From an uncultured Spirochaetota bacterium (GTDB lineage: Bacteria; Spirochaetota; Brevinematia; Brevinematales; JAOACQ01): a stretch of DNA of 64,000 bases. Positions 1 to 64,000 of this stretch are shown in pieces. The notes beneath the pieces are model-generated. The model was not told where the DNA came from and did no database searches. It was given only the letters and a program-made list of their open reading frames with translations. Within the stretch, counting starts at the first letter, position 1, and every line of letters starts with the position of its first letter. The stretch spans positions 1,696,001 through 1,760,000 of the forward strand of contig CAVYGN010000002.1 of assembly GCA_963768055.1 (NCBI GenBank), read 5' to 3'. Made by a program: the position numbers and the translations under genes.

Positions 1-181
1 CATATCTGATAAAGCATTTCTAGTTATAGTAAAAGTAAACGTTTTTAAATTTCAAAAACAACACACGCCGTTATTATTGGTACAGCGCTATAATAGATTT
101 TATTAGCGACATTCTTTCTTTATGGATTATGCCAACTTAGGAAATATTTAATCTATAATAACAATTTCCCATCATTTTCAT

Positions 182-201
182 TTTGTTTAGGCCTAAACAA
201 A
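182..201. promoter_or_regulatory. perfect 20-bp palindrome, candidate operator
   Basis: TTTGTTTAGG|CCTAAACAAA, about 75 bp upstream of the -35 of the duplicated promoter. Confidence 0.35.
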
Positions 202-230
202 TTTAATTCGGTATAAATTCCCATCTTTAA

Positions 231-322
231 AGGCAAAAAAGTACTAGAGAGCTAAAAAAAGGTACTGGAGTACTATTGACTCTCTTTGATCATATTTTAT
301 ATAATTTATGCCATTAAAAAAT
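231..322 (+). promoter_or_regulatory. duplicated promoter block, copy A (sigma70-like)
   Basis: TTGACT 276-281, 18-bp spacer, TATAAT 300-305; upstream A-tract-GTAC direct repeats; 85/92 identical to 13774-13865. Confidence 0.7.
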
Positions 323-755
323 TATGAACTGTCAATCTAAGGATAAATTTATAAGAAAAATGAGGTAAGACGCTTTTGAATATGTAAAAATATAATTGTA
401 AAGTGGAAAAGTGAAAAATTAAAAGAGACTATTTAAATCACATTTGCTCTTTAATTCCATTCAAAAAGTTAGTTTTATTAGTCGGGTATTATTTTTCAAA
501 ATTTCTGGTTTGAGTGCGTCATGGTTCTTAATATTTTACGTTAAGCGAATAGGTAAAATAAGAATATGATGATAGTTTATGTATCAAGAAAAGAAAGTGT
601 AATAATAATTTATTGATATTAACGGAGTTGAAAAAAATAGTTGTCAATAATGGATTTGACAATAAAAATATTTTATTATAGTGCTAAGTCATATTTAGTT
701 ATTTGTCGAATATAATAACAATAAAATTTGAGAAAAATATTTAATGGAGTTTGAT

Positions 756-1415
756 ATGAAAATCAGAGGATTGATTGCGTTGTCAGTATTGGTATTATTT
801 TCGTGCAGCGGGCAGAAAATCGGCCCTGAAGAAGACAAAAAAGAAACCTTCCTTTTCAATAAAGCAATCATATTTTATCTCAGGAGAGATTTCAATTCTG
901 CTGAAAAAGGATTCTTGGAAATAGTGCAGAAATACCCATCTTACACCCCGGCATACATAATGCTTGGAAAATCATATTTTTTCATGAACAGGTTTGGAGA
1001 AGCCGAAAAATATTTTAAGCAGTCCATAGATAAATCTCCTAACGTAGATTCATACATCTGGCTTTCCAAGATAGCGATTGCGAATACGAATATGAACCAG
1101 TGCCTTGAGTATCTTAATAAAGCACTGCAACTCGACATGTCAAGTCCGCTCACTCATTATGAACTGGGGAAATATTATAGAATGGCTGGACAATATGATA
1201 AAGCGATATATAACCTTAATTATGCCATTTCATATGAGGATATTTATCCTGAAATGAAAAGCGAGCTGGCTTCACTTTATATGGATCTTGGCGCAAAAGA
1301 TAAAGCCGATAAGCTTTACGGTGAAATACTTAAAAGTTCTGATGTTTCTCCGATGGTAAGATCAAATGTAATAGAAAAAATGGATAAACAGGATAAGTCG
1401 AGGAAGACTAAATGA
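756..1415 (+). CDS. TPR-repeat lipoprotein
   Basis: Lipobox LFSC; several TPR motifs (AYIMLGKSYF, HYELGKYY); GGAG RBS before ATG 756 (ORF track starts at 744). Confidence 0.8.
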   Translation: MKIRGLIALSVLVLFSCSGQKIGPEEDKKETFLFNKAIIFYLRRDFNSAEKGFLEIVQKYPSYTPAYIMLGKSYFFMNRFGEAEKYFKQSIDKSPNVDSYIWLSKIAIANTNMNQCLEYLNKALQLDMSSPLTHYELGKYYRMAGQYDKAIYNLNYAISYEDIYPEMKSELASLYMDLGAKDKADKLYGEILKSSDVSPMVRSNVIEKMDKQDKSRKTK

Positions 1416-1876
1416 AAAAAGGAATTTTATTTGTATTTACGGCTTTTGTTATTTCATTTATCTTCTTTTCCTGCGGTATTGACACTTATAGATATTCATA
1501 TATAAGGCCCTCAGAAAAAAAATTGAATTTAAAAACTTATTCGATTAATAGCGTGGAAGTATTCAATGCTGAATCCTTATTTTTAGACAAAAATGTTGTT
1601 TCCAATACAATAAGCCAGGTTTTCGATATTGTAATGGCGAATAATGGATTCAGCTCGGTCAAGGACGGGGATATTTCCGTGGATATCAAGTTATTTGTTG
1701 AAGAAAATGATGTGATCAATAACAAGCAAACTTTATCCCTCTTTTTGACTATTAATGATAAAAATTCTCCACTTGCCCAATTCATTCTAGCCTCGAAAAG
1801 CAAAGATCTTATCCTCGATAAATCCATGCTGATCAGGGAAATTAACAGCGTGGCCGATCAAATCAAACTTTTATAA
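1412..1876 (+). CDS. hypothetical lipoprotein
   Basis: Signal peptide with FFSC lipobox; start overlaps the upstream stop. Confidence 0.7.
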   Translation: MKKGILFVFTAFVISFIFFSCGIDTYRYSYIRPSEKKLNLKTYSINSVEVFNAESLFLDKNVVSNTISQVFDIVMANNGFSSVKDGDISVDIKLFVEENDVINNKQTLSLFLTINDKNSPLAQFILASKSKDLILDKSMLIREINSVADQIKLL

Positions 1877-1888
1877 CCTGAACGGTTT

Positions 1889-3292
1889 ATGACAAGCGTG
1901 AAAATTAAGGCGATTATCGCTGCACTTATTTTCTCAACAGTTTATTCTGCAGCCGCGGCCGAGCCGTTAACCCTGCAGGAGTGTGTCAGCGAAGGCCTGA
2001 AAAATAACAAGGATATCTGCTATCTTAACGAAGAATCCTCGCTTCAAATATTGGCATTGGATGAACAATACAGAAAATTTTATCCTCAGGCAAGCCTGTC
2101 TTATGCGGAAACGGACCAGGTTAATATGAATTCTCCGGATTACAGGCTGAGGAATCTTTCGGTATCGGTATCACAGCTTATATATGACGGCAATAAGCTG
2201 GGGACTGAAATAGAAATTGAAAAGAACAATATCAGTATAAGCTTGCTGGAAAACAGCCAGAAAAGGATAGATTTTATTTTCCAGATTGTAAGCGGTTATC
2301 TTTCAATTTTAAAACAGCAAGAAAAAATCAACATCAAAAAACAACTTATTGAAACCCAGGAAAAAGAACTCAATATATCAAAGAAGAAAAATGAAGTTGG
2401 TGAGGCGACCAAACTGGATGTCCTTGAATGGCAAATTGAATGTAACCAATCTACAGTCGACGAACTGCAACTGGAAAACGATCTTGTTTTTGGAAAAATG
2501 AGCCTTATGAAGCTTTTAGGAATTGATATTGGAAATTCTTTTGAAGCGAGAGAAAAATTAGAGATAGACGTTGCTGCTTCATTCATTGATTATATAGAAG
2601 ACAGTGTTATCTCAGAAGCGCTTGAAAATTCCATCGATTTAAAAAAAATCCAAATTTCAATTATAAAAGCTAAGGAAACTTCGGTTCTTCACAATCTTTT
2701 GCTTCCCGATATCACATTGAATTTTTCTTACACAACAGATCCGAATTATTTATTTCATCCGGATGCAAGTTCATGGACAGCAGGGATTAATTTTAGCATA
2801 CCATTTTTTTTCGATGTACTTAATTTTGGTAATTCTTATGGCGGAAATATGAACGGAAGTCAAAAAAGTCAGGATCCTCAAATATCTTCGACTGTTTACC
2901 AGGATCCAAGCTTTACCAGAAAATTAAAAGAGGATGCATTTTCTTTCGACCAGCTTTCAAGTCAATATCATGACAAGATCGAAGAGATTAAACTTGATAC
3001 AAAGAAAAAATTAAGCGATTTCAAATTTCAAAAAGAAAAGATAGAAATGCTTGATGAGAAAATCAAGCTGGCTGAAGGTAAAAATACTATTTTATATCAC
3101 CAGGTACAAGTTGGTGAAGCATTACTTTCGGATTATATCAATTCATTAAACACTCTAAGTGAAATGAAAATGGAAAGAGTTGAAAGTCTTTATGATTATA
3201 CGACTTTAATGATTGAAATTTATAAAATCCGGGGAAAACTATCGGAAGATATCGTCAAATCATTATATAAAGATTTTCTTAAAGAGGTCTAA
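1889..3292 (+). CDS. TolC family outer-membrane channel
   Basis: Signal peptide; LTLQECV..GLKNN start; two OEP repeats (YPQASLS..SQLIYDG; LPDITL..W.AGINFSIP; GEAT.LDVL). Confidence 0.85.
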   Translation: MTSVKIKAIIAALIFSTVYSAAAAEPLTLQECVSEGLKNNKDICYLNEESSLQILALDEQYRKFYPQASLSYAETDQVNMNSPDYRLRNLSVSVSQLIYDGNKLGTEIEIEKNNISISLLENSQKRIDFIFQIVSGYLSILKQQEKINIKKQLIETQEKELNISKKKNEVGEATKLDVLEWQIECNQSTVDELQLENDLVFGKMSLMKLLGIDIGNSFEAREKLEIDVAASFIDYIEDSVISEALENSIDLKKIQISIIKAKETSVLHNLLLPDITLNFSYTTDPNYLFHPDASSWTAGINFSIPFFFDVLNFGNSYGGNMNGSQKSQDPQISSTVYQDPSFTRKLKEDAFSFDQLSSQYHDKIEEIKLDTKKKLSDFKFQKEKIEMLDEKIKLAEGKNTILYHQVQVGEALLSDYINSLNTLSEMKMERVESLYDYTTLMIEIYKIRGKLSEDIVKSLYKDFLKEV

Positions 3293-3293
3293 A

Positions 3294-4805
3294 ATGAAAA
3301 AACGTCCTGATAATAAATTGCAGAAAATAATTGCCAATTCAAGGGATTTTGTAACAAAAATTCTCAAATTTTTCAGTACCGGATTAAAACGTCGCATTGG
3401 ATTAGGGCTTGTAGTACTGCTCCTGATAATGGTTGTTGTTTCCATATTCACTTTCAAACCGGTATTCCCGAACTTAAGCCAGGAAAAGGATCAGAAAACA
3501 AATGATATTGCTGTTATGCCTGAAATCAAGGTTTCCCGGATAGAGAAAAGGGGAATTACGGACGAAGTGAACACTTACGGAACAGTTTCTTATTACCAAA
3601 AGGTTAATGTAGTATCTAAAGTGGAAGAAATCGCGGATAAGGTTAATGTCAATATCGGAGATTATGTAAACAAGGACCAGGTTTTGGCAGTAATGAAGAA
3701 TGAATATATAAAATTGGGCGTCGAATTAGCTAAGGAAGACGTGAGAGGCAAGGAAGCATCTTTCGAGTTATCGCTCGCAAAATACAGCAATGCTCTGCTG
3801 GGTGTCGAAAAAAATATTGGGTCCCTTGATAGACTTAGGATAGAAGAGAAACAAAAGAAACTTGAAATTGCAAATGCAGCCAGGATCCTTTCGAATAAAG
3901 ATGAGCTTCTTAGCGTAGAGGGCGTTACAAAGGAACAGTACAAAGATGCGGAAAGCAAGTACGATATTGCCATGCTTGAGCTTGACTCCATATTGAAAGA
4001 GATACAGGTCTCTGAAATCGGTTACAGGGATTCCGATATTAAAAACGCCGGAGAAAATGTGCCTGCTGATAAGGATCAGAGACTTGAAATTTTGAAGAAA
4101 ATTAATACAAAGGTAGAAAGCGCTGAAGTCGATATAGCCAAATCAGAAATAGAAAGATCCCGTCTTCAGCTTCAAACATCCGAATTAAATTTCGATGAAA
4201 CTATTATCAAATCTCCGAATAACGGCATAATAGCAATGCGTTACATCGAACCGGGTGAGAAAGCTGAAAAGGACAAACCCATTTTTACGGTAATTGATCT
4301 CGAAAGTTTATATATAGAATTGCCGGTCCCTGAAACCGAACTGCCGACAATAAAGCAGGACCAGGTTGTAAATATTAAAATTGATGCATATCCTCAAATG
4401 ACCTTTAACGGGATTGTGGAAACAATATATCCCATAGTGGATGTGAAAACAAGAACTGCAACTATAAGGTGTAGAATAAAAAACCAGAGACTTACAAGAA
4501 ACAGATATTTATTAACACCCGGAATGTTTGTTCGCGCAAATATTGTGACATCATCAAGAAAAGACGCTCTGACAATCCCTTTCGACGGTATGGCTGAAAA
4601 GGACAACGCAAGGATAAAAGTTTTCATAATCAAAAGGAATTCAACAGACACAAATACCGGTGTTGCTGTCGAAAAATGGGTGCCGTATTCTAAAATAGCT
4701 GATACCTATATTGAGATCCTGCAAGATCTGGATGAAGGCGATTTAATAGCTGTATCAGGGCTTGATTTTCTGGAAACAGGGCTGAGAGTTAAAATAAAGG
4801 AATAA
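3294..4805 (+). CDS. RND periplasmic adaptor (MFP) with extended coiled-coil hairpin
   Basis: N-terminal TM; lipoyl halves (V..GDYVNKDQVLA; IIKSPNNGII); beta-barrel motifs IYPIVDVKTRT and LTPGMFVRA; probable start 3294 (ORF track 3213). Confidence 0.85.
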   Translation: MKKRPDNKLQKIIANSRDFVTKILKFFSTGLKRRIGLGLVVLLLIMVVVSIFTFKPVFPNLSQEKDQKTNDIAVMPEIKVSRIEKRGITDEVNTYGTVSYYQKVNVVSKVEEIADKVNVNIGDYVNKDQVLAVMKNEYIKLGVELAKEDVRGKEASFELSLAKYSNALLGVEKNIGSLDRLRIEEKQKKLEIANAARILSNKDELLSVEGVTKEQYKDAESKYDIAMLELDSILKEIQVSEIGYRDSDIKNAGENVPADKDQRLEILKKINTKVESAEVDIAKSEIERSRLQLQTSELNFDETIIKSPNNGIIAMRYIEPGEKAEKDKPIFTVIDLESLYIELPVPETELPTIKQDQVVNIKIDAYPQMTFNGIVETIYPIVDVKTRTATIRCRIKNQRLTRNRYLLTPGMFVRANIVTSSRKDALTIPFDGMAEKDNARIKVFIIKRNSTDTNTGVAVEKWVPYSKIADTYIEILQDLDEGDLIAVSGLDFLETGLRVKIKE

Positions 4806-4816
4806 TAGGCGGATGT

Positions 4817-6262
4817 ATGAAAAATAAAATAATTATTCCGGCATTATTTGCATTATTCTTATTTGGATTAATAGAATGTTGCAGTTTATTTACCTCTCCG
4901 ACTGTTGTTTCCGTATCTCCCGGTAATGACCAGGAAGTGGGAACGAATTTCAGCATAACAATAGTATTTTCCAAATCAATGCATAAAGACACGGTTCAGA
5001 ACGCTTTTGCACTTTATTGTCTGGGATCTTCAGGAAATTCATCCTCGCCGGGAGCGTTAATCGAAGGAAGTTTTTCATGGGATAGCGATACAACATTGGT
5101 ATTCAGCCCATTTCAGGACCAGCTGGTTTACCCTTCCCAATATTCAATACAGATAGGGAATACGGCAGCCGATTCAGACGGCAACTCATTGGGCAATACA
5201 TATTATTCCAGATTTAAAATTATGGGAAATGCAATTTATCCAACTATTGTTGCAACATATCCTACAAACGGTGCCATTAATGTTCGCATACAAACAAATA
5301 TTACAATTCAGTTCTCGATGCCGATGGATCAGGGAAGTACGATCAGCGCATTTTCTTTAAACCCTTCTATTGCGGGAAACCTGTCATTAAAGTCCAATAT
5401 ATTGCTGTTTCAGCCATCAACCCCATTGAGCAACGGTTGCTATTATAATGTAAATGTAGCAAACACCGCCCAGGGAACCAATGGCGTTAAACTTCAAAAT
5501 TCCTACGTCTTTTATTTCCTTGCCGGCAATGGCCTGACTTTACCGGCAGTTACCGGTATCTATACAAACTTAAACAGCGCACCGCTTACAAATTACCAGT
5601 CAGGCATTGAAAAAACAAATACAAATTTCTTTATTTTATTCAATATACCGATGGACCGGGATTCTGTATACAATAACTTGAGCATTACCCCGTCAGCCAC
5701 ATATTATATTAACTGGATATCCGGCAATACCGCCGCTTTATACTTTACAACTCCACTGATCCCTTCAACAAATTATACTATATCCCTTTCTGCTGGAACC
5801 AAGAGTACATCAGGTTCCCTTCTCCAGAACAATTTCTTATTCAATTTTTACACAGACGGCCTGAATTCGACATTGCCTTTTGTTAATGATATCGTCGCGG
5901 AAACAACCGGAGGATTCGTTGATATGACTAATACAAATATTATATACTTAATACCTATTACTGCAAATACTCTTTGCATAGATGTTTCTTTCTCAGGCCC
6001 GGCAAACATAAACCTGCTTTCTCTTTATACGAATTCATCAATAACGTTTCTTTACGGTAGTGGAGATATATCGCAATCAGGGAAAATTTACACTATCAAT
6101 ATGACCGGCCCGAACAAATTCACATATACGATTACTTCGCTTTGTTTGAGTAATTATTATAAATTTTCTATGACTGGAGGAGCGAATGGAATACAGGATG
6201 TTCTGCAGAATCCTTTATCGGGTTCTTGGAATATTTATTTCTCCATTACTAATACTAATTAG
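4817..6262 (+). CDS. Ig-like (Big_5-type) repeat lipoprotein
   Basis: Signal peptide with Cys; repeated P.VV...P...I.I.FS..MD units; Asn/Thr/Ser-rich. Confidence 0.75.
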   Translation: MKNKIIIPALFALFLFGLIECCSLFTSPTVVSVSPGNDQEVGTNFSITIVFSKSMHKDTVQNAFALYCLGSSGNSSSPGALIEGSFSWDSDTTLVFSPFQDQLVYPSQYSIQIGNTAADSDGNSLGNTYYSRFKIMGNAIYPTIVATYPTNGAINVRIQTNITIQFSMPMDQGSTISAFSLNPSIAGNLSLKSNILLFQPSTPLSNGCYYNVNVANTAQGTNGVKLQNSYVFYFLAGNGLTLPAVTGIYTNLNSAPLTNYQSGIEKTNTNFFILFNIPMDRDSVYNNLSITPSATYYINWISGNTAALYFTTPLIPSTNYTISLSAGTKSTSGSLLQNNFLFNFYTDGLNSTLPFVNDIVAETTGGFVDMTNTNIIYLIPITANTLCIDVSFSGPANINLLSLYTNSSITFLYGSGDISQSGKIYTINMTGPNKFTYTITSLCLSNYYKFSMTGGANGIQDVLQNPLSGSWNIYFSITNTN

Positions 6263-7670
6263 TTTTTTACTTTTCAATTCCTGTTCTTTTTTAGATTTCG
6301 GCCAGCCTGTAATTTCATCTGTAAGTCCTTCAGACAGCCAATCCTTAGCACAAACAAATAATTTCAGTCATGTAGAAATAGTTTTCAGCAAGAAAATGAA
6401 TGAAGGTACAGTTCAAAATGCTTTTTCATTTAAGTATGTAACAGTCGATCCTTATGAAGAATCAAATATCCCGGGAAATTTTCAGTGGAACCAGGACGGT
6501 TCCGATATGTCATTTTATCCTCAGAATTCCTGCAATTTCGGTAAATATAAAATCAGTCTTCTCCCGACAGCTAAAGACGGCGATGGAAATGATATCCTAT
6601 ACGGCACCAATACAACATTTAATATAGGAAATCAGGGGAAATATCCCATAATAGTCTCTACCTACCCGCTTAATAATGCGGCAATTCTTTCGGGTTCAAA
6701 TCTTATCATTACAGTTTCATTTTCAGAATCAATAAATACGGCATACATGTCAAGCATGTTCAGCGTAAGCCCGTCTCTTAATTACCAGATAACGGCAGTT
6801 TCGAATAATACCGTTTTTGAACTTCTCCCCCTGTCGGTTTATCAAAATGGCCAGTATACACTTTCATTTAATACAAATAGCATTATCGACCTTTCCGGCA
6901 ACATGCTCCGTCCGACGCCTAATTTATTTTTTACCATCGGGACAAATTTTAATCCCCCGCGATTGCTCGGGATTTATACCAACCCGGATGCTGTCACCGG
7001 GCCCCTGACCCTGACGAACGGCTTGAACAATATCGATAAAAATAACAATCTTTATTTTTCATTTAATAAGAGCCTCGCAGTCAATTTGAATAATATACCT
7101 ATAAATTTCAGTCCGCAGGTCAGCGGAACCTGGGCTACCAACTCAAGCGCAAATGTCCTGTCGTTTACTCCCTCTTCATACTGGAACATAGGAACCGCCT
7201 ACACTGTTACAGTTAACAGCGGGTTCAAAGATATTTTCGGGAATGTATCTCAAAACACATATCAATCTTACCTTGAAATATCAAATTCGTTTATCTTTTT
7301 AACAAATATTATTTATTCCGACTCGGGTAGCGATACGGTTAATTGGAATTCTTCAGCCCTGAATTACGGTCCTTTTAAACCAGGTAATATAACAATCTAC
7401 CTTTATTTCAGCACCTCGCTTCAGCCGGTATCCGTTTTGCCGAATATCGGGATAAATACTTTTAACAGTATAAATAACTCCATTTCAATAACCACAATAG
7501 CTTTCATGACGAATAACTCTCCGAATGACTCGATATGCGTGACTTTGATGAATCCTTCAAATTATATCCTCTACTATCTTTCAGTCAACGGAGGAACAGG
7601 CGGTCTGAGGGACATGAATCAGAACTGGTTATCCAGCAATATTAATATATTTTTCAATTTAACAAATTAG
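6186..7670 (+). CDS. Ig-like (Big_5-type) repeat lipoprotein, paralog of the upstream gene
   Basis: FNSC lipobox; IVFSKKMNEGTVQNAF matches upstream IVFSKSMHKDTVQNAF; similar C-terminus GG.GG..D..QN.L. Confidence 0.75.
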   Translation: MEYRMFCRILYRVLGIFISPLLILISFLLFNSCSFLDFGQPVISSVSPSDSQSLAQTNNFSHVEIVFSKKMNEGTVQNAFSFKYVTVDPYEESNIPGNFQWNQDGSDMSFYPQNSCNFGKYKISLLPTAKDGDGNDILYGTNTTFNIGNQGKYPIIVSTYPLNNAAILSGSNLIITVSFSESINTAYMSSMFSVSPSLNYQITAVSNNTVFELLPLSVYQNGQYTLSFNTNSIIDLSGNMLRPTPNLFFTIGTNFNPPRLLGIYTNPDAVTGPLTLTNGLNNIDKNNNLYFSFNKSLAVNLNNIPINFSPQVSGTWATNSSANVLSFTPSSYWNIGTAYTVTVNSGFKDIFGNVSQNTYQSYLEISNSFIFLTNIIYSDSGSDTVNWNSSALNYGPFKPGNITIYLYFSTSLQPVSVLPNIGINTFNSINNSISITTIAFMTNNSPNDSICVTLMNPSNYILYYLSVNGGTGGLRDMNQNWLSSNINIFFNLTN

Positions 7671-7696
7671 GCCTGTAAAGGAATAGACTCTCGTAT

Positions 7697-10600
7697 ATGA
7701 ATATATCTAAAATAGTTGTAAAGCATCCGAAAGGCACGGTAATTCTTTTTTTGTCAATAATCATATTCGGAAGCGTTTCGCTGCCTTTCATCAATAAGGA
7801 CCTTTTCCCGAAAATAGATTATCCTGTCATAACTATCGTGACATCCCTGGAGAACAAATCTCCGCAGGAAATAAGAAACCTTGTAACCGTCCCGATGGAG
7901 GAAATCCTGTCATCAACATCCGGACTCCGCAATATAAGATCCGTATCCAGATATGGGGAAAGTATCATTACTTTATATTTCGATTGGGGCATAAACCTTG
8001 ATCTAACATATATGGAAACGAGAGAAAAGCTTGATTTTGCTAAGAGTATACTTCCCCAGGGCACTTCCAGGCCTATCGCCCTCAGGTTCGATCCTAACAG
8101 CGATCCTATAATGACAATAGGAATTGACATTCTTAATAAGGACCTGGAAGGGGATGAGAGGAACTACATTAGAAAAAATATTTCCCCCCTTTTTGAAAGA
8201 ATAGACGGTGTCGCATTTGCTGAAATTGTCGGAGGGAATGAAAAGGAAATAAGGGTAGATGTCAGCCTTGATAAACTTTATGCAAACAATCTTAGCATTG
8301 ATGAAGTAGTAAAAGCGCTGGAAGAAAACAACATCGAATATCCTGTAGGCGAAATCGAGGAAAGTAAAACCTCTTTTACAGTTAACATTGAAGGAAAAAT
8401 TAATAACTATAACCAGCTCGGAAACTTTGTCGTCGGCAGGAATGAAAACGGAGTTCCAATTTACCTTCAAAGTATTGCCGATATCCACCCTGATAATAAA
8501 GAGAAAAAAATAGTTTTCAGGCTTAACGGAAAAGAAGGAGCGGCGCTTAATATTTATAAGGAAGGAGATGCAAATATTGTCAGGACAGCTGACAATATCG
8601 CTGAAAAACTGCCTTTTATCCGGGATAAAACCAAAAACGACATTTCTTATAAAATAATACTTGATAATTCAAGTTATGTAAAAAATTCAATTAATGATAT
8701 AGTTTCTTCCGCTATAATAGGTGTTATATTAACTTTTTTTGTACTTTACATTTTTCTTGAGGACTTTATCGCATCTTTCATAGTCGGAATAGCCATCCCG
8801 ATTACAATAATTATGACAATTTTTTTTATGTACCTGATGAATATCAGCATTAATTTGATATCCCTGACAGGATTATCCATAGGTATAGGGTCTATGGTGG
8901 ACGCGAATATCGTTATTATTGAAAATATAAAACGCTACATGGCAAAGGAAAATGACGACCAAACGCTGATCCATGCGGCCGGAGAGGTGAGCGCTCCCGT
9001 AATATCGTCCATCCTTACAAATATTGCCGTTTTTCTGCCTATAGTATTTGTCCAGGGAATAGCTTCGAGCATTTTCAGGGAGTTGTCATTAGTAGTTACA
9101 TTTTCCCATCTCAGCACTCTATTAACCTCAATTATGTTAACTCCCGCTTTGTATAAACTTCTTGAAAATAGAAAGATCAGGGCAATATTCAAATCAAAGG
9201 TGCATTTCGCCCATATAATCGAAAGATTTAAAAATTCGTATCTTAAAATTCTTGATAAGACTCTTGATCATATTCAAACCTTGATTGTTGTTCTGTCAAT
9301 GCTGCTTGTGATTTCAATCACAGCCCTCATGTCAAACAAGAAAGAAGTCCTTCCGATGCTATCTCAAAATTCTTTTAATATCAATATGAAATTCCCGCCG
9401 AATTATTCAATCGACAGGACTGAAGAAAGTACCGGAGAAATTGAGAGGATAATAACGGCAAACCGGAAAGCCGATTATTATTATTCCATAATCGGGGATT
9501 ATTCGGCTCTGTCATCTTTTTCACAAGCAAAGAAAAATAATGTATCAAGCCTGAAAGTTTTCCTGAAAAAAGGGGCAAATACACATGATGAAATAAATAA
9601 TGCGAAAATCCGTATTGGAAGATTCTTCAATAATACTGAAATAGGAATTGAAGAAAACCAGACTGCATTTTCAAGGCTTTTCCCTTCAGAAAACGAGGTT
9701 TATATAACGGGGACTCCTCTTGATTATATTCAAAAAATAGGAAGGTATGTAACCGATATAATTTCAAGGCAGGGCGTTTCGAATATAAGCATGTCGGCGG
9801 ATGAGGAACAGACTATCGGCCTTGTTTTCGACAGGACCGCGCTTAATAACTCGGGACTCAGTACAAAAACCGTCGCGGATATTGCAGGCATCTGTATCGA
9901 TGGAAAGGTCGCAACAAAAATCGAGACTCCGGACAACTCTGAAATGGATGTCAGGGTAAAACTCGGCGATAACATCTTTTCAGAACAGGAAAACCTTTTT
10001 AAAATTCTGCTAAAACCTCCTCATGGCCAGAATGTGCTTCTTTCAACTATTGCAACTTTGACGAATGAAACAAAAACCACGGAAATAAGCCGCTATAACC
10101 AGCAGGAAATGGTTTCAATACGTTTTTCAGACCCGGGAACTGATTTGAAAAAAATCCAGGATAATATAAAATCTCTCCAGCTTTCTAAAAATGCAGCAAT
10201 AAGCTATAGCTGGGATACGCCTGAAATAAAGAAATCCATCGGTTCACTGATGCTTGTCCTGTTATTATCAATTGTGGTTATATTCGTCATTATTGCCTTC
10301 CAGTTCGAATCCATAAGTAAATCACTCCTTATCATGGTTACGATACCCCTTATATTTATAGGACTTTCTCCGGTATTGGTGCTCTTCGGCGTTACAATCA
10401 ACGTGATTTCGCTTGTGGGAATTATTCTGCTTGTAGGTATTGTAGTCGATAATGCGATAGTCATGGTGGATTTTTACGAGAGATATAAAAAGCCTTCTAT
10501 GACGGCGCTTGAGATCAGAAACCTTGTTCTCCAGGGAAGCGGCGTACGTTTCAGGCCTATTATAATGACAAGTCTTGCAACTATAATTGCCCTTCTTCCT

Positions 10601-10741
10601 TTGATGTTTTTCCCCGGAGAAGGCATGGAGTTCCAGAGAATACTTTCAATAACAATTGCCGGGGGCTTCTTTTTTGCAACATCCATAACGCTTTTTTTCC
10701 TTCCATCGCTTTATTACATGATTGAAAAGCGGGGAAGATGA
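7697..10741 (+). CDS. RND efflux permease (AcrB/AcrD/AcrF family), subunit 1
   Basis: 1014 aa; LFPKIDYPVITI, VTVPMEE, two TM bundles, RFRPIIMT motif. Confidence 0.9.
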   Translation: MNISKIVVKHPKGTVILFLSIIIFGSVSLPFINKDLFPKIDYPVITIVTSLENKSPQEIRNLVTVPMEEILSSTSGLRNIRSVSRYGESIITLYFDWGINLDLTYMETREKLDFAKSILPQGTSRPIALRFDPNSDPIMTIGIDILNKDLEGDERNYIRKNISPLFERIDGVAFAEIVGGNEKEIRVDVSLDKLYANNLSIDEVVKALEENNIEYPVGEIEESKTSFTVNIEGKINNYNQLGNFVVGRNENGVPIYLQSIADIHPDNKEKKIVFRLNGKEGAALNIYKEGDANIVRTADNIAEKLPFIRDKTKNDISYKIILDNSSYVKNSINDIVSSAIIGVILTFFVLYIFLEDFIASFIVGIAIPITIIMTIFFMYLMNISINLISLTGLSIGIGSMVDANIVIIENIKRYMAKENDDQTLIHAAGEVSAPVISSILTNIAVFLPIVFVQGIASSIFRELSLVVTFSHLSTLLTSIMLTPALYKLLENRKIRAIFKSKVHFAHIIERFKNSYLKILDKTLDHIQTLIVVLSMLLVISITALMSNKKEVLPMLSQNSFNINMKFPPNYSIDRTEESTGEIERIITANRKADYYYSIIGDYSALSSFSQAKKNNVSSLKVFLKKGANTHDEINNAKIRIGRFFNNTEIGIEENQTAFSRLFPSENEVYITGTPLDYIQKIGRYVTDIISRQGVSNISMSADEEQTIGLVFDRTALNNSGLSTKTVADIAGICIDGKVATKIETPDNSEMDVRVKLGDNIFSEQENLFKILLKPPHGQNVLLSTIATLTNETKTTEISRYNQQEMVSIRFSDPGTDLKKIQDNIKSLQLSKNAAISYSWDTPEIKKSIGSLMLVLLLSIVVIFVIIAFQFESISKSLLIMVTIPLIFIGLSPVLVLFGVTINVISLVGIILLVGIVVDNAIVMVDFYERYKKPSMTALEIRNLVLQGSGVRFRPIIMTSLATIIALLPLMFFPGEGMEFQRILSITIAGGFFFATSITLFFLPSLYYMIEKRGR

Positions 10742-13700
10742 TGTGGTGGACGAAATTTCACCTTAAAAAACCCATATCATCGATCCTGTTATACAGCATC
10801 ATAATTATGCTTGGCACATTCTGTATACCTCAGCTCAAGTTTACCGTATCCGGGGAGGTTTATTCACCGGTTATAAGCATAAAAACAGAATATTTCGGCA
10901 TGGACAGCAAATATATAGAAAAAAACATTACCATTCCAATTGAAAATGCCGTTTCATCGATCAAGGGTATAAAAAATATTTCATCCGTTTCCGAGGACGG
11001 TCAATCTATCATAATCCTTACCATGAACCCGTCTAGACCGATCAAAATTGCAACCCTTGAGATAAAATCCGCAGTAGATACCGTCAGGGATAAGTTTCCT
11101 GAAGACGTCCAGGAACCTGTAATATCGCATTACGACCCTTCACAAACGCCCGTCATGATCCTCTCCTTTTATTCAGACAGCATACCTCTAAAGGAAGTCA
11201 GAAGGACTGTCGAGGAAAAAGTGAAACCATCGGTCCAGAAAGTTGACGGAGTTGTCGAATGCATAGTTACGGGGGGAGAGCAAAGCGAGATAGCCGTTTT
11301 TGTAAATACAGGCCCGCTTTATAACAGCGGCCTTCAATTAAGGGATATTAGCAGGGGTATACAGCAGAATAATATCAGCAGCTACCTTGGGGATATAAAT
11401 CGGAACGATCTCTCAATGCCGGTTTTTTCCGAGGGCAAATACGAATCATATTATTCTATCGATAAAATTGCGGTTATGGAAAGTGCGACAAACGAATCTG
11501 TTTTTCAGCAGCTTGGAAAAATTGCTACTGTTGAGAATTATCATAAGAGAATAGACAATATTTCCAGGATCAACGGGAAGGAAAGGGTATCTCTTTATAT
11601 CCAGAAGCAGAGCGACGGAAACATTCTGAAAATTTGCAGCGGCATCAGGGACGTTGTCAAGGGTTTCGATTTTAAGAGTATTTCATCGGAAATTGATTTC
11701 GACAAATCGGAAGAAATTTCCGAAGCGTTGAATAACCTTATTTTTTCAATCCTCCTGGGAATCGGCCTTTTATTTATTATAATTACTGTTTTTATCGGCG
11801 GATATGAAAGAGGACTTGCAGCTGTAATTCCTTTGCCGGTTTCTATAGCCGTAACGCTGTTAATTGCTAATATTTTCAAGATTGAGCTGAACAGTATTAT
11901 TATGAGCGGAATAGCTCTAGGGTGCGGACTTCTTGTCAGCGACGGTATTATTATTGTCGAATTTCTGAGTAAAACAAATCCAAAAAATATGAACAGTCAT
12001 ATTTTAAGGAATATTAAATTACTTTTTCCGCCTCTGACGGCTGCGCTTTTTACTACTATCTGCGTATTCATACCTATAATATCCTCAAGCCCTGAAATCC
12101 GTTCGCTGTATACCGGATTTTCTATTATTATTACAATAATGCTTATAGTATCTCTTTTTCTATCGACAGGCATTGTTCCCGTATCGTATCGATTGGCGGT
12201 ACCGGGGATTGGGAATGCAGATGGAAAAAGGACAAATGTCAAAGCAGCGCTGATAAAATTCGAATATTTTTATATAAAACTTCTTAAAGCCTTTTCAAAA
12301 CATAAAAAATTTTTTTTCGGATTGACAATATTCTTGACCCTTTTTTCTATAACCGCTGTTTTTCTCAGGGGTAAAAGCCTGTCTTCATCGGATGTAATAA
12401 AAGAGGTTTACGCCTACATTGAGCCGGCTGCAGGCACAAGCATAGAGGCAACCGACGATCTTGCAAAGCAGGCTGAAGATATTTTTATAAAACAGGAAGA
12501 AATAAAAAAAGTGATAACGAAGGTTGAAAAAGCCCATTCTGAAATAATCCTTAAGTTAAAAAGAGAATGGCGTGAAAAAGAACTGGAAAAACAGATAGCT
12601 TCCTGGAAAAATGCTCTATCCGCAGTGAACGCATTCATATACTTTACTTACGGCGAATCGGACAATAACAATTCAGAGATCAATATAATGTTCATAGGAG
12701 ATGATATTGCAAGCATAAAGGAAATCAGTAAGCAAGCGGCAAGAAAAATTTTTACGTTGCCTTATTTTTCAGAAGTGCTGCTCCGTTACAAGGACGATTC
12801 GCCTGTATATATTCTCACACCTGATTTAAATAAGATCCAGATATCGGGCTTAAGCTTAAAAGAAATATCAGATGAAGCAAGAACATATTTATACGGGATT
12901 ATTTCGTCCAAATTAAATCCTGAAAATCAGGGTATGATGGATATAAGGGTAGCATCAATGATTTCAAGGGATAATAAAGTCCTGATGGACGATTTTTTAA
13001 ATATTGTTATCAGGAACGGCGAGGGGGGCCTTATACCAATCCGGGAATTATTTTCAGTCACAAAAGCGACAACATCGTCTAAGATTTACCGCTACAATAA
13101 ACGAAGGAACTTTTCAATCACCGCAAGACTTAAAGCCGGAATTAACCTCAGTACCGGTATAAATGCGATTAAAACATGCCTCGACCCCTTTCAAATGCCT
13201 GAAGGCTACTACTGGCAGTTCGACGAGAAATATGAAGCGCTTTCAAAAAATACAAATTCAATGCTCATAGCGGTAATTGCAGCCATATATCTTACCTTTG
13301 TTACTTTAGTGATATGCTACGAAGGTTTTAGAAAAGCTTTTATGACAATCCCCGTCATTCTTCTCTCTTTTATAGGCATAGCCCCGGCTCTATCAATTCT
13401 TGGCATAAATCTTTCAACTCCTGTTTATATCGGCATCATCCTTCTTTCAGGAACGACTGTAAAAAACAGCGTGCTTTTACTTTCAAATATAAAAAATCAT
13501 GAAAATTCCGTACAAATATTTCATAAATGCAGGAAAAGCCTGAATTCGATATGTCTTACGACGCTTGCAACGATTATAGGGCTTATTCCTCTGATTTTTA
13601 CCGGCGGGAACGGGCAGTATATCTGGAAACCGTTTGCGATCACAGTAGTATCGGGGCTTATAAGTTCGACAGTATTATGCCTTATAATTGTGCCGCTCCT

Positions 13701-13749
13701 TGCCGAAAATACCTATAAATCTTTAATTCCAAAACCAAAACAAATTTAA
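10738..13749 (+). CDS. RND efflux permease, divergent subunit 2
   Basis: 1003 aa; ITIPIENAVS, SRINGKERVSL, W.PFAITVVSGL; ATGA overlap with subunit 1. Confidence 0.85.
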   Translation: MMWWTKFHLKKPISSILLYSIIIMLGTFCIPQLKFTVSGEVYSPVISIKTEYFGMDSKYIEKNITIPIENAVSSIKGIKNISSVSEDGQSIIILTMNPSRPIKIATLEIKSAVDTVRDKFPEDVQEPVISHYDPSQTPVMILSFYSDSIPLKEVRRTVEEKVKPSVQKVDGVVECIVTGGEQSEIAVFVNTGPLYNSGLQLRDISRGIQQNNISSYLGDINRNDLSMPVFSEGKYESYYSIDKIAVMESATNESVFQQLGKIATVENYHKRIDNISRINGKERVSLYIQKQSDGNILKICSGIRDVVKGFDFKSISSEIDFDKSEEISEALNNLIFSILLGIGLLFIIITVFIGGYERGLAAVIPLPVSIAVTLLIANIFKIELNSIIMSGIALGCGLLVSDGIIIVEFLSKTNPKNMNSHILRNIKLLFPPLTAALFTTICVFIPIISSSPEIRSLYTGFSIIITIMLIVSLFLSTGIVPVSYRLAVPGIGNADGKRTNVKAALIKFEYFYIKLLKAFSKHKKFFFGLTIFLTLFSITAVFLRGKSLSSSDVIKEVYAYIEPAAGTSIEATDDLAKQAEDIFIKQEEIKKVITKVEKAHSEIILKLKREWREKELEKQIASWKNALSAVNAFIYFTYGESDNNNSEINIMFIGDDIASIKEISKQAARKIFTLPYFSEVLLRYKDDSPVYILTPDLNKIQISGLSLKEISDEARTYLYGIISSKLNPENQGMMDIRVASMISRDNKVLMDDFLNIVIRNGEGGLIPIRELFSVTKATTSSKIYRYNKRRNFSITARLKAGINLSTGINAIKTCLDPFQMPEGYYWQFDEKYEALSKNTNSMLIAVIAAIYLTFVTLVICYEGFRKAFMTIPVILLSFIGIAPALSILGINLSTPVYIGIILLSGTTVKNSVLLLSNIKNHENSVQIFHKCRKSLNSICLTTLATIIGLIPLIFTGGNGQYIWKPFAITVVSGLISSTVLCLIIVPLLAENTYKSLIPKPKQI

Positions 13750-13773
13750 TTAGGTAGGAATTAAAATATTTTA

Positions 13774-13865
13774 AGGCAAAAAAGTACTCAAGAGCTAAAA
13801 AAAGGTACCCGAGTACTATTGACTATCTGTGATCATATTTTATATAATTTACGCCATTAAAAAAT
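13774..13865 (+). promoter_or_regulatory. duplicated promoter block, copy B
   Basis: TTGACT 13819-13824, 18 bp, TATAAT 13843-13848; 85/92 identical to 231-322; a second candidate promoter TTGACA-17-TACGAT lies at 13930-13958. Confidence 0.7.
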
Positions 13866-14026
13866 CATTTTAATGGTGAATTTAGTAAGAAAGCTGAGGT
13901 AAGATACTTCTGAATGTTTGAATGCAAGCTTGACAAATTATTTTATTTCTTGTACGATTTTGTTAAAAATATAACAATTTAAAATATACCTAGAAATAAT
14001 TATAATTATCCGGTCTCGAGGTATTT

Positions 14027-17000
14027 ATGAAAATTAAAGGTTTATTAAATGAAAAATGGGGAATATTACTGTCTTTATACCTTGCGATTATCTTTTCATT
14101 TATCCCCGGCATCCTTAGACCACAAGAAAAATTCAACAGTTTCGACAATAAGGAGATGCAAAGCGAGCTTATATACGGCGATAATATAAAAAACGATGCG
14201 GACTGGCAGAACTATTCAAAGGGTGTAGAGCAGAAATTAGAAGGGGATTGGGAAACTTCCGCTTTAAATGAACTTATGCAACAGCTTGGTTTGACTGAAC
14301 ATGAGGCAATGTCCAATTCCGATTTTATAACCGCTAAAACGAACTGGGAAGCCCAGGCAAGCAATGTCATCCAGCAGATGTACGGATCGTGGCTGGCGCA
14401 AAACAAATGGAATTATGCGGTAAACGGGAGCGCAATAAGACAGTTTATAGTTCAGTATGTATGGGAAGATCAGAACGATACATCGAATATAACCGCAAAC
14501 ATATTAAGTATGCAGACCAATGTGGATGCGGAATGGTCGAATTACCTTATCTGTTACCAGGCCGGCCTCAGCGATTATCTTAATTACCTCGAAACGAATA
14601 CTCAGAATATATCATCAACCGCTATGGAGAATTATTTAGATGCTATCCAGGCTACAGCCAAGGCGCAGATGGCGGCGGCTTCCGATATAGGAAGCGAATT
14701 TATCGCACTGGAAGAAGGACAGTATATAAAATATATGGCAAGTTTTCTCGCCTACCAGCAATTCATATCCAATAACTCCCTTATAACGAACGGATTGCAA
14801 TTATCGAATAATATGGTTTCGTACATTAGCAATGCTGCGGATGCGGCAAGCAATGTAAACAGTCCTCTGACAATAGCGGAAAACGTCATACAATCCATGG
14901 ACAGCAACGAAGCCGAGATAGCCGGGCTTCTGGCAATGCCGACAAATTTCACCGATTCACCGGCAGTCGGGATAAGCGAGTGGAAAAGCATGGTCGAACA
15001 GGACTACACGGCCGGCATAAGCGAATGGGACGCGGCGATCGCGAACCTCAGCAACAGCATGATCATTTGGGAAAATAACGCTGAAAACGGATATACGAAC
15101 GGGCTCACGGAATGGGAGAATTCATACTTTATGTTAATCAGCGCCGAAATGGATTTCCAGTCCAATGTCACAGCCGACCTGACCAACAGCGAAGCCGTCT
15201 GGGGCTCGAACATCAGCGCCCAGTATGACAGCCTTAACCTCATGATAGGCACAATGACAAACCTTACGGCCCGGAATATCGATAATTTCAACAGCTACGA
15301 AAGCGGCCTGATGAATGTCCTGGTAAACGGCTCTTACGCGCTTAATGAACTGAATAAGAGCCTCGATTGGATCTCAAATACATTGAGCGTCGATGAAATT
15401 TCGAATAATTACTATTCAAATTTATACGCATCGGACATGGCTAAATCGAATCTTGATGAAAGCGAGCTAAGTTCTTCGAATACTCTTCTATCGCTATTCA
15501 ATAATTGCCAGTCCATTCTCGAACCTCTCATGGTCCTGACCGGCACCAACCGTTATTTCCAGGGAGGGGAAGGAGGAGTTGAAGCTGTTCCTGCTTACAG
15601 CGCTTCAACTAATATCGACGGTTATACCCTGACTTACAGCGGCGATAGTTATAATAATTCTTATACGGTGAACGGCAACGAAATTTATTACACCGCAAAC
15701 GGCTTTTCGTTTGAAAACAGCGAACCCGTCATGATTATAAAGTCATACATCAATAGTATTCAAAGCGATCTTAATTCAATTCAAAATGCAATACAAACCA
15801 ACAAATGGTATTATCGTCACTACTCGTCTGAAATTGGTTCCCTGAACAATGTCCTGGGAGAATGCGGGACAAATCTCGGCGCCGTGATCGGCAATGCGGC
15901 CGCCGACCTGAATTCCGAATTATATTCCGGCGATCCCGGAGCGGGAGTTCTCGCAAACGCGCTATCCAACACCGCGGATATTTACCTAATGAACAGCGCG
16001 GAAATGGATTACGCGTCCCAGCAGGACCAGGTTAACTACCTTAAACAGAACCTGGGGATAGCGCAGGCGGTCATGGATTACGCCGTTTCAAACTCCGGCG
16101 GAGGCGATATACTCAGCGCATCGAATACTTACGAAGCTGCGGTTTCGAATTATGACGTATCGACGAACGAACTTGAGGCGGAACAGGCTGCCGCCGATAG
16201 CGCTGACGTTGCAATGACAAACTATATGGAAAATATAAACGCGGCCCAGACGAATATGATCGCGGACCAGAGCAATTGCGGTATTGCACAATCCAATTAT
16301 AACGCATTCGTGACCATCCAAACAAATTTGGATTACTTTACAAGCAAGGAATATTCAAACCTTATTAATTCAAATGAAAACGCTCAGAACATTTTGTCGA
16401 ATGATTCCATTGCATATTATAGCTGCCTTGCATATTATACCGGCCTTGTCAAGGATTACTACAACGCGCTGGAGCAGGAATCGTTTACGAACAGCCTGGC
16501 CATGTCGAATTATATAACGGTAAGGGAGGACCTCGGAATTCTCGAGTGGGCCCTTATGCCGGGGATGCTCGGGATAGATAATACTTCGAACGCCTATGTA
16601 TCGGTTGCGAACTACATTAATCCGGTTTCGGATTATTCCAACGCCCTGCAGCTTTACGACACTGCGGAGAACGGGCTGGCCCGGACAAGCAATCTCATAA
16701 TAGCGGAAGAAACTCTTCCGGCAAACATGCAATCCGAGGTTAACAATTTCATCGGCGACTACAGCGATTATAGTAAACTGATGAATTTTGCCCAATCATT
16801 TATGAACCAGGAGCAGACGGTATATCAGTCGCTTGAAGGTGCTAAAAGTACTTATGATCGTGATGCTACGAATTCTTTCGGACTGTCTGCTGACGATATA
16901 GCCAGCGATCCGGTATATGCCGATGTTGTTAAGAAGATGAGCGCGGGTGCCTATACGCCTGCCGATATTATTACTATGCTTAACAACGAGATAGGCGTAA

Positions 17001-20000
17001 CCGGGGCTAACAGCGATATTTCACAGGATGAGCTTAATATAACACGCACCACAATATTGGACGATTTTTATAAGTATGTTAATACTCCTGAAGAAAGCCT
17101 TTATGAACTCGCTTTCGGGATAAGGTCCTACGATTATTTTACGAATATAGCGGGCGCGAATCTTACGGCGTTCGACAACCTCGTACACACGACTTTTCTT
17201 TCCGGCCGCGTCGATAATTCCCTGCTCAACCCCGGAGCATACGTCGACGTCCAGGGATATATAGACGGGCTTACGGCCCTTCTGTCAACCCCCGGACTCG
17301 ATCCGAATATGTCGAATGTTATCAATAACCTCGCTAATGTTCTTGCTCCCGAAGGCTCCTATTTCCAGCTTAGCAGGGGGTATATTCCTGCCATAACCAA
17401 TGTAAATATAACCCCGGCGAACACAAATTGGCCTCAGGAGGCGCCTCAGCCCATCATTACACCAGCCGTGACTAATATCACGATATCCCGACTCGGCGGA
17501 TATTATGCAGACGATACCTTCTATAATGTCAACACTAACAACGGGCGTGAGAAGATATCCGATTTATTCAAAGGCTTTATCGAAACAAACAATTCTGTTA
17601 CATATTCATGGGCGACAGTGAATCCCAATAATTACTTTGATTACAACGGCTATTATGGGAACTGGTCATATTATAATTCAGTGCTGCTGGGAATCGAGAA
17701 AAATGAAGAAACGACAATTGTAATGCCCCTGATGTCAACAATGACTAATAACCTGGCCGGAGTAATGTCGGACTGGAACGATTATTCGAACAAGAACGCC
17801 GGGTTCGCGCAGTACACTGTTTCCGGCATGGGACATTTCGTCAATTCTTCAGGGGGCATAGATGTAACAGCCGGCAATAACGGTTTTCTAAAATCGTTCA
17901 AGAACTCGCTCTCCCGGGTTTCGAATTTTTCAATCGCTCAATCCTGGCTGGCAAATACCGGCGTTTTTAATGCCGAAGAGGCTTATATAGCGGATAACCT
18001 TAGCCTGGGCAATGCCGGGACAAACGACATCGGAAGGATACTTGAAGTGTTTGAAAACGCTTTTAAGTTATATATAAATTCGGAACAATCCAATATTCAG
18101 AACGATCCCGCGTTTACAACAAACAATGACATGAAGTTATTTATTACAACTATGCTCAGCGGCGCATATTCCAACGCGGTATTCAGAGCTTCGGATGAGG
18201 CTCAACCATCATTCGTAGACGCTGCCGAGAATGCCGGCAGCCTAGCCCCGGAGGCTTTCGACATAGCCTTCCAGCAGCAGGAAACCCTGCAGGTCGATAA
18301 GTGGGCGTATATATTAACAAATATGCAGGACCAGGCGAATAGTGAAGCCGAAATGTGGGTCAATATATACAGCGCCGGAACAGAGCAGTGGAACGGGGTA
18401 ATTAACCAGTACACCAATGCAATGAGCGATTGGCAAAGCTCTTATCTGCAGGCCTGGAACAACGGGAACCAGGAATGGAACGATCAGATGAACGGCCTTA
18501 CCGGGGATAAAGCGGCTTGGATGAATGAAGCGATAAATGCTGTAAGCAACGGAAGTTCCGATTATATTCTGGACCAGCTTATGCAGTCAATCGACCAGAG
18601 GACATCGCAGTTCTTAAGCGGAGGCCTTCCTGAAGACGTCGCTTCGGCGGTCAAGAACGAGGCTTTAGACCTGGAAAACGAATTGATGCCGAAAACAAGC
18701 GAAGAATACCTGTCGTTTTTCAATAACGCGGTATCGCAGTCGAGGGAGACGGATGTAAAATTCGTACTTGACGGCATAGCCGGATATACCGGAAACGATA
18801 ACGAAACCCTCGCCCAGTTCAATAACGATATGACGGCTTTCAAGAACAGCCAGCTCGCCATAGAAGCCATAAAAATGAGGGATCAATTCGTTACCACAAT
18901 ACAGCAGTATGTCGACCAGATGAATAATACATTGGCAAGCGACGACCAGAACGAGCGGAGCAGCGAATTCTACCCGATGATCTCGGCAAAGGGCTGGACG
19001 CTCGACGGAAGCGACTGGGTCAAGAGGGGCGTGATCGTACATTCCACAATGCTCGGCGGAAACCAGCTGGAGGACTTTTCATTTGCGGATTACCAGAGTT
19101 TTACAAACCGGCTCAATTTCATAAACTACGCACCAAGCAACGTAATATCGGAGATCAACGGCGAGCAGACGGAGTACAACCTGCTCTTAGCTATGGAGGA
19201 AAGCGATATACAGGGCGATATGAGCAATACCATGGACGCTTTCGATAAACATATAGGCTCGTCGTATACGTATACGTCGAAGCCGGACATATACTCCGAC
19301 GGTACATACGACAGCCAGGGCGAACTGTACAGGACCTCATGGGCCACGACATATTACGGATACCTGCAGACGGAAGGATTGTCGGAGTCCGAAAAACCCT
19401 TCTGGGACCAAAACCTGGCCCCGGGGATAGACATATCGTTCTATTCGCTGAACGAGATCGGTCTTGCAATCGCACTTAACTTTATACCGGGTATGGGAAC
19501 TGTTGCATCAGCAGCTATATTAGCGGGCATGGCCATGACGCATGATATTGTGGATGCCGCCGCAGAACTGGGGACCGTGAACCAGGTATCCAACAGCCAG
19601 CTTGGAATAGACCTCCTCAAGGACACCATAAGCGGCGTGACAACTATGGCTACGGCGGGAATAGGTTCGGCCGCCCTCGGCGTTGTTGGAAGCGCGGTAC
19701 TTTCCACCGGCGTGCAGGACCTGAGCGGCCTGGCCGAGGAAGGACTTCACGTCAATTCGAGCGGAGATATTGATTGGAGCATGACCTCCTCGCAGTGGGG
19801 AAGCTGGGGAATGTCAAGCCTCGGTGACCTCGCAGGATCAGTCGCGGGGGCGGGGCTGGGCTCGGCGTTCGGAGGATTTGCCCAGGATGCGACCGGATTC
19901 ATGGGAGACGACCTCAGCAGCGCGTTCGGAAACGGAATACAGAATTTTACCACGTCATTCTTCACCAACACCTTCTCGACCCTCGGAAGCAATCTTGGCG

Positions 20001-21814
20001 CCGGCCTCGACTGGAACAATATGACCCTGAACCCCAGCACATGGAATATGAAGGCCGGTTCCACGATCAATATGAACTGGGGAAACATACTTAACAATTC
20101 CCTGGTAGCTGGAGCCTCCGGCTTCGCTTCGGGGCTTGCGGGGTCTTTGCTCGGCGGACAGTACAACGCCGATATGGGAGGAATGGACTATAACGGACTT
20201 ATCGGGGGTGATGCTTACAATAATTTCGCAAATGTAATAGGATCGTTCGCAGGACAGGGCGCAAACTACGAACTGAACGGAAGCTTCAACATAGACCTCG
20301 GCGCGGGTATCGGCACAAGCTATGTTAATGGCAAAGGCTTCGTGCGCAATGACGGGACATCGGGAGTAAGCCTCATAAGCTGCCTGCAGGGATTTTCCGA
20401 CTTATCGAATTCATCGAACCTGCCGGCCTTGCCTGTAAATAACAATCAGGACGCAAGCACGACGCCGGAACTCCCGCAAGCCATATTGCCTAAGGATCCA
20501 TCCGACTATATTCCGGAAAGCGATATCGTCAATCCGAATGTTCCGGACAATTCATATAGCGGAGCGAATAATGCGGCCAATCCAAATCCGAATGCGTTTA
20601 CTCCTGCAACAGTAGCTTATAATGAAATAGGGCAGCAAGTTCCACTTACTGATACACAGAGTCCTGTAGTTCCCCAGACAGTAAACCCTTATGACCATAT
20701 TTCAGACGGGAATAATTCCGGTCCGATTTTACCATATCAGCAAGTAGCAGAGCAGGCGTATCTCAATCAAAGCGATGCGTACAAGACCCAGATTTCAGAC
20801 CTTCAGAATAACCTTGGCATAGTTACGAGTGCCGGTATCATCAATACAAGTTCGGCAGTGAGCGATCTGAAGAGCGATATTCACGTAACAGATAATGCAA
20901 TGCAGCAGAATTATTCGTCATATCTCGGCAATGCCGGGATTGATGTTTCAAGATTCACAAAAGATGCTAATGGAAATATAACGAGCAACATATCTAATAA
21001 TTCCAGTTTTGTCAGCCAGGTATATCAGGACCAGGTGGATCACTATAACCGTGTTATGGATGATGCGAAGGATAATGCGGTAGTGAATGGCATAAATAAC
21101 ACATATAATGCAATGCTTTCGGCAAACAATAACGCGAATATTGTACAGAATGTTGGTTTAGGAAATGCAGGAAATATTACTGATGTTATAAACTATCAAA
21201 ACGATATCAGAAGCAATAATATTTTAAATATGAACGGCAGCAATAATGGAAACATTGTCAGCGACAGCCTGCAAAACAAAGGAAATTATTTTATGGTCGG
21301 AGAACAGGGATTGGGTTTTGGAACGCCTGCAGGCAACTATGGCGATTCTTATAGCGACCGTATCAGTGTTTTCAAAATGGATGACGCCGGTAATATTGAC
21401 TTGAAAGAATTCAACCAGTCCAATCTGGAATCGACAAACGATAAATATGATAGTAAAACCAACACTTATGATCCGACTCAGCAGCAATATTCTGACACTG
21501 CCTCTGGTATATATAATCTTACTACATATCAATGGACGGGGGAAGGACATGATTCCCCAGGAATGCAATTCTGCTTCTTAATAAATGATAAAGGGCCTGT
21601 CTCTACCAGTGATGGAATGAATAACGTTGCCTATCCATGGCAAGGTCCTATTATATATGATTCGAGAGTGCATACAGGTGGAGTTTATTGGAATGGCAGT
21701 GAAGCATGTAGCACAATAAATCCTAACGATTATTATCAGTTGATGAGTATGTTTCAAAATTCAAATGGATCATATCAATATGGAAGTCAAGGCACATATT
21801 ATCTATTAAGATAA
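14027..21814 (+). CDS. giant secreted protein, putative polymorphic toxin with C-terminal L,D-transpeptidase-like domain
   Basis: 2595 aa; GAGG RBS; N-terminal signal/TM; Trp-periodic helical repeats; Gly-rich hydrophobic region; C-terminal VHTGG-x5-SEACSTI; reminiscent of the Leptospira TIGR04388-type large proteins (not verified). Confidence 0.7.
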   Translation: MKIKGLLNEKWGILLSLYLAIIFSFIPGILRPQEKFNSFDNKEMQSELIYGDNIKNDADWQNYSKGVEQKLEGDWETSALNELMQQLGLTEHEAMSNSDFITAKTNWEAQASNVIQQMYGSWLAQNKWNYAVNGSAIRQFIVQYVWEDQNDTSNITANILSMQTNVDAEWSNYLICYQAGLSDYLNYLETNTQNISSTAMENYLDAIQATAKAQMAAASDIGSEFIALEEGQYIKYMASFLAYQQFISNNSLITNGLQLSNNMVSYISNAADAASNVNSPLTIAENVIQSMDSNEAEIAGLLAMPTNFTDSPAVGISEWKSMVEQDYTAGISEWDAAIANLSNSMIIWENNAENGYTNGLTEWENSYFMLISAEMDFQSNVTADLTNSEAVWGSNISAQYDSLNLMIGTMTNLTARNIDNFNSYESGLMNVLVNGSYALNELNKSLDWISNTLSVDEISNNYYSNLYASDMAKSNLDESELSSSNTLLSLFNNCQSILEPLMVLTGTNRYFQGGEGGVEAVPAYSASTNIDGYTLTYSGDSYNNSYTVNGNEIYYTANGFSFENSEPVMIIKSYINSIQSDLNSIQNAIQTNKWYYRHYSSEIGSLNNVLGECGTNLGAVIGNAAADLNSELYSGDPGAGVLANALSNTADIYLMNSAEMDYASQQDQVNYLKQNLGIAQAVMDYAVSNSGGGDILSASNTYEAAVSNYDVSTNELEAEQAAADSADVAMTNYMENINAAQTNMIADQSNCGIAQSNYNAFVTIQTNLDYFTSKEYSNLINSNENAQNILSNDSIAYYSCLAYYTGLVKDYYNALEQESFTNSLAMSNYITVREDLGILEWALMPGMLGIDNTSNAYVSVANYINPVSDYSNALQLYDTAENGLARTSNLIIAEETLPANMQSEVNNFIGDYSDYSKLMNFAQSFMNQEQTVYQSLEGAKSTYDRDATNSFGLSADDIASDPVYADVVKKMSAGAYTPADIITMLNNEIGVTGANSDISQDELNITRTTILDDFYKYVNTPEESLYELAFGIRSYDYFTNIAGANLTAFDNLVHTTFLSGRVDNSLLNPGAYVDVQGYIDGLTALLSTPGLDPNMSNVINNLANVLAPEGSYFQLSRGYIPAITNVNITPANTNWPQEAPQPIITPAVTNITISRLGGYYADDTFYNVNTNNGREKISDLFKGFIETNNSVTYSWATVNPNNYFDYNGYYGNWSYYNSVLLGIEKNEETTIVMPLMSTMTNNLAGVMSDWNDYSNKNAGFAQYTVSGMGHFVNSSGGIDVTAGNNGFLKSFKNSLSRVSNFSIAQSWLANTGVFNAEEAYIADNLSLGNAGTNDIGRILEVFENAFKLYINSEQSNIQNDPAFTTNNDMKLFITTMLSGAYSNAVFRASDEAQPSFVDAAENAGSLAPEAFDIAFQQQETLQVDKWAYILTNMQDQANSEAEMWVNIYSAGTEQWNGVINQYTNAMSDWQSSYLQAWNNGNQEWNDQMNGLTGDKAAWMNEAINAVSNGSSDYILDQLMQSIDQRTSQFLSGGLPEDVASAVKNEALDLENELMPKTSEEYLSFFNNAVSQSRETDVKFVLDGIAGYTGNDNETLAQFNNDMTAFKNSQLAIEAIKMRDQFVTTIQQYVDQMNNTLASDDQNERSSEFYPMISAKGWTLDGSDWVKRGVIVHSTMLGGNQLEDFSFADYQSFTNRLNFINYAPSNVISEINGEQTEYNLLLAMEESDIQGDMSNTMDAFDKHIGSSYTYTSKPDIYSDGTYDSQGELYRTSWATTYYGYLQTEGLSESEKPFWDQNLAPGIDISFYSLNEIGLAIALNFIPGMGTVASAAILAGMAMTHDIVDAAAELGTVNQVSNSQLGIDLLKDTISGVTTMATAGIGSAALGVVGSAVLSTGVQDLSGLAEEGLHVNSSGDIDWSMTSSQWGSWGMSSLGDLAGSVAGAGLGSAFGGFAQDATGFMGDDLSSAFGNGIQNFTTSFFTNTFSTLGSNLGAGLDWNNMTLNPSTWNMKAGSTINMNWGNILNNSLVAGASGFASGLAGSLLGGQYNADMGGMDYNGLIGGDAYNNFANVIGSFAGQGANYELNGSFNIDLGAGIGTSYVNGKGFVRNDGTSGVSLISCLQGFSDLSNSSNLPALPVNNNQDASTTPELPQAILPKDPSDYIPESDIVNPNVPDNSYSGANNAANPNPNAFTPATVAYNEIGQQVPLTDTQSPVVPQTVNPYDHISDGNNSGPILPYQQVAEQAYLNQSDAYKTQISDLQNNLGIVTSAGIINTSSAVSDLKSDIHVTDNAMQQNYSSYLGNAGIDVSRFTKDANGNITSNISNNSSFVSQVYQDQVDHYNRVMDDAKDNAVVNGINNTYNAMLSANNNANIVQNVGLGNAGNITDVINYQNDIRSNNILNMNGSNNGNIVSDSLQNKGNYFMVGEQGLGFGTPAGNYGDSYSDRISVFKMDDAGNIDLKEFNQSNLESTNDKYDSKTNTYDPTQQQYSDTASGIYNLTTYQWTGEGHDSPGMQFCFLINDKGPVSTSDGMNNVAYPWQGPIIYDSRVHTGGVYWNGSEACSTINPNDYYQLMSMFQNSNGSYQYGSQGTYYLLR
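20273..20518 (+). repeat. 246-bp direct repeat, copy 1 (pre-toxin homology block)
   Basis: Identical to 23570-23815 except for 2 substitutions. Confidence 0.95.
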
Positions 21815-22896
21815 TGGATTGTAATATGAAAAATATGGTAATTATAATTATTTTCACAATAATAAGTTTTAAACTTTATGCTGCTTCAATAGAAATTGCT
21901 GGAGACGATATTTTTCACCATGATATTTTTACAAAAACTATTATTGATCCTGATAATGGTGATCCCATTGAATATAATATATTTAATTTCTTCGATAATA
22001 ATCAGAAAACTGCAGTAGTTATAAATGCTAAATTTAGGCAAAATGATGATATATTTAAATATCCATTTTTTAGAATAAGCTTAAAAAAACAATATAATAT
22101 TGATAAATTAGTGTTCTATAATGGTTTCCAAATAAATGATGATTTATATAATAAAAATAGCAGGGTAAAAGAGATTCAAATTACATTTTTTCTTGAAAAT
22201 AAAATTTTTGTAAATGAAGGGGAAATTTATAATGATGTAATCATTGATGAAAAAGGGAGAAAGCAAAAAATTGTAATTGAATGGACAAATATTATAACGA
22301 CGAACTGTATTTTGCTTGATACAAAAGGAAAACAAATAATTGAATTTCCTGAAGTTAACGCAAATAATTTAAAAATCGATGTATTAACCTACTATTCAGG
22401 CACTCAGTATGATGATATCTGTATAAGCAAGCTTGAGTTCTGGTACAGGGGCGAGAAGTACCAAGTGACTAATCTTAAGGAAGCAAAGAAAGAATATGTT
22501 AAATTGTATATTGCACATGTTCTTAATTCATTGGAACCGGGTGTATTTTTGCATGATATGGAAGAAAATAATTATAACAGACTTATCAAGATAGCAGGGT
22601 GGAAATATGAACAATCTGAAAGCAGGCAGGTTGGAATATTTTTTGAAAAATCTGGAGAAATAAAAATCCATCGATTTTTGCTATCATCCGTCAAAGATCG
22701 TGATTTATTCCCAACTAAAATCATCGGAAAATGGAAATTCGATAATGAAGGAAGACTATTCATTATGATAGGTAATGGGCAATTTAAATTGTCGCAAGGG
22801 AAAAGTATTTTTACAAGTTCATCTACGGAAAAAGGGCCGTATTTTGTTGGAACTGATCTTGAATTTGAAGGTATTATGGAACCATCGAGACCTTAG
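21814..22896 (+). CDS. putative immunity protein 1 (exported; discoidin/NADase-type glycan-binding-like domain)
   Basis: TAATG stop/start overlap with the giant gene; signal peptide; YNGFQ..Y.KNSR.K and YDDICISKLEFW motifs; very AT-rich. Confidence 0.65.
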   Translation: MDCNMKNMVIIIIFTIISFKLYAASIEIAGDDIFHHDIFTKTIIDPDNGDPIEYNIFNFFDNNQKTAVVINAKFRQNDDIFKYPFFRISLKKQYNIDKLVFYNGFQINDDLYNKNSRVKEIQITFFLENKIFVNEGEIYNDVIIDEKGRKQKIVIEWTNIITTNCILLDTKGKQIIEFPEVNANNLKIDVLTYYSGTQYDDICISKLEFWYRGEKYQVTNLKEAKKEYVKLYIAHVLNSLEPGVFLHDMEENNYNRLIKIAGWKYEQSESRQVGIFFEKSGEIKIHRFLLSSVKDRDLFPTKIIGKWKFDNEGRLFIMIGNGQFKLSQGKSIFTSSSTEKGPYFVGTDLEFEGIMEPSRP

Positions 22897-22926
22897 ATAC
22901 ATATAAATCAACAAAGAGGCTAACTA

Positions 22927-23229
22927 ATGGACAACAAAAACAAGCCATCCGGCGTTCCCGTTAAATTCCAGGACACCGCGAATAAAGTAGCATACTCCAA
23001 CTTCGCTCTGATCAACAACTCGTCGGAGGAGTTCCTGCTGGACTTCGGCAATATCACCCCCGGCAAGGAGGGAGTGGAGGTATTCAGCAGGATAGCGCTC
23101 TCCCCCCGCAACGCGAAGCTGTTCCTGAGCGGGCTTATGGAGCGTGTGAAGAAGTTTGAAGAACAGTTTGGCCCGATCAAGCCGCCAGAGGCGGTGGAGG
23201 TAGAGGCGATGAACGGGAGAGATAAGTGA
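22927..23229 (+). CDS. DUF3467 family protein, copy 1
   Basis: AYSNFALINNSSEEFLLDFG..SRIALSP.NAK.....L...V.KFE..FG.I signature. Confidence 0.8.
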   Translation: MDNKNKPSGVPVKFQDTANKVAYSNFALINNSSEEFLLDFGNITPGKEGVEVFSRIALSPRNAKLFLSGLMERVKKFEEQFGPIKPPEAVEVEAMNGRDK

Positions 23230-23550
23230 CGATTAACGATTGTCGAATGACGATTGAAACCAGGTAATAGTAAAGATTATGATTATAGAACAAAGGTTAG
23301 CGAACAACCCCCGCCTGCGAGGGAAGCGCCCGGGGGTTGATCCTTGTAAAGCAGGCCGTCCGCGAAAAACGGCGGTAAGCCCTGCCCCTTATCGATATCT
23401 GTTTTTTTATAAAAGAATTCGTTCGCTTAAATTAAAAACCTTAAGGGGCGGGACAGCCGTTTTGAGCGGTTGCAGTTCATGCTTCCCGAGCCCAGCGGGG
23501 GCGGTTTCTTTCGGTTCGCTTTCTTTGCCGGCCAAAGAAAGCGAACAGGG
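23227..23550. repeat. structured non-coding repeat element, copy 1
   Basis: Heptamer repeats, nested inverted repeats and terminal 14-bp hairpin GTTCGCTTTCTTTG/CAAAGAAAGCGAAC; second copy at 27901-28248. Confidence 0.8.
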
Positions 23551-23569
23551 GGCCAGGCATATCTCCGCC

Positions 23570-23815
23570 CTGAACGGAAGCTTCAACATAGACCTCGGCG
23601 CGGGTATCGGCACAAGCTATGTTAATGGCAAAGGCTTCGTGCGCAATGACGGGACATCGGGAGTAAGCCTCAGAAGCTGCCTGCAGGGATTTTCCGATTT
23701 ATCGAATTCATCGAACCTGCCGGCCTTGCCTGTAAATAACAATCAGGACGCAAGCACGACGCCGGAACTCCCGCAAGCCATATTGCCTAAGGATCCATCC
23801 GACTATATTCCGGAA
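23570..23815 (+). repeat. 246-bp direct repeat, copy 2
   Basis: Matches 20273-20518 with 2 mismatches. Confidence 0.95.
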
Positions 23816-25084
23816 GACGATGTTGTTAATACGAATCCTTCAAATAATACTTGGGCTGACCCTGGGCTTGCCGCTTCAAACGTAGTGAATAATGTGACCA
23901 ATCCGGCTCCGAATGTATTTAATCCTGCTAATGTGGCTTATAATGAAATAGGACAGCAAGTTCCACTTACTGATATGCAAAATTCTTCGTTATCGCAGAA
24001 AGTAGACCCGAATGATCATATTTCTATTGGCAGTGCCGCTCTTCAGGATTTGCTTTACAAAAATGGGGAATACAGCAATCAGCTCAAAACACTTCAGAAT
24101 GATATGAGTACTGTTCAGGGTGTTGGGTTAAATAATGCTAGTTCTATTGTTGGAGACCTCAAAAATGATTTTAAATCAACAGACAGCTTAATGCAACAGA
24201 ATTATACATCTTATCTGAGTGATAACAATATTAATGTATCAACATTCAAAGTCAATTCAGATGGCAGCGTGTCCAGCAATATATCGAATAATTCTTATGT
24301 CAACAATCAACTTTATCAGGAACAAAAAGATCATTACACTAATATCGCAAACGAAATGAATAATAGTTATCAAACTAATGAAATAAATAACACGATTAAT
24401 ACGCTTCAAAGTGTCGGGTTAAACAACTCGGCGGCACCGAGTATCGATCCGGCGATCTCAGATATGAAGGACCAGATAACTATAATAAATAACAGCTATA
24501 ATAAAAATATTCTTAGTAATGGTCTGAATAATAATAACAGATATGATTTTATAGGGGAAGAAGGACGCGGAAACTATCAGCAAACAGGTCCTGATTATTA
24601 CGGCGACAGAATTACTGTACTTCAGAAAGATGCGAGCGGTAATATCAATTTCGATGAGTTCAACAGATCCAACCTTGAATCGACTAATGATCCCTCATTA
24701 GACAGAAAAGACTATGATCCAGCAAAAGGCGGATTTCAATCAACTGCAGCTGGTATATATTCGCTTACAGCAAGCGGCGATACATCTAATCTTAACTCAC
24801 AAGATATACCATTAATATTTAGCGTAAATGACGGGCAAAACATACCGACAGAGGGAAATCAAAATAACGCATATAACTATAATACGCCTTACATGAACCA
24901 GATTCTTGTTCATGAAGGCGGCGACAACTATAACTGGAGCGCGGGATGCTCTACGATATATATTGATGATTACCCAGCATTAGCGAACTTATTTGGGAAT
25001 TATAATTCGCAGACAAAGAAATTTATACCTTATGCAGGAAGTTATTCGGCAATAGGAAGCGGTACATATTATCTTTACAGGTAA
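23570..25084 (+). pseudogene. orphan alternative C-terminus cassette of the giant protein
   Basis: Begins with the 246-bp repeat in the same reading frame; then a divergent but homologous CT with VHEGG-x5-SAGCSTI and terminal GTYYLYR; no signal peptide; the ORF-track start at 23279 lies inside the structured element. Confidence 0.75.
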
Positions 25085-25093
25085 AAGAAGGTT

Positions 25094-26053
25094 ATGAAAG
25101 TTAAAATTATGATAATTCTCAGTCTACTAATAATCTATTCATGTATAAATGCATCAAAAATTGAATTAGATGGAATAGAGAGGGGGAAACTTGGACTTAT
25201 TTATACAATATTTGGTGAAGATAATAGCCCCCTAAAATATAATGAATTTAATTTATTGGATAAGAATTTGAAAACAGCTTCTGCTATCAGCAAAAGTAAT
25301 TGTTCACCTGAAGATTCAATACCATGGTTCAATATATTTTTTAAAAAAGAATTCCCTGTTGATAAAATTGTAATCTATAATGGATTTCAATTGAATATGA
25401 CAGTTTATCAATTAAATGACAGACCCAATGAAGTAAAAATCGATTCACAAAATGAGAGTGATGATTCCACAAATTATTCATTTGTTACAAACATTCAACT
25501 ATTAGATATTACTAATAGTCAGGAACTTTTATTAAATAAAGAAATTAGAATAAAAAATTTTGGTATAGGTGTCCTTTCCACCTATCCAGGTACAAAGTAC
25601 GACGACATCTGTTTAAGCAAGCTTGAATTCTGGTACAAGGGCGAGAAGTATAATGTTGCAAATCTTGAAGAAGCCAAGAAAGAATATATTAAGACATACA
25701 TCCAGAGATGCCTTCATTGGATATTATCATATTATTATATAAACTCTATCAATCCTGAAGGGATGGATAAATTAGATAAACTTGCGGGAATAAAGAAAAC
25801 GGTAGAATTAGGATATGACACATGTATAAATTTTGAAAAGAGCGGAGATATCAAAGTGATACCGGCACTGGAAGATAATAAGGTAAGGGTACATGTCGGC
25901 AGCTGGAAATTCGACGATGAAGGAAGGCTATGGATTAAATTAGACAATGGCGACTGGAAGGTATCAAAAAGTTCCGAATCGAATGTTAATTTTGGCAAAA
26001 GACATTTTATCGGGACCGATCTCGATTGTGTTATTGCAGGTTGGGGTGGGTGA
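25094..26053 (+). CDS. putative immunity protein 2, paralog of 21814-22896
   Basis: Signal peptide; YNGFQ, YDDICLSKLEFWYKGEKY, G.WKFD.EGRL, F.GTDL shared with paralog; starts 10 bp after the orphan CT stop. Confidence 0.65.
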   Translation: MKVKIMIILSLLIIYSCINASKIELDGIERGKLGLIYTIFGEDNSPLKYNEFNLLDKNLKTASAISKSNCSPEDSIPWFNIFFKKEFPVDKIVIYNGFQLNMTVYQLNDRPNEVKIDSQNESDDSTNYSFVTNIQLLDITNSQELLLNKEIRIKNFGIGVLSTYPGTKYDDICLSKLEFWYKGEKYNVANLEEAKKEYIKTYIQRCLHWILSYYYINSINPEGMDKLDKLAGIKKTVELGYDTCINFEKSGDIKVIPALEDNKVRVHVGSWKFDDEGRLWIKLDNGDWKVSKSSESNVNFGKRHFIGTDLDCVIAGWGG

Positions 26054-26115
26054 TATTGATGATATTTAGAAAATTACTTTTATTAAAAAATAATAATCGA
26101 GCAAGAGGCTAACTA

Positions 26116-26478
26116 ATGGACAACAAAAACAACACCAAACCATCGGGCGTTCCTGTCAAATTCCAGGACACCGCCAATAAAGTAGCATACTCCAACTTTG
26201 CGCTGATCAACAATTCGTCCGAAGAGTTCCTGCTGGACTTCGGAACGATCACGCCCGGAAGGGAAGGGGTTGAGGTGTTTGGCAGGATAGCGCTTTCTCC
26301 CCGCAACGCGAAGCTGTTCCTCCAGGGTCTGGCTGAAAGAGTAAAAAAGTTTGAAGAACAATATGGCCCGATCAAGCCGCCGGAGGCGGTGGAGGTGCTT
26401 GTCCTGAATTCCCGCCAGAATTCAGGGCTTGCGCCTGTGGTGGAGGCGATTAACAAGGGAGAGCATCATCTAAAATAA
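26116..26478 (+). CDS. DUF3467 family protein, copy 2 (15-aa in-frame hairpin insertion)
   Basis: Near-identical to copy 1; extra LVLNSRQNSGLAPVV encoded by 26398-26442. Confidence 0.8.
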   Translation: MDNKNNTKPSGVPVKFQDTANKVAYSNFALINNSSEEFLLDFGTITPGREGVEVFGRIALSPRNAKLFLQGLAERVKKFEEQYGPIKPPEAVEVLVLNSRQNSGLAPVVEAINKGEHHLK

Positions 26479-26523
26479 ATTTAAAATAAGTCCAAAGAAA
26501 ATATAATTTATGGAGGTTTTTGC

Positions 26524-27543
26524 ATGAAAATAAGATTAACCAATCTATTGCTTGCTTTAATATTGTTCGGTGGAGCTATTTTAACAGTTTTATCTGTTTT
26601 ATCCGGAGCAGTTTTAACTGGTTGTTCGCTTTTCAATTCATCAAGTTCTTCATCTGCGACATCGACTGCCTCATCGTCTGGTCCTACTGTATATACTGCC
26701 GGGCAGGACAGTAGCGGTAACGCATGTTACTGGACAGGAACTACCGAAACACAGTTTACATCTTCTGGAAACGGAGCAAAAGCTTACTCTATCTTTGTAT
26801 ATAATGGAACTGTATATACTGCCGGGCAGGACGGCAGTGGTTACGCATGCTGTTGGGTAGGGTTTACCGAAACACAGTTGACATTTGCTGGACATGGAGC
26901 AATTATACACTCTATCTTTGTATATAATGGGAATGTTTATGCTGCCGGGCAGGACAGTTCCGGTCATGCCTGTTACTGGGGGCCAGGATGGTCACAGAAT
27001 ACTCTCAATTCAGGCAGCAGTGTTGCCGATGCAATTTTTGTTTCTGATGGAACAGTATATACCGCCGGATTTGTTACCGGTGCTAATGTTTGCTACTGGA
27101 CGGGAACTTCCGAAACACCTTTAACAGCCGGTAGCGGTGCTGCTACGTCGATCTTTGTTTATAATGGAACAATTTATACTTCAGGTAATGATATTAGCCT
27201 AAATGAGTGCTATTGGACAGGAACAACAGAAACCCCTTTGCCCGGTGGAAGCTATAGTGGCGGGAGTTATTATCCATGGGCAGGGGCGATCTTTGTATAT
27301 AATGGAATTGTTTATATTGCTGGGCGGGACAGCAGCAGGAACGCTTGTTACTGGACAGGAACTTCAGAAACACAGTTGACAACGGCTGGCGGCAGCGCTT
27401 TTGCAGACTCAATCTATGTATACAATGGAACTGTATATACTGCCGGGCAGGACAGCAGTGGTAACGAATGTTACTGGACAGGAACTAATGAGACTAAGCT
27501 ATTAAGCGGAGCATCTGTAAATTCAATCTTTGTAGTACCCTAA
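26524..27543 (+). CDS. beta-propeller repeat lipoprotein
   Basis: LTGC lipobox, poly-Ser linker, seven ~41-aa repeats SIFVYNGTVYTAGQDSSGNACYWTGTTETQL. Confidence 0.8.
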   Translation: MKIRLTNLLLALILFGGAILTVLSVLSGAVLTGCSLFNSSSSSSATSTASSSGPTVYTAGQDSSGNACYWTGTTETQFTSSGNGAKAYSIFVYNGTVYTAGQDGSGYACCWVGFTETQLTFAGHGAIIHSIFVYNGNVYAAGQDSSGHACYWGPGWSQNTLNSGSSVADAIFVSDGTVYTAGFVTGANVCYWTGTSETPLTAGSGAATSIFVYNGTIYTSGNDISLNECYWTGTTETPLPGGSYSGGSYYPWAGAIFVYNGIVYIAGRDSSRNACYWTGTSETQLTTAGGSAFADSIYVYNGTVYTAGQDSSGNECYWTGTNETKLLSGASVNSIFVVP

Positions 27544-27758
27544 ATATCTATAAATAATTACATAGTCAATTTTAATACGCTATTTTATCTGGGAAATATG
27601 GGATAAGAGCCTTTTTTAATATCTACGCAACTGAGGAATTCGGTATCTAAAACTATTACGCGAGGAATTTTTCAATGAAAAAGGGGGGGGCAATCATGGC
27701 ATTTTTAGAATACAAAGGTAAGATGATTAATCTTGATGATGACTAAGAAAGTGGTGAT

Positions 27759-27903
27759 GCGGAACGGGCCTGTCCCTGATGTCGGCTCAGGGATGAGGAA
27801 GTATGAGGAGCAATTTGCCCCGATCAAGCCGTCCGAGGCGCTTGTCCCTGAGCATACTGCTCAGGGGGTGGAAGTTGAGGCGATAAACGGGAGAGATAAG
27901 TGA
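27759..27903 (+). pseudogene. 3' remnant of a third DUF3467 copy
   Basis: Encodes AER(V)RKYEEQFAPIKPSEA..VEVEAINGRDK*, interrupted by 25-nt and 27-nt hairpin insertions. Confidence 0.75.
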
Positions 27904-28248
27904 CGATTGCCGATTATCGAATGACGATTGAAACCAGGTAATAGTAAAGATTATGATTATAGAACAAAGGTTAGCGAATAACCCCCGCCTGCGAGGGAAG
28001 CGCCCAAAGTTTTATCCTTGTGTTGAAAGCCGCCCGCGAAAAACGGCGGTAAGCCCCGCCCCTTATCGATTTTTGTTTTTTTATAAAAGAATTTGTTCTT
28101 GTAAATTAAAAACCTTAAGGGGCGGGACAGCCGTTTTGAGCGGTTGCTACCCATGCTTGCCGAGCAAAGCGGGGGCTTGTGCCTGCCGTCAGGCAGGTGC
28201 GGTTTCTTTCGGTTCGCTTTCTTTGCCGGACAAAGAAAGCGAACAGGG
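27901..28248. repeat. structured non-coding repeat element, copy 2
   Basis: Colinear with 23227-23550 plus a 24-nt hairpin insertion at 28176-28199. Confidence 0.8.
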
Positions 28249-28381
28249 AAACGGCATCGAATGCGAATCTGTAGTAAAAGTCCAGCTAAGGGATTGTACC
28301 GGGCTGAAGAGCGAGGGTAATGATTGTATTTTTTAAGTAAAATAAGTTTGAAGAAAACATAATATTTATGGAGGTTTTTAT

Positions 28382-28963
28382 ATGAAGAAAAGATTAACCA
28401 AGGTTTGCGCCATTTTATCTGCCGGAGTTTTTATGGTGATGATATCAATAGTTTCCGTCAGCATTTTCTCAGTAGCTTTATCCGGATGTTCGAATTCGCC
28501 AGGGTCATCGAGTTCTTCTAGTTCATCGGCTCCCGCTCCGACTCAATTGACGATCGTTAATTCTTCATCTGAAAGGTTAGGCTTTATTGAATGGCCTCTA
28601 GGAAGCGCCCAAGGTACATTTTTTGGATATGATGCATGGGTTACTGGTACTATTTCTTATTCTGGTTTATTTGTCGGAGACAGCGCTACTAAAGATGTTT
28701 CGCCCGGTTCCGGTTACGTTTATTTTTATCCCGATAACGGAATCTTTACAGAATATCATACAGTTGAATTAGTTACAGTGTCGAATAATCAGTCTGTTAC
28801 ATTTACTTTCACAGGCTCAACATTGGTCGTAGTCGGCCTAAAAAAATCCGGTCAAACCAATATTCAATATATACCGGTTATACCTTCAATATCTGTAATT
28901 CCTTCCATATCATATGATGAAGTAACAAACAGTTATTTTAAATTTATGGAAGGGAACAGATGA
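28382..28963 (+). CDS. hypothetical lipoprotein
   Basis: GGAGG RBS, long signal peptide with LSGC, poly-Ser linker. Confidence 0.7.
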   Translation: MKKRLTKVCAILSAGVFMVMISIVSVSIFSVALSGCSNSPGSSSSSSSSAPAPTQLTIVNSSSERLGFIEWPLGSAQGTFFGYDAWVTGTISYSGLFVGDSATKDVSPGSGYVYFYPDNGIFTEYHTVELVTVSNNQSVTFTFTGSTLVVVGLKKSGQTNIQYIPVIPSISVIPSISYDEVTNSYFKFMEGNR

Positions 28964-29005
28964 TGAAATTTTACTGCAAGTGTATTCAATGAATAAAGAG
29001 GAAAA

Positions 29006-29227
29006 ATGATAACGGACTGGGATGAGTTCAAGGTTTGGTGCGGATGCGGCAGCAGGCTCAAGGTCCTCATATTTAATACGGCTGATAATAATGACATTAC
29101 TGAATATAACTGCCCTGAATGCGGGAAAGAGTTTACGGCGATATCCGCTATAAAGCCGAAGGTGAAACTGATTAACAGAAGGAATAACGCTGGATCGGAA
29201 TTTGAAGCTTCGACTCCGGATTTGTAA
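29006..29227 (+). CDS. small zinc-ribbon protein
   Basis: GAGG RBS; CGC...CPEC cysteine pairs. Confidence 0.55.
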   Translation: MITDWDEFKVWCGCGSRLKVLIFNTADNNDITEYNCPECGKEFTAISAIKPKVKLINRRNNAGSEFEASTPDL

Positions 29228-29289
29228 TTTCACCTTCATATACTACTTTTTTAAAATATTTCAGGGGCTAAATAATCGTAAAGCAATAT

Positions 29290-31299
29290 ATGTTTAATTT
29301 TAAAATAAGGCCGCAAACAGCTATCTTATTCCTGATCTTGATTTTATCTTTCTGGCTGAACTATTTCAAAATTCATGATATAGGGTATGGAAATAGTTAT
29401 TATGCCGCAGCTGTCAGGAGCATGCTCGCAAACTTGCATAATTTTTTTTTCGCCGCCTACGATCCCGGAGGGTTTGTATCGATAGATAAACCTCCTGTCG
29501 CTTTGTGGGTTCAATGCTTGAACGCTTCGATATTCGGTTTTCACGGTTGGGCTTTACTATTGCCTCAGGCATTGGCCGGGGTGGTTTCAGTCTTGCTGCT
29601 TTATAAAATTGTCCGAAAAAATTTCGGCGAGGCCGCGGGCTTTCTGGCTGCGGGAATACTAGCCATAACTCCGGTTTTTGTTGCGGTAAACAGGACTAAT
29701 GAAGTTGACCCGATCTTGATCATGATCATAATGTTAGCAGCTGTGGCAGTAAATTCAGCCACTCAAAAAGGAAGTATGCCCCTGCTCTTGCTTTCAATGT
29801 GTTTAATTGGACTCGGTTTTAATACCAAAATGCTTCAAGCCTTTCTTGTAATTCCCGCGTTTTACGTTTTATATATAATTTCATCTCCGGTCAAAATCGG
29901 CAGAAAAGTTATAGATCTAAGCATTGCAACAGTTATATTACTGGTGATCTCATTGTCTTGGGCCTTTATCGTGGATACGGTCCCTGCAAGAGACAGGCCG
30001 TATTCCGGGAGCAGCAATAAAAATTCGGAAATTAATCTTGCCTTATTTTATAACGGAATATTCAGGATCATTCCCGAGCCCGTTTCCTACCCCATACGTC
30101 ATAACAAGGCTTATCAAATCCTGATTAAAAAATCAAGTTCCGTATTTAATAATAATATTCAATCGGAAATGAATGAATTTGCGAAGGGGAAATGGACTAC
30201 CGGAGGGGAAATCGGCTATCCGGGCTTACTTCGATTTTTTAATCAGCAAATGGCGGGGCAGATAAGCTGGCTGTTGCTGATAACTTTTTCTGGGATTATT
30301 GTTTACATTATAGGGATTAAAAAAACAGTCTTAAAAGACCAAAAACTGGAAACAGGATCTGTATTATTCTGGAGTTTCTGGGTTTTTCTGATGATGGCAT
30401 GTTTCAGTGAGGCCTCTTTTTTCCATAGATACTATCTGGCTCTGCTTGCTCCCGGTATGGCCGCTTTGTCCGGAATAGGTATTTGTAAATTAAATGATGA
30501 ATATTTAAAAAAAGAACGGTTATGGTGGATGCTTCCTGTTTCAATAACTTTGAATGCAGGTTTGCAGTTTATATTTTTATCAAGATACCCCGGTTGGTTT
30601 TTTGCGATGGTTCCAGCAATTCTCGGATTATGCATTATTTCTTCAGGTATTTTAATCTTTATAAGGTTATCCGGAAAACTTCAAAATAAAATCTTTGTCA
30701 ATATTATAGTAACAATCAGCTGTGTTGGCCTTTTCATCGCACCATTAATCTGGTCGTTAACTCCAATTTTATTCGGCGATCAAATCGCGATACCTTTTGC
30801 AGGGCCGGAACTTAAAGACGGAAAGGAATATTATTTCAATTATTTTCTTGATAACCGAATTGATGATAAAAAAGTTGTAGAATTTTTAATAAATAATAAT
30901 AAGGGTGAGAGGTATTTAGCAGGTGTCCCGAACTCCTTTATAGCCTCACAGATAATTATCGATACAGGCATGCCTGTTATGGCTATGGGCGGATATATGG
31001 GTGCCGATAACATTTTATCAATTGATGATTTAAAGAAAATGCTTGACCAGGGACAAGTCAGATTTTTTTTAATTTATAAGATACCTTCTAATATGAAAAA
31101 TATTCAAAAGATAACTATAACAGATCAATTTTCTAATATTGAAAAATTATCCGGATGGATTTCAAAAAATGGGAAACCTGTAGATGAAAATTCCTGGATG
31201 GATAAAGAAAGCAATAGTTATGGAAGTAATTCTATAAGTGAATCCGGTAATCATATCCGGGTGGAACTGCAATTGTATGACCTCAGGCCAAAAGGATGA
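29290..31299 (+). CDS. ArnT/PMT-like (GT39, YkcB-type) membrane glycosyltransferase
   Basis: GNSYYAAAVRSM, DPGGFVSIDKPP, GFNTKMLQA, PVMAMGGY motifs; multi-TM. Confidence 0.85.
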   Translation: MFNFKIRPQTAILFLILILSFWLNYFKIHDIGYGNSYYAAAVRSMLANLHNFFFAAYDPGGFVSIDKPPVALWVQCLNASIFGFHGWALLLPQALAGVVSVLLLYKIVRKNFGEAAGFLAAGILAITPVFVAVNRTNEVDPILIMIIMLAAVAVNSATQKGSMPLLLLSMCLIGLGFNTKMLQAFLVIPAFYVLYIISSPVKIGRKVIDLSIATVILLVISLSWAFIVDTVPARDRPYSGSSNKNSEINLALFYNGIFRIIPEPVSYPIRHNKAYQILIKKSSSVFNNNIQSEMNEFAKGKWTTGGEIGYPGLLRFFNQQMAGQISWLLLITFSGIIVYIIGIKKTVLKDQKLETGSVLFWSFWVFLMMACFSEASFFHRYYLALLAPGMAALSGIGICKLNDEYLKKERLWWMLPVSITLNAGLQFIFLSRYPGWFFAMVPAILGLCIISSGILIFIRLSGKLQNKIFVNIIVTISCVGLFIAPLIWSLTPILFGDQIAIPFAGPELKDGKEYYFNYFLDNRIDDKKVVEFLINNNKGERYLAGVPNSFIASQIIIDTGMPVMAMGGYMGADNILSIDDLKKMLDQGQVRFFLIYKIPSNMKNIQKITITDQFSNIEKLSGWISKNGKPVDENSWMDKESNSYGSNSISESGNHIRVELQLYDLRPKG

Positions 31300-31610
31300 A
31301 GAAAAATTTTAAACAGGGATTCGATTTAAAAATCCACCTTGCATAATTCCAGACTCTGTAGTATAATAAATGAGTGTGTACAAATTGTATACGATTTGTG
31401 TACAGTGATTTTCCTTCAATATGAAATATGTGTTTTGTAATTGGTTGTTAGTGAAGAAATTAGAAAAAAGGGAAAGTTCTATCGATTCCGAGGGGATCAA
31501 CATACCTATCTATTTCAGTGTTTTTCTTCCAGCCAGAGCCGAAGATGCCGAAAGGTACCGGGCAAGGAATTAGCCGCAGATACATATGGATGAGAACGGA
31601 TTGAAAAATT

Positions 31611-32003
31611 TTAAGGATTTTTGTCAATGGCCTTGCCTAAGGCCTTATCTATAGCCTCGATAAGTTTTTCCTTCCGGACGGGTTTTAAAAGGATATCGGT
31701 GCAGCCGATATTACGGGATAAATCGATATTTTCAGAGTCTATATAACCTGTCAGCATGATAACCGGCAGATCCGGATTGTTTTTCCTGATTTCCCTTAAA
31801 ATCTCGATCCCGTTGTCATCCATCAATTTTATATCGCAGATGACGGTGTCTATATTCTCGGAGGCTATTATTTTAAAAGCTTCATGACGGTTCGAAGCTT
31901 CGAACGCGCATTTACCGCTTGAGGTAATCTGGGAAACAATAACCTTTCTTATTTGAGGTTCGTCGTCGATTATCAGGATTTTTTTTAACCTTTCAACATC
32001 CAT
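31611..32003 (-). CDS. single-domain response regulator
   Basis: ILIIDDE, VICDIKL, VIMLTG, LLKP. Confidence 0.9.
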   Translation of the reverse strand: MDVERLKKILIIDDEPQIRKVIVSQITSSGKCAFEASNRHEAFKIIASENIDTVICDIKLMDDNGIEILREIRKNNPDLPVIMLTGYIDSENIDLSRNIGCTDILLKPVRKEKLIEAIDKALGKAIDKNP

Positions 32004-34399
32004 TAAATTCCCTCTTTGACCATAAACTTTATTTCAAAAACCGTGCCCTCTTTTTCACCGCTGCGCACAGATATCATACCTTTGTTTTTTGTCACCAGGG
32101 AATATACTATGGATAGCCCGAGCCCGGTTCCCTTGCCCGCTTCTTTTGTCGTAAAAAAGGGATTGAATATTTTGGTGATATTTTCCTGCGATATTCCTAT
32201 CCCGGTATCCGACACGGAAGTTATTATCATATTGTTGCTGTAAGAAGAGCTGACGGTTAAAACCCCTTTTCCGTTCATAGCGTCAATGGCGTTGCTGTAT
32301 AGATTGACAAATACCTGGTGTAAATCTCCGCCGTAGACAAAAACCGGGGGAATATCGGAATAGTCCTTTTTTACGGTTATATCTATAAAATTCCTGCTAT
32401 ACCTCACTATCCTCAGAGCTTCGTCCATAATGTCGTTGAGGTTTAAATTCGCGGGCTTCTCTTCCTTAATGCTTCTCGAATAACTCGACAGGTCTTTGAC
32501 TATATCTGAGGCATGAATGGTGAATTCTATAATCGTTTCAGCGTTTTCCCTTATATTTTTAGATTCCGCCTCGTCCCTTATTATTTCTGCATTGCCGAGT
32601 ATTCCGTACAGCGGATTGTTGATTTCATGCGCGACGCCTGAAACCAGGGTGCCCAGGGCGGCCATTTTCTCCGCCCGGTATAATTGCTCTTTCATTTCTT
32701 TCTGCGCCGTGATATTTTTCATGATTATCCCGGCCTCGCGCATATCTCCGTTTCCCGAAAGCTCAAACAGCGTATAACCCAGCGTTTCTTTGCCTATGGA
32801 TAGCTCCTGATCGTCAAAAATGTTTCTGTTTCGGAGCATTTTTATCTGGTTGATGAAATAATCCCTGGTTGCGCTGTTTTCTATCCCGATAACATCAAGA
32901 ATATTGCAGCCTGTGATCCTTGACGGCTCCAGCTTCATCTCTTTGATAAAAGATTCGTTAAAAAAAGATATCCTTAAAGTCACCGTGTCGAAAACCGCTA
33001 TCGATGAAGGGATGTTCGATATAATGTTCCTCGCGGCGTCGACGGCATATATCTTATTCAGGGCTACTTCGATCTGGTTGGAAATTGTTATGAAAAACTG
33101 CCTGTAAGATTCCCTCATGTTCGTCCTTGCGGACGGTATGTCGAAAATGATGTAGTATGAATATTTGTCATGTATTAATATTGGAAGGATGATGCTTTCA
33201 TGGTTATTATTATCTTCCCGGCCCGAATCGAACAGATCGAGATTGACCGCCGAATAATAATTGACGCTGGAATAGCCTTGAAGTTTATCCTTCCAGATTT
33301 GAGCCGTGTATTTATTGTTTAAAATTCTTTTTGGAGGTTTATCCATGTAAAAAACCGACGGTTCGTTCTGAATTTCAAACTGTTTATTAAAAACCAGGTA
33401 ATATCCCCTCAAAAACCCCATTTTTTCTATAATTATTTCAATTACCTTTTCCAGGGTATCCCTTTCCCCTTTGTAATAATTTATTCTTTCAGCCACTTCT
33501 TTTAAAACCGACAGTTTTTCAGCTTCCTCCCTGATAAACTTATTAGCGATCTGGAGTTCGTGAAGATCTTCTCTGCTGTCTACTATCGCTTTTTCGAGGG
33601 CCTTCGTCCTTTCATTTTCCGTTTCAATCGACTCGTTTTCTTTTCCGGCCGGGGGTTTGTTCATTATCAGGACAATTAATGCCGCCAGAAGGATCGTAAT
33701 TAATATGTCCTCCCGAACCGCAAATTTAAAATGAAATATATAAAAGCCTACCGTTTCCAGTACGACCATTATCAAAGCAATTGTTAACGTTATTATATTT
33801 TTAAATATCGGGTTTTTCATGTAAGAGATTTCATATACGCAGGAATCCGCCCCTTCAGCCTGACACTGGATTTCTTTTATTTTAGCCGGAGGCAGCCCCC
33901 ACATCGAGGGGAAGGCGGCATAAAGGCCTTTTATGGCATCGCAATTCAGCTTGCTCTGCGTGTGCCCGGGAAAAATAACGTATTTCAAAATACCCTTTGA
34001 ATTTCCGGTTGACGTATATTCGAACTTGCCGATCCTTGTATAAAGAGAACTGTACTCGGCGGCCTTTTTAAAAGCGATCAGAGGCGTTGAAACCAATTTC
34101 AATATATTCAGCATATAATTGAAAAAACTGTAGGAAAAATATCTTCCGGTTTCATACGCGACATCGGGATTTCCGGTAAATATCACAAGTTTTTCTAGGA
34201 ATGCATTGTAATAATCGAATGAAATCCAGTTATCCTTGTCCTCCAGGTAATCGAGATCCATGCCGGTTTCGATGACAAATTTCTTTAATTCTTCCTTGCC
34301 GAATCTTTTCTCTATATAAACAAGCACAGGTTTTATCACCATGCAGCTCAGATCGAAGGAAGCCTTGTCTATTTTTGAGAAATCCGGAGTTTTCAGCAT
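32003..34399 (-). CDS. sensor histidine kinase with N-terminal V4R-like domain, 2 TM, GAF/PAS-like region
   Basis: H-box GVAHEINNPL, N-box NAIDAM, G-boxes DTGIG and GTGLGL; V4R Cys pattern C..IKG...E.QC...G.DSC.Y. Confidence 0.85.
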   Translation of the reverse strand: MLKTPDFSKIDKASFDLSCMVIKPVLVYIEKRFGKEELKKFVIETGMDLDYLEDKDNWISFDYYNAFLEKLVIFTGNPDVAYETGRYFSYSFFNYMLNILKLVSTPLIAFKKAAEYSSLYTRIGKFEYTSTGNSKGILKYVIFPGHTQSKLNCDAIKGLYAAFPSMWGLPPAKIKEIQCQAEGADSCVYEISYMKNPIFKNIITLTIALIMVVLETVGFYIFHFKFAVREDILITILLAALIVLIMNKPPAGKENESIETENERTKALEKAIVDSREDLHELQIANKFIREEAEKLSVLKEVAERINYYKGERDTLEKVIEIIIEKMGFLRGYYLVFNKQFEIQNEPSVFYMDKPPKRILNNKYTAQIWKDKLQGYSSVNYYSAVNLDLFDSGREDNNNHESIILPILIHDKYSYYIIFDIPSARTNMRESYRQFFITISNQIEVALNKIYAVDAARNIISNIPSSIAVFDTVTLRISFFNESFIKEMKLEPSRITGCNILDVIGIENSATRDYFINQIKMLRNRNIFDDQELSIGKETLGYTLFELSGNGDMREAGIIMKNITAQKEMKEQLYRAEKMAALGTLVSGVAHEINNPLYGILGNAEIIRDEAESKNIRENAETIIEFTIHASDIVKDLSSYSRSIKEEKPANLNLNDIMDEALRIVRYSRNFIDITVKKDYSDIPPVFVYGGDLHQVFVNLYSNAIDAMNGKGVLTVSSSYSNNMIITSVSDTGIGISQENITKIFNPFFTTKEAGKGTGLGLSIVYSLVTKNKGMISVRSGEKEGTVFEIKFMVKEGI

Positions 34400-34401
34400 A
34401 T

Positions 34402-34746
34402 TCAGTCCTGCCTGCTTGCCTTGAGACGCCTGTCAACCCCGGTGCGCCTGTCTTCATTCCGTCGTCTGTCGATGCCGGTATAATCTTCTCCCTGGGGTTT
34501 TGCGGAAACCACGGTTTCCTTCAGTTTTTCAATCGAATCATAAAGGTCCCTGACGGTTTTTATATGGGCTACTTTATTGATCGGAATGATAATGTCAAGC
34601 TTGTCTTCGATGTTTCCCATAATTTCCATTAGTTTTAACGAATCAAGGCCTAAATCGGCAACCAGTTCATCATCGGGCCGGTAAACCGAACCCGGTTTCA
34701 GGACGCCCTTCAATACTTTGTCGACTATTTCTTTTTTATTTTCCAT
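34402..34746 (-). CDS. acyl carrier protein with Arg-rich C-terminal tail
   Basis: DLGLDSL phosphopantetheine motif; tail YTGIDRRRNEDRRTGVDRR. Confidence 0.85.
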   Translation of the reverse strand: MENKKEIVDKVLKGVLKPGSVYRPDDELVADLGLDSLKLMEIMGNIEDKLDIIIPINKVAHIKTVRDLYDSIEKLKETVVSAKPQGEDYTGIDRRRNEDRRTGVDRRLKASRQD

Positions 34747-37150
34747 TCGAAGATACCCCTAATATGTGTTTATATTTTTCAAATATTTTCAAAGCCGCTT
34801 TCAGATCATCCCAATCATGCGTAGCAATATAGCTTGTCCTGAAGCCTGTGGCAATCTCAGGCACTGCCGGCTGGAGAACCGGATTCACATAGACGCCTTC
34901 GTCCATGAATATTTTGGCTGCGGCCAGCGTTAAAATTTCATTCCCCAGAATAACCGGTACGATCTGGGTCCCGAGAAATCTGGCATTGTAACCCATAGCC
35001 TCCAGACTGTCGCCCATAAACTTCGCTTTATCCATGATGTCTTTTCTCATTCCGGGCTTTTCCTTTATCAGTTTCAGAACCGCCCTGACTGTCGCTGCGA
35101 CCGATGCCGGAAGGCTGGCGCTGAAAATATGCGGGCTTCCTTTATGTTTGATATGGTCGATAACCCTGAAGTCTCCGGCGATAAATCCGCCCAGAGAAGC
35201 GAAACTTTTGCTGAAGGTACCCATTATCATATCCACGTCTTTTTCAATACCGGCAGCTTCGCAAGCTCCCCTTCCGTTTGCCCCGAAAACCCCGATCCCA
35301 TGCGCTTCGTCTACGAATAAACGCGATCCGTATTTCTTATTCAATTCGCTTATCGCCTTTAAATCGGGAATGGTGCCTTCCATGCTGAAAACAGAATCCG
35401 TTACAAGCAATACATTCCTGCCGGGCAGTTTGGATAAAACCTTTTCAAGGTTTTTCATATCATTATGACGGTAAACAAAATATGTCGCCCCTGAAAGTTT
35501 GGCAGCGTCGAACAAACTTCTATGGCTCCTCTCATCAAGGACTATTACATCCTCCGATCCGCATAATGCTGTAATTCCGGCCAGGTTGGTTTGGTACCCG
35601 GTGCTGCATATAACTACGGCCTCCCTGCCGAGAAATTCCGCAAGCTCGTTTTCCAATTTTTTATGTATGTCTAAAGTTCCGTTCAAAAGCGGCGAACCGG
35701 AGCATCCCGTGCCGTATTGATCTATCGCTTCTTTCGCCGCGTTCATCACTTCAGGATTACTGGCGGCCCCGAGATACGAGTTTGTGCCGAGCAGAACAAT
35801 TTTTTTGTCTTCGAGGTAAACGCAGGAATTCTGTGCCGTATTGAATTCCGGGTAATAATTGTAAATCCCCGATAATCGCGCCATGTTCGCCTTATAATAC
35901 TTCGATACTTTATTAAAAATATCACCGTCGGGGTAATCCAGTTGCAGCTTTTTAATTTCTTTTGAAATAAATATCAGGTTGGATCTGTTCAAAACATCCT
36001 CTTTAAAAGGATGGTGAAAAAAATTATCGGGTTGTTTGATCGAATCCGTAATCAGATGAGCCATAGTCCTTGAATATTCGCTGCTGTCACGGTGTCTGAC
36101 AAAATAAACAAGAGGCTGGGCAACGGCGCCCAGAACTAATTTGGGATCATAAGCCGTAATGCCCATTTCCAGTTTCTTCTTTCCAAGTTCGATTGCCCTT
36201 GAGAGGCTGAATATGTTATTTGCCTTGTATAAATGCGCGTTTTTATAATTGGTAAAATTATAATCGACCCCCCAGTACATTGTATAATAAGTATGCTCAT
36301 CAAAAATATTGAAACTGAAAGCGACGATTTGATCGCCGTATTTCATCAGCAAAACTTCACTGCTGTCTCTTAGCATGTCCGCCGCCGATTCGAAAAATTC
36401 CGGCGTAAAATATTCCCGTTCATATTCGGACGCTTTATCATAAACCTGTTTCCAGAGCGATGAGAGTTCATTTTTGTACTTTTTATAATCTCTGATAAAT
36501 TCATATTCAATGCCGAATTTCTCCTTGATTCGGAAAGACTGTTTATAGTAATCGGCGGCCCTGTTCTTTTTTTTCAAATCGGAAAAATATTCTTCGATGC
36601 TGTTCCATCTGACGTCCATAACGGCTTTTGGAAAACCGAGGGCCGGATAGAACCCGATAGGTTTCAGGGTTTGATAATAACGATCGAATTTTTCATAAGG
36701 GACATCGCGGAAAACCTGGATTTTTACGCCTTCCTCGTTGGAAATATCGTCCATTTCCCGGGCGGTTCTTTCCAGGATTGATTCGAAATCTTCATCATCT
36801 TTAACCATTAAACCTTCGCCCAGCAAACAGATATTCGCGCATTCAAGGGTTTTAAAATTTAAAAAATCCGGGTAAATCTGTTTGATCCTTTTTCTATAAT
36901 CGCTAAGGATAGAGGTATCCATCGAAGAAAAATCCGTGAATGCGATAAACAGGTTGGCCCTGGCTAATTCATACGTTTTGTCATGAAATAGAAGATAATA
37001 ATAGACCAGATTATTAATGCCCGACTGTTCGATCATTTTCAGAGAGTTGTACTTCAACTGGAATGGAAGGGAAAGATTTTTTTCCCATGTTTCTTTTAGA
37101 ATGCCGTTTAAGGAGCGTAGTTTCTCTATTTCGATATTTATCCTACTCAA
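34736..37150 (-). CDS. GNAT/FemAB-like domain fused to alpha-oxoamine synthase (serine palmitoyltransferase-like)
   Basis: C-half: LGTNSYLG, GTGCSGSPLLNGT, STGYQTN, DEAHGIG, GTFSKS (PLP Lys); N-half: W.SIEEYF..L, YWGVDY, LEMGITAYDPKL.LGA. Confidence 0.8.
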   Translation of the reverse strand: MSRINIEIEKLRSLNGILKETWEKNLSLPFQLKYNSLKMIEQSGINNLVYYYLLFHDKTYELARANLFIAFTDFSSMDTSILSDYRKRIKQIYPDFLNFKTLECANICLLGEGLMVKDDEDFESILERTAREMDDISNEEGVKIQVFRDVPYEKFDRYYQTLKPIGFYPALGFPKAVMDVRWNSIEEYFSDLKKKNRAADYYKQSFRIKEKFGIEYEFIRDYKKYKNELSSLWKQVYDKASEYEREYFTPEFFESAADMLRDSSEVLLMKYGDQIVAFSFNIFDEHTYYTMYWGVDYNFTNYKNAHLYKANNIFSLSRAIELGKKKLEMGITAYDPKLVLGAVAQPLVYFVRHRDSSEYSRTMAHLITDSIKQPDNFFHHPFKEDVLNRSNLIFISKEIKKLQLDYPDGDIFNKVSKYYKANMARLSGIYNYYPEFNTAQNSCVYLEDKKIVLLGTNSYLGAASNPEVMNAAKEAIDQYGTGCSGSPLLNGTLDIHKKLENELAEFLGREAVVICSTGYQTNLAGITALCGSEDVIVLDERSHRSLFDAAKLSGATYFVYRHNDMKNLEKVLSKLPGRNVLLVTDSVFSMEGTIPDLKAISELNKKYGSRLFVDEAHGIGVFGANGRGACEAAGIEKDVDMIMGTFSKSFASLGGFIAGDFRVIDHIKHKGSPHIFSASLPASVAATVRAVLKLIKEKPGMRKDIMDKAKFMGDSLEAMGYNARFLGTQIVPVILGNEILTLAAAKIFMDEGVYVNPVLQPAVPEIATGFRTSYIATHDWDDLKAALKIFEKYKHILGVSSNGK

Positions 37151-38807
37151 TGTACTTTCCTTTTAATCTGCCTTGCATATATTCCTCTCTCATTAAATTC
37201 CGCTGAATTTTACCGCTTGGCGTTACCAGGATCGTTTTAGGTTTAACCGCGATTATTTTTAACACCTTTAAACCCGTTTTTCTCAAGATGATCCTGTCTA
37301 TTTCAGATTCGATAAACCTGAGATCGTCCCCATGGGAATATGTCGTTTCGTATATTACAATCAGTTCTACAACTCCGGAAGAAGACTTCGATGCAGGTAT
37401 ATCGAAACAAACAACACGGTTCCTTGCAATCTGTTTCAATTCTTTTATATATGATTCAATTTCATAAGGAAAATAATTTTCACCGTTAATAATGAACATA
37501 TCGTCGGAACGCCCCAATACAACAAGATCTTTTCCCCGGAAAAAACCGAAGTCCCTTGTATTTAAAAAACCGTCCCGATCGGATAGCCCGACTTCTTTTC
37601 CGTTTATGTATGCGCTCGAAGCCACATTGTTTCCGTATATTTTAATCAATCCGTACGGATCCCTGGGGTTTTCCTTTTCTATCTTTATTTCTATATTTTT
37701 TAAACACCTTCCTACCGTCGGATAAAAATATTCGTTCACTTTAAAGATCCTGTAAGGACGGAAAGGCTTCGCGATAGTGACCGCCAGGGTCGCCTCCGCA
37801 AGCCCGTAACATGGCGAAACTACGCCTTTTTTTAAGCCGTACGGGCGGAAAGCTTTTTCAAATTCCCTGATTTTATTGACGTTAATCGGTTCCGTTCCGA
37901 TGCCGATCCATTTTAATCTGCTTAAATCGAAGTTGTATTTTTCTTCCCTGTTGAGTCTGCGTAAAATCCACTCAATCGCAAAATTTGGCATGCAGCATGC
38001 CTGTATACCGTATCCGGAGAGAATCGTCATAAAATTTAACGGATGTTTGGCGAATTGCGCAGGTGTTAAAAGAACCAGTTCGCTTAATGTTAAAAGACTC
38101 CCCAGGAACGATCCGACAAGCCCCATGTCATGGTACAGTGGGAGCCAGTTTGCAGACCTGAACGCGGCGGGATTTATTTCAAGCGTTGTATAGATATCTT
38201 CGATGTTCGCCCTCAGGTTTTTATAGCGTATTATGACGCCTTTGGGTTGGCTGGTGCTTCCTGAAGTAAACTGTATGAAAATGGTGTCGTCATCTCCGGG
38301 TATCTGCCTTTCCGCATGGACATCACGTGGATTATCAAAACCGGCGAATATTTCACTGTATGTGAATATCTTGAAATCCAGGCCTCTTTCATAGCAAACG
38401 GATTTAATATCGTCTTTTTCATTTTCATCGCATATATAAAAATGGAATTGGCCCATAATAAACGATATGCGGTTTTTAAAAGCTTCTGCCGATATGAACG
38501 ATTCCCTGGGGGGCATCGGAACTACTGCCGCCCCGATCCATATATGTGCCAGCCATAGATAAACCAGCTCCATTGAGGTTTTGGATGACAGCAGCACGCG
38601 GTCGCTTTTTTTTATATTATGGCTTATAAGAATGTCCGCCAATATCCCCGCTTTTTTATATATTTCCGAATAACTGCTGAACTGCATTTTTCTTTCATTT
38701 TCATTATAAAAATATATTCCCCTGCTTCCGCAATGTTCAAGATCGTCCCATATTTGTTGAAAGCAGTTTAAATGATAGTCGAATTGCCGGTTCTTATGTT
38801 TAAACAT
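37143..38807 (-). CDS. fatty acyl-AMP ligase (FAAL-type)
   Basis: FIQFTSGSTSQPKGV, WLPLYHDMGL, CYGLAEATL, TPSGKIQR. Confidence 0.85.
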   Translation of the reverse strand: MFKHKNRQFDYHLNCFQQIWDDLEHCGSRGIYFYNENERKMQFSSYSEIYKKAGILADILISHNIKKSDRVLLSSKTSMELVYLWLAHIWIGAAVVPMPPRESFISAEAFKNRISFIMGQFHFYICDENEKDDIKSVCYERGLDFKIFTYSEIFAGFDNPRDVHAERQIPGDDDTIFIQFTSGSTSQPKGVIIRYKNLRANIEDIYTTLEINPAAFRSANWLPLYHDMGLVGSFLGSLLTLSELVLLTPAQFAKHPLNFMTILSGYGIQACCMPNFAIEWILRRLNREEKYNFDLSRLKWIGIGTEPINVNKIREFEKAFRPYGLKKGVVSPCYGLAEATLAVTIAKPFRPYRIFKVNEYFYPTVGRCLKNIEIKIEKENPRDPYGLIKIYGNNVASSAYINGKEVGLSDRDGFLNTRDFGFFRGKDLVVLGRSDDMFIINGENYFPYEIESYIKELKQIARNRVVCFDIPASKSSSGVVELIVIYETTYSHGDDLRFIESEIDRIILRKTGLKVLKIIAVKPKTILVTPSGKIQRNLMREEYMQGRLKGKYIE

Positions 38808-38894
38808 AAGGGCTGCCTCTCAACATATTATAATATGTATATTATATTAATCAAGTACCCTTATTTATCTTATATCTGTTGAATTATTCTATTG

Positions 38895-39557
38895 TTAAAT
38901 CTCATTGAACAGGGTTTTTATCGTGTCGAGAAGCTGCTCTTTCGTGATTGGTTTCTGAAGATAGGCCATTCTCTCCTTTTTCAGATCGTAATGTTCTACT
39001 TCCGCATCGAAATCTATAGCCGTTATAAATATGATCGGGACTATCTCGTCAAGTTTCCGGATAAGCATAGCCAGTTCTATACCGTCAAAATCCGGAAGGT
39101 GGATGTCCGTTATCACCAGATCGGGGATCAGGTTCTGAAACAGTAAAAGACCTTCCGCAGCGTTCTTTGCCGTGAAAACACTGAAATTTTCCTTTTGAAG
39201 CATGTACGAAACGGTTTTAGTTATATACGCCAGATCGTCAATCAGCAGAATATTGGTTCGAGTTAAATCTTTTTTTATTTCCCCCAACTTGGCAAATATT
39301 TCTTTTTGAATGGATTTAATATGTATGCTGATTTTCTGGTCGATGTTCCCTGAGATCCAACTTGAAAAACGTTCCTTTATCATTTGTTCCCGGGACTCGC
39401 TGTCTAATTTCTCAATCAGTTTCTTTTTTTCAACTATGGGGATTTTCATATTAAGAATTTCTATTACCTTATTCTTGTTCTCCTCAGAACGGCTGCGTTT
39501 TAATAAAAAACCCAGCTCAATTAGCATATCGCCATTAAAAGGATTGTCAGTATCCAT
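38895..39557 (-). CDS. response regulator with N-terminal extension
   Basis: C-terminal REC domain: LLIDD, ITDIHLP, IFITA, LQKP. Confidence 0.85.
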   Translation of the reverse strand: MDTDNPFNGDMLIELGFLLKRSRSEENKNKVIEILNMKIPIVEKKKLIEKLDSESREQMIKERFSSWISGNIDQKISIHIKSIQKEIFAKLGEIKKDLTRTNILLIDDLAYITKTVSYMLQKENFSVFTAKNAAEGLLLFQNLIPDLVITDIHLPDFDGIELAMLIRKLDEIVPIIFITAIDFDAEVEHYDLKKERMAYLQKPITKEQLLDTIKTLFNEI

Positions 39558-39603
39558 CTTTAACCTTCAGTTGTTAATCTTCCCCAATGTAAGCATATAA
39601 TAT

Positions 39604-39795
39604 CACTCGTGTCCAAATTAAATTATGAAAAAGCCTAATCATGCCTTATAATAAATTGGGTCGGCAAACCTAAATCATTACATAATAAGGAGATTAGGCT
39701 TTATGAACAATTCTACCATAGTCGGTCAGTTATTGCAAATGTTTCCGAGATTTGAATTTCAGAAAGCCGTTAAGGAAACTGGGGCATAATACCAT
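39604..39795 (+). mobile_element. IS4-family remnant (left end plus truncated DUF4372-type transposase N-terminus)
   Basis: CACTCGTGTCCAAATTAAATT end-like motif; RBS then MNNSTIVGQLLQMFPRFEFQKAVKETGA*YH at 39703-39795. Confidence 0.55.
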
Positions 39796-39827
39796 TTTGG
39801 ATCAAAGCAATATGGGTAAGGGATATA

Positions 39828-40985
39828 TCACAAGTTCACAGGTTTTACCGAATCGTTCAGCAATTTCCACCAGTTGTCAGCATATGCAGGATTCTGGTCC
39901 TTGCCGCTTAAAAACCTGTACACTATATCCTGGGTATTTCCGTCCGCATAAAATTTTGCATGCTCGACATTATTTACAGTAAACGATCTAAACGGCATTT
40001 TGTATATTAAAGAGCTGTCCGTATGGACTGTCCCGTCACCATCGTTATTTTTTACTGCGCCCTCAAAATTTACAAAATTATTTATTCCATTTTTGTCCTG
40101 AATGACTTCCAGCTTTTTTACTGTTTCTTTACCGGTCCCTGCCAGGATTATAATATTCTTTTTTATTTCATCCGGAAGCTTATTAAGGTCGAATAAATTG
40201 TTTCTATATTCAGCCATTGATACTATTCTTTTTTTTATTAAATTTGCATTATCATTCAAACCGTTCGTATCGGTATTTATGAAAAGATTGGATTGCCAGT
40301 TATCGCTTTGCGTAAGATCGACATTTGTTTCCGTTCCGCTCCAGACTATGGCTCCGTCATTATACGGGACAAGCTCGAAGATTGCCGGCAGGGTCCGGGC
40401 TATATGGCGGAACTTGTTGTTAAAATTAAAAATATTAAAGGGAACAGTCGTACCCATGATCAATGCCTGTATTGCGATGAAGGCGCCTCTGAACGGACAG
40501 GCACCAATAATAGCCCTGTCCAGCATGGATAAGTTATTTTCGTTAAAGAGCTTCTTCAGATAAAATAAAAAAATATTTCCGCCCCAGCTATGGGTGATAA
40601 AATTAAATTTAATATTCCCGCCTCGCGATGCTGTCAGCTTATTAGTGAGGTTATTTACATAGTCGGATAACATACTTGCGTTGTAATCGCATGGCTTTCT
40701 CCAGTCATAAGTAAAAAGATAAATTTGATCACCGAAATCTTTTTTCAAGACGGAATAGAAATGCCTGTAAATATCTCCGATGATAAGGTAATCTGCAAAC
40801 ACCTTATTCTTTTCCACCAGCACAGAATCGAGCCTATCGAAACGATAATCCTCTTGGAGGGTCCATTGGTCCGGATTGAATCCTGCCATCTTGGACAGAT
40901 CATAAATGTCGTCATAATCGAGCGAATTACTGTTGACTATATGACCTCCAAGGAAGCCATGGATAAATATGATCGGGTTTGACAT
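39828..40985 (-). CDS. alpha/beta-hydrolase, LCAT/PGAP1-like lipase/acyltransferase
   Basis: FIHGFLG oxyanion motif, YDWR, THSWGG nucleophile elbow, GDGTV, terminal His. Confidence 0.8.
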   Translation of the reverse strand: MSNPIIFIHGFLGGHIVNSNSLDYDDIYDLSKMAGFNPDQWTLQEDYRFDRLDSVLVEKNKVFADYLIIGDIYRHFYSVLKKDFGDQIYLFTYDWRKPCDYNASMLSDYVNNLTNKLTASRGGNIKFNFITHSWGGNIFLFYLKKLFNENNLSMLDRAIIGACPFRGAFIAIQALIMGTTVPFNIFNFNNKFRHIARTLPAIFELVPYNDGAIVWSGTETNVDLTQSDNWQSNLFINTDTNGLNDNANLIKKRIVSMAEYRNNLFDLNKLPDEIKKNIIILAGTGKETVKKLEVIQDKNGINNFVNFEGAVKNNDGDGTVHTDSSLIYKMPFRSFTVNNVEHAKFYADGNTQDIVYRFLSGKDQNPAYADNWWKLLNDSVKPVNL

Positions 40986-41113
40986 GATGACCCTCCTTAA
41001 TTTTTATAAAATATTTTATAACAAAACGATATTTAAGACTGCCAGAGGATCGCTGTACTCATCTACCGGGAGGAACAATCAAGTGTTAAATAACTCAATA
41101 TAAGTCTTAAATC

Positions 41114-42901
41114 CTAAAGATAATTAAGCAAGCTTATCTTAACCCATTCGTCAGGATAATATCCATAGTGAGCTTCAATAGTCTTATTTTTTAGATCTAA
41201 AAGAGATGTGCTCCCTTCGATCCTTTTAAAAGGCCTTCCTGACGGGTCATTATCCACAGGGTTATTACTAATATCAGCATAATTTTTGCAATCGCTGTCA
41301 TATGGATTATCGGGCTGAGGCGAGAGATAATCAATAAGGCTTTTAGCCTTTTTATAATCTATAACTCCCTTTGACAATTCATCGATGAAAAGACTGTTAA
41401 GTTTATCGTAACGCCATTGAACATCGTCGCTTTTCGGAATGTTCCCCGGATTGGTATTATTAACACCCGCGGACCACTCCCACATCATCGCCAATCTCAT
41501 TTCCGGTATGATGTAATTATTGGTTGTGAGGACATAATCACCGTTCGACTTTCTCATAGGACTAAAAAAATATGTCCTGGGACAGTTCTTTTCCTGAACA
41601 TTTTTATCTATATAACCGTTGTCGTCAAAAGCAGTTGCATTATAAGCAGCGGGAGATGGAGAATCGGGATATTTATTTTTATACCAGGACAAAAGCCCTT
41701 TGTTAAAAGAAAGATATTGCTTTTCATATTTATAGTCGTTCCAGCGAACCATAAGGCCGTTTTGCCAATCAGCGGTCTTATGCTCATTTAAAAACTCTGT
41801 GGAAGGGAGTTGAGCGGCTAATTCTTTATTACTGTTATGCGGATTCGGGTAGAACAGGAAATTGCTGTTTACCATAGATGAGCCGGCCTCGACAACGCAG
41901 GCCCTGTCATTGGCCCCGTCGCCTATCAGATAAATCCATGAAACTCCCCTGGGCAAACCTTCCATAATATCGACTGCGCTTTTTGCACTATCGGCAAATT
42001 GAACAGCGTATCTGACAAGAAGTAGAGAATTAATTCCTATGCTGTCAGGAGTGCAATTGCCTGAAGCAACGATCTGTACCCCGCAGGCGATTCCGAGACT
42101 GTTCATTGAAGTAGGGCTTCCCACAAACCCTGGTGCAGTCATATTGACCGTAGGAAGAGCCTTTAATCCGGAGGCTGAAGTCACGCCTATGAGGTTGTTG
42201 ATGATAAGACATGCTGTCTTCTGATATACCTGCGCAGTAGGAAACATAAAATCCCGACCCATGTAATGCCCGCTGCCTGCGGATTTCCCAAATACAGAAA
42301 AACCGTTGCACATCATAGGCATTTTAAAATGCTGCGGGCTTGTATTGGTTACCGGTTCGTTTAAACCAAGACTTAACCAGTCCCCCGTGTAAATGATGGA
42401 ACATAGAATATCATGTCCAAAGTTGAGCGCCAAAAGATTTTCTATCAAGACTTTCGTTTTCAGCCCTTTACTCTGCATAACATCCTGACATCCCTTCACA
42501 ATACCATTCATTTCTTCTCTAAGTTCCGGAGGCACAATGACATGATCATTTTTGGATAAGTTCTTTGCTATGTCAAGGATGATTCCGCCGAGCCAGTCTT
42601 CAAGAATCTTCACTATATCAGGTTCCTGCTGATCGTTTATAAACGATATGACTATACGATCGGCAAAATCAGTTGTCATTTCTGAAATTTCGGATTCAGC
42701 AAGGCATCCGAGCAGATAACCCATTTCGTAATGGCTTCCTTCTACGTAATAAGCCTTTTTAGGCTGACCATTTACACTGTTTTTTGCCGTATTATGTTCT
42801 GCCATCATCCCGATCCTTCCCTGATAGGATATAATATTCTCATCCCTCACGTTAAAATTATCTTTAGCAAAGGCAGCCTTCAGATCGTTTATGTTACCCA
42901 T
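41114..42901 (-). CDS. C45-like autoproteolytic Ntn-hydrolase/acyltransferase
   Basis: GSHYEMGY..G, EEMNGI, MCNGF (N-terminal nucleophile Cys), GRDFMF, MNSLGIA, TNNY. Confidence 0.7.
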   Translation of the reverse strand: MGNINDLKAAFAKDNFNVRDENIISYQGRIGMMAEHNTAKNSVNGQPKKAYYVEGSHYEMGYLLGCLAESEISEMTTDFADRIVISFINDQQEPDIVKILEDWLGGIILDIAKNLSKNDHVIVPPELREEMNGIVKGCQDVMQSKGLKTKVLIENLLALNFGHDILCSIIYTGDWLSLGLNEPVTNTSPQHFKMPMMCNGFSVFGKSAGSGHYMGRDFMFPTAQVYQKTACLIINNLIGVTSASGLKALPTVNMTAPGFVGSPTSMNSLGIACGVQIVASGNCTPDSIGINSLLLVRYAVQFADSAKSAVDIMEGLPRGVSWIYLIGDGANDRACVVEAGSSMVNSNFLFYPNPHNSNKELAAQLPSTEFLNEHKTADWQNGLMVRWNDYKYEKQYLSFNKGLLSWYKNKYPDSPSPAAYNATAFDDNGYIDKNVQEKNCPRTYFFSPMRKSNGDYVLTTNNYIIPEMRLAMMWEWSAGVNNTNPGNIPKSDDVQWRYDKLNSLFIDELSKGVIDYKKAKSLIDYLSPQPDNPYDSDCKNYADISNNPVDNDPSGRPFKRIEGSTSLLDLKNKTIEAHYGYYPDEWVKISLLNYL

Positions 42902-43209
42902 AAAAGTCCTCCTTTTCTATTTTATAATCAACAAAATAATATTGTCAATAAATAAATAATAATATTTTATTGCAAACTATGATTGTTGTCAAGGGTAAAA
43001 ACCAAATATTTTTTAAAGTGTATCTATAATTATTAAGTATAATATTAGCTGTGAATCTATAGTAATATATACAAAACAGTCAATGCCTCAAATCAAGATT
43101 AAAGTTTGAGCCCGTTCCCCGTGTCGTAAATTCGATGAACATGCGGTATGCATTTGAGGGCAATATAAGGTTAAATGAATAGCAAAATAATAACCCTCCC
43201 CGAATCCGG

Positions 43210-43467
43210 GTGATGAATTATTTATTCCAAAGGGAACTTTACAGAGTGGGGAATGCATTGCTCGAAAGGGGAGACCTCTCCGAAAATATTTCCTGCACGG
43301 GAAACCTCAAACTGAGGAATTCCGTGGTTGTTAATTTCAAGATATCCGGTACAGTGGCTGAGGTGATAGCCGATTTCAATCAAAAAATCAGGAAAGGACA
43401 GCCGCTGGCTTCCCTGGATTCCTTTCAGCACTACTCAGAAAATTCACCGTTTTACGGTCGTAAGTGA
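43210..43467 (+). pseudogene. fragment of an efflux periplasmic adaptor gene
   Basis: ERGDL...ISCTG.L....V.V...ISGTV.EV.ADFNQ.I.KGQPLA.LD, truncated after the first lipoyl half. Confidence 0.6.
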
Positions 43468-43750
43468 TTAAAAACCTTAAACATTGACGGGAAAATCCAT
43501 GAAAATCAGGAATATTTCTGTTTTAACAAGCTATTGTAAAAATATTTCCTTTCCTCTTTAACACTATTGACAATTTGCCAATCGGATATTAAAATATTTG
43601 CAGAATTTTTTTGCTTGTTTTACTGTAACATTTTTTTGATTAAAGTCATTACTCTCCGAAATTTAATAATTGTTTTCCATTACCGGCATATTGATTCTTT
43701 TTTGTGGGCGATTCAATATTCTAGTGTGCATGTTATTTAAGGAGATATTT

Positions 43751-44215
43751 ATGAATAAATTGTCATTGTTAATCACAGGTTTGCTTTTTATCTTCTCTTT
43801 GGTTTACAGTCAGGAAATAAAGAGCGCGGACAGGTACTCGGAAGCAGTCAATTTTGTCAACAAAGGCTTGGATTATATTAAAACCCGCGGGAATGATGAG
43901 GCCTTTACCGAATTCAGCAATCCCAGGGGAAAGTTTTCAAGCAAAAGGCTTTATCTTTTCGTAGTGGATTTCAAAGGAATGGTTCTTGCGCATGGAGCCA
44001 ACACAAACTTTATTGGCAAAAACCAGCTTGATTTGATGGATGCGGATGGAAAATATTTCATAAGGGAATTTATCAATATCGCTTCAAATAAAGGAGCGGG
44101 CTGGGTATCTTATAAATGGTCTAATCCCGCCACGAAGAAAATCCAGAACAAAACGACATATATAAAAAAAATAGATAGTATGGATGCATTCCTGGGATGC
44201 GGTGTTTACAAATAA
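43751..44215 (+). CDS. stand-alone secreted single Cache domain protein
   Basis: GGAG RBS at 43741; signal peptide; YLFVVD..G..LAH, D.DGKYFI.E, GWVSYKW.NP. Confidence 0.85.
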   Translation: MNKLSLLITGLLFIFSLVYSQEIKSADRYSEAVNFVNKGLDYIKTRGNDEAFTEFSNPRGKFSSKRLYLFVVDFKGMVLAHGANTNFIGKNQLDLMDADGKYFIREFINIASNKGAGWVSYKWSNPATKKIQNKTTYIKKIDSMDAFLGCGVYK

Positions 44216-44251
44216 AACTTAATTCATCATTGTTCGTCAAATTTAAAACAG

Positions 44252-45910
44252 ATGGAGTATTATGAGATGAAAAATACTATAAGTAATTTTAAAATAATGA
44301 CCAAGTTGATGATTTTGCTTGTAATATCCCTGATTTTTTTAATAATACTGGGTATTTCATTCTTTATCCAGCTGACCCTTCAGGAAAACAGGACTGTAGA
44401 AATTTATAGCAACAGGCTAAATAATTATATGACATACTCTGAAATTCACAATGATATAATGGAAGTTCAAACCAGCCTTTTTCAAATGATCACATGGGTT
44501 AACGCAAATTACCAAACTGCAAGAATAAAGGAAATCGGAGACAAGCAGAAAGTGAACATTAAGAATGTCGAAACGATCATCGGGGATTTTCTGAAATCCG
44601 GGAAATCTTCTTCTGAAGAAAAACAGCTCTATGGGGATCTGTTTAAGAATTTCGAGGATTATGAAGACTGGGCTTTAAGGGTTATTGATATGGTCGGGGT
44701 GGACTCGGCCATAGCAACAATGCAGATGGGAACGGTTAATAATAAATTTTCTCTTCTTAAGGAAACGGTAGAAAAATTGCAGTCTCTTGAAAACAAAATA
44801 AGCAAAGCTAAATATTCTTCTTCGATTCAGCAGTCCCTATCGGTCTTAATCGCAATTATGTTAATTTTTATCATAACATTGATCGCCGTTTCACTTTATA
44901 TAAGCAGATCGATTACCGAACCGCTGAAAAATGTTGTTAATATTATAAAAGGCATAGTACAGTATGATTTTACAAAAAAAGTTCAAATAATTTCGAATGA
45001 TGAGATTGGAGAAATGGCCAATTGTTTTAATTTACTTGAAGAGCAGATAAAGGACCTCCTTATAAAAATAAAGAGCTCGTCAAAGGTTTTATTGAATTCG
45101 ATCCAGGGGCTTTCAGTCTCTTCTGATGAAATATTCGCTACCGCGGAATTGCAGGCAACATCAGTCAAAGAAATCGTAACGACAATGGAAGATTCGAATG
45201 TTATCAGCAATGAAATGTCTAAATCGATCAACGAAGTGGTGAAAATTGCCATGCAGACAAAAAACAATGTTGAAACCGGCGTTTCTTATGTAAAAAACAG
45301 CCTCTCCAAGATGGAGGAAATTAAAAATAAAAATATGGATACCATCAACGGTATCAAACAGCTTGGTGAAAAAATAGAGAATATATGGGACATCGTCAAC
45401 ATTATCAACGGCATAGTAAACCAGACAAAAATATTAGCCTTCAATGCTGCCCTTGAAGCTTCTTCGGCAAGCGAAGGAGGCAAGAATTTCCAGATTGTGG
45501 CGAGCGAGATCAAGCGTCTTGCCGATAACACTATGGTTTCCACCAAGGAAATAAAAGAGAAAATAAATGAAATCCAGAGTTCTTCCAACAATTTAATCAT
45601 TATTTCGGAAGACGGAACTGAAAGAATACGGGAAGGCTGGGAATTATCACAGAAGCTGGAAGATATTTTCGAAAATATTTTAAGATCGGCCGAAATTTCA
45701 GCGGAATCTTCGGAGGACATTGAATTATCCATCAAGCAGCAAACCTCTGCTTTTCAACAGATTCTCCTGACCCTTAAAGAAATATCCAAAGGAGTGGAGA
45801 ATTTCGTAGTTTCTACGAAACAAACAAGCGATACGACGGAAACACTTAAAAGCATGGCGGACAGTTTAAATAAAACAATCGAGAAGTATACTCTTGAATA
45901 CAGAATTTAA
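44252..45910 (+). CDS. methyl-accepting chemotaxis protein (4HB sensor, HAMP)
   Basis: 2 TM, HAMP (DEIGEMA), signalling hairpin QTKILAFNAALEA..F.IVA.EIKRLA. Confidence 0.9.
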   Translation: MEYYEMKNTISNFKIMTKLMILLVISLIFLIILGISFFIQLTLQENRTVEIYSNRLNNYMTYSEIHNDIMEVQTSLFQMITWVNANYQTARIKEIGDKQKVNIKNVETIIGDFLKSGKSSSEEKQLYGDLFKNFEDYEDWALRVIDMVGVDSAIATMQMGTVNNKFSLLKETVEKLQSLENKISKAKYSSSIQQSLSVLIAIMLIFIITLIAVSLYISRSITEPLKNVVNIIKGIVQYDFTKKVQIISNDEIGEMANCFNLLEEQIKDLLIKIKSSSKVLLNSIQGLSVSSDEIFATAELQATSVKEIVTTMEDSNVISNEMSKSINEVVKIAMQTKNNVETGVSYVKNSLSKMEEIKNKNMDTINGIKQLGEKIENIWDIVNIINGIVNQTKILAFNAALEASSASEGGKNFQIVASEIKRLADNTMVSTKEIKEKINEIQSSSNNLIIISEDGTERIREGWELSQKLEDIFENILRSAEISAESSEDIELSIKQQTSAFQQILLTLKEISKGVENFVVSTKQTSDTTETLKSMADSLNKTIEKYTLEYRI

Positions 45911-45928
45911 GATGCATCGGGGGATAAA

Positions 45929-47650
45929 ATGTTAGCGAAAAAAGACCTGAGAAACATCAAATTCAAAATAGTACTGACGATATTTTTATCGAATTTCTTT
46001 GTCTTGGCATCCAGCAAATTCCATGATGCCATTTTCAGCAATTATTTCGATTCAATTAACGCAGGTTTATTGATCAGATTTCTCAATATCTTTGATCCAC
46101 TTGTCTTTTCAGTTTTTATAGTGATGGCCGTTTTTACCAGCATAGTTATTTTGAAATTTTTAAGCAATCTGTTTATTTACCTTGAAAAAAATACGGATTA
46201 CGACAAGGCGAGAACTTCGACAGTCAGCATTCCATGGATCATCCTTGTGGTTCAAACGATCTTCTGGGCGTTAGGGGCTACGGGATATTATATGATCAAC
46301 AACTGGCAGGCCGATAACGGCCAGCCTTATTGCTGGGAATTGTTGCTCAAAGTCAGCACCGGCATAGTCGGCTCGCTTTATACTTCTCTCGTGATAAACA
46401 TCATTCTGATGAAACCGAAAACATTGCTTGGCATGACAGATATCCGCGAAGGGGAAAACGACCTATTTGCAAGAATCAAAGATTACTTGATAATTTTCAG
46501 CCTCGCTTTTTATCTTGTTATCAATTTTTCCCTGCATGCTTATTACAGCATGAATGCAGGAAAAGCCTATGAAGGGGCTTTCATTACCGAAACGGTCATT
46601 TCCGGTGTATTTTTTATTGCGGTCTGTTATGGGCTTATAATTCTCTCAAAGAAGGAGTATTTTTACCAGGTTAAATTTTTAAAACAGAAACTCGAGGCAT
46701 TCTCGTCCGGCAGATTAGACCTTTCCAAAAGAATCTTCCTTATCAATTTCGATGAGATAGGTGAACTGGCAGTAAATGTAAATAAAGTTATCGGGAATAT
46801 CGAGGACCTCATAGGAAACGTGGAAAAGTCGACCAGGGAGCTTCATAAATCGACTCAGAATTTATCCGTTTCGACTAAAGAAATATCCGCGACGTCAACC
46901 CAGCAGGCTGCTTCTGTAAAGGAAATAGTTTCTACAATGGAAGACACCGACCAGCTTTCAAAACAGGTATTGAAATCGATAGGAGAAGTGGTAAAAAATG
47001 TTACGGCAACCAAATACAATGTGGAAATAGGCGTGTCTATCGTTAAAAACAGCCAGAGTAAAATGTACGAAATAAAGGACAAGAATAATGAAACCCTTGC
47101 GGGTATCAAATCCCTGGTGGATAAAATTGAAAACATCTGGGATATAGTGACTATAATTAACGGCATTGTTGAACAGACGAGGATCATTGCTTTTAACGCG
47201 GCCCTTGAAGCTATCTCAGCCGGAGATGCCGGTAAGAACTTCCAGATCGTGGCTAATGAAATTAAACGACTTGCGGATAATACGATATTGTCAACCCAGG
47301 AAATAAAAACAAAAATCAATGAAATACAGCATTCTTCAAATGATCTGATCGTGGTTTCGGAAAATGAAACAGAAAAAATCAACGACGGATGGGAGTTGTC
47401 TCACAGGCTGGAGGAAGTGTTCAATAATATTTTGAATTCCGCAGAAGTTTCGTCTTCAACATCGGGGAATATCGAACTTTCCACAAAACAGCAGGTTTCG
47501 GCCTTCGACCAGATTCTGCTGACGCTCAAAGAAATTTCTAAAGGGATAGAAAATTTTGTTATTTCTACAAGGCAGACCAGCGAAACTACGGAGACCCTTA
47601 AGAATATGGCCGACAGCCTTAATGAAATCATAGAAAAGTATAAGGTTTAA
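45929..47650 (+). CDS. methyl-accepting chemotaxis protein with multi-TM sensor
   Basis: About 6 TM, HAMP (DEIGELA), QTRIIAFNAALEA hairpin. Confidence 0.9.
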   Translation: MLAKKDLRNIKFKIVLTIFLSNFFVLASSKFHDAIFSNYFDSINAGLLIRFLNIFDPLVFSVFIVMAVFTSIVILKFLSNLFIYLEKNTDYDKARTSTVSIPWIILVVQTIFWALGATGYYMINNWQADNGQPYCWELLLKVSTGIVGSLYTSLVINIILMKPKTLLGMTDIREGENDLFARIKDYLIIFSLAFYLVINFSLHAYYSMNAGKAYEGAFITETVISGVFFIAVCYGLIILSKKEYFYQVKFLKQKLEAFSSGRLDLSKRIFLINFDEIGELAVNVNKVIGNIEDLIGNVEKSTRELHKSTQNLSVSTKEISATSTQQAASVKEIVSTMEDTDQLSKQVLKSIGEVVKNVTATKYNVEIGVSIVKNSQSKMYEIKDKNNETLAGIKSLVDKIENIWDIVTIINGIVEQTRIIAFNAALEAISAGDAGKNFQIVANEIKRLADNTILSTQEIKTKINEIQHSSNDLIVVSENETEKINDGWELSHRLEEVFNNILNSAEVSSSTSGNIELSTKQQVSAFDQILLTLKEISKGIENFVISTRQTSETTETLKNMADSLNEIIEKYKV

Positions 47651-47660
47651 TAATACGGTC

Positions 47661-48188
47661 TTGGCAGGATATTATATGAAAAACGGTAAAATAATGGATA
47701 ATGAGGAAATAATCCGGAATATTAAGGAAAACAAGGCGGCGTTTCCTGAAAAAATAGATCCTGGCGAACCCTTTCAAAAATATCTCGTTTTCAGCATCGA
47801 AAGCGGCAAAGTTTCTTTTAAAGCCGAATTGGTCAAAGAGATCGTATTAAACACCTCGGTTTATTTCATACCCTTCTGCCCGCCGTTTATAAGCGGCCTT
47901 ATCAACAGGCATGGGGAACCTTACACCGTTATCGATTTGAATGTGCTGCTTGAAAATCAAAAGCAGGAAACTAATAAATTTATAATTATGAATTTAAAAG
48001 ACGACCATATCGCCTTCAGTATTAAAGATATTCTTGAAATTGCAGATATTCCTCAGAGTGCGATTTTTAAAGCCGATTTACAGAAAAAAGAAAATGAATT
48101 TGTCCAGGGTTTCATTGATTACAATAACGAGAAGGTTTTTATTATCGATCTTGATAAAATTAATGAAAGGCTTGCAAATGAACTCTAA
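47661..48188 (+). CDS. cheW: CheW domain protein
   Basis: YLVF..VKEIV...IPFCPPFISGLINRHGEP.TVIDL. Confidence 0.8.
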   Translation: MAGYYMKNGKIMDNEEIIRNIKENKAAFPEKIDPGEPFQKYLVFSIESGKVSFKAELVKEIVLNTSVYFIPFCPPFISGLINRHGEPYTVIDLNVLLENQKQETNKFIIMNLKDDHIAFSIKDILEIADIPQSAIFKADLQKKENEFVQGFIDYNNEKVFIIDLDKINERLANEL

Positions 48189-48687
48189 TTTAAGTTATGA
48201 GTTCCTGCTTCTTCACTATCCGAACATCGATTTTTTAATAAGCAGCAGTGAAATACAGGAAACCCTGTATATAAGAAATTTCCGGGAGATACAAGGCAAA
48301 AACAAATATTTCGCTGGAATTGCGGAATATAAAAAAGGGAATATCCTTATAGCCGATTTTCAAAACTATTTAAATAAGACATTCAAATTAATCGTTAAAT
48401 CGGATTTTCATGTTGCGATAGTTTATAATGCCGGAAGTTCCGGTTTATTTAAAGATATTGCAGGCGAATTCTCAGGATGGGATGGTAGTAGCATCGGTTT
48501 GATCGTGACAAATAGTTTCGAGCTTAAAGAAATTCCTCTTGGCGAAATTAAATTGATCCCGGAGTCGATAAGGAAGAAAAATTTCGAACATGGAATTCTC
48601 GGGGTTAGATTTTTAGATGATAAAAAAAATCAATACTATCTTGATATGAAGAATACAATTAAAAACTTAATTCAGGGGGTTAATTAG
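48178..48687 (+). CDS. divergent CheW-like protein
   Basis: Position in the operon; YFAGIAEYKKGNILIADF resembles the CheW core; probable start 48178. Confidence 0.55.
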   Translation: MNSNLSYEFLLLHYPNIDFLISSSEIQETLYIRNFREIQGKNKYFAGIAEYKKGNILIADFQNYLNKTFKLIVKSDFHVAIVYNAGSSGLFKDIAGEFSGWDGSSIGLIVTNSFELKEIPLGEIKLIPESIRKKNFEHGILGVRFLDDKKNQYYLDMKNTIKNLIQGVN

Positions 48688-49710
48688 ATGAAATTGCTGA
48701 TCGCTGACGATTCCGCCCTGGTGAGAAACATCCTTAAAGACGTTGTAAAGGAAAGCAAGGACATTATTGTGGCCGGCGAAGCTACAAATGGCAAAGAGGC
48801 TGTAAGAAAAAACATCGAGCTTTCCCCGGATCTGATAATCATGGATATCGATATGCCGATTATGGACGGAATCGAAGCGGCAAGGACTATCATGGAAGAA
48901 AAACCCGTTCCTATACTGATATTTTCAAGAAATGCCGATTCGAACAATTTCATAGCAATGAAATACGGAGTAGTCGATTGCATGCAGAAGCCTGAATTCA
49001 GTTTGTTTAACGACAGCGAATATAATAAAAATTTTATCAATAAACTGCTTGCATTATCAAAAATAAAGGTTAATGCATACAGGGTCGGAGAACCCTATAG
49101 AAATCAAATATCTGTTGACCATGGCCGGCAGTATAATATGATCGTAATGGGCGCATCTACAGGCGGGCCGACAGCCGTCTCAAAGATTTTAAGCGGGCTG
49201 CCTAAAGATCTCCCGGTCGGAATAGTACTCGTGCAGCATATTGAAACGGGTTTCGATAAAGGGTACGCCGAGTGGCTTGCCTCAGAATCCGGATTGAAGA
49301 TTAGATTAGCCTGTGATAACGATATCCCGTCCGCAGGAGAAGTCCTCGTAGCTCCAACAGATAAACACCTGATTTTCAGGAATGGGCTGCTTTTTCTGGA
49401 TGACGGGCAAAAAGTGCTGAATCAAAAACCCAGCGTCGATATTTTGTTCGGCTCGGCGGCGGACAGCTACGGAGATAAATTAATAAGCGTCTTGCTTACC
49501 GGAATGGGAACTGACGGGGCCAATGGAAGTGTAAAAATCAAGGGAAAAGGCGGATATTCGATCATTCAGGACGAAAGCACATCGATGATATTCGGTATGC
49601 CAAGGGCTGCTATTGAAAAAGGAGGGGCTTCAATAATTCTTCCATTGGATCAGATTTCAGGCGTTATCTTAAAGTTGATTAACTTTGACAGGAGAGCCAG
49701 CGCAAGATGA
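48688..49710 (+). CDS. cheB: chemotaxis methylesterase
   Basis: REC domain plus GASTGGP, VQH, PSVD, LTGMG.DGA. Confidence 0.92.
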   Translation: MKLLIADDSALVRNILKDVVKESKDIIVAGEATNGKEAVRKNIELSPDLIIMDIDMPIMDGIEAARTIMEEKPVPILIFSRNADSNNFIAMKYGVVDCMQKPEFSLFNDSEYNKNFINKLLALSKIKVNAYRVGEPYRNQISVDHGRQYNMIVMGASTGGPTAVSKILSGLPKDLPVGIVLVQHIETGFDKGYAEWLASESGLKIRLACDNDIPSAGEVLVAPTDKHLIFRNGLLFLDDGQKVLNQKPSVDILFGSAADSYGDKLISVLLTGMGTDGANGSVKIKGKGGYSIIQDESTSMIFGMPRAAIEKGGASIILPLDQISGVILKLINFDRRASAR

Positions 49711-51101
49711 AAGACAGCAAAACGAAGGATCAGGTTTTAATAAAAATTTTGAACCTGATCGAATTGCGCTTCGGATCGATCTTTCCCGAGGTACATTTCG
49801 ATATTATACAAAAAGCCGTCCGCGACAGGTCCGTATCATTGAATATGGCCCCAGAAGATTATTATTCATTCGCATATTCAAGTACCGAAGAATCGAAACT
49901 ATTATTCAATCTTGTTACCATCAATGAAACATATTTTTTCAGGGAGGAGAAGCATTATTATGCCCTGATACAAAACGTTTTTCCCGTCATAAGCAAAACA
50001 TCCGGTATAATCAATTTATGGTCGGTAACTTGTTCCACAGGAGAGGAGGCCATCTCAATGGCTGTGACGGCGGAAGAATTCTTCGGCGGCACGGATAAGA
50101 AATTTCGGATTTTTGCTACCGATATCAATACTCTTTCTTTGAATGTTTTAAGGAAAGGAGAATATTCAAATAATTCTTTTAGAAATGACGGCTCCTCCTT
50201 CCATGATATATTTCGAAAATACTGCACAAAGACAGGCGATACCTGGAAAGTCGGGAGCGCAATAAATGAAAAAATAGAAATCATCCCGTACAATCTTCTC
50301 CAGGACGATTTTGCCGATATACCTGATTGCAGCGTCCACACGGCTTTTTTCAGAAACACAATGATATATATGAAGAATGAATTGAAACAGAATGTCCTGG
50401 AAAATGTGCTGAAAAAGATCGTTCCCGGGGGTTTTTTGTTTCTTTCATCTGCGGAGATCCCCTCTATTTGTTCAAGCGGGTTGAAAATAATAGAGAATAA
50501 TGGAATCTATTATTTTCAAAAGTTAGAGAACGATAAGACCTATAATTCGCCTCCGGACTACATCGGACCGGAAGTTCTTCCCGATAACGGCCTACTTGAA
50601 TTGGATAAAGTCCTGGAATTATGCGGCCAATTTGTGGAATTCGGCGTTAACGGCGATTCCGGCGCTGAATGCGTCAGATATCAGGAGATCAGCAGCCTGA
50701 TATTAGAAATAATTTTTTTAATAAATAAAAATCAATTGTTAAAAGCAAGGGAATCCCTGGAGAAGCTGGAAAAAAGCTTTTCTTCAAACTACCTGACGCT
50801 GTATCTTTACGGATTGATAGAAATGCATAGCATGAATATGCGCAGGGCTGCAAACAATTTTGAAAAATCCATTTCAATGAACAATTGTTTCTGGCCTGCG
50901 CATTTTTACCTGGCAAGCATATCAAATCGGATAAATCCCGGCAAGGCTTTAATGGAATATAATATCTGCATGGATCTATTAAAACAGAATTCGAAAAGCC
51001 TGAAAAGGCATTACAATTTTTTAATCGAGAATTTTGACGAGATGTATTTTTATAAAATGTGTGAAAAGTGGATCAATAAATTGAAAGGCGTTGGGGTTTA
51101 A
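49707..51101 (+). CDS. cheR: CheR methyltransferase with C-terminal TPR (WspC-like)
   Basis: TINETYFFRE, WS..CSTGEE, ATDI, RN.MIY; C-terminal TPRs. Confidence 0.85.
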   Translation: MKDSKTKDQVLIKILNLIELRFGSIFPEVHFDIIQKAVRDRSVSLNMAPEDYYSFAYSSTEESKLLFNLVTINETYFFREEKHYYALIQNVFPVISKTSGIINLWSVTCSTGEEAISMAVTAEEFFGGTDKKFRIFATDINTLSLNVLRKGEYSNNSFRNDGSSFHDIFRKYCTKTGDTWKVGSAINEKIEIIPYNLLQDDFADIPDCSVHTAFFRNTMIYMKNELKQNVLENVLKKIVPGGFLFLSSAEIPSICSSGLKIIENNGIYYFQKLENDKTYNSPPDYIGPEVLPDNGLLELDKVLELCGQFVEFGVNGDSGAECVRYQEISSLILEIIFLINKNQLLKARESLEKLEKSFSSNYLTLYLYGLIEMHSMNMRRAANNFEKSISMNNCFWPAHFYLASISNRINPGKALMEYNICMDLLKQNSKSLKRHYNFLIENFDEMYFYKMCEKWINKLKGVGV

Positions 51102-51102
51102 A

Positions 51103-53259
51103 ATGGCTATTTCAAAAAGCAAATTCATTAGCAAATATCTTGATGAACTTAAAGAAAATATACAAACCGTCGAGAATGGAATCATCAACCTGAAGAAAAA
51201 TCCGGATGACAGTGAAGAAATCAACAGCGTCCTCAGGGCCCTGCATACGATCAAGGGTTCATCCAGGATGATGGATTTTCCCGAGATGGAAAAAATTTCA
51301 CATGCCCTTGAAAATATCTTAAAGGGATTGAGAGAAAAGCGTTTCAATATTTCGAATTACCTTGTACAGTGGATTTTTATTTCCGGAAGCGCAATGAAAA
51401 TTATAGGCGACCGGATAAGGGAAAAAGAAGAGGACTCCTTTCCTCTTACGGCCAAGTTTGTGGAAATGTGCGATAAAATTTGCGCAAATGAGCCCTATGA
51501 TATCGATTCCTTTAAAAATGAACTTGATTCACTGAAAATCCCTCTCGGGGATTCCGGTCTAAAAGAAAAGGAATATGAAGTCCGGAATTCTTCCTTATTG
51601 AAAGAAAGTTCGATAAGGATAGACGTCGGCCAAATAGATAATATCATCCAGCTCTCTAACACGCTTACCATAAAACAGCTACATATGAGAAAAAACTATG
51701 AAATGATAAATAAGATTGAAGACATGGCGCAGGAGATCGCCGGGAATTCTGTAAAAGGCAAAGAATTTCTCAAAGAAATCAAAAGAATTAAAATTGATTT
51801 CCAGGAATACTCCAGTGAAATTGAGAATAATATCATAGACCTTCAGGATAATATTGTCAATCTAAGGATGCTTCCAATTGAAATAATACTGGGTTCGATG
51901 CCAAAAATGGTGGAAGAGACGGCTATCATGCTTTCAAAAGAAATCGATTTTAAAATCGATAGAATGAATATAAAATTGGATAAAGTCATTCTTGAAAAAA
52001 TAAACGACCCGATCATACACCTGTTAAGAAATTCCATCGATCATGGGATAGAAACGCCTGATGAAAGGGAAAGAAAGGGTAAATCGAGGACGGGTAGGAT
52101 CGAAATAAGCTGCCAGGCCGAGGGAGGCCATATAATCATACAAATCAGGGATGATGGAAGGGGATTCGATTATGACAAAATAAGAATGAAGGCGATCGAG
52201 AACTTTCCTATGAGGGAAGAGGAAATTAAAAAAAGTAAAGACGCTGATTTAATACCTTTTATATTCATGCCGAATTTTTCAACGAAGGATAAGGTTACCG
52301 ATTTATCCGGAAGAGGCATAGGGCTGGATATCGTCAAAATGAATATTGAAAAAGTAAAGGGTAAGATACTTCTCGACAGTGAAAAGGATAAGGGCACCTG
52401 TTTTACACTTGTGCTTCCCCATTCCCTCGCTACAATAGACGGCCTTGTCGTTTTATCCGCCGGGAAAAATTTTATGATACCATCGAACTTTATTAAAGAA
52501 ACTTTTCTTATAAATCCGGAAGAATTAGTAACCATTCATAATAAGGAAATGTATAAACTAAGGGACGCCCTTATTCCAATCTACGAGCTGTCGTCTCTAC
52601 TTCAGCTTCCCATGGAAGAGGAAGAATCTAGCGATTTCGTAGTAGTAATAGGAAGTCTCAGGGACACTATCGGGTTGAAAGTAAATTTAATTACAGGATA
52701 TTATGATTCCCTGGTTTCGAAACCCCTGCCTAAAAACCTTCAGAAATTGAAATATATCCAGGGAATAGTTTTCGATGATAATTACAACATGATATCAATT
52801 CTGTATATAACCGCGTTAATTGAGAAATTTAAACAACTGAAGGATATCGATATAAAAAAAAGGGTCATTGAAAGAAAACATGATATCAAGACTATCATGG
52901 TGCTTGACGATTCTATCAACACCCTTGAAATAGAGAGGTCCATTCTTGAACTGGAAGATTATAAAGTGATAACAGCATTCGATGGGATCGACGGACTTGA
53001 TAAAATAAGGCAGCAGAAAGTGGATCTTATCATATCTGATATAAATATGCCTCGAATGGACGGCTTTACTTTTATTGAAAATATCAAAAAGGACAAAAAT
53101 TACAGAAATATTCCGGTAATAATAATTTCAACCTTTAATAACAACGAATATAAGCAAAAGAGTTCGGCCCTTGGCGTCGATGAATATATCATAAAATCGA
53201 GCTTTAACCAGAACAATCTTATTGGTGCCGTCCAGAAATTAATCGGCAAAGCGAGGTAA
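51103..53259 (+). CDS. cheA: hybrid CheA kinase with C-terminal REC (WspE-like)
   Basis: HTIKGS Hpt, HLLRNSIDHGIE, DDGRG, SGRGIGLD, CheW domain, REC. Confidence 0.9.
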   Translation: MAISKSKFISKYLDELKENIQTVENGIINLKKNPDDSEEINSVLRALHTIKGSSRMMDFPEMEKISHALENILKGLREKRFNISNYLVQWIFISGSAMKIIGDRIREKEEDSFPLTAKFVEMCDKICANEPYDIDSFKNELDSLKIPLGDSGLKEKEYEVRNSSLLKESSIRIDVGQIDNIIQLSNTLTIKQLHMRKNYEMINKIEDMAQEIAGNSVKGKEFLKEIKRIKIDFQEYSSEIENNIIDLQDNIVNLRMLPIEIILGSMPKMVEETAIMLSKEIDFKIDRMNIKLDKVILEKINDPIIHLLRNSIDHGIETPDERERKGKSRTGRIEISCQAEGGHIIIQIRDDGRGFDYDKIRMKAIENFPMREEEIKKSKDADLIPFIFMPNFSTKDKVTDLSGRGIGLDIVKMNIEKVKGKILLDSEKDKGTCFTLVLPHSLATIDGLVVLSAGKNFMIPSNFIKETFLINPEELVTIHNKEMYKLRDALIPIYELSSLLQLPMEEEESSDFVVVIGSLRDTIGLKVNLITGYYDSLVSKPLPKNLQKLKYIQGIVFDDNYNMISILYITALIEKFKQLKDIDIKKRVIERKHDIKTIMVLDDSINTLEIERSILELEDYKVITAFDGIDGLDKIRQQKVDLIISDINMPRMDGFTFIENIKKDKNYRNIPVIIISTFNNNEYKQKSSALGVDEYIIKSSFNQNNLIGAVQKLIGKAR

Positions 53260-53263
53260 TTCT

Positions 53264-55120
53264 TTGATGGATAAAAAAATTCTGTTAATCGACGATTCGG
53301 ATCTTGTTGCCGGCATAGTAACCGAAGCCCTTATTGGCGCAGGATTTACAGTTATCAGGGCTGGGAACGGAGTGGAGGGTATTATAAAAGCGTATAATGA
53401 GATTCCAGATTTGATCATAACCGATGTTGAGATGCCTCTCCTGAAGGGTTATCAGTCGAGCCGCCTGTTGAAAAGCAAGAGAGGCGTGAAGGATATCCCT
53501 ATCATTATGCATACGTCCCTCTCCGAGGACAAGGATCAGTTCTGGGGCATTTTAGCAGGGGCTGACGATTACGTTGTCAAGGATTTTGATGATCTTGACA
53601 ATTTAATAGCGAAATCGCGAAAGCTTTGCGAACACCCTCCATACAGGACAGAATTGATAATGGAAGATGCGCCGAAAATAAATCTGAACACCATATTCGA
53701 GATGCTCTCCAACCATCTGGATAATCAGCTTTTCCAGGCCAGTATCCTGAACCGGCTTGCGGATATAGGCAGGAATATTGAATCTGTCTCCGAAACAGTT
53801 CATAAGACGATGGAGCTTTTGAACAAGGTCTGCGAACACCACATAATTGTTATTATCCTTATGAAAGAAGGATCGTTTAAACCTTATATCATGCCTTCGA
53901 GAGAACTTTTTGAAAACGATGTTGAAGATTTTTACAAGATATGCCTTGGAGATATTTATAATATTTTTGATAAAATGAAGTTAAATGAAGAAAAAAAGAC
54001 AATTTTCGATATAGCGGACAGGAATGATTACAACAAGATACGCATGGATCAGAATAAAATAAGCTCATATAGCTGCCTTGAAATAACCGGAAAAGGTAAA
54101 ACAAAGATCGGAACCCTTCATATCGGCCATTTTAAAAATAATTATTTTTCCGAAACCATACTTTCAAACCTGTCGGTTTTTGTCAACGGAGCAGGCATTA
54201 TCCTTGAAAATGCATTATTATTCCAGAGGATATCGTACATGGAAAAGAACATAAGGAGCGTTTTCTCGAAATTCGTACCTGGAGATATTATTGACGACTT
54301 GGTTAATAGAAAATCGACCTCGGCCATGCTGATGGGCGAAAAAAGGGACGTTGCTGTTTTATTTTCCGATATCCGTTCCTTTACGACAATTTCCGAAAAT
54401 AATAAACCCGAAGATGTGGTAGCTTTTTTAAACATCTACCTGGAAATCATGTGCGGTATTATCATAAAGAACGGCGGCACTATCGATAAGTTTATAGGCG
54501 ACGCGATACTGGCGGTTTTCGGCGCGCCAAAAAGTTATGAAGATAATTATTACAGGGCTGTAAAATCGGCGTCAGAAATGATCCAGGCGATCAAAAAAAT
54601 TTCCCTTCCAAAAATAAAGCTTCCCGGGGAAGGTTTCAGAATCGGCATCGGAATACATGGAGGAGATGCGATTGTAGGAAATATCGGATCAAGGGACAAA
54701 TTCGACTATACGGTAATAGGAGATACTGTAAATCTCGCTTCCAGGCTTGAAGGATTAACGAAGTATTATAAGCAGGAGATAATCGTATCCGACGCCATCA
54801 GGGAAAAAATAAAGGACCTTGTATTTACAAGGGAAGTAGATACAGTGAAAGTAAAGGGAAAAGATGTTCCGACTGTTATTTACGCGGTTATAACGAAGGA
54901 AAACTCCGGCATAAATGAAGACAATCTCAAGGATTATTATAAGGGCCTGTCTATGTATAAAATCAGGAACTGGAAAACCGCAATCGATTATTTCAAAGAA
55001 ACCCGGGTAAAAATTCCCGGCGATTATGTGTCGGACATCTATATCAAAAGATGCGAAGAGTTTATCAAAAACCCTCCCGAAGACAACTGGGACGGAGTGG
55101 AAAGACGGGAGTTTAAATAA
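53264..55120 (+). CDS. REC-GAF-like-adenylate cyclase (class III)
   Basis: REC; LFSDIRSFT, IDKFIGDA, DYTVIGDTVNLASRLE (Lys/Asp ATP-specifying pair), VKGK. Confidence 0.88.
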   Translation: MMDKKILLIDDSDLVAGIVTEALIGAGFTVIRAGNGVEGIIKAYNEIPDLIITDVEMPLLKGYQSSRLLKSKRGVKDIPIIMHTSLSEDKDQFWGILAGADDYVVKDFDDLDNLIAKSRKLCEHPPYRTELIMEDAPKINLNTIFEMLSNHLDNQLFQASILNRLADIGRNIESVSETVHKTMELLNKVCEHHIIVIILMKEGSFKPYIMPSRELFENDVEDFYKICLGDIYNIFDKMKLNEEKKTIFDIADRNDYNKIRMDQNKISSYSCLEITGKGKTKIGTLHIGHFKNNYFSETILSNLSVFVNGAGIILENALLFQRISYMEKNIRSVFSKFVPGDIIDDLVNRKSTSAMLMGEKRDVAVLFSDIRSFTTISENNKPEDVVAFLNIYLEIMCGIIIKNGGTIDKFIGDAILAVFGAPKSYEDNYYRAVKSASEMIQAIKKISLPKIKLPGEGFRIGIGIHGGDAIVGNIGSRDKFDYTVIGDTVNLASRLEGLTKYYKQEIIVSDAIREKIKDLVFTREVDTVKVKGKDVPTVIYAVITKENSGINEDNLKDYYKGLSMYKIRNWKTAIDYFKETRVKIPGDYVSDIYIKRCEEFIKNPPEDNWDGVERREFK

Positions 55121-55166
55121 TGCCGCATGACGGTAAAGGCAACGAAATTTGGCGATTCCCTTCGTA

Positions 55167-55736
55167 TTATTTCTGCTTATATACGACCAGTTCGGCGGTA
55201 CCGTCCGGATGGACTACAAGCGTATCCGCGCCCTGTATTACGTCTTTATAATCCACCTCGGACAAATCCTCACCCGGTTTGGTATTATCATATTTGTAAT
55301 AAGTGCAGCCTTCAAGTTCCCCGCTGTCAAGTTTTTTAGCGTTAGGCGCATCCATAACAACCCTGGCCTGCCACACCCCTATTGAAACATTATGCTGCAG
55401 GAAATAAACCGTATTAGCTTTAAAATGCACTTTTACGGCTTCTCCGTTTTCGGCCCATGAAATCACGTACTTCGTGCCCGGTTCAATATCTGTTTTCGCG
55501 AAATAACTTTTTCCTTTTGTCACCCCGATCAGTTTCCTGTCAAGATAAGTTTTGAATTCAACTAAAGATCCGAAAGAGGTTGTCCTTGTAATAACGAGAG
55601 CCGCCTTTCCGGGCTTAGGCATAATACTGGATGCTCTGGGCGACTTATCCATCTTGATCATGTATGAAGGACCGCCGCAAGAAAAAAAAGCCGGCACCGA
55701 AAATAATAATACAGGCAAAATTAAAATCCTGTTCAT
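55167..55736 (-). CDS. lipoprotein (DUF2846-like)
   Basis: FFSC lipobox; GKAALVI.R...YLD.K.IG....KSYF...I.PG. Confidence 0.6.
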   Translation of the reverse strand: MNRILILPVLLFSVPAFFSCGGPSYMIKMDKSPRASSIMPKPGKAALVITRTTSFGSLVEFKTYLDRKLIGVTKGKSYFAKTDIEPGTKYVISWAENGEAVKVHFKANTVYFLQHNVSIGVWQARVVMDAPNAKKLDSGELEGCTYYKYDNTKPGEDLSEVDYKDVIQGADTLVVHPDGTAELVVYKQK

Positions 55737-56052
55737 AACATCCCCCTTAAAAAATTAATGACAGATAATTTTAAACTTTGCATTATATTATGCAAGTTTT
55801 TAATATTTATTCGTTTATCTCAGAAGACGAGATTGTGAAGAGAGATACAATGAATTGATAAAATCGTACGATCTGAATATTACATTACAGGAAAGGCTGA
55901 GCGAGCCCGATCCGGACAACCTGCTTTCCAGATAACTGCCGGAAAGCAGGGGGGGCGGATCAGTGCATTCGGGCGACTTAATAAACCATAATTTGCCTTT
56001 AGAAAAAAAGGTAATTAGATTTAATTTCATTGTTAAAAGGAGGGACGTCTTT

Positions 56053-56961
56053 ATGAACGGAATAAGAAGGGTTGCCAGGATCATGAAAAGGAAACCAACG
56101 ATAGAGGGAGCAGGAGTCTATCTAAACAGAGTTTTCGGTTATTATGAGACTTCGCTGGTAGATCCGTTTCTTCTCCTCGATGATTTCAGGTCGAATGATC
56201 CGAATGATTTCCTGGCGGGTTTCCCATGGCATCCGCACCGGGGCATCGAAACAATAACGTACATGCTCCAAGGCAGCGTGGAGCATGGCGACAGCCTGGA
56301 CAACAGGGGCGTTATAAGCCCGGGCGATGTCCAGTGGATGACTGCTGGCAGCGGGATAATCCACCAGGAAATGCCCAAGGGAGACAAGGACGGATTCATG
56401 GGCGGTTTCCAGCTCTGGGCTAATCTTCCGGCGGGGAAGAAAATGACCGATCCGAAATACCGTGACGTTAAGGCCGGGATGATCCCGGCCGTGAAAACAG
56501 GCCAGGGCGCCCTTATAAGGGTGATATGCGGATCTGTTGACAACGTAAGCGGTCCGGTAACCGACATATCGATAGAACCGGAATATCTCGATGTCACCGT
56601 CCCTGCGGATACGGTTTTCAAACATGGCACGAGGGATAATCATACTGTTATTGCCTATGTCATCGAAGGAAACGCCTGTTTCGACGACAGGTACCAGGAA
56701 GAACATAAGATCGACAGTCCGAGATACTTCGATTTCGAGAAAAAGAACAGGGTGGACAACGGGCACCTGGTAGTATTCGACAAGGGCGATGAGATAAATA
56801 TCAAAACATATGATAACCCTGTAAGGTTCCTGCTCATTTCGGGAAAGCCTCTCAAAGAGCCGATCGCCTGGTATGGCCCGATCGTGATGAATACTGAGGA
56901 GGAACTTAATTTAGCTTTTGATGAATACAGGAAAGGCACGTTCATAAAAAAACGGAGTTGA
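56053..56961 (+). CDS. pirin family protein
   Basis: DPFLLLD, GFPWHPHRGIETITY, WMTAGSGIIHQE, QLWANLP, YGPIVMN. Confidence 0.92.
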   Translation: MNGIRRVARIMKRKPTIEGAGVYLNRVFGYYETSLVDPFLLLDDFRSNDPNDFLAGFPWHPHRGIETITYMLQGSVEHGDSLDNRGVISPGDVQWMTAGSGIIHQEMPKGDKDGFMGGFQLWANLPAGKKMTDPKYRDVKAGMIPAVKTGQGALIRVICGSVDNVSGPVTDISIEPEYLDVTVPADTVFKHGTRDNHTVIAYVIEGNACFDDRYQEEHKIDSPRYFDFEKKNRVDNGHLVVFDKGDEINIKTYDNPVRFLLISGKPLKEPIAWYGPIVMNTEEELNLAFDEYRKGTFIKKRS

Positions 56962-57086
56962 AAATCCTTAAGGTATTTTAAAAAATATTTGTGAAATGCT
57001 AAGGAATCACCGAAACGGCCCGAAACAATATCATCGTTAATCTAATATCATATGAGACAAGGTTCGAATCCATCGATTGATGCATA

Positions 57087-58607
57087 TCAATTATTTGTCC
57101 CGCTCTGCTGTTTTTTCAGCTCATCGAGGGATTTTTTATAAAAATCCTCCACAGCCCAATTCGCCTGGTAATCCGGGTAATCGGTAAGAAAGGCCTCGCA
57201 TTTCTCTTCAAGGGATTTATAATCCTTTAATTGATTTAAAGCTAAAAGCTCTTCATAAAGGATATTCGGAAGGAATTTGTCTCTTATGAATTCAACGCGT
57301 GATTTCTCCGATATCCGGATGATCTCCTTTAGAATGACAGAATTTTTCTCTTCTATGGATCTTTCATCCTGTTCCTTATTCCGGTCTATTAAATTTTCTT
57401 CCTGATCCAGGATTTTCTCCTCTTCCTCATGCTTTTTCTGCAGTTCATCCCCTTCTTTTCTCAATTGATCTATCTGTATATTTCTCCATTCCCCCAGTTC
57501 AACCTTTTTTTTCTTCTTCAAATCGTTATCAGCCGCCGTATCAATCTCATCCGCTTTTTCTCTGTATTCCTTTTCAAAAGCCCTTTCTTTTTCCTTCTGT
57601 TTATTGTTTTCTTCGTGTTGCCGTTTTTCAATACCGTCTTTCTTTTTATTAAAGTCACTTTCCGTCTCATCCCATTTTTCGGAAATAAAGGTTTCTTTTT
57701 TATCAGAAATCTCCATTAGCGTGTTCTGTATTTCCAGAGTGCAGAGGGATGGCGTTGAATAACTGATGTAGATTTCATTCTCCCTGTTGAAAGCATCCCT
57801 CTCCTCCGGCGTCATTTTTGCCCAGCTGTCGTTCGTTATCATTTCCAGGTAATTTTTGTAGGATTTGATATCGAGGGCCTTTTTTAATTTGGCCAGCTTT
57901 TCGTAAAGCTGGTTTACTTCCCTCTGGTATCGGCGCATTTTAAAATCCTTGAGGAATTCATAGGCCTTTTCCAATCCCTTCTGAGGCCGGTCATAAAGAG
58001 GGTCGATTTTAGCCGACTGGTTAAAATTCGAGAGCGCGTTCTGGAAATCGCCCTCGTCGAGGAAATCTACGCCCTCGTAATAATATTTCATCGCATCAAG
58101 CGGAGCGCTCCCGGTTTGCGTCTGCAGAGGTGCGGCAAGGACAAGTTGAGAAAAGATGTTTGTCGCCAGGTCTTCCGTGATTTCCAGAATGGATGTGATT
58201 TTACCCGAATTCTTTATTCCCGTTATCCTTCCGGTCTGCGTGTCAATGATTTTCGCATCTATCCTGACCGTATCGTTTTGAATGATGAAACTCCCTGTTA
58301 TAAGGTTGTCTGCATTCAAGAGTTCCCCTACTTTAATGGCGTTCTTATCATTAACCAGCCCGGCCAGGGCAAGCTTCTGCTCGGATAGCACTTTGTTAAG
58401 CTGTTCCCTTTCCACAACGATCACGGAACCGGACTGAGCCACATCCGTCGTCAACATATCGGCAAGGCCTTTACAGAGCCATTTATAATCTTTATTATTT
58501 GCCGTGTTATCGAAATATAATACCGATATGACCTTCTTATCCCTGGAAAATGCGAAAAAAGGCAGGCTGCAAAGAAGAACGGTAATGATAAAATATTTTA
58601 TTTTCAC
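57087..58607 (-). CDS. secreted CsgG/FlgO-like domain protein with TPR and charged coiled coil
   Basis: Signal peptide; ISVLYFDN..GLADML.TD...VVEREQL..VL.EQ.L...G; TPR; K/E-rich stretch. Confidence 0.65.
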   Translation of the reverse strand: MKIKYFIITVLLCSLPFFAFSRDKKVISVLYFDNTANNKDYKWLCKGLADMLTTDVAQSGSVIVVEREQLNKVLSEQKLALAGLVNDKNAIKVGELLNADNLITGSFIIQNDTVRIDAKIIDTQTGRITGIKNSGKITSILEITEDLATNIFSQLVLAAPLQTQTGSAPLDAMKYYYEGVDFLDEGDFQNALSNFNQSAKIDPLYDRPQKGLEKAYEFLKDFKMRRYQREVNQLYEKLAKLKKALDIKSYKNYLEMITNDSWAKMTPEERDAFNRENEIYISYSTPSLCTLEIQNTLMEISDKKETFISEKWDETESDFNKKKDGIEKRQHEENNKQKEKERAFEKEYREKADEIDTAADNDLKKKKKVELGEWRNIQIDQLRKEGDELQKKHEEEEKILDQEENLIDRNKEQDERSIEEKNSVILKEIIRISEKSRVEFIRDKFLPNILYEELLALNQLKDYKSLEEKCEAFLTDYPDYQANWAVEDFYKKSLDELKKQQSGTNN

Positions 58608-58972
58608 AATGAAAACTCCTTATTCCGGGGCCCATTCGCAGACTATACGGCCGTGCATGATTATACTCCCATCTTCATCTCTTGTCATTTTTAGTAATTC
58701 AAATTTCAACCAAAACCAAAATTTTACTTATACAAGGATTGTATATAGGGCGGTTCTAAAAAATAACATTGTTATTAAAAAAAGATGTTCTTACAGTAAT
58801 AAAACCGCCCAATGGTGCCCTGGTGCCTGGCCCCAGGACAGGCCATTTGTCCCCGTAAGGGTTTATCCCCGTCAGGGGGGCAGTTATTAAAAGGACCCTA
58901 TATAAAATGTATAATCATATGGGGGCAATGGTATGAATACTAGCACGGTCCGGAAGCGATCGAAGTCCTATG

Positions 58973-61216
<2,244 letters not shown>

Positions 61217-61474
61217 TCACTTATATTCAGTGCGAAATATCTGTTCATCAGTATCTCATCTCTCTATAGAATATATTAGGCAATATGAAATAAGTCAATG
61301 CGCGCCAATAGTCGCATCTACCGGACTTTATCAGAACCTCCATGAAGGATAATATTGTAAATTATTACCCGGTAAACTCAATATTCGAATTTGATTAATA
61401 ACTGTTATTATTAAAAATATTGAATAATTTGCTTTATCATGGCATAATATACCCCTTTATTTTAAGGGGATTAT

Positions 61475-62155
61475 ATGAATATCTATATAAAAAGTATATT
61501 AACTGCTGCCGTTATATTGTCCTTGCTATATTTCGGCGGAATGTTATTCGGACGATGCTATGCCGATCTTAAAGAATATTCAAAGATTAAAAAGACTAAA
61601 GAAAAAATCGATTTTCTATATTCGGAAAACCGTATCCGATTGAATGAAAATCTTTGTTCGGATATTGCAAAATCGATAATTGAATCATCGGTTAAATATC
61701 ATATTGAAGAAAATCTGATCACTTCCATAATTAAATGTGAATCGGATTTTAACCCAAAAGCTACCTCCTATACTGTTAATTTGAAACAAATTATAAATTC
61801 GGACAGTGATAAAGTCAGGACTAATATTATTCCGCTTGCAATGGGTTTAATGCAGGTAAATTTCTCAAAGAATGCATGGGGAGACGTATTTACCAACACG
61901 AATAAATATTATGATGTTTGTTATAATATCAGCTGCGGGAGCTATATTTTTTCCTATCTTTTAAAAATGGAAGGGAATGATGTAGTTAAAGTTTTGGTAA
62001 AATACAACGGGGGTTATGAAATTCATACCGGCAATAATAAGACTATTTTTAATTCTTATTCATATTGTTATGCGAAAAATGTTTTAAAAATCAAATCTGA
62101 ACTGGATGAAATGGATTCAAGAACAATATATTTCCTTGGCTGTATTTCAATGTGA
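61475..62155 (+). CDS. lytic transglycosylase (SLT domain)
   Basis: N-terminal TM; II.CESDFNP.A.S, AMGLMQV, YNI..G..., KYNGG. Confidence 0.8.
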   Translation: MNIYIKSILTAAVILSLLYFGGMLFGRCYADLKEYSKIKKTKEKIDFLYSENRIRLNENLCSDIAKSIIESSVKYHIEENLITSIIKCESDFNPKATSYTVNLKQIINSDSDKVRTNIIPLAMGLMQVNFSKNAWGDVFTNTNKYYDVCYNISCGSYIFSYLLKMEGNDVVKVLVKYNGGYEIHTGNNKTIFNSYSYCYAKNVLKIKSELDEMDSRTIYFLGCISM

Positions 62156-62420
62156 TCTCCTTTATCTCTTTGACAAGGTGGTAATCCTTCCCCTCAAATT
62201 TACTCCAATGATGAATCGCCTTTGCCGGACACCACTCGTCACAGGCAAGGCACATCTCACAATGGTGCTGCCAAACAGGCTTATTTTCAATTATTTTTAT
62301 ATTTTGGACAGGACAAACCTTAGCGCAAGTCACACAACCATTACATTTTGCGTTAACAGGGCCATAACAGCCATAAGTGCATACTGCAAAAATGTTTTTT
62401 AACTAACGCTGTCAGGGCAT
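62091..62420 (-). pseudogene. EFR1-type flavodoxin/ferredoxin remnant
   Basis: CNGCVTCAKVCP and CEMCLACDEWCP motifs fused directly to a flavodoxin fragment (IFAVCTYG); in-frame stops just after ATG 62420. Confidence 0.6.
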
Positions 62421-62669
62421 TATTCCTCCCCCTCTTTTCATAAAAACCCGACAGTACACCCACCTATATTTTAATTATTACTCGATTCTGATTACCCGGA
62501 TACACCAACTCCAAAAAGTAGTCTGAGTCTATGCATTCTTCCGAGGATGGCTGCGCGATTGGCTCATTAAAAAAAAGCACGTAAAGAAAAAGCTCGTAAA
62601 TTGACATTGAACTTAGAATTCTTTAATCTTATTTTTATGAAAAAAATTATTATCGGTTAAGGGGGAGTT

Positions 62670-63071
62670 ATGGAAAACTATATTTATCATCTTGTATCAG
62701 AAGAAGAATTTAAGAATTTATTAAAAGATGGGTATTATTTACCTTTAAGATTTGAGAATGATGGTTTTATTCATTGTTCAAGTGAAAATAGTGTTATTTC
62801 GGTAGCCGAAGCTTATTATTCAAAAATTATGGACCTGATATTATTAAAATTAGATAAAAATAAAATTGAATCTGTGGTAAAGTATGAAGATCCTGCTCCT
62901 GTTGAAGGAACAGGAAATAAGCATATTCAGAACAGCGTTAAATTTCCGCATATATATGGGCCATTGAATCAATCGGCCATATGCGGTATTGGAAAAATGA
63001 TAAATTCCGATGGAAAATATAAATGGCCGAATGAATTTATAATGATTAATAAAACATATAATATCGATTAG
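62670..63071 (+). CDS. DUF952 family protein
   Basis: IYHL, DGFIHCS, FPHIYGPLN. Confidence 0.85.
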   Translation: MENYIYHLVSEEEFKNLLKDGYYLPLRFENDGFIHCSSENSVISVAEAYYSKIMDLILLKLDKNKIESVVKYEDPAPVEGTGNKHIQNSVKFPHIYGPLNQSAICGIGKMINSDGKYKWPNEFIMINKTYNID

Positions 63072-63201
63072 AAAAATTGCTTTGCGAAATTGTAATTGAG
63101 ATATTCTAAGGAATTTTGGGAAGCCTGCCGCTTGCCCTCAAGGTGAAGATTTAAATGAACTGGATTTAAGTCTTGAAAAAATAAAGAAACTAAAAATCAA
63201 C

Positions 63202-63726
63202 ATGGTAAATCCCGGTTATGGAAATCCCAATAATATGATAAAACAATTGAATAAAGATAACTTAAATGAGGTAATGGCGATTATTAAAGAAGTCATTGTC
63301 CATATGAATCAGCAAGGTATCAACCAGTGGGATGAGTTTTATCCGGATATGGAAATCATTACCAGGGATTTAAAAGATAATTGTGCTTATGGATATTTTG
63401 ACAACGATGAATTATCAGGCTATGTCGCAATAAGCGAAGACTACTACCCGGGTTATGATGCCATTGAGTGGAAAATTAGGGGTAAATTTACAGTGATTCA
63501 CAGACTGTTCGTAAAGCCTGATAAACAGAGAAAGGGGATTGCAAAAAAGCTAATGGAGTTTGCCGAAAAACTTTCCCTTGAGAATGGATATAAATCGATC
63601 AGATTGGATGCATTCTCAAAAAATCCTGCGGCTTTGAAGTTTTATGATGATACCGGATATAAAAGAGTCGGATCCTTTGAAGCCAGAAAAAAAGGTTTAT
63701 TCTTTTGCTATGAAAAAGAACTATGA
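63202..63726 (+). CDS. GNAT acetyltransferase
   Basis: GINQW..YP, IHRLFV.P..QRKGIA, IRLD...N..AL.FY; alternative start 63235. Confidence 0.85.
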   Translation: MVNPGYGNPNNMIKQLNKDNLNEVMAIIKEVIVHMNQQGINQWDEFYPDMEIITRDLKDNCAYGYFDNDELSGYVAISEDYYPGYDAIEWKIRGKFTVIHRLFVKPDKQRKGIAKKLMEFAEKLSLENGYKSIRLDAFSKNPAALKFYDDTGYKRVGSFEARKKGLFFCYEKEL

Positions 63727-63819
63727 AGCCGCGCCAGTTCTTTTTACCTGCGATAAAAAACGCACAACTGCAAGATCACCCCGACACCCGGCCGAAAACC
63801 GTAAGATATAGGAGTTTAA

Positions 63820-64000
63820 ATGAATATTAGTTTCTTGCTCAGTGGTCTAATTATAGGGCTTTCTATTGCTGCGCCTGTCGGTCCGATTGGAGTTTTATGC
63901 ATACGCCGTACACTGGCCAAAGGACGGATATATGGTCTTATATCAGGTTTAGGAGCTGCTTCAGCTGACGCATTCTATGGATCAATAGCCGGATTCGGAT
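63820..64000 (+). CDS. LysE family translocator (runs off the window)
   Basis: GGAG RBS; MNISFLLSGLIIGLSIAAPVGPIGVLCIRRTL..G...GLISGLGAA.AD..YG. Confidence 0.85.
   Translation, partial: MNISFLLSGLIIGLSIAAPVGPIGVLCIRRTLAKGRIYGLISGLGAASADAFYGSIAGFG

Follow-up and report, generated by a model that had tools for sequence, protein, structure and literature searches.

A dedicated export machine for giant toxins, fed by Sec, driven by protons and built from RND permeases, a membrane fusion protein (MFP) and TolC, is the best explanation we found for a spirochete gene cluster, and we give this reading a probability of roughly 60%. The genomic coupling of toxin and pump genes, together with the finding that some carriers have no secretin, suggests that the machine would export or display the toxin. 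The new part is the apparatus and its coupling; the toxin half belongs to the known polymorphic-toxin kind.

Organization of the locus

The window, a 64,000-nucleotide stretch of DNA from an uncultured Spirochaetota bacterium, contains an eight-gene operon followed by a gene for a 2,595-residue protein, here called the giant (Table 1). Every open reading frame of the two units lies where the preliminary description had placed it and has the families given there. Family searches of the locus upheld the reported absence of ABC ATPase, TpsB, VgrG/PAAR and Rhs domains, and a search of positions 1 to 30000 against Rfam found no match. The MFP gene probably begins at 3294.

Table 1. Features of the operon, the giant gene and the cassettes behind it (positions in the window).
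Feature	Position	Strand	Remarks
Promoter/operator block, copy 1	192..325	+	AGTAC repeats, then TTGACT-18-TATAAT
TPR lipoprotein	744..1415	+	Conserved operon member
Small lipoprotein	1412..1876	+	Without family; weak DUF4410/DUF4823-like lead
TolC-family (OEP) outer-membrane channel	1889..3292	+	Family match
Membrane-anchored RND MFP	3213..4805	+	172 residues between lipoyl half-motifs
Big_5 Ig-like lipoprotein 1	4817..6262	+	Family match
Big_5 Ig-like lipoprotein 2	6186..7670	+	Paralogue of lipoprotein 1, ~29% identical
RND permease 1 (ACR_tran)	7697..10741	+	TM4 Asp402 and TM11 Arg kept
RND permease 2 (ACR_tran)	10738..13749	+	Proton-relay motifs altered
Promoter/operator block, copy 2	13735..13868	+	Upstream of giant; sigma70-like TTGACT-18-TATAAT
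Giant toxin (putative)	14027..21814	+	2595 aa; signal-peptide-like start, helical trunk, variable C-terminus
YkuD/L,D-transpeptidase-fold domain of giant (modelled)	21197..21814	+	His-x8-Ser-x2-Cys
Immunity candidate 1	21814..22896	+	Signal peptide and NADase-type discoidin domain
DUF3467 gene	22927..23229	+	Recurs 3' of each immunity-like gene
Non-coding cassette-junction element	23230..23555	.	Ends in palindrome with 14-bp stem
Silent orphan C-terminal cassette	23563..25084	+	~250 nt near-identical to giant, then divergent YkuD-fold tip
Immunity candidate 2	25094..26053	+	37% identical to candidate 1
Second DUF3467 gene	26116..26478	+	Family match
DUF3467 remnant and second junction element	27793..28248	+	No toxin cassette behind

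A 92-bp promoter block shared by the operon and the giant had been reported. It is present and in fact extends over 134 nt with 87% identity between the copies (85 of 92 positions in the 92-nt core). Copy 1 opens with a copy of the final RND2 codons and was therefore probably duplicated from copy 2. However, the core motif occurs four times in the genome, one further occurrence lying upstream of an unrelated radical-SAM cluster, and the block was not found upstream of the corresponding genes in genome G003. As an argument for coupling between operon and giant, the shared promoter is weaker than the preliminary description put it.

The giant protein and its variable tips

The giant has no Pfam or NCBIfam match. 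It carries a single N-terminal hydrophobic stretch (residues 10-34) and a Gly-rich hydrophobic stretch near residues 1810-2100, and its trunk is predicted to be all-helical and Trp-patterned; the trunk model (pLDDT 72, pTM 0.44) found no fold match. Neither the giant nor genome G000 scores a match to the TIGR04388 model. Nevertheless, the giant aligns in register with the TIGR04388 N-terminus (73-84% by hhalign, with pairwise E values of 3e-5 and 8e-6), and a profile built without Leptospira rows still matches TIGR04388 open reading frames in three genomes (G259, G226 and G123). Judged by these alignments, the giant is a remote homologue of the TIGR04388 proteins, a kinship raised as possible in the preliminary description. 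It shares with these proteins (Lepto_longest, e.g., LA_3725) the signal peptide, helical N-terminus and variable C-terminus. The same operon lies in 9 of 14 upstream regions of TIGR04388 genes and is missing from the other 5. The window giant differs in missing the model and in having no HINT domain; PT-HINT was found in 5 of 31 relatives' C-termini, and some Leptospira-family members have it. The superfamily spans no fewer than 19 families within the phylum. Homologue searches based on words recovered little, and genome-wide profile searches were needed.

The C-terminal tip, by its model (pLDDT 87.5), has a YkuD/L,D-transpeptidase fold with a Cys-enzyme motif. The best 20 structural matches all have the YkuD fold (Z 9.5-5.9; next 3.0), the best Foldseek match has an E of 6e-3, and the catalytic His, Ser and Cys are invariant in 43/43 aligned sequences. 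The same domain also terminates Rhs proteins. Among five tip members, the Tlde1 profile (PF10908) had no match and the YkuD profile reached the orphan tip alone (E 0.08); a PDB sequence search with the tip found no match. The tip resembles Tlde1, the T6SS L,D-carboxy/transpeptidase effector (PMC9638812), in its YkuD fold, aligned over 112 residues (Z 6.6, rmsd 3.9), its short His...Ser-x-x-Cys loop and a peptidoglycan target, which is inferred. In contrast to Tlde1, to which it is 12% identical and above which Pgp2 and Csd6 score (Z 9.5 and 9.1), it has Glu or Ala in place of the His preceding GC, is fused to a giant trunk and adjoins a discoidin-type immunity candidate. Across 31 giant C-termini, 8 carry peptidase tips and 17 have no Pfam match.

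The gene 3' of the tip looks exported in 25 of 27 cases and varies along with the tip. PDB sequence searches with DUF3467 and the immunity candidate found no match. The junction element is present in two copies here, with three related copies in G003. The silent cassettes and the giant have 150-440 nt of near-identical DNA in common, and in G003 the cassettes bear differing tips. In the window, the first ~95 codons of the 601-aa orphan open reading frame are read-through from the non-coding repeat, and homology to the giant begins only at about 23563-23570 (96% over 274 nt), which explains why the orphan has no signal peptide. Its tip is 49% identical to that of the giant. Variable tips, adjoining immunity-like genes and orphan cassettes with homology tracts support the toxin-immunity plus orphan layout reported earlier; in its details, the orphan cassette proved real, but the tip is a variant of the same toxin family, the signal peptide is lacking, and the DUF3467 genes had gone unlisted.

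By its sequence organization, the giant locus is a polymorphic toxin system. Like the systems (CdiA, Rhs, MafB, LXG) of the survey PMC3482391, it combines a conserved trunk, a variable tip, an adjacent immunity gene and orphan cassettes with recombination tracts, with PT-HINT in some members. The opening 300,000 characters of the survey mention neither TolC nor RND nor Leptospira. It differs in a trunk that matches no known trafficking domain and in tips that would act largely in the periplasm.

Pairing of the giant with the pump genes

We surveyed 401 genomes of the phylum with the Ig-lipoprotein as the operon marker. The marker accompanied a strong giant match in 72 of 80 genomes at fixed thresholds and in 78 of 80 after follow-up, and 298 of the 401 genomes had neither. 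The two units lie at most 20 kb apart in 35 of 36 same-contig pairs, and on different contigs in 34 of 70 genomes; in G069, G291 and G144 the giant is adjacent to or divergent from the operon. In one subtype, giant and apparatus are paired in 17/17 cases among 75 Leptospira-family genomes across three genera, and the RND, MFP and giant trees are congruent for 17 pairs, three of them unlinked. Furthermore, giant and operon are missing together in close relatives. Among 80 related RND loci, a generic control sample from an RND scan, the Ig pair occurred once and a giant of this family never. Giant and operon are inherited as a pair in many spirochetes. The preliminary description had named such a neighbourhood survey as a test that could refute its reading of a dedicated machine; homologues of the giant do not usually lack the operon, so this test came out in favour of that reading. 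Conversely, the giant was not found on re-search in 16 marker-positive genomes, several with the whole operon; such cases include draft genomes. When metagenomes were scanned with the MFP, a single short contig was recovered. A twin-RND locus of Omnitrophota (L158) beside an open reading frame of 2203+ aa has neither Ig pair nor trunk match and was not counted; two preprints on Omnitrophota do not mention TolC or efflux.

The distance between the MFP lipoyl half-motifs is 167-173 residues in 22/22 measurable copies, compared to a median of 67 in control pumps. The best PDB match of the MFP is EmrA (4TKO), from a drug pump likewise with a long hairpin. RND1 keeps one relay Asp and the TM11 Arg, with the TM10 Lys replaced; the motifs of RND2, altered in the window, are lost in several Leptospira-family copies. 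This single-Asp pattern is generic for the clade and was dropped as evidence. The apparatus resembles MdtABC-TolC in its twin RNDs, MFP and TolC, and EmrAB-TolC in its hairpin. It differs from both in four extra conserved lipoproteins, in a fixed 172-residue hairpin paired with RNDs and in genomic coupling to a protein of 200-450 kDa.

Export and competing explanations

RND pumps are generally held to transport small molecules, and we know of no RND that exports a large protein. The pump may export small molecules or lipids, or form a scaffold in the envelope, and have no more in common with the toxin, which it would not handle, than a mobile island and a regulon. The RND, MFP and TolC families are ordinary (best RND match MdtB), the apparatus occurs without a giant in drafts, and the promoter motif recurs at the radical-SAM cluster. 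However, we consider this unlikely, since the pairing survives unlinking (G163, G315 and G375), the partnership holds while gene order and orientation vary between carriers, and RND2 has decayed in some lineages.

It is slightly less probable still that the apparatus would receive the toxin on the target cell, the giant leaving its producer by another route. Toxins would then pass solely between cells carrying the apparatus, a form of kin discrimination. Genomes with the operon but no detected giant, the predicted all-helical trunk and the use of TolC in colicin E1 uptake (in the part of PMC11762307 consulted) are consistent with such docking, and subtype matching fits receptor-ligand pairing equally well. 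On the contrary, a giant is hardly ever present where the operon is missing (78/80), which export explains directly, and another exit route was not found in G000, G003 or G322. Entry and export roles could also be combined in one apparatus.

Regarding other routes, the secretin of type II secretion was not found in G000, G003 and the complete genome G322, and one is present in three of five other carriers tested (G213, G309 and G144). As to T6SS and Rhs systems, there is no VgrG in G000 and there are no Rhs repeats in the giant. As to two-partner secretion (CdiA/CdiB), no TpsB was matched in the locus and the modelled trunk is helical rather than beta-helical; the genome search for ShlB ran without a positive control, and G000 has a second Omp85-family match. 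Type I secretion (HlyBD-TolC) likewise uses TolC and a long MFP for protein export, as does MacAB-TolC, which picks up heat-stable enterotoxin II in the periplasm. The locus differs from both in having no ABC ATPase, from the former in the N-terminal signal peptide of the giant and from the latter in its far larger size.

YkuD, M23 and NlpC/P60 domains are found in housekeeping enzymes too, toxicity is predicted from sequence and model, and 17/31 tips have no Pfam match, but giants that are surface structures for wall remodelling, adhesion or feeding, with regulators downstream, are very improbable given that one trunk bears tips unrelated to each other, that silent cassettes bring their own downstream gene, that PT-HINT occurs in 5/31 C-termini and that Rhs proteins share the tip.

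Under the export reading, Sec would carry the giant into the periplasm, where the TPR, small and Ig lipoproteins may capture its helical trunk. An RND1/RND2 heteromer, with RND1 conducting protons, the long fixed-length MFP and TolC would then thread it to the outside, either as an unfolded chain or in the form of a helical hairpin. The giant would stay on the surface as a stalk or be set free (some Leptospira-family members have PT-HINT), and its tip would attack peptidoglycan in the neighbour's periplasm, a periplasmic immunity protein shielding the producer. Tips would be exchanged by recombination. Points against this reading are the genomes with the operon marker but no giant, the TIGR04388 upstream regions lacking the operon, the separate contigs in 34 of 70 genomes, the long hairpin of the drug pump EmrA, the secretins of three carriers, the second Omp85-family match and the poorly conserved promoter link. 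A 2026 review (PMC13175466), in the part of it consulted, sees no direct evidence that RND transporters export toxins and considers large proteins unlikely; the literature searched contained no comparable RND-based export system for giant toxins.

In its widest form, which we favour by a small measure, the proposal is a two-step secretion in spirochetes, in which the proton-driven RND heteromer, the MFP with its 172-residue hairpin, TolC and four lipoproteins would together carry out helical toxins that Sec has delivered. These toxins, 2000-4500 residues long and forming the TIGR04388 superfamily, would attack the peptidoglycan of competitors, the same machine possibly serving target-cell entry. 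If true, the export of a 280-kDa protein by an RND pump would add a secretion route, and a gene set annotated as drug efflux would be reassigned. Spirochetes, including Leptospira, would gain a widespread interbacterial weapon, and the longest Leptospira proteins would be explained.

Shared block, trunk and exchangeable tips

All eight operon genes, the 2595-aa giant and the two tip-immunity units were found as the preliminary description had claimed. Every locus gene is single-copy in this genome (G000; 3.69 Mb, two contigs, 94.75% complete), which has one further RND, of ordinary type, elsewhere. The promoter block reported upstream of both units is present (134 nt, 87% identity between copies, with a sigma70-like promoter inside), but G000 holds four copies of its core motif, one of them ahead of a radical-SAM/S8-peptidase cluster, and the block is missing at the corresponding positions in the related genome G003. 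The shared block suggests co-regulation of operon and giant in G000 only. In that cluster (L238), the motif is followed by an S8 peptidase, three radical-SAM genes, a 79-aa peptide rich in Cys, Ser and Thr, and genes for ABC transporter, ACP and ketosynthase; L238 is possibly a lipo-RiPP cluster within one antagonism regulon.

The suggested kinship with the long Leptospira proteins of TIGR04388 stands in part. The giant itself matches nothing in Pfam or NCBIfam, TIGR04388 included, but trunk profiles align in register with the N-termini of Leptospira TIGR04388 proteins at 73% and 84% probability (pairwise E 3e-5 and 8e-6), and a profile built without Leptospira rows finds ORFs also matched by TIGR04388 (G259, G226, G123). 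The evidence for homology is moderate, since helical sequences can match by chance. The first 489 mature residues of the trunk are predicted to be all-helical (confidently for the first 200), and their model gave no fold match. Many giant starts are abutted by a poorly conserved ORF of 190-300 codons (L088, L096, L149, L151, L155, L156), which may be a leader region and not a gene.

The final 205 residues of the giant have homologues in 58 representatives, with His, Ser and Cys invariant in 43/43 aligned sequences. For the tip model (pLDDT 87.5), the top 20 structure-match rows are all YkuD-fold enzymes (Z 9.5 for Pgp2, 9.1 for Csd6, 6.6 for Tlde1a; next row 3.0), and Foldseek agrees weakly (best E 6e-3). 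The tip shares this fold with Tlde1a, described as a peptidoglycan-attacking YkuD-fold effector (PMC9638812, available text). The domain is mobile, because Rhs proteins also carry tip homologues (core motif by pattern match in 6/58, two confirmed by eye). Stand-alone relatives of 160-195 aa (P0038, P0058), whose nearest look-alikes are phage-rich Atlas clusters, are possibly phage cell-wall enzymes. Among 31 giant C-termini hand-picked from linked or large contigs, eight matched peptidases (M23 four, C39-like two, M74, NlpC/P60; two below cut-off), five PT-HINT, one LysM and 17 nothing. The genes after giants (n=27) encode discoidin (5), LRR (3), SH3 (3), MORN, RCC1 or TPR proteins; by a crude test, 25/27 combine an N-terminal hydrophobic stretch with the lack of any later one. 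The giants are a polymorphic toxin family, predicted to act mostly in the periplasm.

The orphan cassette opens with ~250 nt nearly identical to the giant and is preceded by a non-coding element whose hairpin is strong (z -3.9). In G003 there are three elements of this kind, four homology tracts (146-440 nt, 97-100%) and tips that differ. In two genomes this palindrome-ended element immediately precedes every orphan cassette; G000 has it nowhere else, and it may serve as a junction between cassettes or a site of recombination. In the window as in G003, each immunity-like gene is followed by a DUF3467 gene. Two lipoprotein genes with 46 nt in common around their starts are possibly additional immunity cassettes.

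Coordinates of features in the window and in other sequences
Feature	Sequence	Position
Start of tract shared with orphan cassette	window	20273
Non-coding element with terminal palindrome	window	23230-23555; 27904-28248
Non-coding element with terminal palindrome	locus L011	10453-10551; 13086-13184; 17683-17781
DUF3467 genes	window	22927-23229; 26116-26478
DUF3467 paralogue, 40% identical	G000:C2 (chromosome)	706940
Repeat-rich lipoprotein, paralogues elsewhere in genome	window	26524-27543
Second lipoprotein	window	28382-28963
G+C up to 53-57% across overlapping long ORFs, both strands	window	58973-61201
Radical-SAM cluster L238	G000:C2	1646151-1662000
Twin-RND locus, Omnitrophota	L158	4387-21318

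Pairing of giant and operon across the phylum

Of 41 relatives, G000, G003, G007 and G013 carry both giant and operon, in each case adjacent, and most others have neither. Across 401 genomes, at thresholds picked after seeing the data, the Ig-lipoprotein marker (E<=1e-25) was found in 95, the giant (E<=1e-10) in 80, both in 72 and neither in 298. Three of the eight giant-only genomes hold the marker at 1e-20 to 1e-24, and a re-search placed it 9-11 kb from the giant in 3/5, leaving G064 (510 contigs) and G122 (85% complete). In the 70 genomes with both positions, 35 pairs lie within 20 kb, one pair is separated by 90 kb and the other 34 are split between contigs. The neighbourhood survey, TIGR04388 included, bears out conserved linkage (within 20 kb in 35 of 36 same-contig genomes). 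Upstream of TIGR04388 matches the operon is present in 9/14, and three of the five operon-less regions belong to additional copies, their genomes having a linked pair at another place. Extra Leptospira-family giants (L041, L043, L055) sit on small operon-less islands with genes that by eye are ParA-like, primase-like and integrase-like.

In f15 (75 genomes, taken as Leptospiraceae from the Lepto_longest match), strong marker and strong giant fall in the same 17, from three genera, at all nine threshold pairs. Trees of RND1, MFP and trunk (17 pairs) have clades in common, with distance correlations, inflated by kinship, of 0.53 and 0.54 (0/2000 permutations, 17 pairs). Two genomes of family f51 split alike in these trees despite unlinked giants, and one Leptospira subtype lies outside the rest in all three. 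Among 80 related control RND loci from many phyla, many of them short, the Ig pair occurs in one (a Leptospiraceae record) and the trunk in none.

A larger trunk profile found no trunk in 16 marker-positive genomes; this does not amount to absence, because these are drafts (30-770 contigs) and the profile recovered only 2/5 genomes with known or weak giants. Five genomes (G044, G046, G059, G300, G372) have all eight operon genes beside unrelated neighbours, and apparatus-only cells may be real.

The apparatus and its possible roles

The MFP lipoyl half-motif spacing is 167-173 in 22/22 measurable of 30 copies (172 in 19), against a control median of 67 (15-289; 28 measurable of 51, one zero value dropped). 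Length alone is no proof of protein cargo, because the closest PDB match, EmrA, is also long-hairpin. RND1 retains the Asp of TM4 and, as a rule, the Arg of TM11; for RND2, the window copy is altered and several f15 copies have lost these relay motifs, and a single-Asp RND pattern is common throughout the clade. In one Leptospira-family subtype (L039, L040, L052) both RNDs are strongly diverged, RND2 is without relay motifs, and a short giant (~1970 aa) lies alongside. Secretin was found in G213, G309 and G144, with none in G000, G003 or the complete genome G322; G000 has no VgrG. Omnitrophota/Planctomycetia records (L158, L167, L172, L175, L179) combine twin RND, MFP and a large TolC-like protein, a possible parallel system; directly after the set in L158 comes an ORF of 2203+ aa that shows no relation to the trunk of the spirochete giants.

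Export of the giant by this apparatus is probable. We give roughly 60% to a route in which the giant would reach the periplasm via Sec, the operon lipoproteins would capture its trunk, and RND1/RND2-MFP-TolC would use proton motive force to thread it outward, to be displayed or released, after which the tip would cut a neighbour's peptidoglycan. A review finds, in its available text, no direct evidence that RND transporters export toxins and considers large proteins unlikely cargo (PMC13175466). That the apparatus is an unrelated exporter sharing an island with the giant is unlikely, and slightly more so is a receptor or kin-exchange device, for which the admission of colicin E1 by TolC offers a precedent (PMC11762307, in part); that the giants are non-antagonistic is very improbable.

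In the literature covered (main texts, few of them from subscription journals), we found no description of the coupling of the giant with an RND/TolC operon. As far as the accessible portions go, LA_3725 is noted for a HINT domain without mention of an exporter (PMC4751964), and LA3725, lipoprotein LA3730 and TolC-like LA3733/LIC10496 are separate table entries (PMC2387172), whose locus-tag proximity suggests the giant-operon layout. LIC10496 is reported from only three species (PMC9586249), the searched text of a polymorphic-toxin survey lacks the terms TolC, RND and Leptospira (PMC3482391), and one Leptospiraceae-specific toxin domain is reported, in the part available, with the apparatus not included (bioRxiv 2021.10.19.465003). 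The pairing is thus apparently undescribed so far; a new polymorphic-toxin superfamily paired with a dedicated-looking RND-TolC apparatus is real and phylum-wide.

Follow-up and report, generated by a model that had tools for sequence, protein, structure and literature searches.

Toxins of the thiol L,D-peptidase type, with conserved His, Ser and Cys residues, have been described as Tox-LD-peptidase, a family defined by this H, S, C signature (Zhang et al. 2012, PMC3482391), and as the Tlde1/Tae5 (DUF2778) effectors of type VI secretion systems (T6SS), a family for which fusions to Rhs and immunity in the periplasm are documented (PMC9638812; bioRxiv 10.1101/2020.02.18.954545). In the relevant passages of these sources, the domains are C-terminal on toxin scaffolds, Rhs included, have a periplasmic peptidoglycan target and are matched by an exported immunity protein; the phyletic list given for Tox-LD-peptidase in the table of PMC3482391 does not include Spirochaetes. 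We analysed a stretch of 64,000 nucleotides (hereafter the window) from an uncultured Spirochaetota bacterium, in which a protein of 2595 residues (hereafter the giant protein) ends in a domain of similar type. This domain family, too, is C-terminal on toxin scaffolds that include Rhs, and the locus would share the peptidoglycan target and the exported immunity protein. In contrast to the described toxins, the window domains fall under the YkuD and Tlde1_dom cut-offs, their family has only 32 detectable representatives, the residue ahead of Gly-Cys varies instead of being His, and the listed immunity families, Imm16 and Imm57, are unmatched in the window (Pfam). Unlike for Tlde1/Tae5, we saw no T6SS genes here.

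In its layout, the locus resembles MafB/MafA of Neisseria, with a putative signal peptide, a lineage-restricted conserved N-terminal region, orphan C-terminal domain (CT)-immunity cassettes downstream and conserved lipoprotein gene(s) upstream. MafB is Sec-dependent, as the giant protein would be. However, the window has no DUF1020 or MAFB-N match (Pfam), a complete RND tripartite pump takes the place of the single MafA lipoprotein, and the giant protein is presumably about five times as long as MafB. Like CdiA, it would be a very long, fibrous exoprotein with a C-terminal toxin and a conserved junction motif ahead of the variable end, followed by immunity and then by orphan modules. Unlike in CdiA/CdiB, there is no TPS domain, FHA repeat, VENN motif or CdiB/TpsB gene in the window, and the scaffold looks helical, as opposed to the CdiA beta-helix, in the sole part modelled (residues 31-470; all-helical, low confidence). 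The upstream operon recalls MdtABC in combining an outer membrane factor (OEP), a periplasmic adaptor (MFP) and two different RND permeases, the best NCBIfam equivalogs of which are MdtC (for RND1) and MdtB; heterotrimers of RND permeases such as MdtBC are known (PMC8277102). It differs from MdtABC in that the scores are far under the equivalog cut-offs (369 versus 1774), the permeases share only 24% identity (blastp), the MFP is long and membrane-anchored, and four lipoprotein genes are interleaved. We conclude that scaffold and subfamily are new here, whereas the kind to which they belong, the Sec-dependent polymorphic toxins, is known.

A pump operon and the giant gene carry the same promoter block

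Eight genes on the + strand (744-13749) form an operon immediately upstream of the giant gene, with the content and order proposed in the initial annotation, as judged from open reading frames (ORFs), Pfam, NCBIfam and N-termini (Table 1). The tripartite RND system is complete, and every part scores as such in Pfam and NCBIfam. The TolC-like factor reaches 131 bits against the OEP cut-off of 22 and stays under the NCBIfam TolC cut-offs; the MFP reaches 148.3 bits against the RND_mfp cut-off of 94.9. The two Big_5 proteins are 30% identical (blastp), and both have N-termini of signal or lipobox type. RND2 belongs to a small clade, with seven other clusters at 44-72% identity and the next relatives at no more than 28%. 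In one RND homologue (P0045), TPR domains are fused to the permease. Families of ABC ATPases, TpsB, VgrG/PAAR and Rhs were absent from the 41 window ORFs scanned, as the initial annotation had also stated.

One promoter block had been claimed to precede both units. We found it before each, and larger than claimed: the two copies are 87% identical over 134 nt and, allowing a 10-nt indel, their similarity runs on to ~385 and ~13918. In the whole window, exactly two sites match a 34-nt core pattern, with 0 expected (100 shuffles). The two best sigma-70-like sites on the + strand of positions 1-14100 both lie in the block (TTGACT-18-TATAAT, 11/12 matches), with -35/-10 pairs at 276-305 in copy 1, just 3' of GTACT..AGTAC palindromes, and at 13819-13848 in copy 2. 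Between RND2 and copy 2 or the giant gene, we found no terminator-like site on the + strand. Most likely, the pump operon and the giant gene are co-regulated through this duplicated promoter/operator block.

Table 1. Features of the locus, in window coordinates
Feature	Position	Strand	Basis
Promoter/operator block, copy 1	192..325	+	Direct repeat; alignment; pattern count; best promoter-like site
TPR lipoprotein, 223 aa, lipobox LFSC	744..1415	+	TPR_2 E 6.5e-21; N-terminus
Small lipoprotein, 154 aa, lipobox FFSC	1412..1876	+	N-terminus; no Pfam or NCBIfam match
TolC-like outer membrane factor, 467 aa, signal peptide	1889..3292	+	PF02321 OEP E 4.8e-38
Membrane-anchored periplasmic adaptor (MFP), ~503 aa from ATG	3294..4805 (ORF opens 3213)	+	TIGR01730 RND_mfp; HlyD_D23
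Big_5 (Ig-like) lipoprotein 1, 481 aa	4817..6262	+	PF13205 E 6.9e-35, 3 stretches
Big_5 (Ig-like) lipoprotein 2, 494 aa	6186..7670	+	PF13205 E 2.5e-21
RND permease 1 (RND1), 1014 aa	7697..10741	+	ACR_tran E 1.4e-194
RND permease 2 (RND2), 1003 aa	10738..13749	+	ACR_tran E 4.5e-143
Promoter/operator block, copy 2	13735..13868	+	Direct repeat; alignment; pattern count; promoter-like site
Giant gene (putative toxin), 2595 aa	14027..21814	+	ORF; orthologue P0002; relative P0014
Putative recombination handle, starts at motif LNGSFNIDLG	20266..20539	+	96% direct repeat with 23563-23836
Putative L,D-peptidase-like toxin domain (CT), His2549, Ser2558, Cys2561	21209..21811	+	Relatives; alignment; AF2; Foldseek
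Candidate cognate immunity/partner, 360 aa, signal peptide, NADase-type discoidin domain	21814..22896	+	NF047619; PF25302
DUF3467 protein, copy 1, 100 aa, conserved cassette member	22927..23229	+	PF11950 E 2.6e-16
Structured intergenic element, terminator-like hairpins	23230..23560	+	Repeated at ~27904-28248
Orphan CT module: handle, pre-CT, divergent putative L,D-peptidase-like domain	23563..25084	+	Alignments; weak YkuD
Orphan's partner, 319 aa, lipobox IYSC, NADase-type discoidin domain	25094..26053	+	Pfam; NCBIfam; N-terminus; alignment
DUF3467 protein, copy 2, 120 aa	26116..26478	+	PF11950 E 3.3e-15
Third cassette junction remnant: DUF3467 3' fragment and intergenic element copy	27733..28248	+	Repeats; alignment

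The giant protein and its C-terminal domain

The giant protein starts with one hydrophobic segment (residues 12-30), a signal or an anchor; no cleavage site is evident in it, and it may serve to anchor the protein in the membrane. The scaffold is acidic and N/S-rich, and a Gly/Ala-rich stretch at residues ~1800-2080 holds two hydrophobic segments (within residues 1813-1892). The family is very rare: we detected three other members, among them an orthologue (P0002) that is 39-41% identical across the full length and a 3515-residue relative (P0014). The initial annotation had suggested kinship with the Leptospira TIGR04388 proteins. We did not recover it: the giant protein and P0014 match no NCBIfam model at E <= 0.01, in a release that may not include TIGR04388.

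The CT domain comprises the last ~200 residues. We searched 1.84 billion representatives (hmmsearch) and obtained 32 matches at E <= 1e-3. In an alignment of 28 rows, His, Ser and Cys are invariant, and a Gly beside the Cys is present in 26 rows but replaced by Ala in the main copy. In 25 of the 28 rows, no more than 3 residues separate the end of the domain from the protein C-terminus. In other organisms, the domain caps unrelated scaffolds at their extreme C-terminus; the TIGR03696 Rhs_assc_core lies directly upstream in 3 of the 27 relatives scanned for it (P0009, P0010 and P0029). Among the 32 relatives scanned for other domains, LysM, PG_binding_1 and YkuD (E 1.6e-4) were each found in one, and Tlde1_dom, weakly, in two further relatives (E 0.038 and 0.15). 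For the relatives bearing LysM or PG_binding_1, a housekeeping role in the wall is possible.

We modelled the CT domain with AF2 (pLDDT 84.2, pTM 0.83) and compared the model with the PDB using Foldseek. Nine of the ten top rows show the fold of an L,D-transpeptidase or an L,D-carboxypeptidase (Bd1075, Pgp2, LdtMt1, Csd6, DpaA and 4lpq). The best match has E 0.01 and probability 0.99, TM-scores are 0.3-0.4, and no match reached E <= 1e-3. A profile search of PDB sequences returned nothing relevant, and no Pfam or NCBIfam cut-off was reached by the window domains (main copy, no match; orphan copy, YkuD E 0.078). We place the domain, whose model matches these folds weakly, as L,D-peptidase-like. 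All three full-length members of the giant family (the window protein, P0002 and P0014) carry this one CT family; therefore they show divergence within one toxin type, and not polymorphism of toxin type.

Cassettes downstream of the giant gene

The last 513 residues of the giant protein align with the product of the ORF at 23279-25084 (its residues 98-601). The two modules share a handle with 99% nucleotide identity over 20288-20467 (180 nt), after which identity drops to 31-73%; the CT domains are 43% identical, the 360-aa and 319-aa partners 37% and the two DUF3467 genes 87%. These alignments bear out the claimed layout of toxin and immunity genes followed by an orphan CT-immunity pair. The annotated orphan ORF (601 aa) opens within the intergenic element, and the orphan has neither a start nor a promoter of its own and is preceded by terminator-like hairpins. 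Each partner starts with a signal sequence or a lipobox. The 360-aa protein scores 61 bits against NF047619 (cut-off 38), and its look-alikes in the atlas are commonest in Spirochaetota and Myxococcota. Inspection of the N-terminus of the 100-aa DUF3467 protein revealed no signal peptide. Of the polymorphic-toxin reading first put forward, a toxin-type protein with a partner and an orphan cassette is supported, and its CT family also lies behind Rhs cores elsewhere; the TIGR04388 kinship is not supported.

Proposed mechanism and alternatives

The toxin reading of the giant gene is well supported. We consider it probable that the giant protein is a Sec-exported antibacterial toxin of the polymorphic type, that its scaffold family has not been described before, and that the upstream pump is ordinary and not its exporter. 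The N-terminal signal or anchor would carry the protein across the inner membrane, and an acidic, N/S-rich stretch of ~1750 residues would form a stalk. The two hydrophobic segments, which are conserved, may insert into a membrane; the toxic module would then follow a short junction, the conserved LNGSFNIDLG, and a Pro-rich linker. This module, with its His/Ser/Cys motif, would act as a thiol L,D-peptidase-like enzyme that enters the periplasm of a neighbouring cell and there cuts or mis-links the stem peptides of its peptidoglycan. In the producer's periplasm, the secreted 360-aa discoidin-domain protein would block the toxin. The promoterless second module and the 319-aa partner are laid out as a putative spare cassette, which may be exchanged for the active end when the handles recombine. 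The TolC/MFP/twin-RND operon is most likely a lineage-specific efflux pump with lipoprotein accessories, and would function independently of the toxin.

It is unlikely, in our estimate, that the giant protein serves not as a weapon but as a lineage-specific periplasmic or envelope fibre, whose CT domain remodels or attaches to the cell's own peptidoglycan, for example in cell shape, with the downstream copies as tandem paralogues. In its favour, the best structural matches (Bd1075, Pgp2 and Csd6) are L,D-carboxypeptidases that act in the cell shape of curved or helical bacteria, some CT relatives share LysM or PG_binding_1 with housekeeping enzymes of the wall, the CT type is unchanged over the three full-length members, and the N-terminal segment may be a membrane anchor. 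Against it, the orphan lacks its own start and promoter, lies behind terminator-like hairpins and retains a nearly identical handle followed by sharp divergence, and the adjoining secreted partner diverges in step. The domain is also terminal in nearly all rows, and in three relatives it is the C-terminal domain of an Rhs protein, a position where toxins are known.

Assigning the pump operon to the giant protein, as a dedicated machine that moves the Sec-exported toxin from periplasm to surface or anchors it there, seems to us improbable. The Big_5 and TPR lipoproteins would then be MafA-like holders, or the OEP an outer-membrane conduit. The two units are adjacent on the same strand, and four lipoproteins in one RND operon are unusual. 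Both families are rare, and the closest RND2 orthologue (P0037, 72%) and the closest giant orthologue (P0002) co-occur, at best on the same contig (longest contig 602571 nt for each; 1/1 genome checkable). Together, the shared block, the missing terminator and this co-occurrence argue against a merely accidental neighbourhood of toxin and pump. The 41 ORFs scanned revealed no other secretion system, and there are precedents for pairing an N-terminal domain restricted to one lineage with a lipoprotein encoded upstream, in MafB/MafA (in the part of PMC3482391 that treats them), and for TolC-dependent export from the periplasm, in MacAB-TolC with enterotoxin II (in the corresponding part of PMC8277102). 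Nevertheless, the two families may just share one narrow lineage, and the scores of both permeases are those of ordinary ACR_tran efflux proteins. The polypeptide cargoes of tripartite pumps given in those pages of the review all belong to the ABC-type MacAB and are of ~10 kDa or less, compared with ~280 kDa for the giant protein (PMC8277102). The CT domain rides Rhs scaffolds elsewhere and therefore needs no RND partner, and a literature search joining polymorphic toxins with RND efflux found nothing relevant.

We see only a slim chance that the giant protein is a toxin whose 360-aa neighbour is a glycan-binding targeting or translocation helper, with protection coming from DUF3467 or an unrecognised gene: NADase_transloc/NADase_discoid are named for a glycan-binding translocation domain, look-alikes of ~300 aa form sizeable clusters by themselves, and DUF3467 is in every cassette, remnant included, but DUF3467 lacks the signal peptide that periplasmic protection from a wall-directed toxin needs, is too conserved between cassettes relative to the toxin domains and therefore cannot give specificity, whereas the 360-aa/319-aa pair is exported and diverges as the toxins do. 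The cassette system itself reaches beyond position 26478, where it had been said to end, to the third remnant listed in Table 1.

Probable toxin cassettes downstream of the giant gene

The 2595-aa ORF, referred to here as the giant, ends in a C-terminal domain (CT) that is found a second time in the window, in a promoterless module referred to as the orphan. Its similarity to the giant gene begins at the motif LNGSFNIDLG, with 99% identity over 20288-20467, a near-identical handle common to the two, and 31-73% identity thereafter; the orphan lacks its own start. The catalytic domains of orphan and giant are 43% identical. The partner protein of the orphan (319 aa), which has the lipobox IYSC and the same discoidin domain as the 360-aa protein encoded after the giant, is 37% identical to that protein, and the second DUF3467 protein is 87% identical to the first. 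The initial annotation had described a toxin-immunity pair followed by an orphan CT-immunity pair, and our analysis agrees: the handle is conserved, the toxin has diverged, its exported neighbour has diverged in step and the third gene is conserved. Such a pattern resembles that of a toxin-immunity cassette accompanied by an orphan as its spare. The two discoidin-domain proteins (360 and 319 aa), being exported and co-diverging, are candidate immunity proteins, and may constitute a new immunity family built on the NADase-type discoidin domain. Searches of the PDB with phmmer using the DUF3467 and 360-aa proteins returned nothing useful, and a literature search on DUF3467 found no relevant paper.

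Features of the pump operon and toxin cassettes (positions in the window)
Feature	Position	Strand	Characteristics
TPR protein	744-1415	+	lipobox LFSC
154-aa protein	1412-1876	+	lipobox FFSC; no family
OEP/TolC-like protein	1889-3292	+	OEP 131 bits
Membrane-anchored RND-type adaptor	3294 (ATG) to 4805	+	TIGR01730 RND_mfp 148.3 bits (cut-off 94.9)
Two Big_5 proteins	4817-6262; 6186-7670	+	lipoprotein-like N-termini; mutual identity 30%
Two ACR_tran permeases (RND1, RND2)	7697-10741; 10738-13749	+	mutual identity only 24%
Giant	14027-21814	+	2595 aa
CT of giant	21209-21811	+	L,D-peptidase-like (predicted)
360-aa protein	21814-22896	+	signal peptide; NADase-type discoidin domain, NF047619 61 bits (cut-off 38)
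100-aa DUF3467 protein	directly after 360-aa gene	+	no signal peptide
Structured element, two copies	23230-23560; 27904-28248		~330 nt, GC-rich, 3' of DUF3467 genes; 90-95% identical
Orphan	23563-25084		second C-terminal module
319-aa protein	25094-26053		partner of orphan
Third junction remnant	27733-28248

The ~330-nt element is predicted to fold with -118 kcal/mol (z = -2.7), forming long-range helices and terminator-like hairpins. No Rfam family corresponds to it, and nothing reached gathering score against Rfam anywhere in the window. The element supplies spurious N-termini to ORFs of 601 and 127 aa; the apparent first 97 residues of the 601-aa orphan ORF are read-through of this intergenic element.

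Two lipoprotein genes (26524-27543 and 28382-28963), neither with a family, lie among the toxin cassettes. Their ribosome-binding and signal-peptide starts are near-identical (26498-26543 versus 28356-28401, 85%), and the 339-aa lipoprotein is made up of roughly eight 'YNGTVYTAGQDSSGNACYWTGT'-type repeats.

A predicted L,D-peptidase-type toxin domain

We built a profile from the two window copies of the CT and searched it against 1.84 billion representatives. We identified 32 proteins at E <= 1e-3, 13 of which scored at E <= 1e-10. We aligned 28 sequences, leaving out four fragments of the window's own proteins or those of P0002 (an orthologue of the giant), P0019, which is a repeat protein, and two long proteins, P0002 itself and P0014 (a 3515-aa relative of the giant). 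The alignment has the motif [IL]H.GG..W..S.GC.T[IV], with the His, Ser and Cys present in all 28 sequences and the Gly in 26; in both window copies the motif segment has a His-to-Cys spacing of 12. The domain thus has the catalytic His and S-x-G-C motif that define YkuD/L,D-transpeptidases. It lies no more than 3 residues from the protein C-terminus in 25 of the 28 sequences. In three of 27 proteins scanned it directly follows an Rhs-associated core (TIGR03696, E 1e-17 to 1e-20); one other relative has LysM and one has PG_binding_1 before it, and in others the preceding region has no assignment. A DUF4157 motif suspected in P0032 was dropped, since a Pfam search at E <= 0.5 gave no confirmation.

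Neither window CT reached the curated cut-off of PF03734 (YkuD) or PF10908. The main CT matched neither model at E <= 10, and the orphan CT matched YkuD at E 0.078 (14 bits, under the cut-off of 23.4). Among the relatives, one reached YkuD at E 1.6e-4 (P0029, 22.7 bits against the cut-off of 23.4), and two matched Tlde1_dom weakly (one of them P0025, 14.9 bits versus 30.1). An AlphaFold2 model of the CT, built on the alignment, had a pLDDT of 84.2 and a pTM of 0.83. When we searched the PDB with this model using Foldseek, nine of the ten best rows were L,D-transpeptidase or L,D-carboxypeptidase folds, although the matches were weak (best E 0.01, TM 0.3-0.4); these L,D-peptidase matches were Bd1075, Pgp2, LdtMt1, Csd6, DpaA and 4lpq. 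A sequence profile of the alignment gave only chance matches in the PDB (E > 1), and tblastn of the domain against plasmids gave none. Since the motif, Rhs context and predicted peptidoglycan target match those of Tox-LD-peptidase and Tlde1/Tae5, we read the CT as a predicted, divergent L,D-peptidase-type toxin. It is placed in the superfamily by its motif and by weak fold matches, not by any curated cut-off. It would add a new branch, small and divergent, to the known L,D-peptidase toxins.

A rare giant scaffold

The giant matched no Pfam or NCBIfam model, whether searched whole or in six pieces. It is acidic and rich in Asn and Ser (11.7% N, 10.4% S, 3.5% K+R), with one N-terminal hydrophobic segment (aa 12-30) and two more such segments, both inside aa 1813-1892, in a Gly/Ala-rich region spanning about aa 1800-2080. 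Among 5.8 billion clusters, a word-indexed search identified P0002 (2482 aa), which is 39-41% identical to the giant over the full length, and P0003 (1849 aa, on a 6.3-kb contig), which is 26% identical over the first ~440 residues; when the search was seeded with residues 1400-1900 of the giant, P0002 was the sole match. A further relative, P0014, emerged from the exhaustive search based on the CT; it shares 27% identity with the giant in the N-terminal region, 23% in the central region containing a hydrophobic segment and 30% in the C-terminal domain. Relatives of the giant are extremely few. An AlphaFold2 model of aa 31-470, made from four sequences, is all helices at low confidence (pLDDT 50.7), and was too poor to be used for a fold search; a search of the ESM Atlas with residues 31-1800 found no usable look-alike. 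We conclude that the giant represents a new and extremely rare scaffold family for Sec-dependent polymorphic toxins, of about 2500-3500 residues and helical, at low confidence, in the one part modelled.

It had been suggested that the giant may be related to the TIGR04388 large structural proteins of Leptospira. No NCBIfam model was matched at E <= 0.01 by either the giant or P0014, so this kinship is without support, provided that release 20 includes TIGR04388; a literature search on TIGR04388 found no paper.

The G+C content of the giant gene is 0.41-0.51 (14001-22000), versus 0.32-0.40 in the pump operon and orphan cassette; amino-acid composition or a foreign origin could account for the higher value.

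Comparison with known toxin systems

In the sense of Zhang et al. (2012), a polymorphic toxin domain occurs on unrelated scaffolds, as the CT does. Different toxin types on one scaffold were not found: a single CT family is common to the window protein, P0002 and P0014, and sampling of the scaffold is thin because only three full-length members are known. An orphan cassette lies downstream and, judged from its sequence layout, could recombine with the main gene.

We looked for the defining features of established systems on the giant and among 41 scanned ORFs of the window. There was no TPS domain, FHA repeat or TpsB of the CdiA/CdiB type, no RHS or core match on the giant, no VgrG/PAAR and no ABC ATPase for type I secretion, and the giant has an N-terminal hydrophobic signal, unlike type I substrates with their C-terminal secretion signal; the absences noted in the initial annotation (ABC ATPase, TpsB, VgrG/PAAR and Rhs repeats) were thus borne out. 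Because each defining feature that could be tested was absent, the giant is not a CdiA, Rhs, MafB or T1SS toxin. Closest in logic are the MafB-type Sec-dependent toxins, which combine a signal peptide with an N-terminal region specific to their lineage, and which come with orphan cassettes and a lipoprotein gene upstream (PMC3482391). Closest in toxin chemistry are Tox-LD-peptidase and Tlde1. The H, S and C signature, Rhs context and peptidoglycan target tabulated for Tox-LD-peptidase by Zhang et al. (2012; PMC3482391) correspond to the window CT, as do those of the experimentally studied Tlde1/Tae5 effectors (PMC9638812; bioRxiv 10.1101/2020.02.18.954545).

The pump operon and the shared promoter block

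ORF calls, Pfam and NCBIfam matches and N-termini reproduced the gene content and order of the pump operon, followed by the 2595-aa ORF, as first annotated, and the promoter block reported to be common to both units was also recovered, as 134 nt with 87% identity (192-325 versus 13735-13868). The similarity extends ~60 more bases past a 10-nt indel. A 34-nt core of the block occurs exactly twice in 64 kb, versus not at all in 100 shuffles. The two blocks contain the region's two top-ranking sigma-70-like sites on the + strand (TTGACT-18-TATAAT), with GTACT..AGTAC palindromes directly upstream that, from their sequence, may be an operator. We found no + strand terminator-like site in the gap between RND2 and the giant gene. 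The leader from the promoter block to the first start codon of the pump operon is ~440 nt (305-743), versus ~180 nt for the giant; the longer leader contains no convincing small ORF and nothing meaningful in Rfam.

This one operon encodes a complete tripartite RND system, with an OEP, an RND-type MFP and RND permeases in a twin-RND, MdtABC-like architecture, and by score each of them is an ordinary component of an efflux pump. For the permeases, the top NCBIfam equivalogs are MdtC and MdtB, with scores far under the equivalog cut-offs; hence, we do not consider the permeases to be MdtB/C orthologues. RND2 belongs to a small clade, with seven other clusters at 44-72% identity before a drop to 28% or less. 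RND heterotrimers are already known (PMC8277102).

A 1487-aa RND homologue (P0045; match to 10738-13746, 24% identity) has TPR domains fused to it, which hints that TPR partners like the product of the first gene of the operon are pump accessories in some lineages. Each permease has a single Asp in TM4 (VDANIV in RND1 and VSDGII in RND2), and the TM10 region reads VVDNAIV in RND1 and TVKNSVL in RND2. These positions may be comparable to the proton-relay residues of AcrB.

A possible route across the outer membrane

A Sec-exported toxin of ~280 kDa would have to leave a diderm cell in which no dedicated secretion system is recognisable. The neighbouring RND/TolC/lipoprotein operon, being co-regulated, offers a concrete, testable candidate for the outer-membrane route. 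Functional coupling of pump and toxin is suggested by the adjacency and common orientation of the pump operon and the giant gene, by the promoter/operator duplicated before both, and by the rarity of both the giant family and the RND2 clade. There is also one co-occurrence: the longest contig is 602571 nt both for P0037, the closest relative of RND2 (72%), and for the giant orthologue P0002, so that in the one other genome checked the two genes are probably on the same contig, which does not imply that they are adjacent. However, two lineage-restricted families may co-occur on phylogenetic grounds alone, there is nothing unusual in the pump proteins themselves, and the CT is carried elsewhere by Rhs scaffolds. 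Moreover, in the part of PMC8277102 available, polypeptide cargoes of tripartite pumps are given only for the ABC-type MacAB and are ~10 kDa or less. Searches of genome contigs with the three-protein giant alignment and with RND1 gave 132 and 96 pattern matches, respectively, and no confirmed locus in either case. A literature search joining 'polymorphic toxin' with 'RND efflux' found no relevant paper.

We consider functional coupling unlikely. A more specific proposal, which we regard as equally improbable, is that the eight-gene TolC/anchored long MFP/twin-RND operon, with its TPR and Ig-like lipoproteins, would be a co-evolved partner of the giant that holds its helical stalk at the envelope or passes it across the outer membrane, with the duplicated promoter/operator keeping machine and cargo in step; this would be a contact-dependent display route not described so far, in a diderm without T5, T6 or T1 parts at the locus. 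If the pump is unrelated to the toxin, the common promoter block still points to one regulator of efflux and interbacterial attack.

The only other secretion-related match in the window is a 506-aa protein (57087-58607, - strand) with an N-terminal CsgG-like domain (E 2.6e-17), encoded 35 kb from the toxin.

Follow-up and report, generated by a model that had tools for sequence, protein, structure and literature searches.

A probable polymorphic toxin locus in a Brevinematales spirochaete: a giant main gene and a putative orphan module that share a 246-bp block

Orphan cassettes are the means by which CDI and Rhs systems store and exchange their weapons. In Rhs/YD-repeat toxins, an RHS repeat-associated core ends in DPxGL before the tip. 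Another antibacterial toxin, the T6SS effector Tlde1a, reportedly acts in the periplasm and has the immunity protein Tldi1. Orphan cdiA-CT/cdiI and rhs-CT/rhsI modules have been described (Poole et al. 2011, PMC3150448), and in Salmonella Typhimurium LT2 the recombination of a main rhs gene with its orphan, which deploys the orphan toxin, has been observed and selected experimentally (Koskiniemi et al. 2014, PMC3967940). Among the toxin tips, the Tox-LD-peptidase class has conserved H, S and C residues and is linked to RHS (Zhang et al. 2012, PMC3482391).

We compared these systems with a locus in a window of 64,000 nucleotides, the whole stretch analysed, from an uncultured Spirochaetota bacterium. 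All features given below lie on the forward strand. We consider it likely that the locus encodes polymorphic toxins and immunity proteins of an undescribed family, with an orphan module that could be switched in via a shared 246-bp block. As in the CDI orphans described in PMC3150448, a 3' fragment consisting of a toxin tip, with a head homologous to the main gene just before the variable region, is followed in tandem by its own immunity gene, and the tips differ between related genomes. Unlike in CDI, no library recognises a TPS domain, FHA repeats, a VENN motif or a CdiB partner for the main protein. The tip of the orphan is paralogous to the main one rather than an unrelated toxin, and each cassette has DUF3467 as a third gene as well as an intergenic element that is palindromic and conserved. 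As described for rhs in LT2 (PMC3967940), the predicted fusion of main gene and orphan would provide a cryptic toxin with a translation start and with signals for export, although here the event is read from the sequence alone.

The main gene (14027-21814, from the table of open reading frames) encodes a protein of 2595 residues. According to a hydropathy scan, it starts with a hydrophobic signal or anchor (residues ~10-32). Then follow a long, Asn/Ser-rich body without a family match, two Gly/Ala-rich hydrophobic segments near residues 1813-1892, a conserved pre-toxin segment and the variable C-terminus, CT1. Neither Pfam and NCBIfam (E<=0.1 or 0.01) nor PADLOC gave a match to the protein, no secretion or trafficking family was found in it by Pfam or NCBIfam, and among 7,998 scored candidates only the protein itself turned up. 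At the syntenic site of a congener (G003), where the upstream AcrB is 71% identical, there is an orthologue of 2482 residues. Two known types were tried and rejected. For a CdiA/CdiB two-partner secretion toxin there is no Pfam or NCBIfam family, the genes upstream form an RND efflux operon, and the junction is YIPE, not VENN. For a Rhs/YD-repeat toxin, neither Pfam nor NCBIfam finds a YD-repeat or RHS-core match in the giant protein.

The sequence-only reading had proposed a 246-bp repeat with two substitutions whose copies are in frame with two C-termini, and both proposals hold. In a pairwise alignment, copy 1 (20273-20518) and copy 2 (23570-23815) are identical at 244 of 246 positions, the mismatches being one T/G and one C/T, and to the left of the block no similarity is found between them. 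The repeat finder gives a slightly longer match of 274 nt at 96% identity (20266-20539 and 23563-23836, spacing 3297). When the whole genome of 3,688,977 bases was searched, exactly these two copies were found (E 2e-125 and 1e-122), a match far above chance. According to the ORF table, the distances from the start of each reading frame to its copy (20273-14027 = 6246 and 23570-23279 = 291) and the spacing of 3297 are all divisible by three, so a crossover within the block yields an open fusion. Copy 1 comprises 82 codons, the final ~44 residues of the pre-toxin segment and a Pro/Asn/Ser linker terminating in YIPE, and forms the 5' homology arm; in relatives the pre-toxin conservation extends into the block. 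Copy 2, which was found by repeat search, alignment and genome search, is the head of the orphan module.

The block stands at the head of a diverged tandem unit, ~3.3 kb long, whose three genes encode a toxin C-terminus, an immunity-like protein with a signal peptide and a DUF3467 protein. The unit is larger than the sequence-only reading had it, as it also includes the DUF3467 gene and the conserved intergenic element. Nucleotide identity between the main and orphan copies is 0.99 in codons 1-80, 0.68 and 0.74 in the next two 40-codon bins, and 0.43-0.64 thereafter. The abrupt drop after YIPE that had been noted is real (0.99 to 0.68), but it does not reach background, as CT1 and CT2 are alignable to the last residue (49% amino acid identity, E 8e-137). 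Synonymous divergence starts at 0 and 0.04 (the two bins of the block), rises to 0.66 and 0.81 in the following two and is saturated beyond; it is ~20-fold lower in the block than in the adjoining DNA. The near absence of synonymous change in the block, directly followed by values of at least 0.66, points to a recent exchange of sequence between the two copies, of which it is an indirect footprint.

Both tips appear to be of one type. CT1 covers 20519-21811, with the predicted LD-peptidase (YkuD-fold) domain at about 21257-21811, assigned from alignment A3, an AF2 model and fold searches, and CT2 covers 23816-25084, open to its stop. His168, Ser177 and Cys180, numbered in the 214-aa piece 21170-21811, are invariant in all 17 sequences of alignment A3, including CT1 and CT2, and all ten invariant residues of the toxin-domain alignment are present in CT2. 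The AF2 model has a pLDDT of 79.4 and a pTM of 0.78. When the model was compared with 48,161 chains, the top 20 matches included 19 of the L,D-transpeptidase/carboxypeptidase type, by title or family, with Z between 10.4 and 5.4; the next row has Z 3.1. Tlde1a (PDB 7uma) is among the matches with Z 7.0. Foldseek alone gave no match at E<=0.001, and the Pfam YkuD family PF03734 does not match CT1 even at E<=10, while for CT2 it reaches E 0.21 and 12.6 bits, below the cut-off of 23.4. The domain is rare, as only 13 proteins among 1.84 billion representatives match at E<=0.001. Two of its carriers, P0003 and P0004, which come from other organisms and are unrelated to the giant protein, have an RHS repeat-associated core (TIGR03696, E 1e-17 and 3e-18) just before the domain, unlike the giant protein, which lacks YD/Rhs repeats.

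We model the CT1 and CT2 tips as having the L,D-transpeptidase (YkuD) fold of the known Tox-LD-peptidase class. As in the description of this class (PMC3482391), a YkuD-type fold is combined with conserved His, Ser and Cys, here on a predicted model. The tips resemble Tlde1a/Tldi1 in pairing a YkuD-type toxin that would need to act in the periplasm with an exported immunity protein. Unlike both, they fall below the family sequence thresholds, the spacing from His to Ser-x-Gly/Ala-Cys is only 8 residues, and there is an invariant N-terminal GEEGxG...DRIT beta-extension. PMC3482391 gives Imm16 and Imm57 as partners of Tox-LD-peptidase, a list without the immunity family found here (a discoidin and a C-terminal domain), and spirochaetes are absent from the phyla listed there for the class. 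CT2 had earlier been regarded as a different C-terminus. However, it shares its predicted fold and its catalytic residues with CT1, of which it is a diverged paralogue and not a different toxin type. A swap within one toxin family would thus alter specificity and not the mode of action, and its benefit would depend on Imm1 and Imm2 lacking cross-protection.

Each tip is followed by an immunity-like gene, and the second copy of the block has one of its own, as had been claimed. Imm1 (21814-22896, 360 residues, likelier start ATG 21826) has a signal peptide and an NADase-type discoidin glycan-binding domain (Pfam PF25302, E 9.5e-10; NCBIfam NF047619, E 1.2e-16). Imm2 (25094-26053, 319 residues, assigned by Pfam, NCBIfam and alignment) is 37% identical to Imm1 and has a signal peptide with a lipobox-like Cys and its own ribosome-binding site, AGAAGG, 5 nt upstream. 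These two are the only full-length members of the family in the genome. Among the relatives whose loci have downstream DNA, the family lies directly 3' of the toxin domain in six of seven, the seventh having a truncated form of 153 residues, judged by eye; an eighth locus, which stops at the contig end, is outside this count. The Imm proteins presumably neutralise the toxin tips. The third cassette gene is conserved and encodes a DUF3467 protein of 100 residues in the first unit (22927-23229, Pfam PF11950, E 2.6e-16) and of 120 residues in the second (26116-26478, Pfam and alignment). The two proteins are 87% identical, and dN is 0.03 against a dS of 0.8 over the first 60 codons, which indicates strong purifying selection on DUF3467-2. 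DUF3467 is scarcely mentioned in the literature searched.

In the congener the locus is syntenic and an equivalent block of 146 bp occurs in four places at 96-99% identity. Behind the junction ...AAFEGTPA, the main gene and one of the orphans have LD-peptidase tips, and the other tips are of two different types that contain LysM. The comparison of C-termini behind the same block in related genomes, proposed in the sequence-only reading, thus gives four blocks and at least three different C-termini. The stretch from the main tip over its immunity gene to DUF3467 (~3 kb) is repeated with 99-100% identity at an orphan position, a further indirect sign of exchange, and the orphan version of this tip has three IS elements inserted in it, so orphan positions can simply decay. 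Taken together, the anatomy of the block and the tips in the congener make the orphan-cassette reading well supported on architecture and comparison. The previously proposed main polymorphic-toxin gene with a downstream orphan CT/immunity module also fits the anatomy of the locus, with the block as in-frame homology arm.

According to the proposed mechanism, the N-terminal signal would export the 2595-aa main protein, and its tip would be a peptidoglycan-directed L,D-peptidase toxin (YkuD-fold, His/Ser/Cys). The gene after the main toxin would encode a periplasmic immunity protein, and the orphan module would comprise the delivery region's final 82 codons, CT2, Imm2 and the DUF3467 gene. RecA-type recombination in the block would remove 3297 bp and join the delivery region to CT2 in frame; alternatively, sequence could be copied between the two positions. 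Either event would change the deployed toxin with Imm2 already in place. CT2 may be silent until fused, and toxin switching may occur in living populations. Neither a joint left by the predicted deletion nor a circle appeared in any read, contig or relative; the public runs with this stretch consist of metagenome contigs too thin to reveal one.

An alternative is that the 3' end of the gene was duplicated in tandem long ago and is merely drifting, with CT2, Imm2 and DUF3467-2 as leftovers and the identical block as the result of one chance gene conversion. A simple tandem duplication would give unit boundaries of this kind, where the end of an element is joined to the start of a block. CT1 and CT2 are paralogous members of one family, the IS-broken orphan copy in the congener fits decay, and recombinant molecules were not observed. 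Against this, CT2 has stayed open across 504 codons at 51% amino acid divergence with its ten invariant residues kept, Imm2 retains a signal peptide and a ribosome-binding site, and DUF3467-2 shows the low dN given above. Further, the unrelated tips behind the same block in the congener cannot be produced by duplication and drift. We regard drift as unlikely.

A second alternative concerns the ORF at 23279-25084, which may be an independent gene with its own promoter for a 601-aa protein, e.g. a housekeeping or released L,D-peptidase. The ORF passes through intergenic element 1 (23230-23562), which ends 7 nt before block copy 2, and its frame is open back to ATG 23279; gene callers elsewhere (P0013) have called an ORF here, and the two intergenic elements share a conserved sigma-70-like match, TTGAAA-18-TATGAT (23254-23283 in element 1). 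However, the ATG falls within the putative -10 hexamer and lacks a clear Shine-Dalgarno sequence or other ribosome-binding site. The first 97 residues are rich in Arg, Lys, Pro and Cys and contain no signal peptide, whereas the site of action of the predicted enzyme would be extracytoplasmic. The paralogous element radically alters the leader residues, and the leader frame is lost in a metagenome contig (L031, by a 1-nt indel) and in P0013 (a shifted frame with another start), each of which may be a sequencing error. An independent gene is quite improbable in our view. An assembly artefact, i.e. a collapsed or duplicated stretch, which the sequence-only reading had itself named as what could overturn it, is hardly credible: the genome is apparently metagenomic (two contigs, 94.75% complete) and sediment or soil metagenomes are the only runs in which the stretch occurs, but the flanks of each copy are unique and well defined, the copies have two fixed differences, the junction of element, block and CT2 is spanned by the independently called protein P0013 and by L031, an independent contig (97.3% over 1263 nt), and the congener has the same layout.

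Returning to the orphan module, what is new is the unannotated giant-protein family and the three-gene cassette, while the orphan principle is known from CDI and Rhs. The locus would place the same logic behind a giant protein without recognisable secretion or repeat domains, suggesting that the strategy does not depend on the delivery machine, and would extend it to a little-studied spirochaete lineage. It would also place a rare, unannotated LD-peptidase toxin domain and a discoidin-type periplasmic immunity family in a functional context for the first time, and may do so for DUF3467. The near-zero dS in the handle against the old divergence of its flank makes the switching hypothesis directly testable.

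A broader reading joins these elements, and as a whole it is tentative and rather unlikely. It would have an undescribed delivery family of giant Sec-exported polymorphic toxins, limited to Brevinematales-like spirochaetes, whose exchange unit is the LD-peptidase tip, the discoidin-domain periplasmic immunity protein and DUF3467. Ongoing gene conversion would keep the 5' handle identical, and DUF3467 and the palindromic element before every orphan would be working parts and not passengers. As working parts they might insulate or drive the expression of the orphan immunity gene, or join in switching.

The intergenic elements are confined to this locus within the genome. Element 1 contains a perfect 31-nt palindrome at 23515-23545, and its segment 23454-23548 is 79-80% conserved before each orphan in the congener. 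Element 2 (27903-28248) is alignable with element 1 save for two insertions and directly follows the 3'-end remnant of a third DUF3467 gene (27794-27902, repeat family D8, alignment A2). After element 2 there is a gene for a lipoprotein-like protein of 193 residues (28382-28963) in place of a third toxin tip, which marks the end of the array.

The two copies of the 246-bp block (20273-20518 and 23570-23815) differ at 2 of 246 positions, and pairwise alignment finds no alignable sequence between the copies to the left of this core. With a repeat finder the match covers 274 nt (20266-20539 versus 23563-23836, 96%, spacing 3297). The 5' neighbour of the block is coding sequence of the giant gene (14027..21814, + strand, 2595 aa) at copy 1 and an intergenic element at copy 2. 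Counted from the first base of the giant ORF, the block begins at an offset of 6246 nt; from the first ATG in the ORF 23279-25084 the offset is 291 nt, and the copies are 3 x 1099 nt apart, so a crossover anywhere in the block would yield an open fusion. The predicted fusion product would have residues 1-2082 from the giant protein and the 504 codons from copy 2. The near-identical in-frame repeat described in the sequence-only reading is therefore confirmed, and the whole genome (3,688,977 bases, 2 contigs, 94.75% complete) contains exactly two copies of it.

A ladder of weaker repeats, spaced 3172-3321 apart, shows that the block belongs to a diverged tandem unit about 3.2-3.3 kb long, in which it is the best conserved portion. 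The toxin C-terminal regions behind the two copies, CT1 (20519-21811) and the orphan CT2 (23816-25084), are 49% identical at the amino acid level over their whole length (E 8e-137). Next come two signal-peptide proteins, Imm1 (21814-22896) and Imm2 (25094-26053), which are 37% identical and both match Pfam PF25302 and NCBIfam NF047619, i.e. a NADase-type discoidin glycan-binding domain. The DUF3467 proteins (22927-23229 and 26116-26478) are 87% identical in amino acids. The sequence-only reading placed an abrupt drop in identity after YIPE; the drop is correct, but identity stays above background beyond it, CT2 being a paralogue of CT1. Its view of a swappable cassette is right in kind but not in detail, as both tips belong to one toxin family and the unit is a larger one of three genes. 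Switching between the cassettes is the hypothetical part of that view.

The intergenic element (23230-23562, 333 nt) separates the first DUF3467 gene from block copy 2. A second copy (27903-28248), alignable throughout save two insertions, is found behind the remnant of a third DUF3467 3' end (27794-27902). The gene after it encodes a 193-aa lipoprotein-like protein (28382) and carries no toxin tip, therefore the array comprises a main gene and a single orphan. Within the element there is a perfect palindrome of 31 nt (23515-23545, TTCGCTTTCTTTGCC/GGCAAAGAAAGCGAA type); as neither strand has a U-tail, it is no classical terminator. With z -2.4, the element's RNA fold is unremarkable save for the palindrome, and an Rfam scan of 19500-29500 gave only two sub-threshold chance matches to miRNA families. 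We rejected the element as a multi-copy IS-end promoter, as it is present at this locus only in the genome. A 339-aa lipoprotein-like gene at 26524-27543 is built of about 8-9 degenerate repeats of ~40 residues (...IFVYNGTVYTAGQDSSGNACYWTG..), which appear as the DNA repeat families D1 and D3; its product has no significant family match. The start regions of this gene and of the 193-aa gene are 85% identical, which suggests a further local duplication.

To compare the two units we used bins of 40 codons, with dS calculated by Nei-Gojobori. Both block bins have a nucleotide identity of 0.99; the two that follow have 0.68 and 0.74, and later ones 0.43-0.64. The dS values are 0 and 0.04 for the block bins and 0.66 and 0.81 for the adjoining two; further on dS is saturated. 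According to this profile the duplication is old. In the first 60 codons of the DUF3467 pair dN is 0.03 and dS 0.8, so this gene has been retained by purifying selection. Judged from these values, divergence has been strong in both the toxin tip and the immunity gene, which have changed together, and the block alone appears recently homogenised. Either gene conversion between the copies or a cassette brought in via a crossover in the block could account for the homogenisation; by either route the block acted as a homology arm recently.

To characterise the toxin domain, we searched 1.84 billion representatives exhaustively with HMMER, using the last 214 residues of CT1 as the query. Thirteen proteins were found at E<=0.001, including a fragment identical to CT1 and a CT2-like ORF. 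Two proteins from the search, P0003 and P0004, have the RHS repeat-associated core domain TIGR03696 directly before the toxin domain (E 1e-17 and 3e-18, above the cut-off), therefore the domain serves elsewhere as an Rhs toxin tip. We aligned 17 members (CT1, CT2, eight from relatives' genomes and seven from the HMMER search) and found ten invariant positions, Gly47, Gly49, Asp63-Arg64-Ile65, Tyr115, His168, Ser177, Cys180 and Phe195 in the numbering of the 214-aa piece, all of which are kept in CT2. CT2 alone has a sub-threshold match to Pfam YkuD (E 0.21), over the catalytic part of the profile; Pfam gave no match on seven other carriers of the domain, and phmmer and profile searches of PDB sequences gave no relevant match. 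When the alignment was compared with the one Pfam-YkuD protein of the genome the hhalign probability was 1.5%, a value of little weight since the alignment has long unaligned N-termini.

An AlphaFold2 model of the toxin domain built on this alignment has a mean pLDDT of 79.4 and a pTM of 0.78. Foldseek found no PDB match to the model at E<=0.001, and its top rows, at E 0.011-0.1, are mostly L,D-transpeptidases. An aligner independent of Foldseek, run against 48,161 representative chains, returned 50 chains at Z>=2. By entry title or by known family, 19 of the top 20 chains are L,D-transpeptidases or carboxypeptidases. Among these matches are Pgp2 (Z 10.4, rmsd 3.8, 123 aligned), Csd6 (Z 10.0), Bd1075 (Z 9.1), LdtA, LdtMt2, LdtMt5, Ldtfm, YcbB, DpaA and the T6SS effector Tlde1a (Z 7.0). 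The remaining chain is a peptidoglycan-binding amidase/peptidase fusion, and at rank 21 the Z-score is 3.1. Zhang et al. 2012 (PMC3482391) describe a 'Tox-LD-peptidase' class with conserved H, S and C, linked to RHS repeats. Given the fold matches, the conserved residues and this class, we read CT1 and CT2 as putative peptidoglycan-directed L,D-peptidase toxins, which would need the periplasm to act; the assignment is based on the predicted structure and the conserved residues.

Imm1 and Imm2 both start with a hydrophobic signal sequence; a lipobox-like Cys is present in Imm2, whose ATG is preceded, at a distance of 5 nt, by the ribosome-binding site AGAAGG. The toxin domain is found at eight loci of relatives, seven of which include downstream DNA, while the eighth stops at a contig end. 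In six of the seven the ORF next to the toxin domain (329-410 aa) belongs to the Imm family, and these ORFs have the motif STYPGTxYDDxCxSxIEF in common. At the seventh locus there is a shortened form of 153 aa (judged by eye), adjoining a transposase-like ORF. The only full-length Imm-family members in the genome are Imm1 and Imm2. An exported partner conserved beside a toxin acting in the periplasm is the pattern expected of an immunity protein, and we consider the Imm family a candidate for this role. Complex prediction for CT1 residues 30-214 with Imm1 residues 26-360 (score 0.00 in two runs lacking controls) gave no verdict on binding.

The DUF3467 gene, whose conservation far exceeds that of the toxin and immunity genes, has homologues of 56-92% identity with Brevinematales source names. 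The family is essentially unstudied, a single paper of the library searched mentioning it, and the structure model is poor (pLDDT 55.7, pTM 0.30). In the window and in G003, a congener with a syntenic locus, DUF3467 is the last gene of every cassette; a further copy is located elsewhere in the window's own genome (C2:706952-707197).

At the thresholds used, neither the giant protein nor CT2 matches a Pfam, NCBIfam or PADLOC family, and a word-index search with the giant protein returned only itself. Its scores in the protein atlas are low and serve as leads only (best 0.82, DUF637 0.80, PT-TG 0.76). The body of the protein (14027-20272, 2082 residues) has no family match; it is 11.7% Asn and 10.4% Ser. 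Hydropathy indicates an N-terminal signal or anchor at residues ~10-32. The giant protein thus matches no known delivery family. The cassette arrangement that CDI and Rhs systems use for their orphan modules is seen here behind such a protein.

Relatives were searched in 41 genomes with a pre-toxin query, residues 1659-2164 of the giant protein, which matched in seven, the window's own included. Within the genus one of the four other genomes matched (G003), so that with this query the giant gene was found in two of five. At the syntenic site of G003 lies an orthologue of 2482 aa, and the AcrB encoded upstream is 71% identical to that of the window; the body of the orthologue is only 41-44% identical to the giant protein, and for its LD-peptidase tip the value is 35-40%. 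Behind the tip come an Imm homologue and then DUF3467. The block equivalent, 146 bp of the main gene (L029:7577-7722) that encode ...SGISAAAGAIG...AAFEGTPA, is repeated at L029:10857, L029:13490 and L030:4087 (96-99% identity). After the junction the main gene and the third orphan have an LD-peptidase tip, and orphans 1 and 2 have LysM-containing regions (Pfam LysM E 5e-9 and 3e-10) with two different C-termini. Different tips behind the same block, which the sequence-only reading proposed to seek in relatives, are thus found. The gene after orphan 1 encodes a protein of 124 aa that by eye looks membrane-embedded. A DUF3467 gene stands at the end of each unit, with five matches in 26.6 kb, and a 99-nt piece of the element with the palindrome precedes each orphan (4 copies, 79-80% identical to the window).

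The main block-tip-immunity-DUF3467 stretch of G003 (~3 kb) recurs with 99-100% identity at the third orphan position, which by this identity shows what looks like recent movement of sequence between main and orphan positions. This copy, with its immunity gene, is split by three insertions that code for transposase-type proteins (rve; HTH_Tnp_1+rve; IstB and a Mu-transposase-type protein), showing that orphan copies are able to decay. Four insertion-sequence-type gene sets are present within the orphan array (L030:535-1854, 4604-5500, 6595-8111 and 9027-11336), these three and one with DDE_Tnp_1_4.

In G018, a more distant genome from the same taxonomic order, a 54-kb stretch (G018:C1:378001-432000, L032-L034) contains at least seven ORFs with the pre-toxin segment at their start or further in, and their C-termini vary. 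Two of them have the LD-peptidase domain as their C-terminus, with an Imm homologue behind each, and three Imm-family genes are present. There is no giant gene within this stretch. It holds a single DUF3467 copy, therefore a DUF3467 gene in each cassette seems particular to the window's genus.

Public data with the stretch come from three runs of one study, as freshwater-sediment metagenome contigs at >=99% identity that cover it in 31 short pieces at a depth of 2-4; none of these pieces shows a joint, and no RNA data set is among the runs. A public MAG contig labelled Gemmataceae (L031) matches window 22920-24179 at 97.3% identity over its nt 1-1263 and continues as high-GC sequence unlike the part before it. 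We rejected this as a different tip behind the block, the contig end being most likely chimeric given its high GC and its label. At CT2 coordinates 23873-23935 the same contig is CT1-like at 17 of 19 diagnostic sites, while further on 103 of 103 are CT2-like. This mosaic could reflect gene conversion or, equally, a polishing artefact from mis-mapped reads; it sits in the most similar part of the paralogues and was left out of the evidence.

The ORF 23279-25084 could also be read as an independent gene. A sigma-70-like match, TTGAAA-18-TATGAT at 23254-23283, is conserved in both element copies and counts in favour of some transcription at the orphan. However, the ATG at 23279 falls within the putative -10 hexamer and has no evident Shine-Dalgarno, and the 97 residues encoded by the element are rich in Arg, Lys, Pro and Cys, lack a signal peptide and are radically altered in the paralogous element copy. 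Further, the leader frame is lost in L031 through a 1-nt indel, and P0013, an independently called protein, has a shifted frame and a different start, although sequencing error is possible in both. CT2 may be silent. The promoter-like match might have a role in the expression of Imm2, by analogy with an orphan cdiI of E. coli EC93 whose expression is reported in PMC3150448.

We propose that the giant protein would be exported via its N-terminal signal or anchor and would present or deliver the tip to neighbouring cells, where the putative L,D-peptidase may damage the peptidoglycan. Imm1 in the periplasm of the producer would guard against self-harm. Homologous recombination in the 246-bp block could replace CT1-Imm1-DUF3467-1 by CT2-Imm2-DUF3467-2, either by a deletion of 3297 bp or without loss by conversion or duplication. 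The templates for the swap are the recombination between main and orphan rhs genes observed in Salmonella (PMC3967940) and the orphan cdiA-CT modules of PMC3150448. The orphan-cassette principle itself is already known from CDI and Rhs systems; here the cassette combines an LD-peptidase tip with a discoidin-type immunity candidate and a conserved DUF3467 gene.

The giant gene is preceded by an RND efflux operon that encodes OEP, HlyD-type and two AcrB-type proteins. Its HlyD-type gene is separated from the two AcrB-type genes by a pair of paralogues for Big_5 (bacterial Ig-like) proteins (4817-7670; 481 and 494 aa), an unusual composition for such an operon.
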